The notes under the pieces: generated by a model
What the model was told of the DNA's origin: nothing
The model's input: the letters and a program-made list of their open reading frames with translations, nothing else
The model's database searches: none
NCBI GenBank assembly: GCA_017545505.1
Contig: JAFWNB010000003.1
Span: 76,830 to 140,829 of the forward strand
Length of the DNA: 64,000 nucleotides
Direction: 5' to 3'
DNA from: Candidatus Saccharimonadota bacterium
GTDB taxonomy: Bacteria; Patescibacteriota; Saccharimonadia; Saccharimonadales; Saccharimonadaceae
Shown here: positions 1 through 64,000 of the stretch, piece by piece
How positions within the stretch are numbered: position 1 is the stretch's first letter
Layout of the letters: every line of letters starts with the position of its first letter
Made by a program: the position numbers and the translations under genes

Positions 1-1659
1 ACTATTAGTACAACTGCCAGTATCCGTATCTACTTTATTTACGGTTACCTTACCCTTAATGCCAGTATTTGTAAATGCTAATCGAGCTGAATCGCCAGCC
101 AAAGTAACTTCTTTAGAAGGCGTATCAATCGTATATCCAACACTTACGGATGCTTCACGAACTTCGTATTTTCCATAAGGAAGATTATCAAACTCAACCC
201 CACAAGCGTTATTTGATATAGCCGAAATCGTTTTAGAAACGATTTTGGCGCCATTCGCAATCTTATTACCACCATATTTAATTTCTCCGCCCGTTTTATT
301 ATAAATATCAAATACTGTTCCGACTAATGATGCATTACCATTAGCTGCACAAGAACCAAGATCCTTGTCGGTTTTACTGATAATTATTTTACCCTTCTTA
401 GGCGCGTTTGAGAAAGACACAGAAGCAGAGGCCCCAGAAAGCGTTACTGTCTTATCGGTGTCACCAGTATATCCCGTCGCCACAGAACTCTCCCTTATAG
501 TATATGTTCCATATGGCAAATCAGAAAATTCAACTGAACAATTTGGGCTTGTCAATGTCTTAGCATCACCAATTGTCCCTCCATTAGGAATAGACTCGTT
601 GCCATATTTGACGGGGCCACCAGTGCTGTTTATGAGCGTAAATGCCGTGCCATCATACGAAAGAGAACCAGTCGTAGTACAAGTACCAGTGTCGGCGTCA
701 ATCTTATTTACGGTAATTTTACCCTTGATTGGGGCATTAGATAAAGTAATAGTTAAATTCGGTATGTTCATAACTACGCTTTTATCCGTATCTTTAGTGT
801 ATCCAGTTGCGGCGACAGTTTCTCTCACTGTGTAATTACCGTAAGGAACATTTTCAAATACTACGCCACAAGTACCAGCCGCAATTGATTTTGTACTAAT
901 TGTATTCCCGCTAGCATCGAGCAAGGCAAACGTGGTGCCATTGAGCGAAAGATTAGAAGTAGTTGTAGTACAGCTATTAGTATCAGCATCTACTTTATTC
1001 ACTGTTAAGGTACCAGTAGTAGGAGCTTCGATCCACATAATGCGCTGATTACCATCATTATTGGTGGTAATATAAAGCTTGTACTGGCTCGCCTCCTGCC
1101 AAACAGAATCATTTGCTATGATAAGATCCCCAAGCTGACCATATACAGCCTCGAGCCAGACTACTCTAGCCGGTTCCAAACCAGATGTATCAGTCTTGTT
1201 TGTATTTAGCCACCCCACAAACGCGTGTACGTAAGCGAATCGATCATCAGGATCTGGTGTATCTTGAAACATACCGTTAATAATATTTTGATTAGAAGGA
1301 GTATTGACGAAAAAGATATAGAGCATTAATTTAATATATTGAAAATCACCAACATTGTATCTTTCTTCGGCGCCATATGACACGTTTAATTCCGGAGTAT
1401 TCATCTTTGGATCGGCACAAACACCCTGAAAATATGAATCACCTGATTTAATTGTAAATCTATTAGTAGACCACCCTCCATATTCAATCCTAGGCCCTAT
1501 TCCCGCAACCTGAACGGAGCCCCCAGTGCTAGGCGTGTTAGCACTAACCTTATTTTGAACATGTTTTATAATGGCAAACATCGCCAAGCCAGCCAAAACA
1601 AAACCGACAAAAACAAGAAGAGCACGTTTCAATAAACCTTTTCGACTCAAAACAAACAT
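1..1659 (-). CDS. Large secreted/surface protein with tandem SpaA/Cna-B (prealbumin-like) repeats; runs off the left edge
   Basis: Not in the ORF track. Manual translation from ATG 1659 (SD aaggaa): MFVLSRKGLLKRALLVFVGFVLAGLAMFAII (signal/TM), then ~100-aa repeats of G(K/T)(I/L)TVNK(I/V)DADT...GT.F.L...LPYG.Y.(V/I)RE...GY. The frame is open to base 1. Confidence 0.82.
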   Translation of the reverse strand, partial: MFVLSRKGLLKRALLVFVGFVLAGLAMFAIIKHVQNKVSANTPSTGGSVQVAGIGPRIEYGGWSTNRFTIKSGDSYFQGVCADPKMNTPELNVSYGAEERYNVGDFQYIKLMLYIFFVNTPSNQNIINGMFQDTPDPDDRFAYVHAFVGWLNTNKTDTSGLEPARVVWLEAVYGQLGDLIIANDSVWQEASQYKLYITTNNDGNQRIMWIEAPTTGTLTVNKVDADTNSCTTTTSNLSLNGTTFALLDASGNTISTKSIAAGTCGVVFENVPYGNYTVRETVAATGYTKDTDKSVVMNIPNLTITLSNAPIKGKITVNKIDADTGTCTTTGSLSYDGTAFTLINSTGGPVKYGNESIPNGGTIGDAKTLTSPNCSVEFSDLPYGTYTIRESSVATGYTGDTDKTVTLSGASASVSFSNAPKKGKIIISKTDKDLGSCAANGNASLVGTVFDIYNKTGGEIKYGGNKIANGAKIVSKTISAISNNACGVEFDNLPYGKYEVREASVSVGYTIDTPSKEVTLAGDSARLAFTNTGIKGKVTVNKVDTDTGSCTNS

Positions 1660-1705
1660 AATTATTCCTTCGTTTTTATATTTATTAATTATTTTTTTGT
1701 TTGTG

Positions 1706-1755
1706 TATAACTCTGACTCTACCCCATATTATACTTATGTTTAAATATTTGTCAA
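1706..1755 (-). promoter_or_regulatory. sigma70 promoter (TTGACA-16-TATAAT) plus 16-nt leader motif TAGAGTCAGAGTTATA
   Basis: -35 at 1750-1755, -10 at 1728-1733, motif at 1706-1721. The same arrangement occurs at 44886-44935. Confidence 0.7.
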
Positions 1756-1788
1756 GCCCAAATTTTGCGTTAAAAAAGACGCTTGAAT

Positions 1789-2028
1789 TCAAGCGTCTTC
1801 TTCCCACGGAGGAGTCTCTTTGTTAGTTGTATCCAATTTATCTATTGGATCTTCGTACACGACGGCATTTCTAAATTCTCTTGCCATTACAAAAATCGTT
1901 AATCCGATAAAAACAAACAGACAAATAAGCGGAACTAAAGTCCTGACCTTGCCAGCGATACGCAGGACAAATGTCACAACTGTCGCCCAAAGCGACAACA
2001 TATCGACAGTTAATAAAAACTTGTCCAT
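1789..2028 (-). CDS. Small two-TM hypothetical membrane protein
   Basis: 79 aa, strong SD (ggaggtg) upstream, two hydrophobic stretches, palindrome at the stop (~1771-1798). Confidence 0.6.
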   Translation of the reverse strand: MDKFLLTVDMLSLWATVVTFVLRIAGKVRTLVPLICLFVFIGLTIFVMAREFRNAVVYEDPIDKLDTTNKETPPWEEDA

Positions 2029-2230
2029 AGATTCACCTCCTTAATGTGCAAGTCCCCCATGTATTCTTTCATTTTAACCTTTTTTTATAAAAATGTCAAA
2101 TCGCGCCAAAATACGAAAAATAGCATAAATACTCTTTACAAGTTTATAAAAATAGTCTAAAATAGTAGGGTAGAGATTTGGAGCTGGTTTTTATTAGCGC
2201 TCCAAACATAATAATATAAAAGGAGAAAGA

Positions 2231-3412
2231 ATGGCAAATTTTGACCGTTCCAAACCACACATTAATGTGGGTACTATGGGTCACGTAGACCATGGTAAAA
2301 CTACTTTAACTGCGGCAATTACTAGCGTTCTCGCGAAAAACTTTCCGTCAGACGTAAACAAACCTGTCGCTTATGACCAAATCGATAACGCTCCAGAAGA
2401 AAAAGCACGTGGTATCACCATTGCTACTTCTCACCAGGAGTACGAATCCAGCAAACGCCACTACGCACACGTAGATATGCCAGGCCACGCCGATTACATC
2501 AAAAACATGATTACCGGTGCTGCCCAAATCGATGGCGCTATCCTCGTAGTAGCAGCAAACGATGGTGCTTTACCACAAACTAAAGAGCACATTCTCTTAG
2601 CTCGCCAGGTAAACGTACCTAAAATTATCGTTTTCCTAAACAAAATGGACCTCGCCGACCCAGAAATGGTTGAGCTCGTCGAAGAAGAAGTTCGCGACAT
2701 CCTAGAGAAAAACGGCTTCGATCGCAATTGTCCAATCATCCGCGGTTCTGCAACCAAAGCCCTCGAAGGTGACCCAGAAAACGAAAAGGCAGTAATGGAT
2801 CTTATTGACGCTATGGACGAATATTTCGATATCCCAGAGCACGATCTAGACAAACCATTCTTAATGCCAATCGAAGACGTCTTCTCAATCAAAGGTCGTG
2901 GTACCGTTGCTACTGGCCGTATCGAACAGGGCGTCGTCAAACTAAACGACGAAGTCGAAATCGTAGGTCTTCGTGACACCCAAAAATCAGTTGTTACCGG
3001 CATCGAAGCCTTCCATAAGACTTTGGATCAGGGTCAAGCTGGCGATAACGCTGGTTTACTACTTCGTGGTATCGAACGCGATCAAATCGAACGTGGTCAA
3101 GTAATTGCCAAACCTGGCACCATTACCCCACACACCGAATTTGAAGCCGAAGTTTACATCCTTAAGAAAGAGGAAGGTGGCCGCCACACTCCATTTTCTA
3201 AAGGTTACAAACCACAATTCTACTTCCGCACTACCGATGTTACTGGTGAAGTAGAACTTCCAGCTGACAAAGAAATCGTCATGCCTGGTGACCAAGTAAC
3301 CTTCAAGGTTAAACTCTTGGCTCCAGTCGCTATGAACGACCAAGATCGTTTCGCTATCCGCGAAGGTGGCAAAACCGTCGGCTCTGGTGTTATCACCAAA
3401 GTTATCAAGTAA
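2231..3412 (+). CDS. tuf: Elongation factor Tu
   Basis: [48 protein letters not shown]. Confidence 0.99.
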
Positions 3413-3426
3413 TTTGATACTTAATT

Positions 3427-3456
3427 AAAAAATCTCCCCAAAAGGGGAGATTTTTT
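3427..3456. terminator. Bidirectional intrinsic terminator
   Basis: aaaaaatctcccc-aaaa-ggggagatttttt between convergent genes. Confidence 0.85.
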
Positions 3457-4324
3457 ATCTAATTTCTTCAAGATTTATCTTTTCACTTACAGGTTTTTCT
3501 AATTCTTCGGGATTAGACAAAAGATACTGCAACAAATCGGCGGATTTCGCAAAATAATAGCCATCCGCAATCCGTTCGTCAAAATTCATCCCCCATTCAC
3601 ACATCTTGCGTGTGGATTTTTTTCCATCTTCTATTATCTCTTCATCTCGTATCTCGCCCATCGTAAGTAGGGAAGACGAATTACCAAAATCCGTAATATT
3701 GTGATGAATTGCCCCACAACCAATTGAACCGAGATTCGATAAAATCATCGTACTATAATAAAGATTGTCTTCAATTAATGAGCTAGGCAAAATCCCTTTT
3801 TTATCGCACCATTTAAAAAGCCCAACAATCGGGACGCGAAGAATATTTGGAAGCTTTCCCAAAGTATCAATTGCAGAATTGGCCCCAGCTTTTTCGATAC
3901 CACCAGTTTTGCGATTGCGAAAACTATCGATCTTTTTCTTTATCTTATCGCCTAGCGTATAAATATTATCATTCTTTTCAATCGGAATCATTACCATCAT
4001 CTCTTCTGAATGATCGTCAAAACTCACTTTGGCTACAAATGACAAAACTATTTGCTCGTGCTCCCACAAGTGACGATTCGCTACAAAGTAATTAAGTTTT
4101 GGGCGATTATAAACGGTTTTCGCAATAGCCGTCAAAAAAGCATGAAAATAAGTAACACTTTCACCGGCTTTTTTCTTTTTTTCGATAAATTTTGACAGAT
4201 TGGTTAAATCCATCTTTTGATTAATATAAACATCACTCACGCTACGATTAGGTTTCAAATCAATGCTAATCTGCGCCATCCCAGTGACATTCTTTACCCT
4301 TCGGGCTCCTCCGTATTTCTTCAT
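3455..4324 (-). CDS. Stand-alone 2-oxoacid dehydrogenase E2-like (acyltransferase catalytic domain) protein
   Basis: ILSNLGSIG and FDERIADGYY motifs (E2 DHRxxDG equivalent). No lipoyl domain. Start revised to ATG 4324, 6 nt after TATAAT. Confidence 0.75.
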   Translation of the reverse strand: MKKYGGARRVKNVTGMAQISIDLKPNRSVSDVYINQKMDLTNLSKFIEKKKKAGESVTYFHAFLTAIAKTVYNRPKLNYFVANRHLWEHEQIVLSFVAKVSFDDHSEEMMVMIPIEKNDNIYTLGDKIKKKIDSFRNRKTGGIEKAGANSAIDTLGKLPNILRVPIVGLFKWCDKKGILPSSLIEDNLYYSTMILSNLGSIGCGAIHHNITDFGNSSSLLTMGEIRDEEIIEDGKKSTRKMCEWGMNFDERIADGYYFAKSADLLQYLLSNPEELEKPVSEKINLEEIR

Positions 4325-4464
4325 ATCACTATTATAACAAGAGACCAAAAAAGCCACTATCTTGTGTTTTTTAGTAATCTGTGATATAATATAGATATAA
4401 ATATCATTAATTATCAAATCCGAAAAACTCATGTCTTAGAGGTTATCGGATAAGAAAGGAAACT

Positions 4465-4791
4465 ATGGCTGAAGCCAAAAAACAAGAAGGTCTTAAAATT
4501 CGTATCCGCCTTAAGGCCTACGATCATCGCGTTATCGACCAAAGCGCAAGGCAAATTGTAGACACCGCTATCCGTACCGGTGCCTCCGTAAGTGGCCCAA
4601 TCCCACTTCCTACCAAACGCTCAACTTTTACAGTAGTTAAATCACCACACGTCTACAAAACTGGCGGCGAAGCATTTGAAATGAAAGTGCACAAACGCCT
4701 AATCGACATTTCCAATGCTACTCCAAAAACCATCGAGAGTCTCCAAAATCTCTCTTTACCTGCAGGCGTAGACGCCGAAATCAAGATGTAA
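4465..4791 (+). CDS. rpsJ: 30S ribosomal protein S10
   Basis: [36 protein letters not shown]. Confidence 0.98.
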
Positions 4792-4796
4792 TACAT

Positions 4797-4822
4797 AAAT
4801 CCCCCAAAAATGGGGGATTTTT
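4797..4822 (+). terminator. Intrinsic terminator after rpsJ
   Basis: aaatccccc-aaaaat-gggggattttt. Confidence 0.8.
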
Positions 4823-4836
4823 GATATAATAATTTT

Positions 4837-6108
4837 ATGAGCGTTGCTAGATTTAAGAAACGTTTTTATTTCGTGGTCGCAAACTATTTCCGACGTTTTG
4901 CAAACATGGCTTACAAAAGATGGCAACCTAGAGTAATTGCCGTAACTGGCTCAGCCGGTAAAACCACCATGATGACTATGTTAGAACACGAAATTGGCAA
5001 AAAAGCGCATTACTCACACGATGCCAACTCTGCTTTTGGTATTCCATTTGATATTCTTGGCTTAAAAGGTATTCGTGGCTCCAAAATTCGTTGGATTTGG
5101 CTAATCATTGCTGCGCCATTTAAAGGTTTATTTCACCGCCACAAAGAAGAGTTTTATATTGTTGAAATAGATGGTGAGCGCCCTCACGAAACCGAATTCC
5201 TCGCCGAATGGCTTAAACCAGAAGTAACCATCTGGGTATCAATCGGCCTTTCTCATGCCGTCCAATTCGAAAAAGAAGTCGAAAGTGGCAAATTCAAAAA
5301 TGTCAAAGAAGCTATCGTAGCAGAGTTTGCCAACCTTCCTGCTCACACCTCAAAAAGAGTCTATATTGATGCCGATTCAAAATACATGGTAGAAGCAACC
5401 TCAAATATTAAAGCTAAAGTTATCCCTATCAAAAAAGCCGAACTTAAAAAATACGTGGTATATCCAGATTCTACCGATTTTACCTACGGAGATACGACCT
5501 TCCATTTTAACCATCCAGAACCTAAAGATATTGCATTTAATCTTTTCGTAGTGCGCGATCTCATGAAATATCTCAAACTGAAATTTAATCCAGATTTTTC
5601 GGCAATGAAAATTGCCCCTGGACGTTGTTCATATTTTAGAGGTAAAAAGGGAATTAATATCATAGATAGTAGCTATAACGCTCACATGATTTCCATGACA
5701 TCAGTATTAGACATGGCAAAACGCATGCATGCCGAACATAAATGGCTTGTTATTGGCGACATCGTAGACCAAGGTTCGCTCGAAGAAGAAGAACATCGCA
5801 AATTAGCCAAACTAATTGCTGCAGTTAAACCAGAAAAAGTAATCCTAGTCGGAAAACGCACCAAAAAATATACCGCACCAGAGCTCAAAGAGCTCGGCGT
5901 ATCGGCTGTTGCCACCCTGGACCCCAAAAAAGCCCTTGAATATATTGAAAAAAATATCACCGGCAAGGAAACATTGCTCTTCAAAGGTAGTCAATATTTA
6001 GAATGGGTTATTGAAAAACTACTCTTAGATCCAAAAGACAGCAAAAAACTTTGTCGACGCGAAAAAGCAGCTGTCGCGCGTCGTAAAAGTTGGGGGCTAG
6101 ATTCATAA
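4837..6108 (+). CDS. Mur ligase family protein (MurF-like)
   Basis: VIAVTGSAGKTT P-loop, IIDSSYNA, LLFKGSQ C-terminal motif. Confidence 0.8.
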   Translation: MSVARFKKRFYFVVANYFRRFANMAYKRWQPRVIAVTGSAGKTTMMTMLEHEIGKKAHYSHDANSAFGIPFDILGLKGIRGSKIRWIWLIIAAPFKGLFHRHKEEFYIVEIDGERPHETEFLAEWLKPEVTIWVSIGLSHAVQFEKEVESGKFKNVKEAIVAEFANLPAHTSKRVYIDADSKYMVEATSNIKAKVIPIKKAELKKYVVYPDSTDFTYGDTTFHFNHPEPKDIAFNLFVVRDLMKYLKLKFNPDFSAMKIAPGRCSYFRGKKGINIIDSSYNAHMISMTSVLDMAKRMHAEHKWLVIGDIVDQGSLEEEEHRKLAKLIAAVKPEKVILVGKRTKKYTAPELKELGVSAVATLDPKKALEYIEKNITGKETLLFKGSQYLEWVIEKLLLDPKDSKKLCRREKAAVARRKSWGLDS

Positions 6109-6125
6109 ATGAAAGGAGGTGGAAA

Positions 6126-6806
6126 ATGGCAGATTTATACATAATCCATGGCTGGACATATACCATAGAACCATGGAAACAAACTCTTGAAAAGCTCCGC
6201 GACAAAGGAATCAGCGTCAAAATGCTAAAAGTCCCAGGACTAACCTCTGAATCGAAAAAAACCTACACTATCGACGACTACGTCAAATGGGCAAATCAAG
6301 AAATACCAGATGGCGCCATAGCGCTTGGCCACTCCAATGGCGGGCGAATACTTCTAAACCTCTGTGCAAAAAAACCAGATAAACTGAAGTATTTAATTTT
6401 GCTTGATTCGGCTGGCATTTACGAACCTACCACCAAGAAAAAAATCGTCAGTTTTCTCGCTAAAATCGGAAAACCATTAAAGAAAATACCAATTATTAAC
6501 AAAGTTTTTCATAAAGTCACTGGCTCCACTGATTATTCGCGCGCTCCCGAAAACATGAAAAAAACTTTAACCAATATGCTAGAATCAGATAAAAATCTTG
6601 ATTTTAGCAAAATTACTACAAAGACCTTTATCCTCTGGGGCAAGAATGACACCATCACGCCGCCCCATCAAGCAACTAAAATATACGAACAATTAGAAAA
6701 CGCCGAACTTAAATTTTACTCAAATTGGACACATGCTCCATATATTTCTAGCCCAGACGAACTAGCTCGCGCTCTCGTGGCATTAGTAGAAAGGCTCAAA
6801 AAATGA
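6126..6806 (+). CDS. Alpha/beta hydrolase
   Basis: IIHGW, GHSNGG nucleophile elbow, WGKND, THAP. Start at ATG 6126 after ggaggtg. Confidence 0.85.
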   Translation: MADLYIIHGWTYTIEPWKQTLEKLRDKGISVKMLKVPGLTSESKKTYTIDDYVKWANQEIPDGAIALGHSNGGRILLNLCAKKPDKLKYLILLDSAGIYEPTTKKKIVSFLAKIGKPLKKIPIINKVFHKVTGSTDYSRAPENMKKTLTNMLESDKNLDFSKITTKTFILWGKNDTITPPHQATKIYEQLENAELKFYSNWTHAPYISSPDELARALVALVERLKK

Positions 6807-7906
6807 AACGATTCTTTTTGGGTTTAGCAGCAAATTATAGTAAGGAGGATCGCCGCTCCCAATTATTTAGCCTCGGCCGTAAAGAAGACTTAAAGGATCT
6901 AGAACACTTCTTACTTCGTAAATATAACGGCGAGCGCGCAATTTTAACTAAAAATGGTCGCTCAGCCTTAACGCTTGCCCTCAAAGCATATTTTAATAAA
7001 GGAGATAAGATCCTAGTAAACGGATTTACTTGCTATGCGGTTTACGAAGCAGTAAAAGCCGCCGACCTTGATCCGGTTTTCGTTGATATTAATAAAGACG
7101 ACTTAAACTTTGACATAGAAACGTTAAATAAGATTTCCGACCCCGCAATAAAAGGCATCATAATTCAAAACACCCTCGGATTCCCAGTAGATATCGCAGC
7201 GATAGAACAATTTGCTAAAAAACATGATTTAGTTATCATCGAAGATCTTGCGCACTGCGCCGGCGTCAAATACCAAGACGGCAGAGAAGCTGGTACAGTT
7301 GGTGCAGCTGCAGTATTATCTTTTGGTAAAGATAAATCAATAGACACAGTTTCTGGTGGAGCAGTAGTATTACGTCACCCCTGTCAAAACAAGATTACGG
7401 CGCCTAGCAAATCCCCGAAACTATCCGACCATCTTCGAGCTAGATTCTACCCTACTTTTGGTGCCATTTGTCGCGTACTTACACATGTACACCTCGGTGG
7501 CATATTAATGAAATGCTTAGTTAAAATCCACTGGGTAGAAAAATCTGCTGATAATAAACTGGATATTAGCCGAAAACCCAGTAAATTTGAAGCCAGAAGA
7601 GCTCTTATTCAAATTAAAAGCCTTAATAAATCCGGCGAAAAACCAATTCGCGAATTCTATCTAGTTAAGAATCGTGACGAAGTTCTAAAAAAACTTAAAA
7701 AATCAGGATTTTATTTTGATGGTTTTTGGTATGAGAAACCTATTTCGCCTGCCAGATACTATCAAAAAACTAATTTTCCAGAAGAAGAGTGTAAAAACGC
7801 AGTCTACATCTCAGAGCACATCATTAATCTACCAACTTATTACAGAAAAAATAATCTTAAAAAAGCTCGCGAAATAATAGAAAAACATTTGGAGGATCAA
7901 GCATGA
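6803..7906 (+). CDS. DegT/DnrJ/EryC1/StrS-family PLP aminotransferase
   Basis: NGRSAL, IIEDLAH, SFGKDK (PLP lysine), INLPT. Confidence 0.85.
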   Translation: MKRFFLGLAANYSKEDRRSQLFSLGRKEDLKDLEHFLLRKYNGERAILTKNGRSALTLALKAYFNKGDKILVNGFTCYAVYEAVKAADLDPVFVDINKDDLNFDIETLNKISDPAIKGIIIQNTLGFPVDIAAIEQFAKKHDLVIIEDLAHCAGVKYQDGREAGTVGAAAVLSFGKDKSIDTVSGGAVVLRHPCQNKITAPSKSPKLSDHLRARFYPTFGAICRVLTHVHLGGILMKCLVKIHWVEKSADNKLDISRKPSKFEARRALIQIKSLNKSGEKPIREFYLVKNRDEVLKKLKKSGFYFDGFWYEKPISPARYYQKTNFPEEECKNAVYISEHIINLPTYYRKNNLKKAREIIEKHLEDQA

Positions 7907-8874
7907 ATTGGCCGAAAATTATCAAAAATTTTCCTGAAGCAAACTTCCTTCAGTCGCCCAATTATGCAAAAATGAATTCTTCTCTTAATAATAAAGTTAT
8001 AACAGAAGAAATAGAAGATGGTTCCGGCTACGCACTAATGATTGTACGTAATGCTAAACGCGGTCGCTATCTAGAAATTCCATGTGGACCATTAATTAAT
8101 TGGCAGGACCAAAAAACAATTAAAAAAACAATTTCAAAAATCACAGAAATAGCCAAACGTGAAAAATGTGTCTTTGTACGTATGCGTCCACAACTACCAG
8201 CCACTAAAGAAAATTTGAAGCTATTGGAGAATATAGGTCTAAAAAAATCCCCAATGCATCTTGCAGCCGAACACACCGTAATGATAGATTTAAAAAAATC
8301 AGAGGACGAATTACTTGCCAATATGCGACGCCAAACTCGTTACGAAGTTCGTCGCGCCGACAAGTTAAACATTAGAGTCGAAAACTCTAATTCTGAAGAA
8401 TTATTCAAAGAATTTCATAAAATCCAAGTCGCAACTGCCAAGCGTCAAAAGTTTATACCACCAGATTTAAAAACCCTTCTAGCCGAAAGAGAATCGCTTA
8501 ATTCTACGATATATGTCGCAAAAACCGAAGATAACCAGCCAATTGCGTACGGATTAATCATTAAAGAAGGAAAAGAAGGGGATTATTACGAGGCTGCTTC
8601 TACCGATTTAAATCGTAAGCTTCCAGGAGCTTATGCCCTACTTTGGCAAGTCATCAAAGATCTCAAAAAAGAAGGTTATGAAAGATTCAATCTATGGGGA
8701 ATCGCTCCCGCAAACCAGCCAAATCACCGCTATGCTGGCGTAACAACGTTTAAAACAGGTTTTGGCGGTGAAATAATCGAATATGTACCAGCACACGATT
8801 TAGTTATTTCAAAAATCAAATATCTTAAAAATCTTGCGGTGGAAACAGTGCGCAAGAAAAAGAGGCATTTATGA
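7903..8874 (+). CDS. FemABX/MurM-family peptidoglycan bridge aminoacyltransferase
   Basis: NFLQS, GP, FVRMRP, RRQTRYEVRRA, FNLWGI, FKTGFGG. Confidence 0.85.
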   Translation: MNWPKIIKNFPEANFLQSPNYAKMNSSLNNKVITEEIEDGSGYALMIVRNAKRGRYLEIPCGPLINWQDQKTIKKTISKITEIAKREKCVFVRMRPQLPATKENLKLLENIGLKKSPMHLAAEHTVMIDLKKSEDELLANMRRQTRYEVRRADKLNIRVENSNSEELFKEFHKIQVATAKRQKFIPPDLKTLLAERESLNSTIYVAKTEDNQPIAYGLIIKEGKEGDYYEAASTDLNRKLPGAYALLWQVIKDLKKEGYERFNLWGIAPANQPNHRYAGVTTFKTGFGGEIIEYVPAHDLVISKIKYLKNLAVETVRKKKRHL

Positions 8875-9890
8875 AAATTGAAACAATCACGAATCAAAAC
8901 AATTGGGATACTTTTATAAAGTCGCACCATGAATCCAATTTTTTGCAATCATGGGATTTTTATGAGTTTCATGCAATGCGTGGCAAAACCATTATTCGTC
9001 GCGCAGCCCTAAACGACGAAGGAGAAATCATGGCAGCCTACGCTGGTGTAATAGAAACCGCCAAACGTGGGCGCTATTTGGCAATCGCCGGTGGTCCAAT
9101 TATGGATTGGCAAAACAAATCTCTAGTTAAAGATATTTTTGCGGACATAAAAAAGCAAGGCCAAGAAAATGATTGTGTCTTTGTGCGCGTTAGACCGCAA
9201 CTAGAATTATCGCCGGAATCATTAGAATTAATGAAAAAACTAGGCCTTAAAAAGGCCCCTATGTATCTCTCGGTTGAATATGCCGGCATCTTAGATTTAA
9301 ACAAAACCGAAGAAGAGATCTTAGCTGGCGCCTCTCAAGGTTTTCGCCGCAAGCTCAGAAAAGCTAAAAAAGCCGAAATCACTATAGAAACTTCTTCGGA
9401 TCCCAAAATAGTTAAAACATTTTATAATCTAGAAGTTAAACATGCGAAACGCCAAGGGTTTGTCGCTTTCTCTGAAGATTTTTTGACCAAACAATTTACC
9501 GCTTTCGCCAAAAACAATGAAGTTTTAATGTATACCGCCAAAAAAGACGGAGAAATACTAGCTCAAAACTTTATAATTTTTTATGGCCCCGAAGCCAGCT
9601 ATCATTATGGCGTGTCATCTGATCTTGGCACCAAGTATTCCGCTGCCCCACTCCTTCATATTAAAGCCATGGCGGAGGCCAGGGAACGTGGTTGCACTCG
9701 TTACAACCTCTGGGGGATTGTTGGTCTAGAAGAAAAATCGCATCGCTTTTATGGTGTCTCGGAGTTTAAACGCTCATTTGGATGCGAGGAGCTTAAATAT
9801 ACCCCAGCCCATGATTTAGTGTTGAAGCCCACTAAATATCAAATTACAAAACTAGTTGAAAGTACCCGTAAAAAAATCCGACATGTCTAA
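8871..9890 (+). CDS. FemABX/MurM-family peptidoglycan bridge aminoacyltransferase (paralog 2)
   Basis: NFLQSW, GGP, FVRVRP, YNLWGI, FKRSFG. Confidence 0.85.
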   Translation: MKIETITNQNNWDTFIKSHHESNFLQSWDFYEFHAMRGKTIIRRAALNDEGEIMAAYAGVIETAKRGRYLAIAGGPIMDWQNKSLVKDIFADIKKQGQENDCVFVRVRPQLELSPESLELMKKLGLKKAPMYLSVEYAGILDLNKTEEEILAGASQGFRRKLRKAKKAEITIETSSDPKIVKTFYNLEVKHAKRQGFVAFSEDFLTKQFTAFAKNNEVLMYTAKKDGEILAQNFIIFYGPEASYHYGVSSDLGTKYSAAPLLHIKAMAEARERGCTRYNLWGIVGLEEKSHRFYGVSEFKRSFGCEELKYTPAHDLVLKPTKYQITKLVESTRKKIRHV

Positions 9891-9930
9891 CAATGTGCTA
9901 TAATAAGCATAAGTAATATAAAGGATTTTT

Positions 9931-10554
9931 ATGGCACATATAAATAGAAGATTTATTGATAAACATTGGTTTATCTTTATTATTCGCGGCGTATTGGCCG
10001 GAATTTTTGGCTTTATCGCCTTATTTGGCGGCATGGCCGACGTAGAAAACATGATTGCAATTATTAGTCTCTTCTTGTTATTTATGGGGATTATTGACTC
10101 TGCCGGTGCACTATATAATTCTACAAAGAAGCATGGTTGGATCAACTCCATCATCGACGCCGTCATAGATGTTGCCGCTGCATTATTATTACTTTTCCTT
10201 GCGCAAGGAAACCTAGTATTTGGTTTAATGATTCTATCAGTCTATACCGTCTTGTCCGGTGTTATAGATATCTTTCACGGCTTTCTCTCGACCACCGATC
10301 CGACCGACCGTTTTATTCGTATCCTCGCCGGCGTCTGTGGCTGTATTATGGGTGCCGTAATCGTCAATGCTGGTAACTTTGAAGTATCTACCTTTATTCG
10401 CTTCTTTGGTGCATATATGCTAATTGTGGGCGTTACTAGCATGATTTATGGCGTTCATAATCGCGCCCAAAATATTGAAGACAAAATTGCTAGAAAAGAA
10501 GCGCGTACAAAACTTCCGAAAAAAACTAAGAAATCATCCAGAAAATCTAGATAA
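9931..10554 (+). CDS. DUF308/HdeD-like membrane protein
   Basis: Six hydrophobic segments, RG.LA.IFG N-terminal pattern, basic tail. Confidence 0.65.
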   Translation: MAHINRRFIDKHWFIFIIRGVLAGIFGFIALFGGMADVENMIAIISLFLLFMGIIDSAGALYNSTKKHGWINSIIDAVIDVAAALLLLFLAQGNLVFGLMILSVYTVLSGVIDIFHGFLSTTDPTDRFIRILAGVCGCIMGAVIVNAGNFEVSTFIRFFGAYMLIVGVTSMIYGVHNRAQNIEDKIARKEARTKLPKKTKKSSRKSR

Positions 10555-10589
10555 ATTATGTTATAATTAAGGCTCAAGGAGATCTTATT

Positions 10590-11465
10590 ATGCCAGTAAA
10601 AAAAGCAATCATCACTGATGCCGGTTTTGCTAGTCGGTTTTTACCGATTACTAAAACCATCCCTAAAGCTATGATACCAATTGGGGCTAAACCCGTAATG
10701 CAACTCTGCGTAGAAGAATGCGCCGCAGCCGGAATCGAAGAAATAATTATCGTTGTAGCACCAAATACTAAATCTAAAGAAATCTACGAAGATTATTTCC
10801 ATGGCCAATCCGAAAACGTCAAAGCCTTGTTAGATAAACAGGGAAAATCCGATCGCTTTGAACCAGTCAAAGAAATTTTAAATTTCCCCAAAATCACCAT
10901 TATAGAACAAGACTCTAGCTTACCTTACGGCAATGGTTCACCTATTGTCTCTGCCAAAGAATACGTCAAAGACGAAGAAGCTTTTGTAGTACTCTATAGT
11001 GACGATTTAATCCTTGGTGAAAGCGACGTTAAAATCTTGATCGATACCTACACTAACCACCCTTCAGCCAAAGCTGTAATTGCCGCCCAAGAAATGCCAG
11101 AAAAAGACTGGAGTAAATATGGTATGATCGCCTTAAAAGAAAACGGCACATTAAGTCATATCGTAGAAAAGCCAAAAACTCCAGATTTAAGCCCTAGCAA
11201 TCTAACCAGCTACGGGCGTTATTTACTAACTCCAGAAGTATTTGAGTACTTAATCCCATCAAATACTGGTCTAGATGATGAGCTTTGGACTGTAGATGCC
11301 ATTACAAAACTCGCCAAAAACGGCGATGTAATTATCGCAAAAAGTCAAGGCCATTGGATTACCACGGGTGACCCAAAAAACTATTTTCTAGCACAATTAA
11401 AGTATATTTTATCTGAAGCCGACTATGCAGATGATATTAGAAAAATCTGTGATACAATAAAATAA
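10590..11465 (+). CDS. galU: UTP--glucose-1-phosphate uridylyltransferase
   Basis: KAIITDAGFASRFLPITKTIPKAM, IVEKP, GRYLLTP. Confidence 0.8.
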   Translation: MPVKKAIITDAGFASRFLPITKTIPKAMIPIGAKPVMQLCVEECAAAGIEEIIIVVAPNTKSKEIYEDYFHGQSENVKALLDKQGKSDRFEPVKEILNFPKITIIEQDSSLPYGNGSPIVSAKEYVKDEEAFVVLYSDDLILGESDVKILIDTYTNHPSAKAVIAAQEMPEKDWSKYGMIALKENGTLSHIVEKPKTPDLSPSNLTSYGRYLLTPEVFEYLIPSNTGLDDELWTVDAITKLAKNGDVIIAKSQGHWITTGDPKNYFLAQLKYILSEADYADDIRKICDTIK

Positions 11466-11477
11466 AGGAGCATAATA

Positions 11478-11756
11478 ATGAATACAGCTGAATGGATTAT
11501 CGTAGCGATTCTAGCGATTACACTCTTAATCTTTTTAATCGTCGGAATTGTTTTAATAGTAAAACTAATTGACCTCACTAAAGAAGTAAAAGAAGTAGTT
11601 GTTGAAGGTCAAGATATCGCTAAAAATACCAACGGTATCGTTTCCAATGTTAAAGGTATGACATCAATCGGCGGAACCATCGAAATGTTTGTTGATAAAT
11701 ATATCAATCCCAAATTAAAAGATAAAATTAAAGAAACTAAAAAGGAGGAAAAGTAA
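11478..11756 (+). CDS. Membrane-anchored hypothetical protein (DUF948/YtxG-like)
   Basis: N-terminal TM then amphipathic/coiled region; adjacent to a YtxH-like gene. Confidence 0.55.
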   Translation: MNTAEWIIVAILAITLLIFLIVGIVLIVKLIDLTKEVKEVVVEGQDIAKNTNGIVSNVKGMTSIGGTIEMFVDKYINPKLKDKIKETKKEEK

Positions 11757-11757
11757 A

Positions 11758-11982
11758 ATGGCAGAAAAATCTGAAAAGTCCGAAAAAGGTAAAAGTGGTG
11801 CAGGTAAATTCTTTTTAGGCGCTCTACTTGGTGGTATCGCTGGAGCAGTCGCTGGTAAATTTATCAAAATTGGCGCAGATGACGGCGGCGAAGAAATTGA
11901 AGAAAAATGCAATTGCAAAGGTAAATGTGATTGCAAAAAAGAGCCAGAAAAGAAACCGGAAGAAAAAAGTACTAAGAAATGA
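11758..11982 (+). CDS. YtxH-like small protein
   Basis: GKFFLGALLGGIAGAVAG motif, charged tail, SD aggagg. Confidence 0.6.
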   Translation: MAEKSEKSEKGKSGAGKFFLGALLGGIAGAVAGKFIKIGADDGGEEIEEKCNCKGKCDCKKEPEKKPEEKSTKK

Positions 11983-14900
11983 AATTAAAGCCTAGTGATT
12001 TTGTACACCTACACAATCACACGCATTATTCTTTACTGGATGGGCTAACTAAAATCCCAGAACTTGTTGATTTTGTTAAAAAAGATGGCATGGAAGCCGT
12101 AGCCGTTACAGACCATGGCACTATGTCTGGTTTGGTAGAGCTATATAAAGAATGTAACGATAAAGGAATTAAACCAATTCTCGGTCTTGAGGCTTATGTT
12201 GCAGCTCGCAAAATGACAGACAAAGACCCAGCTCACGATAAACAAAGATTCCACATTACTTTGCTTGCCATGAATAATCAAGGTTATGAAAACCTTTGTC
12301 GGATTATGAGTAATGCAGAAGAATATGGTAAATATTACAAACCTCGTACAGACCACGACGAGTTAGAAAAATATAATGAAGGAGTCATATGTCTCTCTGG
12401 TTGTATGGGGTCAGAAATCTCCGAAGCTATTCGTGCAAACGACGACAAAAGAGCATTAGACCTGATAGAGTGGTATAAAAATACCTTTAAAGACCGTTTT
12501 TACCTAGAAATGCAGGACCATGGCCACCCGAAATCCTCTACTCATTCTGAAGAGCAAAAGAAAGTTAACGATTGGCTTATGGCGCACGCCAAAGAACTAA
12601 ATCTTCCACTCGTCGTTACCTGCGATGCTCACTATTTAAAACACGAGGACCAAGATGCGCACGAAGTTTTACTTTGTATTGGTACAGCCGCATATCTTTC
12701 TGACACTAATCGTATGAGCTTAAAAGATTACGACCTCCATGTTATTTCGTCGCAAGAAATAATTGACCACTGGCAAGATACCTGCCCGGAAGCCGTGTTG
12801 AACACTAAAAAAATCGCCGAGCGCTGCAACGTAGATTTGCAACTTGGTCGTATTTTGATTCCGAAATTTCCAGTTCCAGATGGTGAAGACGAAAAAACGT
12901 ATTTAGACAAACTAGTTTTTCAAGGTCTAACTCATCGTTACGGCGACAAAAGTCTTGAAGAAGCCACGAAACTAGACATAAAAGCTTGCCGCAAAATACT
13001 AACTGAAGTCGATAAAAAACGTGACGACGACCATAAAATACTCCCGCGCATCGACTATGAACTGTCTGTAGTAGATAAAATGGGCTATAATGGCTACTTT
13101 TTGATTGTGCAAGACTTCATTAACTGGGGTAAAAGCCAACGAATCGTTTATGGCCCAGGCCGTGGCTCTGCAGCTGGCTCAATTTTAGCATACGCTCTTA
13201 GGATAACTGACCTAGACCCCCTCAAATATGATCTTCTTTTCGAAAGATTTCTAAATCCAGACCGTATTAGTATGCCAGATATCGATACCGATATTCAGGA
13301 TACTAGACGCGACGAAGTAATTGAATATTGTACAAGAAAATATGGTGAAGCAAGAGTATCAAACATCGCAACCTTTGGTAAAATGATGGCTAAAAACGCC
13401 GTACGAGATGTCGCACGCGTACTAGAAGTACCCTACGCTGAGGCAGATCGCTTGGCAAAGCTTGTCCCAGATCCAGTACAAGGTCATCATGTACATCTCG
13501 CTGATGCAATTAAAGACGTACCAGATCTAAAACAAGAATATGAAACCAACCCCACCTCTAAAGAAGTTATAGATTTTGCTTCTAGACTGGAAGGAACCAT
13601 TAGGAATCACGGCGTTCACGCATGTGGTGTTATCATCGCGCCAGATGATTTGGTTAAGTTCTTACCGCTAGAAGTTTCCGCTAAGGGTCCAATCGCTGCC
13701 CAATTCCCAATGGGTCAAGTCGAAGAACTAGGTCTGCTTAAGATGGATTTTCTTGGCTTGTCTAACCTTTCGGTTATTAATAATGCCTTGCGTATGATTC
13801 GCAAAGTCTATCATAACGATATAAACTTATCCAATCTTCCATTGGACGACAAAAAGACCTACGAACTACTACAACGCGCCGAAACCACCGGTGTATTCCA
13901 ATTGGAATCTGCCGGTATGAAACGGTACTTAAAAGATCTCAAAGCTTCTACCTTTGAAGATATTATCGCTATGGTGGCATTATATCGTCCAGGACCAATG
14001 CAGTTTATTGATTCATTTATTAAGAGAAAACACGGCGAAGAAAAAATCACCTATCTTCACCCTGGTCTAGAAAATTCGCTTAAAAACACCTACGGGATTT
14101 TAATTTACCAAGAACAGTTCATGCAGATTAGTAAGGAATGGTGTGGCTTTACTGGCGGCCAGGCCGATACTTTACGTAAAGCCGTAGGAAAGAAAAAAGT
14201 CGATCTCATGAATAAGGTCAAACCGGAATTCATTGAAGGGGCAATTAAAGTTGGTGGGGCAACTAAAGAAATTGCCGAAACTTTCTGGGATCAGTTGCTA
14301 GAATTTGCGAATTATTGCTTCAATAAGTCACATGCCGCATGTTACGCTTTAATAGCCTATTGGACAGCCTACCTAAAAGCGCATTACCCCGATGCCTTTA
14401 TGGCGGCACTTATGACGGCAGATATGCGCTGGACCGATCGCCTTGCTATCGAAATCGCTGAGTGTAAAAAAATGGGATTAAAAGTATTAGGCCCAGATAT
14501 CAACGAGAGCTATGGTGATTTTGGCATCGTAGGCGGTGAAAAAACCATACGCTTTGGTCTTTCTGGTATCAAAAACATGGGCAAGGCCTTAGTAGAGGAA
14601 TACGTCATACCAGAGCGCGACAAAAATGGTCCGTTCAAATCTGTTTGCGATTTTGCTAAACGAGTAGATTCCACTAAATTTAATAAAAAATCCTGGGAAT
14701 CCGCCATCAAAACCGGTGCATTTGACCGTTTTGGATCTTCGCGCTCAGATTTATTGTTTAATCTAGAAGCTATTCAGGCTTATGGAGCTAAAATTCAAAA
14801 AGATGTAGGTTCTGGCCAAACTGATTTATTTGGTATGATGGGCGAAGCTGGGGCAATCCCAGAAGTAGAAATCAAACCCGCTCCAGTACAACATCCAGAC

Positions 14901-15695
14901 AAAGAGTTACTTCTTTGGGAACGCGATTTAATGGGGCTTTATCTTTCAGCCCACCCACTAGATAAATACGACACTTACTTCGAAGAACAAACCCATCCAA
15001 TGTCTTTAATAACAGCCGAAAATGACAACAAAATTGTAACAATCGGCGGAATTATCACGACCGTACGTACCATTTTAACGAAAAAAGGCGATAAAATGGC
15101 CTTTGTTAAAATAGAGAATAAAACCGACGAAACCGAATTTATAGTTTTTCCGAGTATATTTGAAGAATTTGGAGGAAAACTAGTAGTCGACAACGTCGTT
15201 AAAGTGAGAGGGCGCGTCAATGCTAAAGATAAAAATGGCAACGTTACTTCTGACGCTAAAATACTAGCAGAAGCTGTAGAATTGATTTCGGACGAAATCC
15301 TAGAAAACTATAAATCAACCGGCACCAAATTAGCCGCGCCAATCACCGCGCCAAATCAAGGTCAAAAAAGAGGTCGCTCATCAGCCGAAAGAGTCTATAA
15401 TAAAACGCAAAAGGATTCTTCAATACCAGAAGAAAAACATATTTTAAAAGAGCCACCCAAAGACCCCCGTAAAGAACGCTTATATATTTTAATTAATAAT
15501 CCAGAAGACACGGAAACACTAACCGCCATTCGCCGCCTAGCAGACATCTACCTCGGGATGCAAGAAGTGATATTAGTATTGAAAAATGGCGAAGAAAAAC
15601 GCCCACTCCGTATGCCATTTAAAGTTGAAGTAAGTGAAGAATTACTTACAAAACTGAACGATTTAGTAGGCGCAGACAACGTCAAATTATGCTAA
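11979..15695 (+). CDS. dnaE: DNA polymerase III alpha subunit
   Basis: PHP FVHLHNHTHYSLLDG, GPGRGSAAGS, MPDIDTD, FNKSHAACY, OB fold. Confidence 0.98.
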   Translation: MKLKPSDFVHLHNHTHYSLLDGLTKIPELVDFVKKDGMEAVAVTDHGTMSGLVELYKECNDKGIKPILGLEAYVAARKMTDKDPAHDKQRFHITLLAMNNQGYENLCRIMSNAEEYGKYYKPRTDHDELEKYNEGVICLSGCMGSEISEAIRANDDKRALDLIEWYKNTFKDRFYLEMQDHGHPKSSTHSEEQKKVNDWLMAHAKELNLPLVVTCDAHYLKHEDQDAHEVLLCIGTAAYLSDTNRMSLKDYDLHVISSQEIIDHWQDTCPEAVLNTKKIAERCNVDLQLGRILIPKFPVPDGEDEKTYLDKLVFQGLTHRYGDKSLEEATKLDIKACRKILTEVDKKRDDDHKILPRIDYELSVVDKMGYNGYFLIVQDFINWGKSQRIVYGPGRGSAAGSILAYALRITDLDPLKYDLLFERFLNPDRISMPDIDTDIQDTRRDEVIEYCTRKYGEARVSNIATFGKMMAKNAVRDVARVLEVPYAEADRLAKLVPDPVQGHHVHLADAIKDVPDLKQEYETNPTSKEVIDFASRLEGTIRNHGVHACGVIIAPDDLVKFLPLEVSAKGPIAAQFPMGQVEELGLLKMDFLGLSNLSVINNALRMIRKVYHNDINLSNLPLDDKKTYELLQRAETTGVFQLESAGMKRYLKDLKASTFEDIIAMVALYRPGPMQFIDSFIKRKHGEEKITYLHPGLENSLKNTYGILIYQEQFMQISKEWCGFTGGQADTLRKAVGKKKVDLMNKVKPEFIEGAIKVGGATKEIAETFWDQLLEFANYCFNKSHAACYALIAYWTAYLKAHYPDAFMAALMTADMRWTDRLAIEIAECKKMGLKVLGPDINESYGDFGIVGGEKTIRFGLSGIKNMGKALVEEYVIPERDKNGPFKSVCDFAKRVDSTKFNKKSWESAIKTGAFDRFGSSRSDLLFNLEAIQAYGAKIQKDVGSGQTDLFGMMGEAGAIPEVEIKPAPVQHPDKELLLWERDLMGLYLSAHPLDKYDTYFEEQTHPMSLITAENDNKIVTIGGIITTVRTILTKKGDKMAFVKIENKTDETEFIVFPSIFEEFGGKLVVDNVVKVRGRVNAKDKNGNVTSDAKILAEAVELISDEILENYKSTGTKLAAPITAPNQGQKRGRSSAERVYNKTQKDSSIPEEKHILKEPPKDPRKERLYILINNPEDTETLTAIRRLADIYLGMQEVILVLKNGEEKRPLRMPFKVEVSEELLTKLNDLVGADNVKLC

Positions 15696-15705
15696 AAAAT
15701 AAAAC

Positions 15706-15801
15706 TGTCGAACCAACTTCGACAATTTTTGGCAATAATTACCACTGTTATTTGCAATTTTGCGATTAATTATTTACTTTTTGTCAAATTTAGTATATAA
15801 T
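15706..15801 (+). repeat. Promoter block copy 1 (palindrome + TTTACT-17-TATAAT)
   Basis: Near-identical to 18558-18652. Palindrome tgtcgaa-ccaac-ttcgaca at 15706-15724; -35 at 15773-15778; -10 at 15796-15801. Confidence 0.85.
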
Positions 15802-15937
15802 TAGCACAGTTCAAAAAAATGAACTAGTCCATTAAAAAAGAAGGGTTTCGACCTTTCGCGACAAATATTCCTCCAAGTAAACTTGGAGTTTTATATATAA
15901 GTTGTCAAGTTGAAAACAAATAGAAAGGAGAGACATT

Positions 15938-16129
15938 ATGAAGAAAATGTCCAACGAAACCCCGAAGATCCGCAGAGCGAAGCAGGCGACACCGCCGCCG
16001 CTGCCTCCCAGGAGAGAAAAACCGGCACCTCCGCCGCTTCCTCCTCGGAGAACAGAACAGGCGCCCCCGCCGCTGCCTCCCAAAAGGAAAAAAACGGCAC
16101 CCCCGCCGCTTCCTCCTCGGAGAAAATAA
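15938..16129 (+). CDS. 63-aa Pro/Arg-rich peptide with four PPPLPP(R/K)R repeats
   Basis: SD aaggag 8 nt upstream; 36-nt repeat units with synonymous Pro codon variation. Confidence 0.7.
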   Translation: MKKMSNETPKIRRAKQATPPPLPPRREKPAPPPLPPRRTEQAPPPLPPKRKKTAPPPLPPRRK

Positions 16130-16138
16130 ATTAGGCAT

Positions 16139-16485
16139 AGATCTGTCACCTAAATGGGATACCATTTAGGTGATCCGACCTTAAGTCGGATCTTGTCCCC
16201 AGCTTAGCTGGGTCTCATGGAGCGAAAAAAGCCAAGAAGACAAATCTTGGCGATGCGCACGCCAAGATAAACTCTTACTCTTTGGTGGACGCACCAAGAG
16301 ATGGCTTTATAAGCAGTGAGACAGATCTGGGAGCCCGCGTAGTTACGCAATATCATTCCGGAGTCTTCCTATCTAGTAGAGATTATCTCACTGGATAGGA
16401 ACGTTCTCCGAAGGCGCCCCCCACACGCGACCTTCTAGCTGATATCGGCAGAAGGATAGTGACGAAAGGAGAAATCCTTCGCGTA
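16139..16485 (+). ncRNA. Unidentified structured RNA, copy 1
   Basis: ~125-nt core (16199-16322) near-identical to 19178-19303 with compensatory changes; shared 3' domain acgcg...agga-GAAA-tcct...cgcgt. Confidence 0.7.
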
Positions 16486-16494
16486 AACCAGTTA

Positions 16495-16526
16495 CCCCCG
16501 ACTCAGAAAGAGTTGGGGGCTTTTTA
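16495..16526 (+). terminator. Intrinsic terminator of cassette 1
   Basis: cccccgactc-agaaa-gagttggggg then cttttt. Confidence 0.8.
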
Positions 16527-16595
16527 TGCTATAATTAAGCTAGACCCGGCGAGGATAACCTCTTAAACTCTTACGACCGAGTAGCAGGAGGCTAT

Positions 16596-16817
16596 ATGGA
16601 AATCAATCCTTTAACCACCATTATTCGCGATCGAAATAACACTAAAAAATACTTCATCTATACTTTCTATTCCGAACAGACAAAAAAATGGGAAACCGTT
16701 GCCGTAAAGAAAGTTAATTATGAAAGTATCAAGGAAGTCAAAATGGAACAATCGTATTCCCGCGAAGAAGCTCTTCGCCACCATTTAGACTTCATCGCCC
16801 ACTACAGTGTTTTTTAG
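16596..16817 (+). CDS. Hypothetical protein (73 aa)
   Basis: SD aggagg, own terminator hairpin at ~16836-16870. Confidence 0.65.
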   Translation: MEINPLTTIIRDRNNTKKYFIYTFYSEQTKKWETVAVKKVNYESIKEVKMEQSYSREEALRHHLDFIAHYSVF

Positions 16818-16986
16818 AGTTTTTTGATAGCACCTTCAGCCCAGATTGTATCTGGGCATTTTTCTTTTTTTATCATTTATTTTAAATATATACAAATTTA
16901 TATAATAGATATTGACTATTTATACACTATATGATATAATCAAAAAGTAAGCCTTTAGGCTAGGTACTTTTACAGTGCAGGATTAC

Positions 16987-17052
16987 TGATTGCAGAATAG
17001 GGTTTGACGGGATAATTACATTTACATCTCTTTTAATCCTATTCTGCAATCA
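16987..17052 (+). promoter_or_regulatory. Long leader hairpin upstream of the sigma4/alpha-CTD gene
   Basis: Perfect 15-bp stem tgattgcagaatagg/cctattctgcaatca, downstream of a TTGACT...TATAAT promoter. Confidence 0.5.
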
Positions 17053-17142
17053 ACTAAATCAAAAAAGGCGTAGCAAGGAGACGCTTTCCAGGTTTAAAGC
17101 AGAGTAACTTGAAAAAAATCGAAAAGAAAGGCGAACGAAAAA

Positions 17143-17973
17143 GTGGGAAAAAGCAGAGAAAAATATAATATCTTCGGAACTAACAAAGAAACTTGGGGCC
17201 AGCGCCTCGCAAATGCTATTTGCGGGCATTCATACGAGTATGGTATACTTGGATGCTTCCTTACGGAAGTGACCGAACTCCTTAAGGCAAAACTCTCTGA
17301 AAGAGAGTTCGAAATTGCCGTAAGGTGTTTCGGTATAAATGCCGCAAATAAAAGAGAGACTCAAAAGGCTGTAGCTGCCAGTTTGGGTATCGCGGAGTCC
17401 CAGATGAGATCCACATCCAAAAAGGTTGTGGAAAAAATCAACCGGACCTGCGGTCCAGACCTGAGGGGGCTAATGCTGAAACCCGATGAGGTCTCGAAAA
17501 GAATCGTCGGCCTAGAACACGAAAACGAGCGACTCAGAAAGCAAGCGGTGGACCCCGCTAGCTTCACGCGCCTTCAGCAGGAGGCCAAAAACGCTCGGAA
17601 CGCCTATGCCGGCGAAAAGGCCAAGCGCGAAAAGCTTGAAGCCGAACTTGCTAAGCTTGTCGCCTCAGTCGAGAAGCTCAAGGAAGAGCGCCGAGTCGCT
17701 ATTAACGAAAAGGCGAAAGCCCTGAGCAAATACGACGCAATAGTAACTCAGGTAACCAACGTGATAACAGCAACGATAGACTTTAACGTCACGTTAGAGA
17801 CCTTTGACTTCAGCGCGGAAACCATGAATGAGCTCACTAGAGCTCATATCGTGAGTGTAGAAGCTCTTCTAAAGAGAGACTCTCACTCCCTCCGAAGATT
17901 AGGAGTGAGCAATAAAGCGATCTCTGAAATCATGGAGAAACTGAGGCTTAAGGGCTTCGAGCTGACCGCGTAA
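17143..17973 (+). CDS. sigma70 region 4 HTH + coiled coil + RNA polymerase alpha-CTD-like fusion protein
   Basis: LSEREFEIAVRCFGI...TQKAVAASLGI (sigma4 pattern); LETFDFSAETMNELTRAHIVSVEALL...EIMEKLRLKGFEL (alpha-CTD pattern). GTG start; terminator ~17997-18028. Confidence 0.6.
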   Translation: MGKSREKYNIFGTNKETWGQRLANAICGHSYEYGILGCFLTEVTELLKAKLSEREFEIAVRCFGINAANKRETQKAVAASLGIAESQMRSTSKKVVEKINRTCGPDLRGLMLKPDEVSKRIVGLEHENERLRKQAVDPASFTRLQQEAKNARNAYAGEKAKREKLEAELAKLVASVEKLKEERRVAINEKAKALSKYDAIVTQVTNVITATIDFNVTLETFDFSAETMNELTRAHIVSVEALLKRDSHSLRRLGVSNKAISEIMEKLRLKGFELTA

Positions 17974-18083
17974 AGTCCTACATACAACCTTGCACTAACC
18001 AGCGAATATTAATTCGCTGGTTTTTTTATAAAAATGGCCCGTTCAATGAACGAGCCGGTTTTGATGAAAATGGTTTTGGTAAA

Positions 18084-18386
18084 TTAATAATAATTAATTG
18101 CCTTTTTGTAACTCGTATCGTCCAAGATTTCCCTGATAGTCTTCTCGACAAAAGGAAAAACGGTCTTAGTTTCTGCATCTATAAACCCGATTTTTATTAA
18201 CCTATTAATTATAATAGAATCGAGAATCGGTTCCGCAAAAACACAATACGAACCAAGAGCCATAAAGGCATCGAAATCCTTCGCAACTAAAATGAGCGTC
18301 CTACACAGTATTTCTCCATATGTTAGCTCTTTCGAATCGTTACGGTTCGGCTTTCGGCCTTTCGCAAAACTAATAATATCCCCCAT
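18084..18386 (-). CDS. Hypothetical protein
   Basis: ATG 18386 after ggag; hairpin terminator ~18032-18062. Confidence 0.55.
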   Translation of the reverse strand: MGDIISFAKGRKPNRNDSKELTYGEILCRTLILVAKDFDAFMALGSYCVFAEPILDSIIINRLIKIGFIDAETKTVFPFVEKTIREILDDTSYKKAINYY

Positions 18387-18557
18387 CTTATTATCTCCCA
18401 TCTGACAAAAGTACAATACCTACAGTTAAAAGTATATTATATTAATATAACACATAATATATTTCTAGTCAAGAAGACCGCAATAATTTGTCATCAATTA
18501 TATTTCAAATAGCTAGAAAAGATATTGGAAAGGTATATGATAAGTATAGATAGGATT

Positions 18558-18652
18558 TGTCGAACCAACTTCGACAATTTTTATAAAAATTACCCCTGTT
18601 ATTTGCAATTTTACGATTAATTATTTACTTTTTGTCAATTTTAGTATATAAT
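18558..18652 (+). repeat. Promoter block copy 2
   Basis: Near-identical to 15706-15801; -35 at 18624-18629, -10 at 18647-18652. Confidence 0.85.
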
Positions 18653-18786
18653 ATATCACAAGCTTACATAATTAAGCTAGAAATTTAAAAAGGAGGAGAT
18701 TATTCGCTTCATTTTCTTTTCGAAGGAATTTCCTTCGAAATTTCACATATAGAAACAATAAGGAAATTCACGAAAAGGAGATGCAT

Positions 18787-19062
18787 ATGTTCTACAAAAT
18801 CGCAAGCTTTCGGTATTATGATGGAGCCATCGACGAAAAAGCAAGCTTTTACGTCAAAGAGGAAGATATTTCTTCCTTCGTCAACTACCTGATAAAATGC
18901 GGTTATTCCGGCGAATTCGATGGAATTAGCGGTATCTACACCATAAAATCCTTCGATAGATATAATGATCCTATACATTCAACGATCATTATAGACCGGA
19001 TTCGCATCTTTAACAGGAAGAGGTGGCATTCATTTGTTCGCGATTCAGTGCCATCGTCTTGA
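18787..19062 (+). CDS. Hypothetical protein (cassette 2 cargo)
   Basis: SD aaaaggag 6 nt before ATG 18787; no similarity to the cassette 1 peptide. Confidence 0.6.
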   Translation: MFYKIASFRYYDGAIDEKASFYVKEEDISSFVNYLIKCGYSGEFDGISGIYTIKSFDRYNDPIHSTIIIDRIRIFNRKRWHSFVRDSVPSS

Positions 19063-19139
19063 CGTTGGGCTACTGACTTATCGGGAAAACCTTGCGGTTC
19101 GGTCGAAATCGTAGGAACGTTTATAAGACGTGATCGACC

Positions 19140-19384
19140 TTCTTCTATTGCTTAAATTATCGCCAGTTTAAGCATAACCAGTTCTACTGGGTCCCACGGA
19201 GCGAAACAAAAAGCCAAGAAGACAAATCTTGGCGGTGCGCACGCCAAAATAAACTCTTACTCTTTGGTGGACGCACCGAGAGAAGGCTTTATAAGCAGTG
19301 GGGTAGAAGAATTCCAAAAAGGCGGATAAAATCCGAACGAACGCGCTCCGATAAGGAGATACTAACAAAGGAGAAATCCTCGCG
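19140..19384 (+). ncRNA. Unidentified structured RNA, copy 2
   Basis: Homologous to 16139-16485; closing helix ttcttcta/tagaagaa; compensatory changes in several stems. Confidence 0.7.
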
Positions 19385-19387
19385 TAG

Positions 19388-19412
19388 GGAAAAGCCGCCT
19401 GAGCGGCTTTTT
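19388..19412 (+). terminator. Intrinsic terminator of cassette 2
   Basis: aaaagccgc-ctga-gcggcttttttt. Confidence 0.85.
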
Positions 19413-19484
19413 TTCATGCATTTAATATAATTCGTAATAAGATACCACTAAATGATTCTTTATCTATTATGGTATAATTAATCT

Positions 19485-19901
19485 ATGAAAAAGCCCAAAA
19501 CCCTAGATTCGGTAACAGTCAATCGTAAAGCAAAATACGATTATATTTTGGGCGATGAACTCACCGTAGGCATGGCACTTTCTGGGCCCGAAGTTCGCTC
19601 TATTCGCGATCATCACGTTCAGCTTAAGGGTTCATTTGTTACCATCAGAAACTCAGAGCTCTGGTTAAATAATCTTACTCTCGGCGCCGAAACTACCCGC
19701 AATATCAAGCTCCTCGCCACCAAAAAACAAATTAAAAGCCTGGAGCGCGAAAAGGTCGCCGGCTCCACCATCGTACCAGTCAAACTCCTTGGTGGTGCTC
19801 GCCATATTAAACTCGTAATTGCTATTGGCAAAGGAAAGAAAAAATATGACAAACGCGAATCAATCAAAAAACGCGACATAGAGCGAGGACGCTATGCTTA
19901 A
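19485..19901 (+). CDS. smpB: SsrA-binding protein
   Basis: NRKAKYDY, G..L.G.EV.SIR, IGKGKKKYDKRESIKKRD. Confidence 0.95.
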   Translation: MKKPKTLDSVTVNRKAKYDYILGDELTVGMALSGPEVRSIRDHHVQLKGSFVTIRNSELWLNNLTLGAETTRNIKLLATKKQIKSLEREKVAGSTIVPVKLLGGARHIKLVIAIGKGKKKYDKRESIKKRDIERGRYA

Positions 19902-20679
19902 AATCTATTCATGGAACGTAAATGGCTTGCGCGCGGTCATCAAAAAAGGAGCATTTCAGGATTTTATTACAAAAGAACACCCTGATATTTTATGTTTACA
20001 AGAAACTAAAGCTAAACAAGGTCAAGCCGAAATCGATCTTCCAGAATACGAAGAAATCTGGAATTCGGCTGAGCGACCAGGCTATTCTGGTACTGCAATT
20101 TTTACCAAAATTAAACCTTTATCCATCAAAAACACTCTCGAAACAAACAAAAATTTCGAAGATCAATTCGGTAATCCACTTACCGAGGGTCGCGTCCTTA
20201 CTGCTGAGTTTGAAATATTCTTTTTAGTTAACGTCTACACTCCAAATTCAAAAAACAATTTAGAAAGGTTAAATTTACGCGAAAAACTCTGGGATAAAGA
20301 ATTCTTGGAGTATCTCAAGAAACTGGAGAAGCAAAAACCCGTGGTAGTTTGTGGCGACTTTAACGCAGCTCACCAAGAAATAGATATCGCCAGACCAAAA
20401 ACCAATCATCACTCCGCCGGCTTCACTGACGAAGAAAGAAGGGGAATTACCAACTACATCAATGCCGGTTTTATCGACACTTTTCGTTATCTTTATCCAG
20501 ATTCCGTGCGCTATACTTGGTGGAGCCACTGGGGTAATGCCCGCGCTAATAATGTTGGTTGGCGTATCGACTATTTCTTCGTTTCTGAATCCCTCAAGAA
20601 TAATCTCAAATCCGCCGATATTTATGAAAAAATCATGGGATCCGATCATTGCCCAATTTCAATCGAACTGGAGTTTTAA
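19894..20679 (+). CDS. xth: Exodeoxyribonuclease III / AP endonuclease
   Basis: SWNVNGLRA, LQETK, GDFN, GWRIDYF, SDHCP. Confidence 0.95.
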   Translation: MLKIYSWNVNGLRAVIKKGAFQDFITKEHPDILCLQETKAKQGQAEIDLPEYEEIWNSAERPGYSGTAIFTKIKPLSIKNTLETNKNFEDQFGNPLTEGRVLTAEFEIFFLVNVYTPNSKNNLERLNLREKLWDKEFLEYLKKLEKQKPVVVCGDFNAAHQEIDIARPKTNHHSAGFTDEERRGITNYINAGFIDTFRYLYPDSVRYTWWSHWGNARANNVGWRIDYFFVSESLKNNLKSADIYEKIMGSDHCPISIELEF

Positions 20680-21452
20680 TGGATTATTTTGAAAAAATCG
20701 AAGTTCAAAAAGAAGATCTTACTTGGAACATACCAGAAACCAATCAAGGTTCCGTCAATGTAATTGGTGGAAATAGCAAACATTTTAAAACAGAAATCAA
20801 AACAACAGAATTTATAAGTAAATACCCTATCAAATCCCTAAAATTAATCCTACCGAACTCGCTAAAATCCCAACTACCTAATTTGCCAAATTTTACCTTC
20901 TTAGAGTCAACCGATTCAGGCTCATTTGCAAACGAAAATGAACTACTAGATTCTTTTAATTCTGCAGACTACAACCTTTTACTTGGAGACTTATCAAAAA
21001 ACACTATCACAGAAAAAGCGGTAGCAGCCGCGTGCAAAAACTCCGAAAAACCTCTGCTAATTACGCGCGATAGCATAGATTTAATCGCTAGTCATCAACC
21101 AGAAAAAGTATTAATGAATGAAAATGTTACCCTCATGGCCTCCATGGCGCAATTACAGAAACTATTTCGTGCGGTCTATTATCCTAAAATGTTGCTGCTT
21201 AGCCAATCCCTTATTCAAGTTGCCGAAACACTGCATAAGTTTACTCTAAGCTACCCCACTAAAATAATAACTCTCCATAGCGACCAAATTCTCATAGCAG
21301 AAAATGGGCAAGTAAAAGCTATCCAACTCGCAAAAACAAACTACAACGCTCTTTCTTTTTGGCAAGGAGAAGTCGCCGCCAAAATTGTGGCCCTTAATCT
21401 CTATAATCCAAACAATTTCATAAATGCCACAATTAGTGCGTTTTTTTCTTAG
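20679..21452 (+). CDS. YjeF C-terminal / carbohydrate-kinase-like protein (divergent)
   Basis: GSVNVIGG N-terminal pattern. Start ATG 20679 overlaps the xth stop (TAATG). Confidence 0.45.
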   Translation: MDYFEKIEVQKEDLTWNIPETNQGSVNVIGGNSKHFKTEIKTTEFISKYPIKSLKLILPNSLKSQLPNLPNFTFLESTDSGSFANENELLDSFNSADYNLLLGDLSKNTITEKAVAAACKNSEKPLLITRDSIDLIASHQPEKVLMNENVTLMASMAQLQKLFRAVYYPKMLLLSQSLIQVAETLHKFTLSYPTKIITLHSDQILIAENGQVKAIQLAKTNYNALSFWQGEVAAKIVALNLYNPNNFINATISAFFS

Positions 21453-22071
21453 CTAACTCTTTTTCAATTTCTACTGCATCACGCGAAACGTTTTTGCGAC
21501 GCTGTCTTAAGAAAAACCAGATAAAGACAAATATCGAACAGCCAAAGGCAAACAAAACTATTTTAACCGGCAATGGCCAGCTTGTAGCAAACAAAATAAA
21601 AGCATTTAATATTCCAAGACAAATTGTGTATAGATATCGCCTAGCTAAAACAATTTTCTTCGCTAATGGAAAATTTCTCCTAGTTAAAGAGTTTTTAGTA
21701 CAATTATCCGGATGTCCAAATAGTTTTCCATAAACAATTAATTCAATTGTGCCGCAAATTACTGTGTAATAAATAATCACAATCAGGCCAGCAATTACAT
21801 TAATACGTAACGTGACAAATAACACCTGGGCAACCGCTAGTAACGCATCTGAAACCATATCATATAATGCCGCATATTTACGATATTTTGGAATTTTATT
21901 CTTTGGAAATGGCCATTTTCGTGCGCAAGTCCCATCGAAAGTATCCGTAAGCTCTGCTGTCAAAAAAATTACAAATGCCGCATCTGCTGATCCGCCCGCA
22001 AAAGCCAGAACAAGTAATACAATGCCTAAAATAAATCTCGATAAAGTTAATAAATCTGCTAAATATCTCAT
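21433..22071 (-). CDS. CDP-alcohol phosphatidyltransferase family protein
   Basis: ADLLTLSR, TDTFDGTCARK, YDMVSD signature. Confidence 0.85.
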   Translation of the reverse strand: MRYLADLLTLSRFILGIVLLVLAFAGGSADAAFVIFLTAELTDTFDGTCARKWPFPKNKIPKYRKYAALYDMVSDALLAVAQVLFVTLRINVIAGLIVIIYYTVICGTIELIVYGKLFGHPDNCTKNSLTRRNFPLAKKIVLARRYLYTICLGILNAFILFATSWPLPVKIVLFAFGCSIFVFIWFFLRQRRKNVSRDAVEIEKELAKKKTH

Positions 22072-23300
22072 TCTTTTATTATATCATTAAATATTTTCTC
22101 CAAAATTTTTATTCTTTCTGAAGCTAATATTTCTTTACGATGCAAAATCATTACTTTGCTCATTTGCGAAATTTTTTCCGAATGACGCATTAAATTATCT
22201 AAAGCTTCGGCCATGCTATCGGAACTTTCGGACGCGCTCATTATAAAGCTTCCTTCCGGTACTACTTCCTTCATATCTGGATCACAAAAGAATACTGGTA
22301 CCGCGTAGGCCTCCGCCTCGATCAAAGTCATACCAAAAGTATCGAAATTATATGACACTAGAACATCTAAATGAGATCTATTAATTGCATCAGATAACTT
22401 ATCAAATGCCACATTACCGTGAAAAACCACGTTCATGTTATGTTTTTTTGAAAACCTTTGCGCACGCCAAAAATCTCCACCGCCACCATAAACGTCCATT
22501 TTATATTTTCCATTAACTTTTGACAACGCCCTTAAAAACGGCATCATACGCTTTTCGGCCGAAACTCTAGAATGCCAAATAATCTTTAATGTTTCATTTG
22601 GCGCCAAAGATTTAACTTCAGCTTTCTTGGGAAACATTTCATCTGAATAACTGTTCGGAAGCACCTTTATATCTTTTTTTACGCCATAATGTATTAGTTT
22701 TTGACGAAAATGATTGGACGGCGTCAAGACTAAATCAGCATAATTCGCATGGTTCACCATTAGAGTCCACATTTTGGCTTTTGCGATTGTATTAGCCAGA
22801 TAATCATCTCGGCACACCGTCTTAAAATGCGGCAAATACCACGAATGAAACCAATTTAATAATATTGCAACGATAGTCCTAAAACCAAAGGGAATAATAT
22901 TTCCTTCACCCATATCTTCTCGCCCATGCATTACTTGCACAGACGGAATCTTCAATCGACGCGCTAGTCTAAGACCTGCAATCGAACATCCCCCTTCATA
23001 ATGCACGTAAAAAACATCAAAATCCTTAATCTCTGGATATTTTTTTAGTAACCATTTTTCAATTATCTTTGGACGACGCGAAACAGGAGTTAGGCCACGA
23101 AAAAACAAACGACAACTTGGTACTTGAAAAATATTTTTTTCAGCTAATTTTTTTAACTCTTTATTATTTTTTGGGAAACCGGTACTAAAAATATAGACAG
23201 TGTGGCCGTTTTTCTCTAAAGCAACCTTTTGCGCATCGATTGAAGTTTTTATTCCGCCAGTTAAATCTAAATAACAATCAGAAAAGAAAGCAATTTTCAT
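22068..23300 (-). CDS. GT4 glycosyltransferase (possible glycolipid synthase)
   Basis: MKIAFFSDCY, DTFGMTLIEA. Start revised to 23300 (TATAAT-N6-ATG). Coupled to the CDP-alcohol phosphatidyltransferase. Confidence 0.85.
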   Translation of the reverse strand: MKIAFFSDCYLDLTGGIKTSIDAQKVALEKNGHTVYIFSTGFPKNNKELKKLAEKNIFQVPSCRLFFRGLTPVSRRPKIIEKWLLKKYPEIKDFDVFYVHYEGGCSIAGLRLARRLKIPSVQVMHGREDMGEGNIIPFGFRTIVAILLNWFHSWYLPHFKTVCRDDYLANTIAKAKMWTLMVNHANYADLVLTPSNHFRQKLIHYGVKKDIKVLPNSYSDEMFPKKAEVKSLAPNETLKIIWHSRVSAEKRMMPFLRALSKVNGKYKMDVYGGGGDFWRAQRFSKKHNMNVVFHGNVAFDKLSDAINRSHLDVLVSYNFDTFGMTLIEAEAYAVPVFFCDPDMKEVVPEGSFIMSASESSDSMAEALDNLMRHSEKISQMSKVMILHRKEILASERIKILEKIFNDIIKE

Positions 23301-23351
23301 ACCATCATTATACATCATTATTATTTGTGCTATAATAACTATACAATATTA

Positions 23352-23440
23352 ATATCAAGAAGGAGCGAGGGAACGGCCCAACGACCTCCTGCCAACCTAG
23401 CTTTGCCAAGGTGGTAATTCCGACCAGAAAGGAAAGATAT
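23352..23440 (+). promoter_or_regulatory. SAM-I riboswitch upstream of metK
   Basis: atatcaaga...gagggaacggccc...gccaacc...aaggtggtaattcc...gaaagatat matches the SAM-I core; P1 atatc/gatat abuts the start codon. Confidence 0.88.
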
Positions 23441-24482
23441 GTTCTATCGAACTGCGGAGAGTGTTTCTCCAAAACATCCAGACAAACTTTGCGACCAAAT
23501 CAGCGATGCGATTTTGGATGCCTATTTAGCTAAGGATCCTAACGCACGCGTAGCCGCCGAAACCTGTGGTGGACACGGCGTAGTATTTGTGACTGGCGAA
23601 ATCACCAGTACGGCGAACGAAGTAGATATTCCAAAAATCGTCAAACGCATTGCAGGTGATGATGTAGAAGTTCATACTAAAGTCGTCAAACAATCACCAG
23701 AAATCGCTCAAGGCGTAGATACTGGTGGTGCCGGCGACCAGGGAATCATGATTGGCTACGCCTGTGATGAAACTCCTGAAATGGTACCACGCGAAGTAAT
23801 CTTAGCTCGCCGCCTCAATCAGTTTATTTATGAAAAATATCCATATGACGGCAAAACTCAAGTCACTATCGCCCCGAACGGCTCGATCGATTCAATTGTG
23901 GCAAGTTTCCAGAATGTACCACACGATAAATTAGAAAAGTTGGTTCGAGAGTTTATTGAAAAATTTGGGTTAATTGATGCTCCAAAACCATATTCTGAGG
24001 ACCATAAGCTTGGGCGAGCGCCCTCGAGCGCGTCCGAAGAAGATGGTTTGGAGCACGCAATCAAACTTCACATTAACCCGGCTGGCGACTGGAACCAAGG
24101 CGGCTTCGATGCTGATACTGGACTTACCGGACGCAAGCTTATCGTAGATAATTATGGCCCACGCGTCGCTATTGGCGGTGGTTGCTATTCTGGCAAAGAT
24201 CCAAGTAAAGTAGACCGCTCCGCTGCCTACATGGCTAGAAAAATTGCCGTAGATTATTTAAAAAAACGCCACGCCCATGAAGTTTTAGTCCGCCTAGCTT
24301 ACGCCATCGGCTACGCCGAACCATTAGAAAAAACCGTAATCATCGATGGAAAACCCGAAGAAATCGAAGGTTACGACTTAACACCAAACGGTATTATTAA
24401 ATTCTTAGATTTAAAACGACCAATCTACGAAAAAACTGCTATGTGGGGCCACTACGGCGAAGGTTTTGACTGGGATAAATAA
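23439..24482 (+). CDS. metK: S-adenosylmethionine synthetase
   Basis: ESVSPKHPDKLCDQISD, GAGDQG, DTGLTGRKLIVD, GKDPSKVDRSAAY; carries a palindromic insertion. Confidence 0.97.
   Translation: MFYRTAESVSPKHPDKLCDQISDAILDAYLAKDPNARVAAETCGGHGVVFVTGEITSTANEVDIPKIVKRIAGDDVEVHTKVVKQSPEIAQGVDTGGAGDQGIMIGYACDETPEMVPREVILARRLNQFIYEKYPYDGKTQVTIAPNGSIDSIVASFQNVPHDKLEKLVREFIEKFGLIDAPKPYSEDHKLGRAPSSASEEDGLEHAIKLHINPAGDWNQGGFDADTGLTGRKLIVDNYGPRVAIGGGCYSGKDPSKVDRSAAYMARKIAVDYLKKRHAHEVLVRLAYAIGYAEPLEKTVIIDGKPEEIEGYDLTPNGIIKFLDLKRPIYEKTAMWGHYGEGFDWDK
23985..24049 (+). repeat. Palindromic repeat element, in frame within metK
   Basis: Core gaggaccataagcttgggcgagcgccctcgagcgcgtccga matches 46160-46225 and 57588-57660. 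Confidence 0.8.
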
Positions 24483-24500
24483 TCGTGCCATAATATATAC

Positions 24501-26267
24501 ATGGCAAAAACAGGAAACATAAAAAGAACATTACATTATTTTTGGTTAGCTTTAATGCAGCATAAAATTAGAGCTATACTATTGCTTATTTTGATTCCAA
24601 TTTGGATTTTTATTCTTAATGTCGTCGTCCCATACGGCACATCGCAAATTATCGGCAAATTATCAAGCGGTGATTTCGAAATCGAAAATTACATCGGCGT
24701 GCTACTATTAACGATATTACCAGCAGCTTTTAATAATCTCGCCATGGTACGCTTTATTGACTGGCTAGATTGGTCAATTGATGCGCTTAGCGGAGAATAT
24801 TTATCAAAATTAGCATTCAAGGCAGTTATAAATCAATCTATGACTTTTCATAGCGAAAAGTTTTCCGGCTCACTAATTAGTGCGGCCAACAAGTTGCCAA
24901 GAGCATTTATAAACTTCAAATCTAACTTTGTATGGGATTTTTATCCTTTAATTCTAACTACAATTTATTCAATAGTCGTAGCAGCATTAATCTGCGCGCC
25001 ATTCGCGGCAATCCTAGCAGCATTTACTATTATTTATACGGCAGTAGCAGTTACTACCTACTACAAAACACGTAAAGTTGACGAAAACCTAGCAAATGCC
25101 GAAAACAAACAAACCGGACAACTAGCAGATGCAATCACGAACGAGATGTCGGTAAAATCATACGCGCGCGAAAATCTAGAAAACACCAGATTTGCTATTG
25201 CTACTAAACACACTAAAAAAGCAACTTTTAACGTTGCTAAAGTTTCCATGTGGCGTAATCTTTCTATGAATATAGTAAATATGATAACCTTTGCGGGGTT
25301 GCTTATTCTGATCGTTATGAGCCATAATTGGTTTGGTCTTTCAGTGGCAAATATGGTCTTTTTGTATTCACTTTCAAATTCATTACTTTCAAAAGTTTGG
25401 ACAATTAATCATATTTTAAGATCTATCAACCGCTCATTTGGAGATGCAAAAGAAATAGTAGAAATCTTGGACCTTCCTTTAATAATTGATGACAAAACAG
25501 ACAAACCACTCAAAATTACACAGGCAGAAATATGCTTTAATCATATTGCATTTAAACACCATGATCAAAAAACTGAATTATTCAAGGATTTTTGCTTAAC
25601 CATCCCAAGCGGCAAAAGCATAGGTCTAGTTGGCGTATCTGGCTCTGGCAAGACTACACTAACTAAGCTTTTATTAAGATTTGACGACGTTACATCTGGC
25701 TCAATTGCTATAGACGGGCAAGATATCAAAGATGTGACCCAGAAAAGTTTACGCGAGAATATAGCATATGTCCCTCAGGAATCCTCACTATTTCATCGTT
25801 CAGTTTTTGAAAACATTGCCTACGGCAAAATAGATACTACAAAGGAAGAAGTTATTCGCGCCGCAAAACTAGCCAATGCGGATGAATTTATCAACGAACT
25901 TCCAAACAAATACGAAACCCTAGTCGGTGAACGCGGGATAAAACTATCTGGTGGCCAAAGACAAAGAATCGCAATTGCGCGAGCTATTTTAAAAGATGCA
26001 CCAATTTTAATCTTAGATGAAGCGACCTCCGCGCTAGACTCAGAATCTGAAGGATTAATTCAAGAAGCACTTAAAAATCTCATGAAAGGCCGTACCGCAA
26101 TCGTCGTAGCTCATCGCTTGTCTACTATTGCTGGACTAGACGAAATTGTTGTTTTAAAAAATGGCCGCATCGTTGAACGCGGCACACATCATGAATTATT
26201 AAAATCAAACAAAGAGTATGCTAAGCTTTGGTCAAAACAAAGTGGAGCATTTCTAAAAGAAAATTAA
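24501..26267 (+). CDS. ABC exporter, fused permease/ATPase (MsbA/multidrug-like)
   Basis: Six TM, GVSGSGKTT, LSGGQRQR, ILDEATSALD. Confidence 0.93.
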   Translation: MAKTGNIKRTLHYFWLALMQHKIRAILLLILIPIWIFILNVVVPYGTSQIIGKLSSGDFEIENYIGVLLLTILPAAFNNLAMVRFIDWLDWSIDALSGEYLSKLAFKAVINQSMTFHSEKFSGSLISAANKLPRAFINFKSNFVWDFYPLILTTIYSIVVAALICAPFAAILAAFTIIYTAVAVTTYYKTRKVDENLANAENKQTGQLADAITNEMSVKSYARENLENTRFAIATKHTKKATFNVAKVSMWRNLSMNIVNMITFAGLLILIVMSHNWFGLSVANMVFLYSLSNSLLSKVWTINHILRSINRSFGDAKEIVEILDLPLIIDDKTDKPLKITQAEICFNHIAFKHHDQKTELFKDFCLTIPSGKSIGLVGVSGSGKTTLTKLLLRFDDVTSGSIAIDGQDIKDVTQKSLRENIAYVPQESSLFHRSVFENIAYGKIDTTKEEVIRAAKLANADEFINELPNKYETLVGERGIKLSGGQRQRIAIARAILKDAPILILDEATSALDSESEGLIQEALKNLMKGRTAIVVAHRLSTIAGLDEIVVLKNGRIVERGTHHELLKSNKEYAKLWSKQSGAFLKEN

Positions 26268-26301
26268 GCCCGTAGGCTTATTCTATTTTCCATGCGTAGC
26301 A

Positions 26302-26417
26302 TGGTGGGCGAAGAGGGAATCGATTCGAAGAACGATTCCAACTTTTTACATACGCAGTATGGTGGGCGAAGAGGGAATCGATTCGAAGAACGATTCCAAC
26401 TTTTTACATACGCAGTA
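26302..26417 (-). repeat. Two tandem 58-bp repeats each ending in the tRNA-Leu 3' end (incl. CCA)
   Basis: tggtgggcgaagagggaatcga at 26302, 26360 and 26418 with identical intervening sequence. Confidence 0.9.
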
Positions 26418-26504
26418 TGGTGGGCGAAGAGGGAATCGAACCCTCATGGTATCGCTACCATTGGATTTTGAGTCCAACGCGTCTACCAATTCCGCCATTC
26501 GCCC
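26418..26504 (-). tRNA. tRNA-Leu(CAA)
   Basis: gggcgaa...ttgga-ctCAAaa-tccaa, long variable arm, ggttcgattcc, encoded CCA. Confidence 0.96.
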
Positions 26505-26552
26505 GTGTCAATAATTATACCATATCTAAATCTGATATGCTATAATAAACCT

Positions 26553-27740
26553 ATGGATTCAAAAATAGGTGGGCAATCTTCAAATGACTTGCAACGCCAA
26601 GCTGCGGCAACTATCGCCAGACGTAAAGTTTTGGCAGCTTATGCTAAATCCGCAAAAAATGCCGAAAAGGAACAAAATGCCAGTTCGTATAAAAATGAGC
26701 CCGTAACGCATAAAATTAATTCAGAATCTTGGAAAAAATACCATTCCGCGTGGCAAGACTACTACCAAAAGTATTACAGCGAATATTACTCCAATGCTGC
26801 TAGAAATTATATAGCAAAAGAGCGCCTAAAAGATGCCCGCGAAAAAGCCGAAGAAGAAGAAATCATGAACTCTGTTTTAAAATCTAGCGCCAAGCTAGAC
26901 AAAAAATCCGGTCTTTCTCTTGGCGCGTCCGCAAACTCCGAAGAAAATAACAGTATCCGTCAAAATTTACGCGCTCATATTCGCAAGAAAGCTACAGATA
27001 GCGCCAAAAAAACCCGTCGCCATCGCCGATTAATCCCCATCATCGCGGGAATTACCGTAGTCTTACTGATTTTATTTTTGCAATATAACCGTTTAATTTT
27101 TGCGCCAATCATGGCCTATGTCTCTCCCGGTAATTCACCAGCCTCAGAAATTGAAGCAATAGATCCAACCATTACGCAAACCGTCTCGGCTGATCCACGC
27201 TTAATTATTCCAAAACTAAATATCGACGTACCGGTCCATTTTGGTATTGGACTTTCGGAAGTAATGTCGGCGATGAACAACGGTGTAGCTCACTATCGCA
27301 TCGCCGGTGCTAGCGCCTTCCCAGGCGAAATTGGTAATTTAGTAATTACCGGTCATTCCGCAGGCGATGTTTATAGCTCTAACCCATACAAATACATTTT
27401 CTCTGGGCTAGAAAGATTAAGTGACGGCGACCTTATTTACATTAATTACAAATCCACCAGATATACGTATCGCGTAATCAAAAAAGAAGTTGTAGAGCCT
27501 TCAAATGTGGCTGCTCTCGTCGTAGAAACCAATAAACCACTTCTTACTCTAGTGACTTGTACGCCACTCGGTACATCAAGATACCGTTTGCTTGTTACTG
27601 CTGAACAGATTTCTCCAAGCTACGATGCGGCCGAACAATCCGAAAACATGCCAACTATAGACCAAAATTCAGAAGAATTTCTTCCTTCCAACGAACCATC
27701 ATTCTTTGAAGGAATATGGAATTGGTTAACCGGCAATTAA
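26553..27740 (+). CDS. Sortase with long N-terminal extension
   Basis: ITGHS, LTLVTCTPLGTSRYRL (His/Cys/Arg triad), TM at ~RLIPIIAGITVVLLILF. Confidence 0.88.
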   Translation: MDSKIGGQSSNDLQRQAAATIARRKVLAAYAKSAKNAEKEQNASSYKNEPVTHKINSESWKKYHSAWQDYYQKYYSEYYSNAARNYIAKERLKDAREKAEEEEIMNSVLKSSAKLDKKSGLSLGASANSEENNSIRQNLRAHIRKKATDSAKKTRRHRRLIPIIAGITVVLLILFLQYNRLIFAPIMAYVSPGNSPASEIEAIDPTITQTVSADPRLIIPKLNIDVPVHFGIGLSEVMSAMNNGVAHYRIAGASAFPGEIGNLVITGHSAGDVYSSNPYKYIFSGLERLSDGDLIYINYKSTRYTYRVIKKEVVEPSNVAALVVETNKPLLTLVTCTPLGTSRYRLLVTAEQISPSYDAAEQSENMPTIDQNSEEFLPSNEPSFFEGIWNWLTGN

Positions 27741-29134
27741 TGTTCCACTAACCATTCTCTTATTAAACTGTCATCACTAATATAATACAACCACTTATCC
27801 GAAGTAATGGTAACAGGGAAGTGATCGGAAACATTTGAAGCTAATACTCTATGGTTTAACCCATCAAAATCATACACTGTCAATTCACCACCATTAACCG
27901 CATATATCATATCATCATCCAACCAGCCGTATCTCTCACCACCCAGCGACCATTCTATAATATTGGTAGACTCCATATCGAGCGTCGCAATATTAGCGCC
28001 ATTAAACATTATAATGAACTCACCATTATGACCGACTTTCATTTTTTCTGGCACAAAACTAAGTCTAAATTCCTGAATCCTAGAAAAATCATCTTCTTTA
28101 AACAGATTTACGTTATCATTCTGGATGATAGTTAAATACTTATCATCATAGAATTTACTAATCAGTATTTTTGCCGGATCGGTTATTGTTTCGAGTTTTT
28201 CGAGTTTACTATCACCAATTTTTGTAATTCCTACTTCAAACTCACTATCGAGCTTAGCGACATATGCAATTTCGTTTTCAAAATGATCAAAACTAACAAC
28301 ATTGTCAACAATAATTGCGGATATCACTTTACCTGAAACATCAATTTTATGTAAATTATTGTTTTGTACGACTAATAAACTGTTTGCCGAATTATCTAAG
28401 ATTCTTACATCTGTAAAAGTTGCACCAAACTCCTTTGTAAGATTTGTGCTATTCTTTAAGTTCTTTACATCAATTAAAGCCCATTCGATTTCTTCACCGT
28501 TTTTTACTTTGAATAACACATGACTATTATCCTTTGCCCAATCTATACTAATTATTTCGCCGCCGAACAAACCAACCGATGCCCCCTCGGCTACACTTGC
28601 ACTAGAAAAGTATTCCGATGTATTTATTATATTTATCTCGGCTTTTTCTCGATCAAGATTTATTAGCTTCCATTCCGTAGTGTTATTAATCATTATTGCC
28701 ATTTCACGATTTGGAGAAACGCTAGCGAGAGTTGTACCACTAATATCTAAGATTTTTTCTTTTTCGCGTTTTAACAAAAATAATCTAGGATAGTGGATTC
28801 GGTATAATAATCCTTCAGATATTTCTACTGTTTTCGACCACGAATCATAACCATCTTTTTTTAGCTTTATTGTATGTTTTCCGCTAGGCAACACCTTGGA
28901 CGTATTCGTACGTTGTAACCATGCCGCTTTGTCGTCAATTATTACTTCGGCGCCAGTAGGCACGGAAGATATTTGCAAAAGCCCTTGTCTTTCAACTTTA
29001 AAATCTGAGTTCACCCAATAACCAGAAACCACGAAAGCAAGAGAAATCACCGTAACGATTACCGCTAAAGTCATTATTATCTCAGAAGCAATCACTCGAT
29101 AACTTTGACGACGTCGCTTTTTTTCTCTATCCAT
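27737..29134 (-). CDS. PEGA-domain membrane-anchored protein with beta-rich C-terminus
   Basis: GLLQISSVPTGAEVIID...LPSGKHTIKLKKDGYDSW. Confidence 0.8.
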   Translation of the reverse strand: MDREKKRRRQSYRVIASEIIMTLAVIVTVISLAFVVSGYWVNSDFKVERQGLLQISSVPTGAEVIIDDKAAWLQRTNTSKVLPSGKHTIKLKKDGYDSWSKTVEISEGLLYRIHYPRLFLLKREKEKILDISGTTLASVSPNREMAIMINNTTEWKLINLDREKAEINIINTSEYFSSASVAEGASVGLFGGEIISIDWAKDNSHVLFKVKNGEEIEWALIDVKNLKNSTNLTKEFGATFTDVRILDNSANSLLVVQNNNLHKIDVSGKVISAIIVDNVVSFDHFENEIAYVAKLDSEFEVGITKIGDSKLEKLETITDPAKILISKFYDDKYLTIIQNDNVNLFKEDDFSRIQEFRLSFVPEKMKVGHNGEFIIMFNGANIATLDMESTNIIEWSLGGERYGWLDDDMIYAVNGGELTVYDFDGLNHRVLASNVSDHFPVTITSDKWLYYISDDSLIREWLVEH

Positions 29135-29227
29135 ATATGCCTAAATTATATCATGAAAATACAAAATTAGCTCTTGCATTTTATTTTAAACAATAGTATC
29201 ATGGATATAAGAATAAGCGAGGTTATA

Positions 29228-29965
29228 ATGCAATCAAAAGACAACACAGCTCTAAGCGTCAGAAGACAAGTCCAAGCGTCCACTACGCTTAATCGTCGAT
29301 ACGTCAAACGTCCCGTTAGAAGCACCGATGTTATGGTTAAAGTAAACAAGAAACCATCTCAACCACAACAACAACCTCAAGTTTCTAAACTTACTGCTAA
29401 AGAACTCAAAGAACGCGCCATTAAAAAAGCCCTTGCCGAAGCATCTACCACTACCACAGTTGCAACTCAAGAAACTAAATCTAAAAAAAGCGGTAAAATC
29501 AAATTTGGCTTTGGTCGCGTCATGTTGGCTTTATCATGTGCCGCAACAGCAGTTTTTGCTATCGCATATTTTGTTAACATTAATATGCCCGATATATCTC
29601 TAAAAGTCGCCGCCATGCAAACCGGCATTAATGCATCTTACCCAAGCTATGTTCCACGCAACTACTCTACGTCTAGCATTACGTCGGAAAACGGTAAAAT
29701 TACCCTTAATTTCACTAATTCCGTAGAAGATACCAGTTTTTCTTTAGTTGAAGAAAAATCTTCCTGGGATTCAAATGCTTTATTAGCAAATTACGTCAAA
29801 CCGACTTTTAAAGAAAATTATTCAATCATCAAAGAACAAGGGCTTACGCTTTTCATTAGTGGTAGCAACGCCGCCTGGGTTAATGGTGGAGTTGTTTATA
29901 TAATCAAAGCAGATAATAATATACTCACCAATAAACAAATTCGCTCAATCGCAGTATCACTATAA
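29228..29965 (+). CDS. Single-TM hypothetical protein (DUF4367-like C-terminus)
   Basis: Basic N-terminus, TM, AAWVNGGVVYII...IRSIAVSL end; start uncertain (29174-29228). Confidence 0.55.
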   Translation: MQSKDNTALSVRRQVQASTTLNRRYVKRPVRSTDVMVKVNKKPSQPQQQPQVSKLTAKELKERAIKKALAEASTTTTVATQETKSKKSGKIKFGFGRVMLALSCAATAVFAIAYFVNINMPDISLKVAAMQTGINASYPSYVPRNYSTSSITSENGKITLNFTNSVEDTSFSLVEEKSSWDSNALLANYVKPTFKENYSIIKEQGLTLFISGSNAAWVNGGVVYIIKADNNILTNKQIRSIAVSL

Positions 29966-29971
29966 TTATTT

Positions 29972-31411
29972 TTAAATTGCACTAGCGACCGCATTAAGTC
30001 TTGCTAATGAGGTTTCTTTTCCAAGAACTTCGAGCGTAAGATTAAGTGCCGGACTAAACGGGGCAAAACTAATTGCAATTCTAATCAAACTAAATAATTC
30101 GGCCGGTTTCTTTTTGGTTTCATTTAACAATTCATTAAGAGCCGCCTGAATACTATCCGCATCCCATTTATTAATATCGGAAAGCTTTCTTACTACAAGT
30201 TTTAATAGACTTTCTATTTCGGATTCTGACATTTTTTTCAAAAACTTGTTTTTGACCAACATATCTAAATCAATTTTCGGCTCTTTGAAAAAGTAATCTG
30301 TCATACTTCGAAGATCGGATAAGGTTTTTAGTCTATCGTAGATTATTGAGAATACTTTTACTTTATAGTCGTCATCAGCTTCTTTTGCAGATTCAGGCCA
30401 AAAATCTTTGGTCCTAGTATATAATGCTTCTGCGCCTTTTTCGTCAAAGATTTTACGTATCCATTGCCCGTTATACCAATACAATTTATTTTCATCGTAT
30501 CTAGCTCCAGAATTCTGAATACGATCTACCGAAAAACACTTAATTAATTCTTCTTTAGAATAAATCTCCTTTTCCGTACCATCATTCCAACCAAGGCAAG
30601 CTAAATAGTTTAACATTGCTTCGGCCAAAACTCCATCATCACGGTATTCCGTAACTGACTTCGCGCCATCGCGTTTGCCTAATTTTTTGTTACCTTGTGG
30701 GGCTAAAATATGTGGCAGAGAAACGAGCTTAGGACGCTCTAAGCCAAAAGCTTCATACAAAGCTAAATAATTAGGTGTGCTAGAAAGATATTCTACACCC
30801 CTCATCACATGTGTCACGCCCATTTCAGCATCATCTACAATGTGAGCAAAATTATATGTCGGAAAACCATCTTTTTTAATTAAAATAATATCATCCAAAA
30901 CTTCCGGACCAGAACTCATCTCTCCCATTACTTCATCTTGCCATTCATATGATTTTGGCTCCGACTTAAACCTTAGAGGTAAGCCCAGTTCCCATTTGGG
31001 CGGATTCTCCGGTCGAAAATTTCTATATAAAAAAGGTATTTTCTTATCAGTACATTCTTTACGATACTTTTCTATTTGTTCTGGCGAAGTAGGATCAGCA
31101 TATGCTCTACCTTCCTCGATTAACTTTTTTGCCCATTTAATATAGATATCTTTTCTTTCACTTTGGAAATATGGTTCATGCGGACCGCCAACAACTGGAC
31201 CCTCGTCCCAATTCAAGCCCAACCATTCTAACGTATCTTCAATCAATTCTGTTGCACCATCAACATAACGCGCTCTATCAGTATCTTCTATTCTTAAAAT
31301 CATTTTTCCATTATTTTGTTTTGCTAAAAGATATGGATAAATAGCTGAACGCACATTACCAATATGAATATACCCAGTAGGGCTTGGCGCAAACCTTGTA
31401 ACAATTTCCAT
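29972..31411 (-). CDS. gltX: Glutamate--tRNA ligase
   Basis: RFAPSPTGYIHIG, LRIEDTD, KKLGKR, PTYNFA. Confidence 0.97.
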   Translation of the reverse strand: MEIVTRFAPSPTGYIHIGNVRSAIYPYLLAKQNNGKMILRIEDTDRARYVDGATELIEDTLEWLGLNWDEGPVVGGPHEPYFQSERKDIYIKWAKKLIEEGRAYADPTSPEQIEKYRKECTDKKIPFLYRNFRPENPPKWELGLPLRFKSEPKSYEWQDEVMGEMSSGPEVLDDIILIKKDGFPTYNFAHIVDDAEMGVTHVMRGVEYLSSTPNYLALYEAFGLERPKLVSLPHILAPQGNKKLGKRDGAKSVTEYRDDGVLAEAMLNYLACLGWNDGTEKEIYSKEELIKCFSVDRIQNSGARYDENKLYWYNGQWIRKIFDEKGAEALYTRTKDFWPESAKEADDDYKVKVFSIIYDRLKTLSDLRSMTDYFFKEPKIDLDMLVKNKFLKKMSESEIESLLKLVVRKLSDINKWDADSIQAALNELLNETKKKPAELFSLIRIAISFAPFSPALNLTLEVLGKETSLARLNAVASAI

Positions 31412-31430
31412 ATTCTATATTATATCACAA

Positions 31431-32411
31431 CTACGCTGGGTTATCTTCTTCTTCGTCCTCTTCGTCTCCCTCATCGCGACCAGCAATGATAAAGAAGAAC
31501 ATCCCGGATGCAGCCGCAACTGAAGCAGCTGTCCCAAGACCCGCTGCAAGCATTGAACCAGCGGCAACATTAGATAAAGTATCCTCTATTACACCGGCTG
31601 GAGCGGAGTAAGAATTTCTTACGTCACCAGAACTGACTTCAGTAGTAGTGGATGTGCCACTACCAGAAGTAGACCTAATCGTACGAACCGTAGTTCCATT
31701 ACCAGAACTTGTACCCATACCAGTAGTGCCAGGAGTATAAGTTGGCGTCGAATCAGGATTATCGTTCACAGGATCAGTAGGGGTGACCGGATTATTATTG
31801 TCGACCGCACCAGTTACTACGCTAATGATTACAGTGTTAGCATAAGTACCAGATCCCTGAGTCAAATCAGCTTTTGCACCAAAATAAATATCTTGACCTT
31901 CAGTACCGTTTGTCGTCCTATAAATCAAGGTAATAGGCGAAGATGGTGTGGCCACCATCGGATGATAACGGCTAGACTGATTACCGGCTTGGGTTTCGCC
32001 ATAAGTTTTGCCAGTTACACCATTTGGCACCGTACCAAGAGAGTAACCCCAATAATTACTTGGAAAGCTAGACCTAAGGGAACTAGTACTTAATGTAGGA
32101 ATAGTCAAAGTAGATTTAGATTTATTCACTAAATTTGTTGTCGACTGTGAATACATTGAAGCCGTAAAACCAGTCTGTACATTTGTAGTAACAGAAAGGC
32201 CGACATAATTCCGTAAAAATACACCAGCGGAAGTTACATTTTCTGTATGAGCCCATTCAGGCGGCGTAGTGACAGTGACAGACAAATTGTCGACCACATT
32301 CACTTGAAAATCAACATCTCTTTCTTCGGCTAAAGCACCATCAAAACTCAAAAACATCACTGCTATTACAAGAATAATACATGTTATGACCTTCGTTTTG
32401 ATTTTTAACAT
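31431..32411 (-). CDS. Secreted beta-sandwich protein with Thr/Gly linker and C-terminal membrane anchor
   Basis: Signal peptide; TN..TGF, YWGYS, YFGAK, GTYANTV; hydrophobic C-terminal segment with acidic tail. Confidence 0.7.
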   Translation of the reverse strand: MLKIKTKVITCIILVIAVMFLSFDGALAEERDVDFQVNVVDNLSVTVTTPPEWAHTENVTSAGVFLRNYVGLSVTTNVQTGFTASMYSQSTTNLVNKSKSTLTIPTLSTSSLRSSFPSNYWGYSLGTVPNGVTGKTYGETQAGNQSSRYHPMVATPSSPITLIYRTTNGTEGQDIYFGAKADLTQGSGTYANTVIISVVTGAVDNNNPVTPTDPVNDNPDSTPTYTPGTTGMGTSSGNGTTVRTIRSTSGSGTSTTTEVSSGDVRNSYSAPAGVIEDTLSNVAAGSMLAAGLGTAASVAAASGMFFFIIAGRDEGDEEDEEEDNPA

Positions 32412-32501
32412 AACTATATTGTAACACATATTTTTAATTTTTATGCTAAAATTATAAAAAATAGTTATGTTTTTTTGAAAAACTTAAAGTGGAGTAAGAA
32501 A

Positions 32502-33740
32502 ATGGCAGAAGAACTCATAGTCAAAACAGAGAAAAAAGACGAAGATAAACTATGGCCTGTGGAAAACTCTAATAAAAAACCTTCAAAAAAATGGCTCATA
32601 TTTTTGATAATTGGATGTACTTTTCTTATTGCAGGAATTGGTTTAATTCTTACTGCCTTTTTAATACCAAAAACTGAAAGCGAAAATCTATCTTTTCCAG
32701 AAATCCCATCTCAAAAATCCAACAAAGAAAAAATCTACAGCAATCTTACTGGTGAAGAATTAGCAGATGCCTCCTTAAAAAACGCCCCCACTTTCTGTAT
32801 ACAAACACCTAACGGTACCGATGGAGCACGCCCTCAGGCGGGTCTAACTGAGGCCGGCGTAGTATTTGAAGCTATAGCCGAAGCCGGAATTACACGTTTT
32901 GCTGCAATTTACCAAAATCCTACTTCTGCCATTATTGGTCCAATTCGTTCACTTCGTATTTATTACCTCGAATGGGATACTCCATTTGATTGCACGATTG
33001 TTCACGCTGGTGGCTCTGGCGATGCGCTCGCGGCAGTTAGTAGCGGAAGATATCGTGACCTCACCGAAAACTACGCATATATGTACCGTGGTACTTACCA
33101 AAATCGCCGATGGAATAATCTATTCACCACCTCAAGCTATCTCAAAAAATATAATTCAGATCACGGCTATAATTCATCAGACGTTAAAGGTTTTACCAGA
33201 CTTACACCTGAGGAATCCGCTAAATCACGTATCGACGAGTTGGCTACAAACAAGCTAGAAATAACTACACCTACCACAAACAATACCTCAGAACTTACGG
33301 CAAAAGTTTCAAATATTAGAATTAACCTGGCGAGCAGCGCCAATTATAATCCTATATATATCTACAATGCCGACACAAACACCTACGCTCGCAGCTATGC
33401 TAGCGCCATGAGCCACGATGTTTACAAATGTCCAAACGATGATTTAGGCGAAAAAAATCCAGAAGATACTTGCAATTTATCAAATGTTAACCCATCAGTC
33501 GTAATTGCAATGATAGTTCAAGAGAAACGCGCCTCAGATAATTATCACGAGGACATCACGACGATCGGTTCTGGCGATGCCTATATTTTCCAAAACGGTA
33601 CCGCAATCAAAGGCTCTTGGCATAAATCCACCCGTGAAGATCAAATCAAATTCCTCGATTCTAATAATCAAGAAATTCCACTCGCTCCAGGACAAACCTT
33701 TATCACGGCTGTGCCAACCTATGGCAGTGTTGAATATTAA
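32502..33740 (+). CDS. DUF3048 domain protein
   Basis: ARPQAGL..A.VVFEA.AEAGITRF, GPIRSLR, GQTFI. Confidence 0.85.
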   Translation: MAEELIVKTEKKDEDKLWPVENSNKKPSKKWLIFLIIGCTFLIAGIGLILTAFLIPKTESENLSFPEIPSQKSNKEKIYSNLTGEELADASLKNAPTFCIQTPNGTDGARPQAGLTEAGVVFEAIAEAGITRFAAIYQNPTSAIIGPIRSLRIYYLEWDTPFDCTIVHAGGSGDALAAVSSGRYRDLTENYAYMYRGTYQNRRWNNLFTTSSYLKKYNSDHGYNSSDVKGFTRLTPEESAKSRIDELATNKLEITTPTTNNTSELTAKVSNIRINLASSANYNPIYIYNADTNTYARSYASAMSHDVYKCPNDDLGEKNPEDTCNLSNVNPSVVIAMIVQEKRASDNYHEDITTIGSGDAYIFQNGTAIKGSWHKSTREDQIKFLDSNNQEIPLAPGQTFITAVPTYGSVEY

Positions 33741-33810
33741 TTAACTTTGTGCTAAAATAAATTTGCGGACCTAACCCCCCTTGGGTCCGCACTTGGTATA
33801 TAAATAATTT

Positions 33811-33887
33811 GGCTCCGTCGTCTAGTGGTCTAGGACGTCTGGTTCTCATCCAGAAAATCGCGGGTTCGACTCCCGCCGGAGTCACCA
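33811..33887 (+). tRNA. tRNA-Glu(CUC)
   Basis: ggctccg/cggagtc acceptor, tctgg-ttCTCat-ccaga, gggttcgactccc, CCA. Confidence 0.95.
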
Positions 33888-33946
33888 ATGAAAAGAAGAC
33901 GCTTGCGTCTTGTTTTTATTGGTGACGAGAAGGGAAAAACGAAGTT

Positions 33947-33965
33947 ACTCCCGCCGGAGTCACCA
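33947..33965 (+). repeat. 19-bp direct repeat of the tRNA-Glu 3' end
   Basis: actcccgccggagtcacca identical to 33869-33887. Confidence 0.85.
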
Positions 33966-34009
33966 GAATTTGAATAAAAAACGCTGGGCTAATTTAGCCC
34001 AGCTTACTT

Positions 34010-34357
34010 TTATACGGCATAATCGTAAATCAAATTTACCGTACAAACGATGGGAGAAACGAACGCCGATATCTTGTTAAGTTTATTCTGATATTCAACA
34101 AAACTATCGGAGTTCAAAAGCGCACCTATCGACTCGTCGATTAAAGATGAGCTGCATTCAAGCAGGTTAATGATCATTTGGTTCAACTCAGCTTTCTTCG
34201 GTGAATCGGTAGAATCGATCATTTCAATCATAGAATCAACTACCGAAATAATCTTGTCTACAATTGTCTTTTTATCATAAACAATCGAACGAACTTTTTT
34301 GTAAACCATTCGCTTCTCATAATAGTTGTTACGAGCAGCAATTAAAGCGTCTTTCAT
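34010..34357 (-). CDS. Hypothetical helical protein
   Basis: ATG 34357 with SD aggagg; hairpin terminator ~33977-34005. Confidence 0.6.
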   Translation of the reverse strand: MKDALIAARNNYYEKRMVYKKVRSIVYDKKTIVDKIISVVDSMIEMIDSTDSPKKAELNQMIINLLECSSSLIDESIGALLNSDSFVEYQNKLNKISAFVSPIVCTVNLIYDYAV

Positions 34358-34441
34358 AGCCCCTCCTTTCTTAAAGAACAATATACGTCTCTATATTATA
34401 TCACACTTGACTTAAAAAGTCAAATCTGTTATGATTAAATT

Positions 34442-35803
34442 ATGAGTAGATTACCAATCGTAGCACTAATCGGACAAACTAATGCGGGCAAATCCAGCCT
34501 GTTAAATCGCATGGCTCATAAAAATATTGCCATCGTAGCACGTGAAGAGGGCACTACTCGCGACAATGTAATAGCTACTATCGATAATCGTTTTATCCTA
34601 ATTGATACAGCCGGCTTAAAAGACCCTTCAGATGCTTTTGAAGCCTCGATTCAAGATCAAATTGAAGATGCCATCGATTCGGCAGACCTTATTATAGTTA
34701 CCATAGATTCTACCAAGTATCCAGATCATCGCGACAAAGAAATCGCTAAAAAAGCCTTAAAGTCTAAAAAACCGGTATTTTTGGCACTTAATAAAACTGA
34801 TTTGAAAGAAGCACTTGAAGCAAACGAATTCTTATCACTAGGTATTAAACCAAACGAGACCTTCCAAGTTTCCGCCACCACCGGACTGGGAATTAGCAAA
34901 TTAAAGGAGAGCTTAATTGGCTCTTTGAGGGGATTTCGGAGCGTGGCAGCGCGAGAATTAGCGCCGTCCGCCCGTGGCGACGGGCCGGACGGACGCGACC
35001 CGAAAAGAGCTAATAAGCTCCCTCTGAAAGTTGCTTTAATTGGTCGTCCGAATGTGGGGAAATCAAGTTTATTTAATAGTCTTAGTAAAAAACAACAGGC
35101 CATTGTGAGCTCCAAACAAGGAACCACAAGAGATGTCAACAGAGTACAAATTAAATATAAAGGTCAGGAAATTGAAATTTTAGACACCGCTGGTCTCAGA
35201 AAACCAGGCAAACGCGAAGTTGGTATTGAAAAATTCAGTGCAATCAGAAGTCTCGCCGCCATCGAAGAAGCTGATATTTGTGCATTACTTGTTGACGCTA
35301 CTGAACCCCATTCAAAATTAGACCAATCACTGGCCGGCCAAACTATTGAAGCCGGCAAGGGAATTATTGTAGTTTTGACTAAAGCCGATCTCGTAGAAAA
35401 CACAGATCAAATTTTAGATGATTTAGAACGTGATTATAATTTTCTTCCTTTTGCACCAGTATTAATCACAAGTTCCGAAACCGGTAAAAATGTCACTCAA
35501 TTATTTGAACTTGCTTTAGAAATAAATCAAACCAGACATCAAGAAGTTAAAACATCAGAATTAAACAAAATCCTAAATGAGGCTATTATCAGCCATCCTC
35601 CAGCCGGCCTAAAAAATACAAGGCCAAAACCAAAATATATCGTCCAAACCGATGTTTGCCCGCCCTGGTTTGTAGTCCATGGTCACGATCTAGGGCTACT
35701 CCACTGGTCTTATAAGCGCTTTTTAGAGCGTAAAATCCGAGAAAAATATCCGTTTGTTGGCACGCCAATTAAATTTTCTTTTGTTAGTGATAAAAAATCT
35801 TAA
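34442..35803 (+). CDS. der: Ribosome biogenesis GTPase Der (EngA)
   Basis: Two G domains (GQTNAGKS, GRPNVGKS; DTAG; NKTD/TKAD) and KH-like C-terminus; GC-rich insertion in the linker. Confidence 0.96.
   Translation: MSRLPIVALIGQTNAGKSSLLNRMAHKNIAIVAREEGTTRDNVIATIDNRFILIDTAGLKDPSDAFEASIQDQIEDAIDSADLIIVTIDSTKYPDHRDKEIAKKALKSKKPVFLALNKTDLKEALEANEFLSLGIKPNETFQVSATTGLGISKLKESLIGSLRGFRSVAARELAPSARGDGPDGRDPKRANKLPLKVALIGRPNVGKSSLFNSLSKKQQAIVSSKQGTTRDVNRVQIKYKGQEIEILDTAGLRKPGKREVGIEKFSAIRSLAAIEEADICALLVDATEPHSKLDQSLAGQTIEAGKGIIVVLTKADLVENTDQILDDLERDYNFLPFAPVLITSSETGKNVTQLFELALEINQTRHQEVKTSELNKILNEAIISHPPAGLKNTRPKPKYIVQTDVCPPWFVVHGHDLGLLHWSYKRFLERKIREKYPFVGTPIKFSFVSDKKS
34910..35019 (+). repeat. GC-rich palindromic element, in frame in the der interdomain linker
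   Basis: Closing stem agcttaattggctcttt/aaagagctaataagct; shares tttgagg...cgcgac(c)cgaaaaga ends with the other copies. Confidence 0.6.
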
Positions 35804-35910
35804 TTTTTTAACGTGCTTTAAAAATCGTGTTAAAATAAAATAGGTGGGGATATTGAAGTATCCTCTTTTTATTCGAGGCACTTCACGCACTTTAAAAAGG
35901 AGGGATTATA

Positions 35911-37497
35911 TTGAGACCTATCTATGTTGTAGACACTAACATCCTAGTAGATTATGTAGAAATCATTCCGAACGGTTACAGTTATCAGCCGGAAAAACCT
36001 ACGGTCGACTTAAGCCACGCTCACATCGTAATTCCCACGGCGGTAATCCGGGAGTTATCACAGTTTAAAAGCGAAAAGTCTGACCGCGGCAAAGCAGCCA
36101 GGGAAGCTTTAAGACGAATCCGTCACTTAGTGGAAAATGATGTCCACACTATTGGTGATAGTTATCACCTTGAAGCACCTATTAGCGTAACAGTTAGCGA
36201 TCAATTAATTTCTGTTTTACCCGTCCATCAAGATTTCAGTAAGTGTCTGCCATTCCGACCAGCAGATACAGATATGGATGGCCAAATTATCTTGGCTACT
36301 TTGGTAGTAGGGTTTATTCAGAAAAAGATGTCGATCGACGGCACCGCTTCGTCAGAAAGTGTAGCTGCATACTCCAACAAAGATATTACTTTGCTTACCA
36401 ACGACAACGGTCTGGCTATTCGCGCCCGCGAAAGAGGAATCAAAACTCAGCGCTATGGCTATAAATATCCAGAACCATACACAGGAAGAAGGGAAGTGAT
36501 TGTTCCTAAAAGACTCTTCTGGGAATTTTTTGATTATGGCGACATCGATCTTGCTACCTGGGAAGAATATATGCCCAAACAGCCTCCGCTCATCGCAAAT
36601 GAGTTCATCGTGATGAAATTGGAAGATGAATTGGACTACCCTAGCGATTTTGATCCTAAGCACAATCCATATTTCAGTCATATCGGACGCTACGATGAGT
36701 ATAGTAACAAAATTACTAGACTCCGCCATATCCAAGATTTCCCGATTTGCCTCAAAAATGCTGGTCAGGCAATTTACGCCGAAGCATTAATGGATCCTAA
36801 TATTTCCGCGGTGGTTTGTACGGGGCCCGCCGGCTCCGGAAAAACCTACATGGCCACGGTTTACGGCTATCAAGCCTGCAAAAATGGCGATTTTATCGGT
36901 GTTACGGTAGTACCTTGTGACTCCAAAAGTAAACTCGGTGCCTTACCCGGAGACTTGGATGAAAAGATGGACCCTGAAGTCCAACCCATCAAAAATGCCT
37001 TAAGAAACTATCTTTTAAATGAAGAACAGAAGTTTCATAAGGAGTTAGGTAACCTCAAGAAATATGGCCCGAACGACAGGCCTAGGTATTCAAAAGAAGA
37101 TTCTTCAGAGAAAAGATCTATTAAAGCACGTCTTAAAGACCGCGTTGATATGATTTGGGATAACTGGTTTTCTAACATCCCGATTGAAAATGCTCGCGGC
37201 CGTGACTTTTCTCACGAATTAGCAATCTACGACGAATTCCAGGATCAGAGTGTCAGTCAAGCCGACACTTTGATTAAACGTCTCGGTGCCGATGGAAAAA
37301 TCATCATCACTGGTGATATCGAGCAAATCCACGCTCCCTATATCGACCAGAGTAGTAGCGGCCTCGTTTATGCCTCGAAGCAACTCAAAGACAGTCCTAT
37401 GGTGGCTCAGGTCCACTTTACGGAAGATGAAGTTATTCGTCATCCATTGGTTAGAATGATAGCTAAACGTCAAAAAGACGACAAAAGCAATTTCTAA
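35911..37497 (+). CDS. PIN-PhoH family protein (PhoH2/YlaK-like)
   Basis: YVVDTNIL, PTAVIREL, LLTNDNGL (PIN); GPAGSGKT, ARGRDF, DEFQD, ITGDIEQ (PhoH). TTG start with aggagg. Confidence 0.88.
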   Translation: MRPIYVVDTNILVDYVEIIPNGYSYQPEKPTVDLSHAHIVIPTAVIRELSQFKSEKSDRGKAAREALRRIRHLVENDVHTIGDSYHLEAPISVTVSDQLISVLPVHQDFSKCLPFRPADTDMDGQIILATLVVGFIQKKMSIDGTASSESVAAYSNKDITLLTNDNGLAIRARERGIKTQRYGYKYPEPYTGRREVIVPKRLFWEFFDYGDIDLATWEEYMPKQPPLIANEFIVMKLEDELDYPSDFDPKHNPYFSHIGRYDEYSNKITRLRHIQDFPICLKNAGQAIYAEALMDPNISAVVCTGPAGSGKTYMATVYGYQACKNGDFIGVTVVPCDSKSKLGALPGDLDEKMDPEVQPIKNALRNYLLNEEQKFHKELGNLKKYGPNDRPRYSKEDSSEKRSIKARLKDRVDMIWDNWFSNIPIENARGRDFSHELAIYDEFQDQSVSQADTLIKRLGADGKIIITGDIEQIHAPYIDQSSSGLVYASKQLKDSPMVAQVHFTEDEVIRHPLVRMIAKRQKDDKSNF

Positions 37498-37563
37498 CTG
37501 ATGGGAGTACCTCCTTTCAACCCCCGCTATTTAGTGGGGGTCTTTTCATGGTATAATTAAGAT

Positions 37564-38088
37564 ATGAAATTAATAGTAGGATTAGGGAATCCAGGTAGCA
37601 AATATAACTTCACGAGGCATAATATTGGCTTCTTGGTACTTGATTTTTATTTTAAGCTCAATAACCTTAATTGGGACGCAAAGCCTCATCTAGGTGCCAT
37701 AAAGGGCCGCAAAAATGATGTTTTATTCATAAAACCACAAGAGTTTTATAACGAAACAGGCTCAGTAGTCCAAAGATACATGCATTATTACAAAATACCC
37801 ATCTCGAACATTTTAATTATTTGTGATAATTTTGACCTACAGTTCGGCCTTTTTCGCTATCGTTCTTCTGGAGCTGCAGGAGGGAATAATGGTCTAAAAT
37901 CTATTGACCAGGCCCTTAGTACTAACGAATATTCTCGTATCAGAATCGGTACAAGAAATGACGAACTTCGCTCAAAGATGAGTGATATCGATTTTGTTCT
38001 TTCGCGCTTTACGCCAGAAGAAAAAAGCAAACTTCCAGAAATATTACGCGAAATCAGCGACAAAATCACCGAAATTACAAGTGTTTAA
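37564..38088 (+). CDS. pth: Peptidyl-tRNA hydrolase
   Basis: LIVGLGNPG..Y..TRHNIGF, GGNNGLKSI, RIRIG. Confidence 0.95.
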   Translation: MKLIVGLGNPGSKYNFTRHNIGFLVLDFYFKLNNLNWDAKPHLGAIKGRKNDVLFIKPQEFYNETGSVVQRYMHYYKIPISNILIICDNFDLQFGLFRYRSSGAAGGNNGLKSIDQALSTNEYSRIRIGTRNDELRSKMSDIDFVLSRFTPEEKSKLPEILREISDKITEITSV

Positions 38089-38738
38089 TTTGGATTTGGA
38101 GCCGTTACGGCATAAAAATTAATTACATTTCTATAAGTACCAGCGGGTTTCGTAATCGAAGCTTTAGCTGCAACCTTAAATTTAATGCTCTTGCTATCTG
38201 CTGCATTAGTAGTAGTAATCAACGATGCACCCTGAGTACAGTCACCACTAACCGGTGTACAATATGGTAAACCAGAGTAATTAACCCACGTACTACCATT
38301 ATTAGTAGAATAAGAATAGCCCCAAGTGTCATCACCCGCCGAGCTCATTGAACTATAGCTGGCAGAAGTAGGTAAGCTAGTAAACTTATTCGTAGAAGGG
38401 TCGCTATCACTACTATTTATTATATTGGTATTTGCATAAGTAACACCATCACCGGCTGCAGCATACAAAGTATAACCATAGGCCGCATTAGTATTCACAT
38501 TGATTGTAACAATATTAGAATCACTATAATTGCCCGGCAATAAATTAATAAAGAAATCCGCCGCAGACAACTCAAGATTTAAAGTAGGACCAAAAGTAAA
38601 CTCTACGTCTACATCAGTTTGATAAGTCACAGCATGGGCATTTATACTTACAAAAAAGAGAATAGCCATACAGGCCACAGTTATCAAACCAAAATTTCTT
38701 CTGGCACTTCGATTATTTCGCGCAAACATCCTTCTCAC
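38085..38738 (-). CDS. Secreted single-domain beta-sandwich protein (paralog of 31431-32411)
   Basis: Signal peptide; VNTNAAYGY, TWGYS, FKVAAK, GTYRNVINF. Start likely GTG 38738. Confidence 0.7.
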   Translation of the reverse strand: MRRMFARNNRSARRNFGLITVACMAILFFVSINAHAVTYQTDVDVEFTFGPTLNLELSAADFFINLLPGNYSDSNIVTINVNTNAAYGYTLYAAAGDGVTYANTNIINSSDSDPSTNKFTSLPTSASYSSMSSAGDDTWGYSYSTNNGSTWVNYSGLPYCTPVSGDCTQGASLITTTNAADSKSIKFKVAAKASITKPAGTYRNVINFYAVTAPNPN

Positions 38739-38777
38739 GCTTTTATTATACACAAGTTTTTTGATATACGCAATTTT

Positions 38778-39680
38778 TTATTTTAAAGCCCAATAATTAG
38801 CGCCAAGCGAACGAATTCGCCCCTTAATCTCTAACAAAGTTATCGCTTCGTTAAATACTTCTGGCGGCAAACAAGCATTTTCCATTATTTTTTCACCATC
38901 AGAAATCCCTTCATTTAATAATTGCAAAATCAAAGTTTCAACATCAGTATCACCGATTATTTTTTTCTGACGCATTTTCTTCTGTTTTTTAAAATATTCA
39001 TCCGGAAACAGCACCTGTAAAATATCATCTAATTCAGTATATGGAATCGCACCTTGTTTTATTAACTTATTGCAGCCCCTAGAATAAGGATTATTAATAT
39101 TTCCTGGCACCGCAAATACTTCTTTACCTTGGTTCAGAGCATGAGTTGCGGTATTTAAAGAACCAGAACGTTCTGCCGCTTCTACTACGACCACTGCATC
39201 GGCAAGCCCGGAAATTAAACGATTCCGCTCTAAAAAACTGGTTTTTGGATAGACTTTTGTACTAGGTGCATATTCGCTAATTATGGCACCGTCACTCTCT
39301 ATGATTTCTTTTGCTAAAGTCAAGTGACCGCGCGGATATATCTGATCGATTGGTGTACCCAGTATCGCTATTGTGCGCCCGCCCGCATCTAGACACCCAC
39401 GATGCGCAATAGAATCTATACCATAAGCCAACCCCGATATTATTATTACTCCGTTCTTAGCTAGTCCATAAGCCATTTCGTATGCTACTACTTCACCATA
39501 TTTTGTATTGTGTCTTGAGCCAACTATAGCCACCGTTTTTACCATATTTTCAGGCAATTTTCCATAAAAATACAATGTTTTAGGCTTAAGCGCAATAGAT
39601 TCTAACACCTCTGTAAATTTATGCTCTAGGGGTAAAACATGGTTGATATTTTGTGAAAAGTGTGAAAAAAGTGTTGACAT
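38778..39680 (-). CDS. dprA: DNA processing protein DprA
   Basis: VAIVGSR, IISGLAYGIDS.AH, FLERNRLISGL, SGSLNTA, VFAVPG. Confidence 0.95.
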   Translation of the reverse strand: MSTLFSHFSQNINHVLPLEHKFTEVLESIALKPKTLYFYGKLPENMVKTVAIVGSRHNTKYGEVVAYEMAYGLAKNGVIIISGLAYGIDSIAHRGCLDAGGRTIAILGTPIDQIYPRGHLTLAKEIIESDGAIISEYAPSTKVYPKTSFLERNRLISGLADAVVVVEAAERSGSLNTATHALNQGKEVFAVPGNINNPYSRGCNKLIKQGAIPYTELDDILQVLFPDEYFKKQKKMRQKKIIGDTDVETLILQLLNEGISDGEKIMENACLPPEVFNEAITLLEIKGRIRSLGANYWALK

Positions 39681-39702
39681 ATTTTTACTCCTGTGATATA
39701 AT
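39674..39702 (+). promoter_or_regulatory. Consensus sigma70 promoter overlapping the dprA start, pointing away from dprA
   Basis: TTGACA 39674-39679, 17 nt, TATAAT 39697-39702, with extended TG. Confidence 0.75.
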
Positions 39703-39708
39703 TAAAGC

Positions 39709-40017
39709 AGTTGGCACAAAAAAATGTGCCACACCGCACCTAAATAAGTTATAATTTCAGCTATACTACTCCTAGTATAGCAGAAATTGCGAGCTTTTGA
39801 AACCCTTTCGGGCTTAGAATTTCTTCATGGTTTTAAGTTTTATAAGTATTACCTCCACTTTGAAAGGTCACTTTCAAAGGCTTAGCAATCCCTCTAACCG
39901 GCGGGCCCCAATTTGTGTGAGGTGGGTTACGCTCCGGGGTCTCCCCGGTATAAAATAGAGAAGCGTTAGAGGGCCAAAATAGCCTCAGGTGATGCCCACC
40001 CTTACCTGAGGCTTTTT
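39709..40017 (+). ncRNA. Candidate ~310-nt small RNA
   Basis: Lies between the consensus promoter and a U-tailed terminator (gcctcaggtga...ttacctgaggc-tttttt); multiple hairpins; no SD-led ORF. Confidence 0.4.
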
Positions 40018-40022
40018 TGATA

Positions 40023-40739
40023 CTAATTATTTAAAAACGAAATAAAATAAATGACAACAAAAGCAATCAATAAAATCTGAATAAAAAATGTACTTTTAAA
40101 TCTTTTAAACTCCAAGTCAACCAATTCATTACCTTTATTATTTCTATTAACAAGAAAAAATGGTATTAAAGATATCGCAAACAAAACAATACTAGCTATC
40201 AATAGAATGGGGAAAAGTACGAAAGCCATAATTGCCACGCCTCCGCCACCCGGCAACAATCCAAGGCTTGGCGGCAAACCCATACTTTTCATTAGTAACG
40301 TCAACCATATTGGTGCCGTAATAACAATATTTACATATGTAACCACTCGAGCCATTTTTATTTTACTTACAACCGCTAAGAATTTCTTATCAGCCTTATT
40401 TAGAGCCTCGTTGTTTAACAATTTTTTGTTTTTTATTGCTACTGGCTTACTTTGATCATATTTTACCGCTTCTATTATCGCCCAAATCCAATTAGCAAGT
40501 AATAGAACAGTATATATCCATGCCCAATGGTTCAATGAGCGGAATAACGAATCAGGAAATGCAAACCTATATCCGAAAAGCAAGGTGGGGATTAAAAAAA
40601 GTAAAAAATGAGCCACAGTCTTTTTGTACTCGCGAATTACTAAGTCATGTAGTCCAAACTCCCCAAAGAAAAAAGCCAACACAACCACCAACCATTTAGG
40701 TGTTTTCTTGATAACCGTTCCAGCTCCGACATACTTCAT
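40023..40739 (-). CDS. TM2-domain membrane protein
   Basis: LAFFFGEFGLHDL TM2 pattern and further TM segments. Confidence 0.6.
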   Translation of the reverse strand: MKYVGAGTVIKKTPKWLVVVLAFFFGEFGLHDLVIREYKKTVAHFLLFLIPTLLFGYRFAFPDSLFRSLNHWAWIYTVLLLANWIWAIIEAVKYDQSKPVAIKNKKLLNNEALNKADKKFLAVVSKIKMARVVTYVNIVITAPIWLTLLMKSMGLPPSLGLLPGGGGVAIMAFVLFPILLIASIVLFAISLIPFFLVNRNNKGNELVDLEFKRFKSTFFIQILLIAFVVIYFISFLNN

Positions 40740-40803
40740 ATTTTTATAATAACATGCTTTTTCGAAAAAACTTATGCTTGCATAAATATGCTATTATATA
40801 TTT

Positions 40804-43089
40804 ATGGCAAAAAATCTGGTAATAGTAGAGAGCCCCGCAAAAGCACACACGATCGAGAAATATCTCGGTTCCGATTTTAAAGTTTTAGCTTCAGTAGGGC
40901 ACATCAGGAAAGACATCAAAGTAGATAAAGAAACTTTTGATGTTACTTATGAGATAGATCCAGAACACACCAAGATTATTTCAGAATTAAAAAAGGAAAC
41001 TAAAAACGCCGACAAAATCTGGCTCGCAACCGATGAAGACCGCGAAGGAGAGTCGATTTCTTGGCATCTTTTAGAAGTTTTAAAACTCCCCAAAAATACA
41101 GCTAGAATAACTTTTCATGAAATTACGAAACCAGCTCTAGAATCTGCAATTAAAAACCCTCGTACGGTCGATATGGATATGGTATCATCTCAACAAGCTC
41201 GTCAAACTCTAGATATGCTAGTAGGGTACGATTTATCAGATATAGTCCGTAAAAAAGTACCTGGCGCTATTTCGGCTGGACGCGTTCAGTCACCAGCTCT
41301 CCGTTTGATCGTAGAGCGTGAAAGACAAATCGAAAAATTTGATTCTAAATTTACTTTTAAGATCACCGGAAGCTTTGACGGTTTTTTAGCCTCGTATAAT
41401 GGCAAAAACCCAGAAACAGAAAATGATGCTAAAAACCTTCTAGAAAAACTGATTAATCAAGATTATAAAGTTGAAAAAATCAACGAAACCGAAAGTCTCA
41501 AAGCCAATCCGGTGCCTTTTACTACCGCAGCCTTGCAAATTGAAGCCAACTCTAAACTCGGTTTTTCTGCTCGTACTACCATGAGTGCTGCCCAAGGTCT
41601 ATACCAAGCCGGTCTAATCACCTACCACCGCACGGACTCTCTAAACCTTTCTTCGCAAGCGATAGCCGAAATCGCGAATTACATTGAATCTACCTTCGGC
41701 AAACAATATTTAAAAACACGGCATTTTAAAACCAAAGACACATCGGCGCAAGAAGCACACGAAGCTATTCGCCCTACCGATGTAACGCGTACAGCAGCAG
41801 GAAAAAATGATTACGAGAAAAAGCTCTACAAACTCATCTGGTCGCGCACAATAGCCACCCAAATGGCCAGTGCTAAAGTTGCCAAAACAAACATAGAACT
41901 CTCCCATGACTTTGTTGCAAATGGTGAAGTAGTAGTATTTGATGGTTTTTTGAAAGTATATGGCAAATCAAAAGATACTGAACTCCCTAAATTAAAAAAA
42001 GGCGATTCGGTCAACTGTCAAGAAATAGTCGCTAAACAAACCTTTGCAAAACCGCCCGCAAGATACACTGAAGGTTCTCTCGTCAAAAAGCTCGAGGAAC
42101 TCGGTATCGGCCGTCCGTCTACCTATGCTTCCATCATGACAGCTATCCAAGCTAGAAACTATGTAATAAAGGGTGAGTCCGAAGGTGAAGAACGTGAGGT
42201 AGTCGAACTGAAGGTGACACCAACAGATAACCAAGCGAAGAGAGAATTAACTAAAGAAAAATTCGGCGCCAACAAGGGAAAACTTATTCCTACGCCTATT
42301 GGCGAACTAGTAGCCGATTTCTTAACCGATAATTTTAAAAATATCGTCGACTATAAGTTTACCGCAAATATCGAAAAGGATTTAGATTTAGTTGCTGAAG
42401 CTAAATTAGAGCGCGTTAAAATGCTCCGAGATTTTTATAAACCATTTCGAGATTCCGTGCTTATAGCCAACGGAGTAGAAAGATACAATAACTCTCGTTT
42501 GCTCGGTCACCATCCAGAAACCGGCAAACCAATTTATGCCAAAGTTGGAAAAAACGGCGGCTTCATTCAGCTTGGCGACAACGAAAAGGAAACCAAAGAA
42601 AAACCGACTTTTGCTCCGCTTCCTAAGCGAAAATCCGTTAAAACTGTTACGTTAGAACAAGCCCTAAAACAATTAGAATTACCATCACTACCTAGAGAAC
42701 TCGGACAAGCCCCAGACGGTATTACATTAATTGCCGCCAATGGCCCATTCGGCCCATATCTAAAAGGTGGCAAATATAATATACCAATTAAAGACCACGA
42801 CCCCTACACTGTAACATTTGAAGAAGTTTTACCTTTATATCAAGCAAAAATTGATTCCATTATCGCAGATTGGGACGATATTATGATTATAAATGGCGCA
42901 TATGGTCCATATGTTAAAGGACCAGGTCGCCGCAATAACGTCAAAATACCTAAAGATATAAATCCTAAATCTCTTACTAAAGCGCAAGCTGAAGAAATGC
43001 TTAAAAATAAGCCCAAAACAGTAGCCAAAGCTCGCCGCGGCAAACGTGGCACCCGCAAAACCAAAACAGCTAAAACCGCCAAGAAATAA
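40804..43089 (+). CDS. topA: DNA topoisomerase I
   Basis: LVIVESPAKA, ATDEDREGE, SAGRVQS, ITYHRTDS, GIGRPSTYA; non-zinc C-terminal repeats. Confidence 0.97.
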   Translation: MAKNLVIVESPAKAHTIEKYLGSDFKVLASVGHIRKDIKVDKETFDVTYEIDPEHTKIISELKKETKNADKIWLATDEDREGESISWHLLEVLKLPKNTARITFHEITKPALESAIKNPRTVDMDMVSSQQARQTLDMLVGYDLSDIVRKKVPGAISAGRVQSPALRLIVERERQIEKFDSKFTFKITGSFDGFLASYNGKNPETENDAKNLLEKLINQDYKVEKINETESLKANPVPFTTAALQIEANSKLGFSARTTMSAAQGLYQAGLITYHRTDSLNLSSQAIAEIANYIESTFGKQYLKTRHFKTKDTSAQEAHEAIRPTDVTRTAAGKNDYEKKLYKLIWSRTIATQMASAKVAKTNIELSHDFVANGEVVVFDGFLKVYGKSKDTELPKLKKGDSVNCQEIVAKQTFAKPPARYTEGSLVKKLEELGIGRPSTYASIMTAIQARNYVIKGESEGEEREVVELKVTPTDNQAKRELTKEKFGANKGKLIPTPIGELVADFLTDNFKNIVDYKFTANIEKDLDLVAEAKLERVKMLRDFYKPFRDSVLIANGVERYNNSRLLGHHPETGKPIYAKVGKNGGFIQLGDNEKETKEKPTFAPLPKRKSVKTVTLEQALKQLELPSLPRELGQAPDGITLIAANGPFGPYLKGGKYNIPIKDHDPYTVTFEEVLPLYQAKIDSIIADWDDIMIINGAYGPYVKGPGRRNNVKIPKDINPKSLTKAQAEEMLKNKPKTVAKARRGKRGTRKTKTAKTAKK

Positions 43090-43095
43090 CTCTAA

Positions 43096-44844
43096 TTATT
43101 CATTATTTCTCACAACACAACGTATAAAACTACCCACGTCGCCGAATTCGTGTGCGTCTATTATGACATTTTGAGAATTAAGAGCATTAATATCCATAAA
43201 ATAAGCTTGTTTGTCGGCATAAGCTACAGAAGACCAATACCATGCTTCATGTCCAACCTCAAAGCTATCTCCAAGCCAATACCCTCCTAAAGTATAGTAA
43301 AGCGGGGATTCCCAAATTGCTGGATTAGATATAGATTGAGTCGTAGAACCCCAACCGTATGAATTAACAAGTTGATAGAATGAACCTGGCGTTGGATTAG
43401 TGGCGGGGAAAAACTTAGGCAACATCCAACCAGCAGGGCAAATAGATTGGTTAACGTCATCCCCATCCTGATAACCAATGCTAGAATCATCTTGAGCAGT
43501 AGCAGCTGCCCAGTTATAGAAGTTACCAATGCTATAATGAGTGTCTGAACCTTGTGGCATATCATCTAAACTCACGTAATCATCAACAATGCCATCCCAT
43601 ATTATTTCGCCTGGATCATATGATTCTGGGCTAGTTAAAGATTTCCAAGTATCATCTTTATACGTATCGTTTGGCGATGTCCACGTAGCATCTGGGTCAA
43701 AACTACCCCAACCAAGGTCAGTATCTTCATGAGTCAAGCTTACGGTAGAATCTAAATTCAAATCTAAATTCTGCGTCATCCAACACTGTCCATCCTTTAA
43801 TCTAGCAACCCAATAAAGCTTGTCATCGCGAATATCTATTAATTGCAATTGTTCACTTTCTATCGTTGCCGCTTCACATAGAGCCGGCTTCATATCCTGC
43901 ATTTTGTAATAACCATTGTATTTTTCAAGTCCAAAATCTTCGAAGGCATCCTCTAATGTGATCGCCCCATCTTTTATCCATTCTGCATATAGTGTTATAC
44001 TATTAAGCACACTAGTAAGATTTATCACTTCGAAACCATCAGAATAATGTATTCCTGTACCATCCTGTGCTGTATTCCAACCATTAAATTGATAACCTTC
44101 TGGTGCAATATAATTATTTGAGGACAGTGGTGTTAGAATATTTTCATAGATAACTTGCGGCTCCATAGTCCCCGTACCATACACTAATTGCCCATCCACT
44201 ATAGATGCAGGATTAAAAACAACTGTATAGGTTACACAACCGATATTTGGGGTTAAAGTATATGTAATCACGTTGTCCTTAGCACCCGTTGATGATTCCG
44301 CCATTTTATACTGGCCAGAAGTTATCAATGTGTCCACACTAGCTCCATAATAAACCGATATTGTATCTTTACCAGTTTCCGGATCGCCCGTGCCATCACC
44401 AGAAGCTTTTTCTGAAGAAAAAATATTAAACATTTCATTAGACAATCCTATAAAATCCGAACGCGTCGTTACCGTCTCTCCATTGTTTAACTCCTCCGTC
44501 GTAAAACCCCAAGTACCATAATATGAGTCACCCACGATAGGTGTAGGAAAAGTCGATGAGCTTCTAATCATAGATTCGCTGTTATTATTGCCATCTTTAT
44601 ATAAATTAGTATCATACGGCCCAGAAATATACATATCATATCCCGCTGGACAAGTATAAATAACATCAATATCATTTCTTATAATATTTGCCCTTTCATT
44701 ATTAGCAGGAACATCTAAACTTATCTCACTATCGACAGACATAGACATATAAAAATCTTCAGCAAAAACACCTTTACTGGAAATAAAACTCAAAAATAAT
44801 ATCGATAGAATAACTATCACAAAATTATATTTATGTCTGAACAT
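43096..44844 (-). CDS. Surface protein: beta-sandwich + Listeria-Bacteroides (Flg_new) repeat + FISUMP domain
   Basis: GYQFNGWNTAQDGTG...TLYAEW; DGQCWMTQNL, GNFYNWAAA, ICPAGWMLP, WYWSS, FIRCV. Confidence 0.85.
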   Translation of the reverse strand: MFRHKYNFVIVILSILFLSFISSKGVFAEDFYMSMSVDSEISLDVPANNERANIIRNDIDVIYTCPAGYDMYISGPYDTNLYKDGNNNSESMIRSSSTFPTPIVGDSYYGTWGFTTEELNNGETVTTRSDFIGLSNEMFNIFSSEKASGDGTGDPETGKDTISVYYGASVDTLITSGQYKMAESSTGAKDNVITYTLTPNIGCVTYTVVFNPASIVDGQLVYGTGTMEPQVIYENILTPLSSNNYIAPEGYQFNGWNTAQDGTGIHYSDGFEVINLTSVLNSITLYAEWIKDGAITLEDAFEDFGLEKYNGYYKMQDMKPALCEAATIESEQLQLIDIRDDKLYWVARLKDGQCWMTQNLDLNLDSTVSLTHEDTDLGWGSFDPDATWTSPNDTYKDDTWKSLTSPESYDPGEIIWDGIVDDYVSLDDMPQGSDTHYSIGNFYNWAAATAQDDSSIGYQDGDDVNQSICPAGWMLPKFFPATNPTPGSFYQLVNSYGWGSTTQSISNPAIWESPLYYTLGGYWLGDSFEVGHEAWYWSSVAYADKQAYFMDINALNSQNVIIDAHEFGDVGSFIRCVVRNNE

Positions 44845-44885
44845 TATTGTATGACCTTTTTGTTATTATTTATTTTTAGTGTTTA

Positions 44886-44935
44886 TATAACTCTGACTCT
44901 AAAATAATTATACTAATGCTTTATTATTTTGTCAA
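44886..44935 (-). promoter_or_regulatory. sigma70 promoter (TTGACA-17-TATAAT) plus leader motif TAGAGTCAGAGTTATA
   Basis: -35 at 44930-44935, -10 at 44907-44912, motif at 44886-44901, identical to 1706-1721. Confidence 0.7.
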
Positions 44936-45123
44936 TAGGAAAAATTCTACTTATGGTATATTTTAGAATATTTAGAAAGCTTTTTTCCATTTTTTTTGGT
45001 AATTGTAAAAAGTATGTTACAATAGTATTGCAAAGATGATAATTTCATAGTTGACATATATATAGAATTATGATATTATAGCATAAATTAATAGAATTAA
45101 TAGGGGTGGAATAAGGAAAGAAT

Positions 45124-46161
45124 TTGATGGACAAAAATGCGGAAATTCTGAAAAAAGCAATCTCTGGCAGCCTAAAAATTATCGAACAAGACCGCGAAAA
45201 GGAAATTATTTCCCGTCGTTTTGGACTCAACGGTCCAAAGGAAACCCTCGAACAAATAGGTGAATTACTTTCAATCACTAGGGAACGAGTACGCCAACTA
45301 GAGAAAGCAATTTTGATTCATCTTCAAATAGCCGCAGAGGACAATCAAATTCCAGAATTAGCTGCCGCCGAAAAACTTCTTGTTCGTAATCTTACTGAAA
45401 TGGGTCGCGTAGCTAGACTCGACGATCTAGCTGACAAAATTTATGAGCACAAAACCAATGCCAGAGAAAAATCCGGTCTCTATTTTATTGCAACATTTTC
45501 CAAAAATCTTACAATCGTCGAAGAAAACGATAAATACTACGCTTCAATTGGTATAGCAGAATATGGTAATAGCCGTAAAATTCGCGACCGAATTGATGAA
45601 ATCGTTCAAATAATTAAAGCTAACAAAAAACCGATGACCTTAGATGAACTTGACGAAAAACTAAATTATGAACACCCTGATCATATTAAAGCCATCGCGT
45701 CAACTTCAAAATTGCTAGCTACCCTTAACAATGTCTGGGGATTGGCTAAATGGCCATCCGTTAATCCTAAAAACATTCGTGATAAAATTTACGTTATCCT
45801 AGAATCCAAAAAAGAACCAATGCATTTTTCTGAAATTGCTAAAGAAATTAAAGATTCTAATTTTAAACGTAAAAATGTCACCATTCAAGCAATCCATAAC
45901 GAATTAATCAAAGATGAACGTTTTGTCTTAATCGGACGTGGTATTTATGCGCTTTCTTCCTGGGGCTATAAAAAGGGAACTATATCTGATATTATCAAAT
46001 CAATCTTAGAAAAATCCAATGAACCATTAACACGCGAAGAAATCGTCAAACAAGTTCTAAAAGTTCGCAAAGTTAAAGAAACTACTATCCTCTTAAACCT
46101 CCAAAACAAGAAACTATTCAAGAAAATTGATAAAAATTTATATACATTAACGGAAGTCTAA
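45124..46161 (+). CDS. sigma70 region 4 HTH + HARE-HTH (RNAP delta-like) domain protein
   Basis: RRFGL...ETLEQIGELLSITRERVRQLEK; IRDKIYVIL...PMHFSEIA...AIHNELIKDERFVLIGRGIYAL. Confidence 0.75.
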   Translation: MMDKNAEILKKAISGSLKIIEQDREKEIISRRFGLNGPKETLEQIGELLSITRERVRQLEKAILIHLQIAAEDNQIPELAAAEKLLVRNLTEMGRVARLDDLADKIYEHKTNAREKSGLYFIATFSKNLTIVEENDKYYASIGIAEYGNSRKIRDRIDEIVQIIKANKKPMTLDELDEKLNYEHPDHIKAIASTSKLLATLNNVWGLAKWPSVNPKNIRDKIYVILESKKEPMHFSEIAKEIKDSNFKRKNVTIQAIHNELIKDERFVLIGRGIYALSSWGYKKGTISDIIKSILEKSNEPLTREEIVKQVLKVRKVKETTILLNLQNKKLFKKIDKNLYTLTEV

Positions 46162-46225
46162 AATAATCATTTGAGGACCATAAGCTCGGACGAACACCCT
46201 CGAGTGTGTCCGAAAAGATTATTTT
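46160..46225 (+). repeat. Palindromic repeat element, intergenic
   Basis: aaaataatc...gaggaccataagctcggacgaacaccctcgagtgtgtccga...gattatttt. Confidence 0.8.
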
Positions 46226-46257
46226 AGACTTCTTAATAATGTGGTATAATTATTCTT

Positions 46258-49161
46258 ATGGAAAATGTCATACATTTTATTTTAATGCCAATCGTTTGGA
46301 TCCCAATTGTAGCTATTTTGGCTTTCCTAACTTATAGGAACTACAAGAAACTCAACAAATTAAAAGTACTAAATGTTGATTCTGTACTCTTAATGCTAGA
46401 AATCCCGCGTGAAAACGACAAAAAAGAGCTCGCTGCCGAGCAATTATTTGCTTCTCTTCATGGCATCTTGCGCGACAAACAAGAATTAAAAAATTCTGGC
46501 GGAGTCCAAGAACACCTATCTTTTGAAATTGTCTCCACCGGTGGCCAAATTCGATTTTACGTTTGGACGCCAAAAATTTTGCAAAGTTTTGTGGAAGGGC
46601 AAATCTACTCTCAGTATCCAACCGTTCAAATCTACAAAATGAACGAAGACTACGTAGATAAACGCACAGAATACCCTGTTATATACTCTTCTGAATTAGG
46701 ACTAGTCGATAGTGAAGTTTTACCAATTAAAACCTTTGACAATTTTGAAGTAGACCCACTTGCCGGCATTACTGGCACACTCGCCAAACTCAATACCGAC
46801 CGATCAGAAGAACTTTGGATTCAGATTCTTGCTCGTCCAATTGCTGATGATTGGCATAAAAACACTACTGATAAATGGGTACAACGTGTTAAATCTGGTA
46901 AAAAATCCATCTTGGCTGGTACCGGTATTGATTGGACGTGGCTGGTAGAAGCTCTCGGAGCTCTATTTCGTCCACCCGCAGGCGGTACTAATTCCGAAGT
47001 CAAAATTGAATTATCCGAGCGAGATAAAACCCGCATAGCAAAAGCAGAAGAAAAAGCTACTAAACTAGGTTATGATGTAAAAATCCGCTTGGCGTATCTT
47101 GGTCAAAACCAAACTGATGCTAAGCTCAACATGCAAGCCTTAGTAGGGACTTTCAAACAGTATAACTCTACCAACCTAAATGGTTTTAAACAGCTCGGTT
47201 CAAGTTTTAACGCTACAGATTTAGATGGCTACAAAATGCGCCAATTTTCTGATCGTGGCTTCATTTTAAATATTGCTGAGTTAGCTTCCGTTTATCATCT
47301 ACCACATACCTCAGTAGAAACCCCAAATATAGTCTGGGCCACTTCAAAAACAGCTGAACCACCTGCCAAGCTTCCAATTCTCACTGGTGAAGTAATAAAC
47401 GACAAAAATGTTTCAGCCTTTGGGCTTACCAATTTCCGTGGCATTAACCAACAATTTGGCTTACTTCGACGTGACCGTTCTCGTCATGTATATATTATCG
47501 GCCAAACAGGAGCAGGGAAAAGCGGTATGTTAGAGCTCTTAGCGCTCTCTGATATATTTTACGATCAAGGGTACTGTATTATAGATCCACATGGTGATTT
47601 TGCGATAGACAACCTCAGGTTTATTCCGGAATCACGTGTTAATGATGTGATATATTTCAACCCGGCAGATACCGCCTTCCCTATTGCCTTTAACCCGCTC
47701 GAAGTAACCGACCCAGCCAAAAAGCCAAATATCTGCTCTGAAGTTATCGGCGTATTAAAACGTATGTTTGGCGACTCTTGGGGTCCTAGACTTGAGCATA
47801 TTCTTCGCTATACCCTACTAGCACTATTAGATCGTCCAGAAACCACCCTACTAGATATTTCCAGACTCTTAACAGACAAAGACTTTCGTAAGGAGACCCT
47901 AAACTATTGTAATGATGTCACGGTGTTGCAATTCTGGAAACACGAATTTGGGCAATGGAACGAAAAACAAGTCAATGAATCAATTGCTCCAGTGCTAAAC
48001 AAAGTCGGTGCCTTTACCGCAAATCCTATTATCCGAAATATTATTGGTCAGCCAAAATCATCTTTCGATATTCGCAAAATTATGGATGAAGGTAAGATTC
48101 TGGTTGTAAACCTATCAAAAGGCTTAATCGGTGAAGATAACGCCGCGATACTCGGTGCATTTTTAGTGACTAAAGTTCAATTAGCCGCTATGAGCCGCTC
48201 GGACATCCCTAACGTTGCTGATCGTAGGCCATTCTATCTTTATGTTGACGAGTTCCAAAACTTCGCTACCGAATCTTTCGCAGTCATCCTTTCAGAAGCT
48301 CGTAAATATGGTCTTAATTTAACCGTAGCAAACCAATATGTAGCTCAAATGACCGACCAAGTCCGCGATGCAGTATTCGGTAACGTTGGTACCACTATTT
48401 CCTTCCGTGTCTCCCCAGAAGACGCACCGACCTTAGTAAAGCAATTCGAGCCAACTTTTGACGAATCAGACCTAATTCAACTCAATAACCGCCATTTCGT
48501 TATCTCGATGATAATAAACGGCGAGAAAGTCCCAGCTTTCTCTGCTACAACTCTTTCTATTCCAGAAAGCCCCAAAGACAACCTTGACGCTATTATTGCG
48601 CATTCCCGCGAATATTTTGCTCGTCCACGCCTAGAAGTCGAAAAAGAAATCCGTGAAACAATTGAGCAATCCGAAAAATATAAAAGGGAATTAGCTAACT
48701 CTGGTCGCCAAGAGCCTAAACTCGTGATAGATTCGAAAACTGTCGAATTCAAACCGATTTCTCATACCGAACAAAAACCGAACTTAAAACAATCATCGCT
48801 AAAGGAAGATTTTAGACGTCAAAATCTTAGCCCAAATACAGCTGAAGGTAAAGAAAGATTGGGTCTGAAAGATTTAGCCAAGTTAGCCGCCGAAGCAGGG
48901 AAAGTCGAATACAAAACCACCAAAAAGGGGAATAAACACACAAAAAAGAAAGGGAAAGCTAATTCTACCCCTGTAATTCCCCCTGTTAAAACAAAAGAAA
49001 AAGCTACCCCTGTTCGACCAGAGGTGGAATATCAAGAAAAAACAACTGCCGAAATAGCGCCCTCGCATCATTCGACACCCCTGTCTACCCCTATAAATCG
49101 CACGGATCATTATGTAGAAAAAGATAACTCGGTAGATGGATTTCTTGCAATTAAACACTAG
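46258..49161 (+). CDS. TraG/VirD4-like (DUF87/HerA-type) membrane ATPase
   Basis: RHVYIIGQTGAGKS, IIDPHGD, LYVDEFQNF, SEARKYGL, GNVGT; low-complexity tail. Confidence 0.85.
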   Translation: MENVIHFILMPIVWIPIVAILAFLTYRNYKKLNKLKVLNVDSVLLMLEIPRENDKKELAAEQLFASLHGILRDKQELKNSGGVQEHLSFEIVSTGGQIRFYVWTPKILQSFVEGQIYSQYPTVQIYKMNEDYVDKRTEYPVIYSSELGLVDSEVLPIKTFDNFEVDPLAGITGTLAKLNTDRSEELWIQILARPIADDWHKNTTDKWVQRVKSGKKSILAGTGIDWTWLVEALGALFRPPAGGTNSEVKIELSERDKTRIAKAEEKATKLGYDVKIRLAYLGQNQTDAKLNMQALVGTFKQYNSTNLNGFKQLGSSFNATDLDGYKMRQFSDRGFILNIAELASVYHLPHTSVETPNIVWATSKTAEPPAKLPILTGEVINDKNVSAFGLTNFRGINQQFGLLRRDRSRHVYIIGQTGAGKSGMLELLALSDIFYDQGYCIIDPHGDFAIDNLRFIPESRVNDVIYFNPADTAFPIAFNPLEVTDPAKKPNICSEVIGVLKRMFGDSWGPRLEHILRYTLLALLDRPETTLLDISRLLTDKDFRKETLNYCNDVTVLQFWKHEFGQWNEKQVNESIAPVLNKVGAFTANPIIRNIIGQPKSSFDIRKIMDEGKILVVNLSKGLIGEDNAAILGAFLVTKVQLAAMSRSDIPNVADRRPFYLYVDEFQNFATESFAVILSEARKYGLNLTVANQYVAQMTDQVRDAVFGNVGTTISFRVSPEDAPTLVKQFEPTFDESDLIQLNNRHFVISMIINGEKVPAFSATTLSIPESPKDNLDAIIAHSREYFARPRLEVEKEIRETIEQSEKYKRELANSGRQEPKLVIDSKTVEFKPISHTEQKPNLKQSSLKEDFRRQNLSPNTAEGKERLGLKDLAKLAAEAGKVEYKTTKKGNKHTKKKGKANSTPVIPPVKTKEKATPVRPEVEYQEKTTAEIAPSHHSTPLSTPINRTDHYVEKDNSVDGFLAIKH

Positions 49162-49833
49162 GGAATAATAAAAATTGATAACAATTAGAAAAGGTATAGC
49201 CGCCAAGGCAACAAAACTGGCGGCTTTACTGATCGCAATTTTAGCATAAGTTTAATGTCGCACAATATAGATTTCAAGACATTAAGCTTATGTTTATAAG
49301 ACGATAAAGTAATCGTCCAAAACATAGAAATATCCCCAGAAAAGCGGGAAGAGCTCTAAGAAATATTATTTGTACCTATATAATATTAATTTTATTTACA
49401 TTGAACGAGCCCGATAATAATTAGATTTTTACAGGGCGAGTACGGTACTGAAATACCGGCGCAGCCCTGCCTAAAAATCTAATAATTATCGGACGCGTAG
49501 TGAAGCGTAAATAAAATTAATATTATGTAGGCGCATTAACTATATCTTTAACCCGACCCCTGTCTTATCTGAATTTTTGCAAGTTTTCACAAAAAGTTTT
49601 CCACATTTGACATTTCCCCATTTTATTTCCCTTTTTTACGTTTTCCCCTGTTATTTTCTATATTTTGTTTCCCTACTCTAAAAAACAACATCAATTTTTA
49701 GAACAAAAACCGAACAAAAACAGAGAATAATATAACAGAGGTAGAAACCAATTTCACCCCTGTTATTTCCCTATTTCCAATATGCTTTCCCCTCTATTCG
49801 TACATCGATATACTCGTACTCGCCTACCCCTGT
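48968..49833 (+). repeat. Cluster of eight same-strand CCCCTGT heptamers
   Basis: Starts at 48968, 48980, 49007, 49078, 49557, 49645, 49757, 49827. Confidence 0.6.
49371..49535 (+). ncRNA. Candidate long-hairpin RNA (6S-like or divergent SRP RNA)
   Basis: Outer stem cctatataatattaattttatttac/gtaaataaaattaatattatgtagg, central bubble, inner stem, apical cggta-ctgaaa-taccg. Confidence 0.5.
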
Positions 49834-50373
49834 TCCCTCTAGATAACGTATCATTCGATCGGCATCTTCAACCGATACGGCAGTTTCGCGGTCGACAACC
49901 ATTTTAATAAATCCCGGTTTCCCCTCTAAATAAAAATCTACTTCCCGAATTGCCGCAGACGGAATTACCGCCTTTACTGGAATGTAATTTAGATCTTTAA
50001 AATCCTTTTCTGCTTGTCCAATATAAGATTTCATACGACTCGTAATTTGTCCGTTGGCATTATCCTCATCAATTATCTCGATTGTTGGCTGATAGTTTTC
50101 TGCAACGACGCCCTGCACTTCAGCATCATCAACTTTATTATTACTAATTAAAACTATCGCTAATATTATCAATATAATAATTAAAATCAAGAAACCTATT
50201 ACAGTTAATGCAATTCGAGTTGCCTTTTTCTGCTTGTCCTTCTTACGTGCCGCAGCTCGCTCATTCGCAGTTTCGAGCTTTTCCCTTTTTTCTCCAATCG
50301 TTCGCCCCATTCTAAACGTAGACTTTCGATTGTCGCGGCGATTTACCAATTTCGGTTGAGTTTTGTCATCCAT
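49771..50373 (-). CDS. FtsQ/DivIB-like cell division protein
   Basis: Basic N-terminus, one TM, EYIDVRIEGKAYWK end; last gene of the dcw cluster. Confidence 0.6.
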   Translation of the reverse strand: MDDKTQPKLVNRRDNRKSTFRMGRTIGEKREKLETANERAAARKKDKQKKATRIALTVIGFLILIIILIILAIVLISNNKVDDAEVQGVVAENYQPTIEIIDEDNANGQITSRMKSYIGQAEKDFKDLNYIPVKAVIPSAAIREVDFYLEGKPGFIKMVVDRETAVSVEDADRMIRYLEGTGVGEYEYIDVRIEGKAYWK

Positions 50374-51604
50374 TAATGGCTTCTTCCAAAATTATATCAG
50401 CCAAACGTCTGGCCGCATCGGCTCGTGCTTCCTCATGTAACCGATCAGCCATATCAGCACGCAATCTAGGTGATTTTATTAAATGTCGTATCTCTTCAAA
50501 TAGTATATTTGGGTCTTCCATCATTTTCATATCATCCACCACGACCGCTGCTTTTGCCATCTCTAATCTTTCGGCGTTCTTTTGCTGATGTCCACCCGGT
50601 AAACGTGCAAACGGCACTAGAATCACTGCTTTCTTTAGCGCTGCAAGCTCAGCAATTGTTGTCGCCCCAGCTCTAGACACCACTACATCCGCTGCGCCCA
50701 TCAATTCGTTCATTGTAGTATTAAATTCCCACATCCTAAAATTAGATTCAAGGCTAGCTTTATCCCAGTTTTCATACTTTTTAAGATCGACCATATTTTC
50801 AAAGTGTTTACGCCCAGCAATTAGCCCGACCGAAGTAAATTCTAATAGTTTTGGCAAAATCGCCCTAGTCGCTTCATTTAAGTTTTCTGATCCTTGTGAG
50901 CCACCAGTAATCACTACGAGTGGTTTTTCTGTATTAAAAGAAAAGGCTTTTTTTAATGAAATCTGCCGAGTAGCACTTACGGCTTTAAACTCTGGCCCAA
51001 CCGGAATACCAGTCCATACATAATTCGGATGCTTTTCTAGCATTTCGTTAGTTAAAGGCATACCAAAAGCTACTTTTTTAGCTTGCTTCATTAATAATCT
51101 ATTAGCTAGACCCGCAACCACGTCAGATTCATGGATTACATAGGGTATCTTAAACATCCGAGCCATTAGTCCAATCGGCAAGCAAACATACCCACCTTTC
51201 AAAAAAATAATATTTGGACGCGTTTTTTTAACCACTAATCTACAAAAACTCGTAACGATTCCAGCTAGAAAACCAAAAAAACCAACTATATTACCAAATA
51301 TTAGCTCTTTCAAAGTTACCTCAAAATGCACAAAATAATCTTTAAAATGCCAATCAGCATAACGATGGAACTTCCCTGCCGGCAATCGTCGCACCCTAAT
51401 ATAAGGCGCTTTACGTACTTTCTTGCGATCGTCGCCCCAGGCAAAACCAATTTCTGTAGTTAATTTAGTAACGTTTTTATAATATTTAAAATCAGTCCAG
51501 AATTCTACCTCAGCGCGAGGTTTTTTCTCTAATATTTCACGGACGACTGCGACGGCTGGAGTTATATGACCTCCGGAGCCCCCGCCCACTATTAGTATCT
51601 TCAT
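50366..51604 (-). CDS. murG: UDP-GlcNAc:lipid I GlcNAc transferase
   Basis: GGGSGGHITPA, KGGYV, HESD, GGSQGS, SRAGATT, HQQKNA. Confidence 0.95.
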   Translation of the reverse strand: MKILIVGGGSGGHITPAVAVVREILEKKPRAEVEFWTDFKYYKNVTKLTTEIGFAWGDDRKKVRKAPYIRVRRLPAGKFHRYADWHFKDYFVHFEVTLKELIFGNIVGFFGFLAGIVTSFCRLVVKKTRPNIIFLKGGYVCLPIGLMARMFKIPYVIHESDVVAGLANRLLMKQAKKVAFGMPLTNEMLEKHPNYVWTGIPVGPEFKAVSATRQISLKKAFSFNTEKPLVVITGGSQGSENLNEATRAILPKLLEFTSVGLIAGRKHFENMVDLKKYENWDKASLESNFRMWEFNTTMNELMGAADVVVSRAGATTIAELAALKKAVILVPFARLPGGHQQKNAERLEMAKAAVVVDDMKMMEDPNILFEEIRHLIKSPRLRADMADRLHEEARADAARRLADIILEEAING

Positions 51605-52766
51605 TCTTTATTACCTCTCTACTAGTATAACACGAAAGTTGCAAAACTAGACCTAAAGCAAAAGCAATAAAGATCATACTTGTCCCACCGTAAGATAAGA
51701 GCGGCAGAGTAATCCCGGTCACTGGCACCAAGCTCGTCATCGCCATAATATTTACTACGATCTGAGCTAGCATCCAAGAAAATACCCCAACAACTAGCAA
51801 CCGATCTTCGTTATCTTCAGTATGTTCCGCAACTTTAAGCATCCTAAATAACAAAGAAGCAAACACCGCTATTATTAAGAATAATCCCACAAATCCAAAA
51901 GTTTCACCCATAATCGCAAATACCGAATCATTAATTGATTCTGGCAAATAACCCGTTGCTTGCACTGAATTTCCTATTCCTACGCCAAAGAATCCACCTA
52001 CGCCAATAGCGAGCATTGCATTCTCCACGTGATAAGTCGAATCCGAACTCTCGCTCCCAGACATTGTTGCCAACCACGCATTAACCCGCTCCATACGGTG
52101 CGTAGAAGTCACTACCGCCCCCACCGCAACCACTAAAACTATTGCCACCATTATTAAATATTGTCGCATTGATAGTCCGGACATGAGGAGCATTCCAAAA
52201 ATTATCGCAATTAATGCTACACCAGTGCCTAAATCACCCTGCGCAATTACAACTAAAAAGAGCGAAAGACCGCAAACTACTAACAGCGGCAACCAAAACT
52301 CTTTAAATTTACCTACAGTTCCCTCCTCTTTTTTACGATTCAAAAAGTCCGCCAAGTAAATTACTAAAGCCAATTTCAAAAACTCCGCCGGCTGAAAGCT
52401 AATTATTCCGAAATTAAACCACCTACACTCGCCTAATTCGCATTTTGCTAAACTAGAACCAACTAACGACAAAAACCACAATAAGGCCGATAATACTAAG
52501 GCGACAATCATCATCGGTTTAGCCCATTTTTTCAGATATTTATAAGGGATCCATTTAAAAGCTGCAAAAAAAGCAATTAAAGAAAGGCCGACCGAGCGCA
52601 ATTGACCAATAAAGAAATAATTAGCATCATAATCAGTACCATATGTTGAGTTCAGTACATTTGCCCTCATGGGCCCAATGGCATAAATTACAATTAGTCC
52701 CACCGCCATCAAACCAAGCGTAGCAAATAGAATAGCAAAATCCGATTTATGCTTCCTAGTTTTCAA
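51537..52766 (-). CDS. ftsW: SEDS peptidoglycan polymerase FtsW
   Basis: RWFNFG..SFQPAEFLK, DLGT, YLPESIND, GITLPLLSYGGTS. Start TTG 52766 overlaps the mraY stop. Confidence 0.9.
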   Translation of the reverse strand: MKTRKHKSDFAILFATLGLMAVGLIVIYAIGPMRANVLNSTYGTDYDANYFFIGQLRSVGLSLIAFFAAFKWIPYKYLKKWAKPMMIVALVLSALLWFLSLVGSSLAKCELGECRWFNFGIISFQPAEFLKLALVIYLADFLNRKKEEGTVGKFKEFWLPLLVVCGLSLFLVVIAQGDLGTGVALIAIIFGMLLMSGLSMRQYLIMVAIVLVVAVGAVVTSTHRMERVNAWLATMSGSESSDSTYHVENAMLAIGVGGFFGVGIGNSVQATGYLPESINDSVFAIMGETFGFVGLFLIIAVFASLLFRMLKVAEHTEDNEDRLLVVGVFSWMLAQIVVNIMAMTSLVPVTGITLPLLSYGGTSMIFIAFALGLVLQLSCYTSREVIKNEDTNSGRGLRRSYNSSRRSRP

Positions 52767-53785
52767 ATCGCTCCTCCGGTAGCCGCAATAAAAATGCCCA
52801 CGAATGCACAAACCCCAGCAATAATCCAAAATCTCATCACGATTTTAGCCTCGCCCCATCCCTTTGCTTCTAAATGATGATGTAGAGGCGCCGAAATAAA
52901 TACTTTCTTGTGAAAAAACTTTTTTGAGGTTAACTGTATTAAACTTGAGGCAGTTTCGACCACAAATGGCAAACCGATAATTGGCAAAAGCAAAAATGCA
53001 TTTGTCATCATCGACACCACTCCAAGCCCAGCCCCAAGCGCAAACGACCCGGTATCCCCCATCATGAATCTCGCTGGTGGCACGTTAAACCAGATATAGC
53101 TAAGTAGCCATCCCACTACAGTCAAACAAAAACCAAATAACATCACATTGCCCTGAAACAGAGCAATAATACCAAATGCAGCATAAGCCATCAATGCGAG
53201 ACCGCCAGATAAACCATCCAGTCCATCTGTAATATTTACCGCATTAGAAGTAGCAACCAGTGCAAATGCGAATATTAGTATCATCCAAAACACTCCTACT
53301 TCAAAATCTCCCACAAAAGGAACTAAAATCGTTGTCCAACCTAATTTTACTGCGAAAAACCAACCAAGGATCAGGCCTACAACCGTGATTAGGAAAAACT
53401 TAACTGGACCGCGCAAGCCTGCTGCCCCCCTTCCCGAACCAAATATATTAATTACATCGTCGATTACTCCTACTAACGCTCCACCCAAAAAACCAACTAG
53501 AGGCAACCAAGTTTGTCCACGATCAAGATTAAAAATCCAAGTCACAGCCGTTACCGCCACGACTCCAATTAACCCCGCCATCGTTGGGAATACGTGCTTA
53601 AACTTATGAGCATGCAGTTTAGTCATTACTGGAAGTTCTTTTCCGTCAACTGTAGTTTTCTTTTGTTTTTTCCAAAACTTATACTTATATGCAAAATGCG
53701 TATAAAATGGCGTTAGAACCATCGAAAACAAAAATCCTGCAAGTGCTAACAAAAGTCCATAGAATACTCTATCATTTATTGACAT
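52763..53785 (-). CDS. mraY: Phospho-MurNAc-pentapeptide transferase
   Basis: PTMAG, GVIDD, NAVNITDGLDGL, MGDTGS, APLHHHLE. Confidence 0.95.
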   Translation of the reverse strand: MSINDRVFYGLLLALAGFLFSMVLTPFYTHFAYKYKFWKKQKKTTVDGKELPVMTKLHAHKFKHVFPTMAGLIGVVAVTAVTWIFNLDRGQTWLPLVGFLGGALVGVIDDVINIFGSGRGAAGLRGPVKFFLITVVGLILGWFFAVKLGWTTILVPFVGDFEVGVFWMILIFAFALVATSNAVNITDGLDGLSGGLALMAYAAFGIIALFQGNVMLFGFCLTVVGWLLSYIWFNVPPARFMMGDTGSFALGAGLGVVSMMTNAFLLLPIIGLPFVVETASSLIQLTSKKFFHKKVFISAPLHHHLEAKGWGEAKIVMRFWIIAGVCAFVGIFIAATGGAI

Positions 53786-53786
53786 A

Positions 53787-55544
53787 TTATACCCCTGGTT
53801 TAATCTTTAAATAATCAATGAGGTAATTCGAAAGCGAATCGAACAAAGACATTGCTTGACCACTATCAATGCTTTGACCCTCTCCCCACATTTTAACCAT
53901 TATTACGTATTTTGGCAACTCATTCGATGGTCCAACAAAACCAATATAAGAACCGACCAGTTGTGCAAAAGTATCGTCATACGCCCCATTCACCACAACT
54001 TGTGCCGTACCAGATTTACCACCAATCGCATAGCCAGCACGATCGATACCGCCTCTTACTTTATAACCACGGTTATTTATCAACATATCACGCATCATCG
54101 CAGATGTTTCGTCGCTCAAGATTTTATCATTTACGTCTTCTACCATAGATTTAGCAGTAAATTTTCCGTTATTAATTGTTCCTTTGACTACATTGGGCGT
54201 ATGATAAACTCCGCCATTTACTACCGCCGAAAAAGCCGTAGCCGTCTGAATCATTGTGATTCCAAGATTCTGGCCAAAAGTCATGTTAGCATAGGTTGAA
54301 TCACGCCCCCAACCTTCATTTGGATCCTCAATATATCCTGCCGCTTCTATTAATTCGATCCCTGTAATTTTACCTAGACGAAACTTATTATGGTAGTAAT
54401 CGTATAGCTTTTCCCTACCAGTTTGGTTAATACTATTTGGATCATCTCCCAACAATTTTAGCGCATATATCGAACCAGTATTAAGCGACCAATACAAAGC
54501 ATCTTTCATTGTTAAAGTGCCGTATAAAGAAGCTCTTTGTTCGGCATTTTGAATTTTCCATCCATCTACTTCTTCAAAACCTTTATTGAAATAAGTCGTT
54601 TCGCTAGTCATTTTACCCTCATTAATTGCCGCCGAAAATGCAAAGTTTTTACAAATTGAAGCCGGTTCATACGGCACATCGGTCACCTGGTTCACGTAGA
54701 CCGAAGCATCTGATACTTTGGCATAATTTCCCGGATCATAAGTTGGCACGTTTGCCATTGTAATCACTTCCCCATTATTTGGGTTCATAATCAAGACCGA
54801 TGCATTCGTAGCTGTACTATTAGCTACTGTATTAGCCGCAATCTCTTCGACTCCTTTCTCAAGTCCACGGTCAACTGACAAAACAATGTTTTCTCCATCC
54901 TCTGCAGGTATTTTTATATTATCATTGCCAATTGAAAGCGCTACCTTATTAACATCCGCAATAGTTTTTATTAAACCTTCCTTCCCCGACAAAACATCGT
55001 TTAGTGATCCTTCTACACCATATTGCCCAACACCTTCATTGTTTACGAACCCAAGCAAGCCCGAGGCTAATTCTCCTTCGGGATATACTCTTTGATTAAC
55101 TTTTTTTAACCAAATCGCCGGGATACCAGATTCAGCAACTTTTTCCGCCGTTTCTCTTGGTACATTTTTTGCCACAATTGAATAGCGTAACCCATCAGTA
55201 TTATATACTTCGTTTAAGTCTACTATTGTATAATCCTTAACATATTCGTTGACAATCTTTTCAATATCCTCTTTTTTTGTAACAGTAGGATCGATTACCA
55301 CCTGGTAAGTTGTTTGATTTAACACTACAGCTACAGGCTCTCCGTCATCCATCATATATATCTCACCTCTTCTCGGTGTGATCACCTCAAGAAGAGTATG
55401 CTGCTCATCGGCCCTAGCCACCCAATCATTATGCTCAATTATCTGAATAAAAAATAGACGCACTAAAATTACGCCTATTAAAACAAAAACTATATTTCTT
55501 AAAATCTTAAAACGTTGTAAAACCCCAGTATTACTCTGTGGCAT
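53787..55544 (-). CDS. ftsI: Class B penicillin-binding protein (FtsI)
   Basis: PRRGEIY, YEPASICK (SxxK), SLN, GKSGTAQ. Confidence 0.88.
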   Translation of the reverse strand: MPQSNTGVLQRFKILRNIVFVLIGVILVRLFFIQIIEHNDWVARADEQHTLLEVITPRRGEIYMMDDGEPVAVVLNQTTYQVVIDPTVTKKEDIEKIVNEYVKDYTIVDLNEVYNTDGLRYSIVAKNVPRETAEKVAESGIPAIWLKKVNQRVYPEGELASGLLGFVNNEGVGQYGVEGSLNDVLSGKEGLIKTIADVNKVALSIGNDNIKIPAEDGENIVLSVDRGLEKGVEEIAANTVANSTATNASVLIMNPNNGEVITMANVPTYDPGNYAKVSDASVYVNQVTDVPYEPASICKNFAFSAAINEGKMTSETTYFNKGFEEVDGWKIQNAEQRASLYGTLTMKDALYWSLNTGSIYALKLLGDDPNSINQTGREKLYDYYHNKFRLGKITGIELIEAAGYIEDPNEGWGRDSTYANMTFGQNLGITMIQTATAFSAVVNGGVYHTPNVVKGTINNGKFTAKSMVEDVNDKILSDETSAMMRDMLINNRGYKVRGGIDRAGYAIGGKSGTAQVVVNGAYDDTFAQLVGSYIGFVGPSNELPKYVIMVKMWGEGQSIDSGQAMSLFDSLSNYLIDYLKIKPGV

Positions 55545-55881
55545 AACCACTTACCACCGCTGTTTCCATTGCGGCAGCCACTGCACTATTTTTGGCTGTA
55601 GCAATCGAAGACAAACGTGCCTTTTCAACTGCCAAATCTTCTTTTTTTGCTGTCATTTCTGTAATCTCAGTCTCCACATTTGATAATTCATAATCAAAGC
55701 TCGTAGCTTTACTTCCCTCTGCTACATATATTAAACCAAAAACCAGCGTTAGCATACTTACAATTACAATCTGAGATATTGAGCCTAAACTTCTCTTTGT
55801 ATGGCGGACAGTATTACGATTACGTGCAAAGCTATTAGAAAATGCATCACGCCTCGTAACATAGGTAGTTTGGTTTATCAT
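55531..55881 (-). CDS. FtsL-like cell division protein
   Basis: One TM plus leucine-zipper-like region; position between rsmH and ftsI. Confidence 0.65.
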   Translation of the reverse strand: MINQTTYVTRRDAFSNSFARNRNTVRHTKRSLGSISQIVIVSMLTLVFGLIYVAEGSKATSFDYELSNVETEITEMTAKKEDLAVEKARLSSIATAKNSAVAAAMETAVVSGYATE

Positions 55882-55930
55882 TTTTTCCTCGCTATTTATT
55901 TTTTATTTGTTTTTTCACAGTTTGTATTTT

Positions 55931-56102
55931 CTTAGTCCGGGGCCCCTACAGCCAGAGCTATAAGTAAACTGTAAGGGTTATCCCGGGAAGGTCATACACT
56001 TCACACTCTCTGTGAAACTCTAAATTGGCGGACCGATCTCGGCCCATGTCACTTCTGTCTCGGCCCTTGAGTGGGGATTTCCCACTCAAGGTAAGGGAGA
56101 CT
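55931..56102 (-). ncRNA. Candidate structured RNA between rsmH and the ftsL-like gene
   Basis: GC-rich island in an AT-rich spacer; stems ccttgagtggg/cccactcaagg, cccttacag/ctgtagggg, ttcac/gtgaa. Confidence 0.35.
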
Positions 56103-56168
56103 TTAGCGGAAATGAACCTTTACGGTTTGTTTGCGAGATTTATTCGCAACTAGTATTTGTTTTGGCAT
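56103..56168 (-). CDS. Candidate 21-aa basic leader peptide MPKQILVANKSRKQTVKVHFR
   Basis: Perfect SD aaggagg 5 nt before the ATG; stop immediately precedes the structured region. Confidence 0.4.
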   Translation of the reverse strand: MPKQILVANKSRKQTVKVHFR

Positions 56169-56199
56169 ATTGCCTCCTTTTTTTATGTTTTTATTTTTA

Positions 56200-57075
56200 T
56201 CAATTCCTCTCGGCAACCCGAAGCTTAGCGCTTCGAGACCTGGGATTGATAGCTATTTCCTCATTCCCCGCAACAATTGGTTTTTTCGTTATAATTCTTA
56301 ATTCCGATTCTTCACCATGGCTACTTGCTTCCCTAAAATAATCCTTAACTAGTCTATCTTCTAGACTATGGAATGTAATAATTCCCACGCGTCCATTTTT
56401 ATTCATTAGTTTAGGCAAAATCGGCAATGCTCGTTCTATTTCACCAAGCTCATCGTTTACTTCGATGCGTACCGCTTGAAAGATTTTTGTAGCAGGATGC
56501 GTTTTACTATACCCATGCCATCGTACTCGTATCAACTCTGCTAGTTCCCTCGTCGTCTTAATTGGACGATGATGCACGATTATCCTTGCAAACATCGCTG
56601 CTCGTCCTGGCGACTCTTCGCCATACTTAATAAATAACTCTGCTAAATCCTTCTCGCTGTATTTATTTATTACATCACTCGCTGTTAATTTTTGCCTTCT
56701 ATCCATTCTCATGTCCAGTGGCGCATCATACCGAAACGAGAAACCTCTTTCACCTTTATCCAGCTGCGGAGACGAAACCCCAAAATCTGCAAGTATTAAA
56801 TCAAAAGTTTCTCCACTTTCATAAAGCTGTAGCATAGCGTTATAAAAGCTTTCATGTTTAATTTCTACCTCAGATGAGAAAATGCTTTTAAGATAATCTA
56901 TTGCAAATCCATCTCGGTCAACCAAACAGGCACCTTTATAATTCTGTGTTACATCCAAAAATTCACTAGCATGTCCACCGTAACCGGCAGTCAGATCTAA
57001 ATATCGTTCCCCGGGATGCGGCTCCATAGTTGCTAGAACTTCCGATAATAATACTGGATTATGTAGTTTCTCCAT
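56200..57075 (-). CDS. rsmH: 16S rRNA m4C1402 methyltransferase
   Basis: HNPVLLSEV, DLTAGYGGH, DFGVSSPQLD..ERGFSF, FHSLEDRLVK, NPRSRSAKLR. Start revised to 57075. Confidence 0.96.
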   Translation of the reverse strand: MEKLHNPVLLSEVLATMEPHPGERYLDLTAGYGGHASEFLDVTQNYKGACLVDRDGFAIDYLKSIFSSEVEIKHESFYNAMLQLYESGETFDLILADFGVSSPQLDKGERGFSFRYDAPLDMRMDRRQKLTASDVINKYSEKDLAELFIKYGEESPGRAAMFARIIVHHRPIKTTRELAELIRVRWHGYSKTHPATKIFQAVRIEVNDELGEIERALPILPKLMNKNGRVGIITFHSLEDRLVKDYFREASSHGEESELRIITKKPIVAGNEEIAINPRSRSAKLRVAERN

Positions 57076-57097
57076 GTATTTATTATACATCACTTGC

Positions 57098-57350
57098 TTG
57101 AGACCAGCCAACTAGAAACTTCAGCGGTTTTGTTTTTGCTTCGATTTTTATTTGTTTACACAATTAATCCACCACGATTTACCAGCGCGAAGCTAATCTT
57201 ATATCGCAGCCGTTGAGAGACTTATTGTGTGTTGGTTTTAGACCATATAGAGTTTTATTGGGAGGTGTGTTAAAGAAGGAACGCACGATTTTGTTGACGC
57301 ATCTCGCTATCTTTTAATGCGCGCCGAAACTCCTAGTTGGCCGATCTCAA
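57098..57350 (-). ncRNA. Candidate RNA closed by a 29-bp long-range helix
   Basis: 57322-57350 pairs with 57098-57126; all six non-Watson-Crick positions are G-U on the minus strand. Confidence 0.5.
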
Positions 57351-57478
57351 ACTGATTTTAATGTACGACTTTTTGTTTAGCGTTTTTGTATTGTATTTCG
57401 CTGACTTCAGTTTAGTATATTTTTTTTAAAAATGCAAGTGTTTTTTTAGACTTTTTATATATAGTTTTTACCTACGAC

Positions 57479-57498
57479 TTTTCCACAACTGTGGATAT
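57479..57498. promoter_or_regulatory. Inverted pair of DnaA-box-like 9-mers
   Basis: ttttccaca (57479-57487) and tgtggatat (57490-57498), each one mismatch from TTATCCACA. Confidence 0.45.
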
Positions 57499-57587
57499 TT
57501 TCTCTGTTATTTTTCCCGAACAAATACCATTGATTTTATGTACTTTTCATGTCATAAAAACCGAACATATAGATAAATAAGATATTT

Positions 57588-57660
57588 TTTAAATTCTCTT
57601 TCAGAGGTCGTAAGACTTGGCCTAGCGGCCCGGAGCGCGACCGATGAAAGAGAATTTAAA
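57588..57660 (+). repeat. Palindromic repeat element, intergenic
   Basis: tttaaattctctttca-gaggtcgtaagacttggcctagcggcccggagcgcgaccga-tgaaagagaatttaaa. Confidence 0.7.
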
Positions 57661-57697
57661 AAGTGTGGTATAATTTAACAAATAAGTGAGGTAAATT

Positions 57698-58675
57698 ATG
57701 AAAAATACAGAATTCGATGTCTTCCTGTGGGCGAACGAAATCGACGAAGTCAAAAATAATGTTAGTGCAGAACTATTTTTATTCAATAAAAACTACACCC
57801 CTTACAAAATCAAATATTCTGACAAGCTTACCGGTGCAGTTAAATCTATGTTTATGCAAGAAGCCGTACACTATATCATCGAAGAAGCCGACAAAGGCCT
57901 AGAGTGCCGAGAATACGAAAAAGCTGACGGCGAAGAAAAAGTCATCTATAAAACTTCCCTTTCTAAAGTCGGCCGTGCTGAAACTTTGATTCATCTCATC
58001 GAAAATGAATATAAAGATATCGATTATTTTTCCGAAAACGAATACGACTTCAAAAAAGTCAAAGGTATTATTGCTAAATTCACTTACCCAGGCGAAGAAG
58101 GTATGAAAACTTTCTATATCGCTAAAATTCTACCCGCCTCGAGCGCTTTAAAAGGCACCTCGAGCTGGGAAATCAACGGTGAATCATTCGAACCATTCTC
58201 GGCCGAAATCGCCCTTAAAATGCCAGAAGATAACCAAGTAGCCATCGTTGATGGCAATATTGTCGTCTTTAATCAGGCAAAATTCGAAAATCTCTTCCAA
58301 TACGACTATAAATCCCAAGTTATCGCCGAAGCTAAAGCTAAAGAACTTACCGAAAAATATAAATTATCTTTCTCTGAAGGTCTCACTCTTGATTCCCTTC
58401 TTGCCGACAAAAAACCAATTCTAAAAAAGGTCCAAGCCATGGATATCGCCGAAGAAATGCCCCAAGAAAAACTTCTAGATTACGCCGACGAAATGCAACT
58501 TGAACTTATGACGGATGATGACGGCTCCATTATCATCATGGATGATAAAGATCTCACCATGTTTGTCAACCTCTTAAATGAAGATTATTATATTTCACCA
58601 GTAAATGGCCGAAGATACGAAATTAAATCTAAAAAACTCCTCGGCGAACCAGACGGTGAGCCACCACGCGGATAA
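57698..58675 (+). CDS. DUF4868 / KwaB-like domain protein
   Basis: Pattern ...IVVFNQAKFENLFQY...LFVNLLNEDYYISPVNGRRYE, recalled as DUF4868; not searched. Confidence 0.5.
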   Translation: MKNTEFDVFLWANEIDEVKNNVSAELFLFNKNYTPYKIKYSDKLTGAVKSMFMQEAVHYIIEEADKGLECREYEKADGEEKVIYKTSLSKVGRAETLIHLIENEYKDIDYFSENEYDFKKVKGIIAKFTYPGEEGMKTFYIAKILPASSALKGTSSWEINGESFEPFSAEIALKMPEDNQVAIVDGNIVVFNQAKFENLFQYDYKSQVIAEAKAKELTEKYKLSFSEGLTLDSLLADKKPILKKVQAMDIAEEMPQEKLLDYADEMQLELMTDDDGSIIIMDDKDLTMFVNLLNEDYYISPVNGRRYEIKSKKLLGEPDGEPPRG

Positions 58676-58676
58676 A

Positions 58677-59213
58677 TTAATTATTCATTTCGCTATAGGG
58701 TAAATCGATAAAATTAGATTCACCCAAAGTCTTGAAAGTCTTTTCTAAATCTGACCTTGCTTCAACTACTGAATCATCGGCCGTTATATCTGATTCAATT
58801 TTGGCATAATATCCAGGCAATTTTTCTATTCTATCTAGAAAAATATAATTCCCTTCATCCATCTTTAAATCCTGACGACGACGAGAAACCTCTGTAAGTA
58901 GTTTAAAACCAAGTTGCATAATAATATTAACCACTTTTTCATAATCCGTTACGGCGGTTTCCTCAACTATATCTACACCAGAATCTTCGATATGGCGCTT
59001 CAAAATAAAATAGTATTTTGCGGGCTTATCCACGGAGCGCATCTCCGTCCGCATAATTAATCTAGGCAGGTTCATACCCTTCTTATAACCACGCGGTACA
59101 TAAATACGATCATGTTGCCAATAAATTGGACCAAAATCTAAATCAATGTCACTCAGTTTCTCTTCAAATCGCTCATGTGAAGATAATTTACATTTTACAA
59201 TTACTTTTCTCAT
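58677..59213 (-). CDS. CYTH-domain protein
   Basis: QHDRIY, LILK, VSRRRQ, LDRIEKLPGYYAKIE. Confidence 0.75.
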   Translation of the reverse strand: MRKVIVKCKLSSHERFEEKLSDIDLDFGPIYWQHDRIYVPRGYKKGMNLPRLIMRTEMRSVDKPAKYYFILKRHIEDSGVDIVEETAVTDYEKVVNIIMQLGFKLLTEVSRRRQDLKMDEGNYIFLDRIEKLPGYYAKIESDITADDSVVEARSDLEKTFKTLGESNFIDLPYSEMNN

Positions 59214-59216
59214 GCT

Positions 59217-60836
59217 TTAATTATACCATATGTCAATTATGCGCGCCTCTACCGATCTCACACCATTAAACTCGTTTTCTACTAATTGCACAATAGGCTC
59301 AATTGTGTCGTCATATTCCAAATTTAGCCATTTTTCTGGTGCATAAAATGCCACCAGTTTTATAGCTTTACCGTCTTTCCCTTTTACGTCTAACCGTAAA
59401 TGCTGTCCCTCTGTGCCCATCTTGCGCTTTTCAATAATTTGAACATTCATCAAACGAAAAATTGGTTCCTCATTACCTAAGCCAAAAGGTTCCAAAGATT
59501 TTAATTCTTCCAAAAACTCTAAAATTAACTCACTGATATTTTCAACATCTAAATCTGGCTGTTTTTTCAAAAACCGCTCTTGGTTTTCAAGATTTAAACT
59601 TCGATAATAATCATTGATTCTTTCGCGAAAACTATAAAGGTTCTCTCGTTTCAATTTAACTCCAGCCGCCGCCGCATGTCCACCACCAGTAATAATTAAA
59701 TCATTAACAAAATCTAGCGCCAAAGCAAGATTAAAATCACCGAAACTCCGGCCAGATCCTTTTAAAACTCCATCAGCAGATGTTTCCGCCAACACAAATG
59801 CAGGTTTTTTATATTTATCTACCAATCGTCCAGCTACAATCCCTAGTATACCCTCATGCCAATTACCAACTTCAATTATCACTGGTTCATCAGAAATACC
59901 CCGCGCTTCAATTTCGCGCGTAGCAATATTTTGTTCATTTTTTCTTTTTTTGTTCAATGACTCAAGCTTTTCCGCCAGCTCAGCCGCCTCTGCGCTAGAC
60001 TTAGCGCGAAGCAGTTCCAAAGATATATTAGCAGTATCTAATCTCCCAGCTGCGTTTAATCTCGGTCCAATTTGAAAACCAATCGACTCAGAGTTCAATT
60101 TTTTTACTCCTGCTCTTTGCATCAATTCCCGCAAACCAACACGTTTAGTTTTTTCTAAAACCTTAATTCCGTAGTGCCCTATAATACGATTTTCGCCAGT
60201 AAGCAGCATGCTATCACAAATCGTTCCGATTAAAACTAAATCAAGCAACCATTTTTCTTGCCCCTCACGAATTAAGCCCTCCTTAACCAATGCCTGTGCA
60301 AGCTTAAATGCCACTCCGACCCCAGCCAACTCTCGTAAGTCTTCATCCGAAGAATCATTGCGCTTAGGATTAATCACCGCAATTGAGTCCGGCAAAGAAT
60401 CACCAACTTCGTGATGATCCGTAATGATACTGTCAATCTCAAGATTATTTAGTTCATCTATTATTTGATGATTCCGAGAACCGCAGTCTACTGTAATCAC
60501 TAAATTAATTTTTTGTTTTTTTGCACGCTTCACCAACTCTGAGCTCATACCGTAACCATCGGCAAATCTATCCGGCAACATTATTTCGATTTTCGCAGGT
60601 TCCACACCCGCCATCACTAAAGCTTGTTCCATCACCGTACTAGCCGTTACTCCATCAACATCATAATCACCATATATCAAAATCTTCTCTCCATCGTTAA
60701 TGGCTTTTTCTATTCTCTCTACTGCCTTTTTCATGTCCGGCAATATAAACGGATCTTTTAAATCTTCATAGCGCGGATTTAAAAATAGAGTAGAAAACCC
60801 ACGTTTTTCTACTAATCGTTCAAATAACTTACTCAA
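59217..60836 (-). CDS. recJ: Single-stranded DNA exonuclease RecJ
   Basis: YGDYDVDG, DRFADGYG, TVDCG, TDHH, PRLNAAGR, GSGRS, GGH..AAG. Confidence 0.96.
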   Translation of the reverse strand: MSKLFERLVEKRGFSTLFLNPRYEDLKDPFILPDMKKAVERIEKAINDGEKILIYGDYDVDGVTASTVMEQALVMAGVEPAKIEIMLPDRFADGYGMSSELVKRAKKQKINLVITVDCGSRNHQIIDELNNLEIDSIITDHHEVGDSLPDSIAVINPKRNDSSDEDLRELAGVGVAFKLAQALVKEGLIREGQEKWLLDLVLIGTICDSMLLTGENRIIGHYGIKVLEKTKRVGLRELMQRAGVKKLNSESIGFQIGPRLNAAGRLDTANISLELLRAKSSAEAAELAEKLESLNKKRKNEQNIATREIEARGISDEPVIIEVGNWHEGILGIVAGRLVDKYKKPAFVLAETSADGVLKGSGRSFGDFNLALALDFVNDLIITGGGHAAAAGVKLKRENLYSFRERINDYYRSLNLENQERFLKKQPDLDVENISELILEFLEELKSLEPFGLGNEEPIFRLMNVQIIEKRKMGTEGQHLRLDVKGKDGKAIKLVAFYAPEKWLNLEYDDTIEPIVQLVENEFNGVRSVEARIIDIWYN

Positions 60837-60856
60837 TTTTACCTCTGTTTAATAAC

Positions 60857-61147
60857 TTATCCGATAGTCTTATTTGGCTTATTGCCTCTTTGACTTTTTA
60901 TTACAATACTCTGGAGCTCTTTTAAAATTGGAAATTGTTTATTCGTCTGATAAATTTTAGTTTTCCCCTTTTTTGTAACAACCAAAAAATTGCCCTCCGC
61001 CATTCGGTTCAATTCCCTTTGGATATTGCCCGGATCCTCTTTGATTAGTTTAGCTAATCCTCTAACATGTGTTTTAAAATCTGGATACTTAGCAAAAACC
61101 ACCAGTATTTTACGACGCACTCTAGAAGTTACAAATATATCTAACAT
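60857..61147 (-). CDS. Winged-HTH transcriptional regulator
   Basis: HVRGLAKLIKEDPGNIQRELNRM helix-turn-helix and wing. Confidence 0.7.
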   Translation of the reverse strand: MLDIFVTSRVRRKILVVFAKYPDFKTHVRGLAKLIKEDPGNIQRELNRMAEGNFLVVTKKGKTKIYQTNKQFPILKELQSIVIKSQRGNKPNKTIG

Positions 61148-61294
61148 ATTTCCTCACTTAGCTCATTTCATTATATCATGGACTTTGTAATTTTTACAAC
61201 ACTTTTAGCTAAAAAGGTTATGCTAGATTTTTTCTCGAAATCTGGTATAATTAAGCAAATGTAATTAGGACATAGCACTTTAGGAGGAGAACAA

Positions 61295-61603
61295 ATGACG
61301 AATATGATCATCGATTCATATGGAATCAGCGTAGAATTGTCTATGCATGAGCCCATAGTGATGTCAGAATCGGAAACTCTCAAAAAATTCTTCACCCGAA
61401 GAATAGAAAAAGAAATTGATTGTACTTGGCGCAAAAATTTCGAACGCGCCCGCAATCTAGTAGAGTATGCCGAATCTTGCGGCGGAAAAGTCAAAAAAAT
61501 CAGTAATCATGGTAGCAAAACGACGTTTACATTTGAATTCAACGAGCTTGAAATGCTCTTAAATTTCGCAAGAAGTTTAAGATCATACATAGAAGGAGCT
61601 TAG
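61295..61603 (+). CDS. Hypothetical protein
   Basis: SD aggagg, TGGTATAAT promoter upstream, terminator agcgcccaacta/tagttgggcgct downstream. Confidence 0.65.
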   Translation: MTNMIIDSYGISVELSMHEPIVMSESETLKKFFTRRIEKEIDCTWRKNFERARNLVEYAESCGGKVKKISNHGSKTTFTFEFNELEMLLNFARSLRSYIEGA

Positions 61604-61668
61604 TCTCCGGTTCACCCCCCTTAGCGCCCAACTAATAGTTGGGCGCTCTTTTGTTGTATAATAGAGAC

Positions 61669-63600
61669 ATGTTTTACGAGGTTGTACCAGTAGGTAAAAT
61701 TGGTAAGTTAATCTATTTTTCAGATGATTCCCTATTACCCGGCCAAATCGTTTTAGTAACACTCGGCAAAAGAACGCTTCCGGCCATAGTTTTTAAAAAA
61801 GTTGCACAACCAAGTTTTGAATGCAAAAAGATTTTACAAGTTTTGTATTCAAAACCAATTCCGACCCACTTGCTAAAAACAATAGAATTCTTCAATAAGT
61901 ATTATTTAACATCGTCCGGCGCAGCAGCATCCCTGATACTCCCTAAAGGCGTCGAAAAGCATCGAAGAAAAACCGAACATTTGTTCGGTAAAATAAATAA
62001 ATCCAGTAAAGATTCGCTAACACCGCCTATTCCACTCAACCCCCACCAAAAAAATGCTCTAATTGCCCTCCAAGAGGCCCCAGGAGCCACGAAACTCCTT
62101 CATGGCGTTACTGGTAGTGGTAAAACTAATATATATCTCAAAATGGCCGAAAATGCCCTTAAACAACAAAAGTCTATTATCGTCCTCGTACCAGAAATTG
62201 CCTTAACTAGCCAGCTTATCCAAGTTTTTAATCAATTCTTTAAAGACAGCATCACTCTTATTCACTCCAAACAAACCGAAGCAGAGCGCCATATAATCTT
62301 TAATTCTCTTTTAGAATCAGACTCTCCTAAAATAATTATTGGCCCTCGTTCCGCCCTTTTTGCGCCCCTAAATAATATCGGACTCATCATCATAGACGAG
62401 GAACACGACTATGCCTATTATCAAGAAAACAGCCCCAGATATTCAACCGTTCGTATAGCAAGCTTTATAGCCAAAACCCTTAATATACCCCTAATATTGG
62501 GTTCAGCCACACCAACAATAGAAGATTATTATTTAGCAAAACAGCATAATTCCCTCATAACACTTAATCAAAAAGCTAAATCTGCAAAAAAACCAATAAT
62601 CAATGTGATTGACCTAAAAAATCGCGACAATTTCACCAGAAATCATTACTTCTCAAATTCACTCTTAGAAAGCATCTCGGATAATCTTAAAAACCATCAG
62701 CAGACTTTAATATTTCACAATCGTCGCGGTTCAAGCCCTCTTACCATTTGTGAACACTGCGGCACCGAAATAGTTTGTCCAAATTGTTTTCTTCCCCTTA
62801 CTCTCCATGCTGATCAATACGAGCTTGTCTGTCATACCTGTAATCATCACGAAAAAGTCCCCACCAACTGCCCGAATTGTCACCAAATTGGAATGATTCA
62901 TAAAGGATTTGGCACTAAGCTCCTCGAGACGGAATTGAAAAAACTCTTCCCTCAAGCCAAAATTGCCCGTTTTGACGCAGATAATAAAAAAACTGAAAGC
63001 CTAGAGGCTATTTACGATGTAGTAAAAGACGGCAAAATAGACATATTAGTTGGCACCCAAACCCTAGCAAAAGGATTAGATCTGCCAAAACTCGCTACCG
63101 TTGGTATCGTACAAGCTGACGCCGGTCTGTCGCTTCCTGATTACAGCGCCGAAGAGCGTACTTTTCAGCTTCTTACCCAAGTTATCGGAAGAGTCGGACG
63201 CGGTCACATCACCAATACTAATGTTTTTATTCAAACTTACCGCCCTGAACACCAGATCATTAAATACGCAGTCGAAGAAAATTACCTAGAATTCTATAAT
63301 TACATTATTTCTGAGCGTAAAAAATCCGGCTTCCCACCTTTTAGATTCATCGCCAAATTAGAAATTACTCTAAAAACCGAATCTCTAGCTCTAAAAAAAG
63401 TCCGTAGTACCATAGCAGAGCTTACCAAAACCCAAAATCTTGTTGTTTCCCCTCCTATACCAACTTTCCACGAACGCACCATTCATGGTTACACTTGGCA
63501 AATCATTATTCGTGCCAAATCTCGTACCGCTCTATTAAAAACCTGTCAAAACTTGGACCCAAATTTCAAAATAATCCTCGACCCTCCTTCTTTGCTATAA
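61669..63600 (+). CDS. priA: Primosomal protein N' (PriA)
   Basis: LLHGVTGSGKT, IIDEEHD, GSATP, CxxC zinc motifs, VGTQ.LAKGLD, QVIGRVGR. Confidence 0.95.
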   Translation: MFYEVVPVGKIGKLIYFSDDSLLPGQIVLVTLGKRTLPAIVFKKVAQPSFECKKILQVLYSKPIPTHLLKTIEFFNKYYLTSSGAAASLILPKGVEKHRRKTEHLFGKINKSSKDSLTPPIPLNPHQKNALIALQEAPGATKLLHGVTGSGKTNIYLKMAENALKQQKSIIVLVPEIALTSQLIQVFNQFFKDSITLIHSKQTEAERHIIFNSLLESDSPKIIIGPRSALFAPLNNIGLIIIDEEHDYAYYQENSPRYSTVRIASFIAKTLNIPLILGSATPTIEDYYLAKQHNSLITLNQKAKSAKKPIINVIDLKNRDNFTRNHYFSNSLLESISDNLKNHQQTLIFHNRRGSSPLTICEHCGTEIVCPNCFLPLTLHADQYELVCHTCNHHEKVPTNCPNCHQIGMIHKGFGTKLLETELKKLFPQAKIARFDADNKKTESLEAIYDVVKDGKIDILVGTQTLAKGLDLPKLATVGIVQADAGLSLPDYSAEERTFQLLTQVIGRVGRGHITNTNVFIQTYRPEHQIIKYAVEENYLEFYNYIISERKKSGFPPFRFIAKLEITLKTESLALKKVRSTIAELTKTQNLVVSPPIPTFHERTIHGYTWQIIIRAKSRTALLKTCQNLDPNFKIILDPPSLL

Positions 63601-63643
63601 AAATTTCTTGTGTTAAAATAGGCATAAGCAACAAGGAGTATTT

Positions 63644-64000
63644 ATGTGTACAGGCATAAGATTTAACGATAATCAAGGTAATATGTATTTTGGTAGAAAT
63701 CTAGATTGGTCAACTGGATATGGGCAAAAAGTTATTATTACCCCACGCGGTTATAAATACCAAACGGCCTTTTTAGGCGAAAACATAAACTCGCCAGCCG
63801 TTATCGGAATGGGTATCATAGCAGAAAACGTTCCCCTGTATTTTGATTGTGCCAATGAATACGGGCTAGCTGTCGCAGGTTTAAATTTCCCCAGTTACGC
63901 CAAATACGAGTCAGAAGCCAAGGAAAACAAAATTAATATTGCGGCTTACGAATTTCCTACGTGGGTTGCTCTTAATTTCGCCTCTGTTGATGATGCCGAA
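63644..64000 (+). CDS. Choloylglycine hydrolase / bile salt hydrolase (Ntn hydrolase); runs off the right edge
   Basis: Not in the ORF track. MCTGIRFNDNQGNMYFGRNLDW...PLYFDCANEYGLAVAGLNFP...YEFPTWV; catalytic Cys2; SD aaggag. Confidence 0.88.
   Translation, partial: MCTGIRFNDNQGNMYFGRNLDWSTGYGQKVIITPRGYKYQTAFLGENINSPAVIGMGIIAENVPLYFDCANEYGLAVAGLNFPSYAKYESEAKENKINIAAYEFPTWVALNFASVDDAE

Follow-up and report, generated by a model that had tools for sequence, protein, structure and literature searches.

Palindromic hairpin elements with a conserved core and free arms in coding and intergenic DNA of gut Saccharibacteria

Four GC-rich hairpins in the window

The window, the whole 64,000-nt stretch of Saccharibacteria DNA that was analysed, contains four GC-rich hairpins, two of them in protein-coding genes and two in intergenic DNA (Table 1). 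All four had been pointed out in an earlier note on this DNA, and each was recovered at, or within ~10 nt of, its proposed place. The hairpins fold far beyond dinucleotide shuffles, with z-scores of -5.4 to -7.9 as RNA and -4.5 to -7.9 as DNA, and for none of them did any of 200 shuffles fold as well as the real sequence. The hairpins in metK, at 46.2 kb and at 57.6 kb form family A, in which self-complementary arms enclose an almost invariant core of 41 nt, GAGGACCRTAAGCTYGGSCGARCGSCCTYGAGYGTGTCCGA. The common core that had been recognised in these three copies is real, as is the paired change within it (GGAC/GTCC versus GGTC/GACC), and their closing stems are indeed both different and complementary. 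The core of hairpin 4 is divergent and has a compensated GGTCG/CGACC helix. A covariance model of family A, trained on 110 copies from other genomes plus the window, found no further window sequence below E = 0.05 besides these three copies. The der hairpin had been described as larger and as sharing only its ends with the others; the GA-GGG...CCC-GA ends alone match, and the hairpin belongs to family B, which is related to family A and larger.

The two intergenic copies were said to lie just upstream of a promoter. An extended -10-like box, TGGTATAAT, does follow both of them; it is a consensus match only and marks a putative promoter. The box that follows hairpin 3 is succeeded, 8 nt further on, by the start codon (ATG) of an ORF.

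Table 1. Hairpins, host genes and -10-like boxes in the window
Feature	Position	Strand	Details
metK, host gene of hairpin 1	23439..24482	+	347 aa
Hairpin 1, family A, within metK	23978..24058	+	core 23997-24037; arms ~18 bp; covariance model (CM) 81.5 bits, E = 1e-18
der/engA, host gene of hairpin 2	34442..35803	+	453 aa
Hairpin 2, family B, within the inter-domain linker of der (EngA)	34906..35026	+	core 34927-35003; arms ~20 bp; two internal GC-rich hairpins
Hairpin 3, family A, intergenic, between a sigma70_r4/HARE-HTH gene and a VirD4-like gene	46153..46232	+	core 46173-46213; CM 68.3 bits, E = 3e-15
TGGTATAAT extended -10-like box	46242..46250	+	10 nt past hairpin 3; read directly; consensus match only
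Hairpin 4, family A, intergenic, between divergent mraW and a KwaB-like gene	57585..57663	+	core 57604-57644; CM 66 bits, E = 1e-14
TGGTATAAT extended -10-like box	57666..57674	+	3 nt past hairpin 4; read directly; consensus match only

In-frame insertions in MetK and Der

Hairpin 1 is read in frame within metK as ...APKPYSEDHKLGRAPSSASEEDGLEH..., and the 26-27 inserted residues are absent from 102 of the 120 homologs closest to this MetK. Related insert-free forms have 320 or 321 residues, and the solved MetK structures are without the inserted segment, in keeping with the proposed in-frame insertion. The possibility had been raised that orthologs from unrelated lineages carry the same peptide; unrelated MetK proteins are without it. 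In an AlphaFold2 model of MetK the insert appears as coil, the model being poor (mean pLDDT 50). On the MetK tree, filled alleles with homologous arms are scattered, and MetK forms of 326 residues that retain the 3' arm alone make up a clade nested among empty forms. The latter forms suggested an inverted target duplication, in which one arm is copied from the target. As a general rule this was rejected, because empty orthologous sites are without both arms and a duplicate in LeuRS, described below, brings both arms to its new site.

Hairpin 2 is read in frame within der as ...SLIGSLRGFRSVAARELAPSARGDGPDGRDPKRANKLP..., and here too the claimed insertion is real. The linker segment spans 41 to 112 residues among 120 Der homologs, of which 20 have short linkers and 33 the same type of insert as the window der. 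Depending on the species, the Der linker bears a core of family A, of family B or of a third family, C.

A conserved core between free arms

Thirteen more copies of family B were present among the collected loci. Across the families, elements measure 67-137 nt and their cores 41-79 nt. From the outside in, the layout consists of complementary arms, a tandem GA...GA and a GC-rich, internally paired conserved core. The arms differ in sequence in every non-orthologous copy of family A and are free except for a pyrimidine run adjoining the core on the 5' side and a purine run on the 3' side; their proximal 6 bp are almost always Y-R.

In the alignment, 91% of cells are paired; shuffles reach 74%, and sliding the pairing partners lowers the figure to 34-52%. 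Of the 18 pairs that make up the outer helix (arms and P2), 15 show changes on both sides, and the S18-S25 pair is G-C in 50 copies versus C-G in 57. The unpaired nucleotides of the core are invariant, and a covarying long-range contact, 22-33, was seen. Orthologous pairs are 93% identical in the core, 66% in the arms and 74% in the flanks. Any two copies are 90% identical in the core, and the arms of non-orthologous copies are 36% identical, which is near random. Cores of orthologs are thus hardly more alike than cores of any pair, unlike the decay expected of dead copies, which may mean that selection acts on each copy.

Copies, hosts and reading frames

A pattern scan of species-representative genomes matched at least 118 stretches. 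The matches listed, the window and a locus fetched earlier (L001) together give at least 124 distinct copies, confirming the suspected repeat family and answering the earlier concern that no further copies might exist. Among the matches listed, nearly all hosts are Saccharibacteria/Nanosyncoccus metagenome-assembled genomes, many labelled as ruminant gut. In one metagenome the depth of the core is ~20-25 times that of the flanks, and contigs break at the core.

Insertion into coding sequence, first proposed from metK and der, is a trait of the family: 72 of 123 copies (~58%) among the matches listed lie deep inside long ORFs. The coding copies among the matches listed occupy frames +0, -0, -1 and -2 only, which are the four stop-free frames, with 29 read in sense (24 + 5) and 44 in antisense (40 + 4; n = 73). 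Their predicted product is 25-35 added residues, located in a loop of MetK and in the linker of Der.

Orientation follows replication rather than transcription

The core lies on the strand of negative GC skew, the C-rich strand, at 106 of 118 loci among the matches listed (p = 3e-20), against a background in which 52% of the ORF length is on the negative-skew strand. Among the matches listed, 13 of the 15 contigs with at least two family-A copies have all of them on the same strand. The window, in which the skew is negative throughout, has all four copies on one strand, and at orthologous sites the orientation tracks skew, not gene direction. Only one of the strands tolerates G.T wobbles. Under the usual skew convention, assumed here, this wobble-keeping (folding) strand is the leading-strand template, the opposite of the rule for IS608. 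An orientation bias relative to replication is present, as in IS200/IS605-type elements, the identity of the template resting on the skew convention.

Two explanations were tried and rejected. A difference in how stably the two DNA strands fold does not account for the bias, as the predicted energies are nearly equal. An origin or terminus at an apparent switch of orientation on contig CAVEVP...002 was dismissed as well: no dnaA was present in the tiles examined, and the discordant copy L118 is an exception in skew.

The earlier note had also considered an element acting at the RNA level. With this reading, in which the core would be a structured RNA such as a ribozyme, a spliced intron-like element or a regulatory or protein-binding hairpin, agree the compact fold with its tandem G.A, invariant unpaired bases and covarying long-range pair, the one-stranded tolerance of G.T wobbles, and a metatranscriptome that includes contigs with the core. 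It is nevertheless highly improbable. The orientation goes with GC skew, not with transcription, and 44 of the 73 coding copies among the matches listed are antisense; copies keep to stop-free frames and leave the reading frame intact, as translated sequences should. Rfam 15 yielded nothing at gathering score and nothing meaningful to E = 10 for the metK, intergenic and der copies, and this null result together with the mixed sense and antisense orientation speaks against known structured RNA families, including self-cleaving ribozymes. No splice joint across a hairpin was seen in the assembled contigs of public runs, where RNA coverage was poor.

Presence, absence and evidence of mobility

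The presence of elements differs between related species, and an empty ortholog was found for 34 of 64 testable coding copies among the matches listed, with a flank identity of up to 95%. Direct support for mobility comes from one LeuRS ORF, in which two copies 1.2 kb apart have the same 22-nt arms in different flanks; the entire hairpin is duplicated here together with its arms. Within a single genome, several loci carry subfamilies whose arms are related, copies are found clustered side by side, and in two cases the core is flipped between similar arms (L054 versus L102, and L045 versus L093, the same site in different species). Identical flanking bases were absent from 101 of 117 copies and amount to only 2-3 nt in the rest, which is chance level for a target-site duplication, and no target-site motif was found in the flanks of the copies.

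Between near-clonal strains, the elements are stable. Nine contigs from this species match the window at 99.94-100% identity, and the der hairpin is identical in all seven that cover it and the 46.2-kb hairpin in all four; the latter is also gap-free in two related strains. No excision, flip or insertion event was seen directly among these near-clonal contigs. In a contig of a related strain (run X16), the region upstream of the gene that follows hairpin 4 has a core end of the canonical type, a different 38-nt downstream part and its own TATAAT.

Such a distribution could in principle arise by enzyme-free spread, in which template switching at stable palindromes propagates or flips hairpins, transformation and homologous recombination spread filled alleles, and the strand bias arises because copies in one orientation are deleted more readily on the lagging-strand template. 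The scattering of filled metK alleles with homologous arms over the MetK tree fits this proposal, as do the cores flipped between similar arms and the 326-residue MetK forms, whose lone 3' arm could be the product of a palindrome-stimulated partial deletion. Moreover, Saccharibacteria are reportedly naturally competent, and the window encodes DprA. On the other hand, near-equal folding energies of the strands are a weak driver for a 9:1 bias, the LeuRS duplication took a hairpin from one site to another with no similarity in the flanks, and the proposal leaves unexplained why only these cores, with their invariant unpaired bases, reach unrelated sites. Enzyme-free spread is accordingly considered unlikely.

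The stability of copies across near-clonal strains is also what a chromosomal signal that benefits the host would show. The folded core would then serve replication, repair, segregation or the nucleoid, as an oriented motif in the manner of Chi or KOPS or as a REP-like binding site, and coding copies would merely sit where the signal is tolerated. The strong replication-strand polarity agrees with such a role, and so do the invariant unpaired bases, the covarying 22-33 contact and a core that is equally conserved in orthologs and paralogs while arms and flanks diverge. Yet presence is patchy among related species, one kind of site can house cores of at least three families (A, B or C in the Der linker of different species), copies cluster side by side, and placement inside essential proteins is costly. 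We also know of no oriented chromosomal motif that resembles a structured core of 41-77 nt. A host-beneficial signal therefore appears a poor prospect.

Comparison with known elements and search for an enzyme

No earlier description of these elements was found, and the superfamily is apparently new to the literature. Rickettsia palindromic elements (RPEs), reportedly described by Ogata et al. in 2000, had been proposed as the parallel. Both are short palindromes of host-dependent bacteria with reduced genomes, with many in-frame copies in conserved genes that are translated as extra surface segments; in both, several families coexist, and a transposase is known for neither. RPEs, however, are conserved over their full length, whereas here conservation is confined to the core and the arms vary freely, and the host phylum is Patescibacteria, not Rickettsia. 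We are aware of no report of a replication-strand bias, which is strong here, for RPEs. Since the hosts are Saccharibacteria, the elements are analogues of RPEs and not members, likened to them by features, not by sequence. RPEs are mentioned in PMC10969869.

A MITE- or REP-like nature had also been suggested. The elements are repeated, often in frame and apparently mobile, as that suggestion implied, but they are not classical MITEs or REPs, because their arms are unconserved and they show neither a target-site duplication nor a GTAG/CGTC head. Classical MITEs such as the Correia and Coxiella elements are likewise small, non-autonomous and bounded by inverted repeats, some lying in ORFs and some carrying promoters (PMC5896051, PMC10969869), but they own conserved terminal inverted repeats and target-site duplications. 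REPs and REPINs are also GC-rich, multi-copy hairpins in long-lived populations, whose folded single strands are believed to be processed by an HUH enzyme encoded in one copy, the RAYT. REPs are 20-40 nt long and extragenic, bear a conserved GTAG/CGTC head at the hairpin foot and mostly form inverted doublets (PMC6006769, PMC3733652); in the present elements the foot varies, ~58% of copies lie within genes, and both cores (41-79 nt) and whole elements (67-137 nt) are larger.

IS200/IS605 elements transpose strand-specifically as single strands, coupled to replication and with precise excision (PMC5027513). Shared features are strand specificity at the fork, recognition of DNA in its folded form instead of as duplex inverted repeats, and a gain or loss that is seamless and leaves no target duplication. 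Unlike their two distinct subterminal hairpins and fixed target tetra- or pentanucleotide, there is one symmetrical hairpin here and no target motif, and the better-folding strand is on the opposite template by the usual skew convention. In integron attC sites the folded single strand also defines the site, with variable sequence, conserved structure and sensitivity to the replication strand (PMC5371416). There, the outer R boxes (RYYYAAC/GTTRRRY) are conserved and the centre varies, the reverse of the present arrangement, which has no integrase or cassette array.

GC-rich or perfect hairpins also occur in protein genes of AT-rich reduced genomes of organelles, where the arms must meet the demands of pairing and coding together. 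Parallels are the GC clusters of yeast mitochondria, the double-hairpin elements of Allomyces and the byp elements of Magnusiomyces, although byp elements are skipped by the ribosome and the Saccharibacteria elements keep the frame. The mitochondrial coding palindromes of Nematomorpha have no conserved core and form no obvious repeat family (PMC6649704).

No transposase, RAYT, integrase or other candidate enzyme is encoded in the 64,000-nt window. A tblastn search with approximate E. coli RAYT and IS608 TnpA sequences gave nothing below E = 0.14 in 976 kb; as this sample covers only ~2% of each genome, the absence is weak evidence. A phage or plasmid origin was rejected, with no match in IMG/VR contigs, INPHARED phages or PLSDB plasmids.

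A probable DNA-level element linked to replication

The in-frame copies, the empty orthologs, the LeuRS duplication and a skew-strand bias that is independent of the gene point to an element that acts at the DNA level and is linked to replication, not to one at the RNA level. The preferred reading, with a probability of about 60%, is that the four hairpins are copies of a superfamily (A, B and C) whose members are small palindromes in the DNA of gut Saccharibacteria, non-autonomous and similar to RPEs and REPINs. Copying, and perhaps removal or flipping, would take place while the DNA is single-stranded at the fork. The responsible activity would be specific for strand and structure, reading the folded core and requiring of the arms only that they pair. 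Selection would purge insertions that break the frame or the fold, and copies would survive in protein loops, in linkers and between genes, often immediately ahead of a -10 box. Like RPEs and REPINs, the elements themselves would be selfish or near-neutral.

A bolder reading, rather unlikely at present, is that CPR bacteria harbour a new class of single-strand DNA element, oriented by the replication strand and served by a novel or repurposed enzyme whose activity reads the folded core and ignores the stem. Cores would continually be copied, flipped or exchanged between hairpins, writing loops of 25-35 residues into essential proteins. This would account for the concerted evolution of the cores and for an orientation that keeps to the replication strand even after inversions.

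If the preferred reading of a palindromic element superfamily is right, ultra-small episymbionts with genomes of ~1 Mb bear dozens of selfish hairpins, mostly in essential genes (MetK, Der, LeuRS, FtsJ). They would then represent a second, independent Rickettsia-like case in an unrelated reduced-genome lineage, which would allow the hypothesis that ties such elements to genome reduction and host dependence to be tested. In practice, metagenome assemblies break at the core and protein-length variation in CPR bacteria is inflated, and the elements may be of use as lineage markers. The combination of conserved core, free stems and replication-strand polarity offers a handle for tracing the responsible activity, and the elements would constitute a natural supply of new protein loops and promoter-adjacent hairpins.

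Four hairpins with one plan

An earlier note, made from the sequence alone, had described four hairpins in the window, in frame in metK and der and intergenic near 46.2 and 57.6 kb, with paired base changes and with the der copy set apart from the others. All four were found where it had placed them. Folded as RNA and as DNA, they scored z = -4.2 to -8.2 against dinucleotide shuffles, none of 200 of which was as good, in a window of 39% G+C. Common to the four are a long AU-rich closing stem, different in each copy as the note had it, a symmetrical GA/GA internal loop and a GC-rich interior. The paired changes are real, as a short G-C helix reads GGAC/GTCC and in the 57.6-kb copy becomes the compensated GGTC/GACC. 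In the window, a covariance model built on a 110-copy alignment picked out three hairpins and no others, each on the + strand. It missed the der copy, which belongs to a second family (B) with 13 relatives among the related loci examined and thus does stand apart from the three family A copies.

Positions of hairpins and neighboring features in the window
Feature	Extent	Core or inner arms
metK hairpin	23978-24058	23997-24037
der hairpin	34906-35026	34927-35003
Intergenic 1 hairpin	46153-46232	46173-46213
Intergenic 2 hairpin	57585-57663	57604-57644
Nested long palindrome	49385-49535	49405-49431, 49472-49498
SAM-I riboswitch	23349-23443 (+)	
Segment between DUF308 gene and metK	10590-23318	
TATAAT box and ATG	46245-46260	
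VirD4/TrwB-like ORF	46258-49161	
ORF with KwaB-like domain	57698-58675 (+)	

Separately, two convergent genes flank a long palindrome of nested build, with outer arms AATATTAATTTTATTTAC/GTAAATAAAATTAATATT, inner arms of 27 nt and the GC-rich center CAGGGCGAGTACGGTACTGAAATACCGGCGCAGCCCTG. A search of 976 kb of DNA from relatives gave no further copy and Rfam no match; the palindrome may be a bidirectional terminator or represent a different type of element.

A conserved core between free arms

A degenerate pattern of the family A core matched at least 118 stretches in a scan in which each bacterial and archaeal species was represented by one genome. The matches listed belong to Saccharibacteria or Candidatus Nanosyncoccus MAGs or to bins mislabelled as other taxa, many of them labelled as ruminant gut (goat, sheep, yak, cattle); a match in Georgenia, the sole exception among those listed, was rejected as a chance hit. 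Together with the window and one earlier locus, at least 124 distinct copies are known, which makes the hairpins the multicopy family that had been proposed.

Any two copies agree at about 90% of the positions of the 41-nt core GAGGACCRTAAGCTYGGSCGARCGSCCTYGAGYGTGTCCGA. Their arms, i.e. the self-complementary stems flanking the core, show no relationship outside orthologous pairs (36% identity), although the two arms of any one copy are complementary. When 110 copies were aligned without gaps, the proposed structure had 91% of its cells paired, compared with 74% for shuffles and 34-52% for slid partners, and 15 of 18 outer-helix pairs (arms plus P2) had changed on both sides. The apical-helix pair S18-S25 occurs as G-C (50 copies) or C-G (57), and the six core-proximal arm pairs almost always have the pyrimidine 5' and the purine 3'. 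Positions 22 (GARC loop) and 33 of the core covary (G-C in 61 copies, A-T in 45, four exceptions). Because these positions are unable to pair in the nested hairpin, they point to a tertiary contact or an alternative helix. A long form of family A, found for example inside an FtsJ-type gene (locus L001), is extended by 21 nt in the apical loop, where a 23-nt segment replaces two loop bases.

The family B core measures 74-77 nt and contains two internal hairpins with compensatory changes. A third family, C, has a core of 72-79 nt and occupies, among other sites, the Der linker of L003, the syntenic relative of the window. A CCCGTRRCGACGGG hairpin is common to B and C, and in two copies family A ends (GAGGAC...GTGTCCGA) enclose a B-type interior. 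The layout of free arms, GA, structured GC-rich core, GA and free arms is the same in all three families, which form one superfamily.

Insertions in coding sequences

The best matches of the window MetK and Der are named Candidatus Saccharibacteria, which assigns the window to a Saccharibacterium, and the predicted insert peptides include SEDHKLGRAPSSASEED and FRSVAARELAPSARGDGPDGR, respectively. All 26-27 insert residues are missing from 102 of the 120 closest MetK homologs. The insert itself recurs in 13 (consensus SSEDHKLGRTALSVSEED), five have no more of it than the 3' arm (EEDSPK), and one has a different 26-residue insert at the same point. The site is a loop ahead of the conserved '...NPTG' strand, and solved MetK structures are without the segment; an AlphaFold model of an insert-bearing MetK was of too poor quality to inform. 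In Der, the segment spanning the linker of the two GTPase domains varies from 41 to 112 residues among 120 homologs. The window-type linker (..RSAAAR..RGDG..) occurs in 33, the same type read in another frame or strand in four, a family A core in two and a short linker in 20. With insert-less MetK and short-linker Der forms among the homologs, the in-frame additions claimed for the two proteins are genuine.

The MetK loop and the Der linker house other, unrelated inserts of comparable length in further Saccharibacteria (P0057 for MetK; P0123, P0133, P0161 and others for Der) and are general hot spots of length variation. Immediately upstream of metK lies a SAM-I riboswitch (RF00162, 58.8 bits), so that this host of a hairpin insertion is itself under SAM control. 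The DUF308 gene adjoins metK in L003 and is separated from it in the window by about 12.7 kb encoding an NTP-transferase, DnaE, SmpB, exonuclease III and glycosyltransferases, indicating a rearrangement or indel between close relatives.

Among the 123 copies listed, 72 lie deep in long ORFs, about 43 are intergenic and eight stand at a locus end. Stops are absent from four of the six reading frames of the consensus core, and coding copies use only those four (+0 in 29, -0 in 22, -1 in 17 and -2 in 5). As selection for an open frame would leave this pattern, translation of the inserts is the simplest reading.

A TGNTATAAT box follows many intergenic copies at a distance of a few bases, both intergenic window copies among them. 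Three loci of the UBA2866 genome (L026 1604, L030 1641, L113 3110) have related arms that include part of the box; such arms, running into a TGYTATAAT box, define an intergenic family A subfamily also present at L009, L029, L031, L055, L056 and L107. Judged from these arms, it looks as if a hairpin with part of a -10 element had spread to several loci. The ATG of the VirD4/TrwB-like ORF is 8 nt past a TATAAT box, suggesting a leaderless mRNA. Directly downstream of the 57.6-kb hairpin is an ORF with a KwaB-like domain (Kiwa anti-phage defence, E = 9.5e-9).

Gain, loss and copying

For 34 of the 64 coding copies having orthologs among the loci examined, at least one ortholog is shorter by at least 54 nt at the site. 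Empty sites are without both arms and core, and flank identity in filled and empty pairs reaches 95%. In near-clonal contigs of the window's species the hairpins covered are invariant. That a host function keeps the hairpins in place is considered improbable.

A LeuRS ORF of 862 residues (CAVFLV010000024.1, 6477-9062) contains two family A copies 1.2 kb apart (L108 7236 and L087 442). Their 22-nt arms are identical, their cores differ at one base and their flanks are unrelated, indicating a recent duplication of the whole hairpin. The second copy abuts a family B copy, and hairpins thus cluster in the same permissive stretch; copies of different families also stand side by side in several genes, and at one locus a new copy lies beside the remnant of an older one. 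Either core orientation is found between similar arms at orthologous sites (L054 versus L102; L045 versus L093 and L118). Identity in orthologous pairs is 93% for cores, 74% for flanks and 66% for arms.

In the public sequencing run X16, from a strain about 97% identical to the window, the counterpart of window positions 57604-57680 is a contig that links the end of a canonical-type core to the gene at 57698 by a different 38-nt sequence with its own TATAAT. The contig sequence suggests that the hairpin at this site was replaced.

Strand polarity

In 106 of 118 loci (mean skew -0.12, p = 3e-20), the core reads GAGG...CCGA on the strand whose GC skew is negative. Since this strand carries only 52% of the long-ORF length, gene direction does not account for the bias. 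All copies are co-oriented in 13 of the 15 contigs with two or more family A copies, and in the window, where the skew is negative throughout, all four are on the + strand. Two orthologous sites differ between species in how the core is oriented to the gene, exactly as the position of the gene relative to the skew differs; exceptions are confined to a few orthologous groups. G.T wobbles are common on the + strand (91 core pairs, 50 in proximal arms) and the mirror A.C rare (5 and 17), so it is the + strand whose fold is kept; nearest-neighbor DNA energies of the two strands are almost equal. Under the usual skew convention, assumed for these genomes, the strand that folds would serve as template of the leading strand, contrary to the IS608 rule.

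Nature of the elements

The polarity follows replication and is indifferent to transcription, which speaks for a DNA-level element handled single-stranded at the fork and against a ribozyme, an intron or a regulatory RNA. No Rfam model matched the hairpins and no spliced form was seen in thin RNA data; an RNA role is very improbable. Of the MITE/REP-like or RNA-level selfish element suggested earlier, the repetitive, in-frame character stands, and the RNA level is disfavored. Nor do the elements pass as classical MITEs or REPs. The arms are not conserved and there is no target duplication, as would define MITEs; in contrast to REP/RAYT systems the GTAG/CGTC head is absent and most copies are intragenic; and a target motif as in IS200/IS605-type elements is lacking, neither target-site duplication nor flank motif having been found at the copy flanks examined. 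Searches for a transposase in the window and in 976 kb of DNA from relatives were negative, the latter sample being too small to exclude a single-copy gene. Spread without an enzyme, by template switching plus recombination, seems unlikely; the element would rather be copied as a single strand at the replication fork.

The Rickettsia palindromic element is the nearest analogue in biology, and organellar coding palindromes are a more distant parallel (PMC6649704). The core matched nothing in plasmid, phage and viral-contig collections, full-text literature searches brought up no account of these elements from Saccharibacteria or Patescibacteria, and the paper naming Nanosyncoccus does not mention them. 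With a probability of about 0.6, the elements represent a new variety of palindromic selfish repeats that insert in frame.
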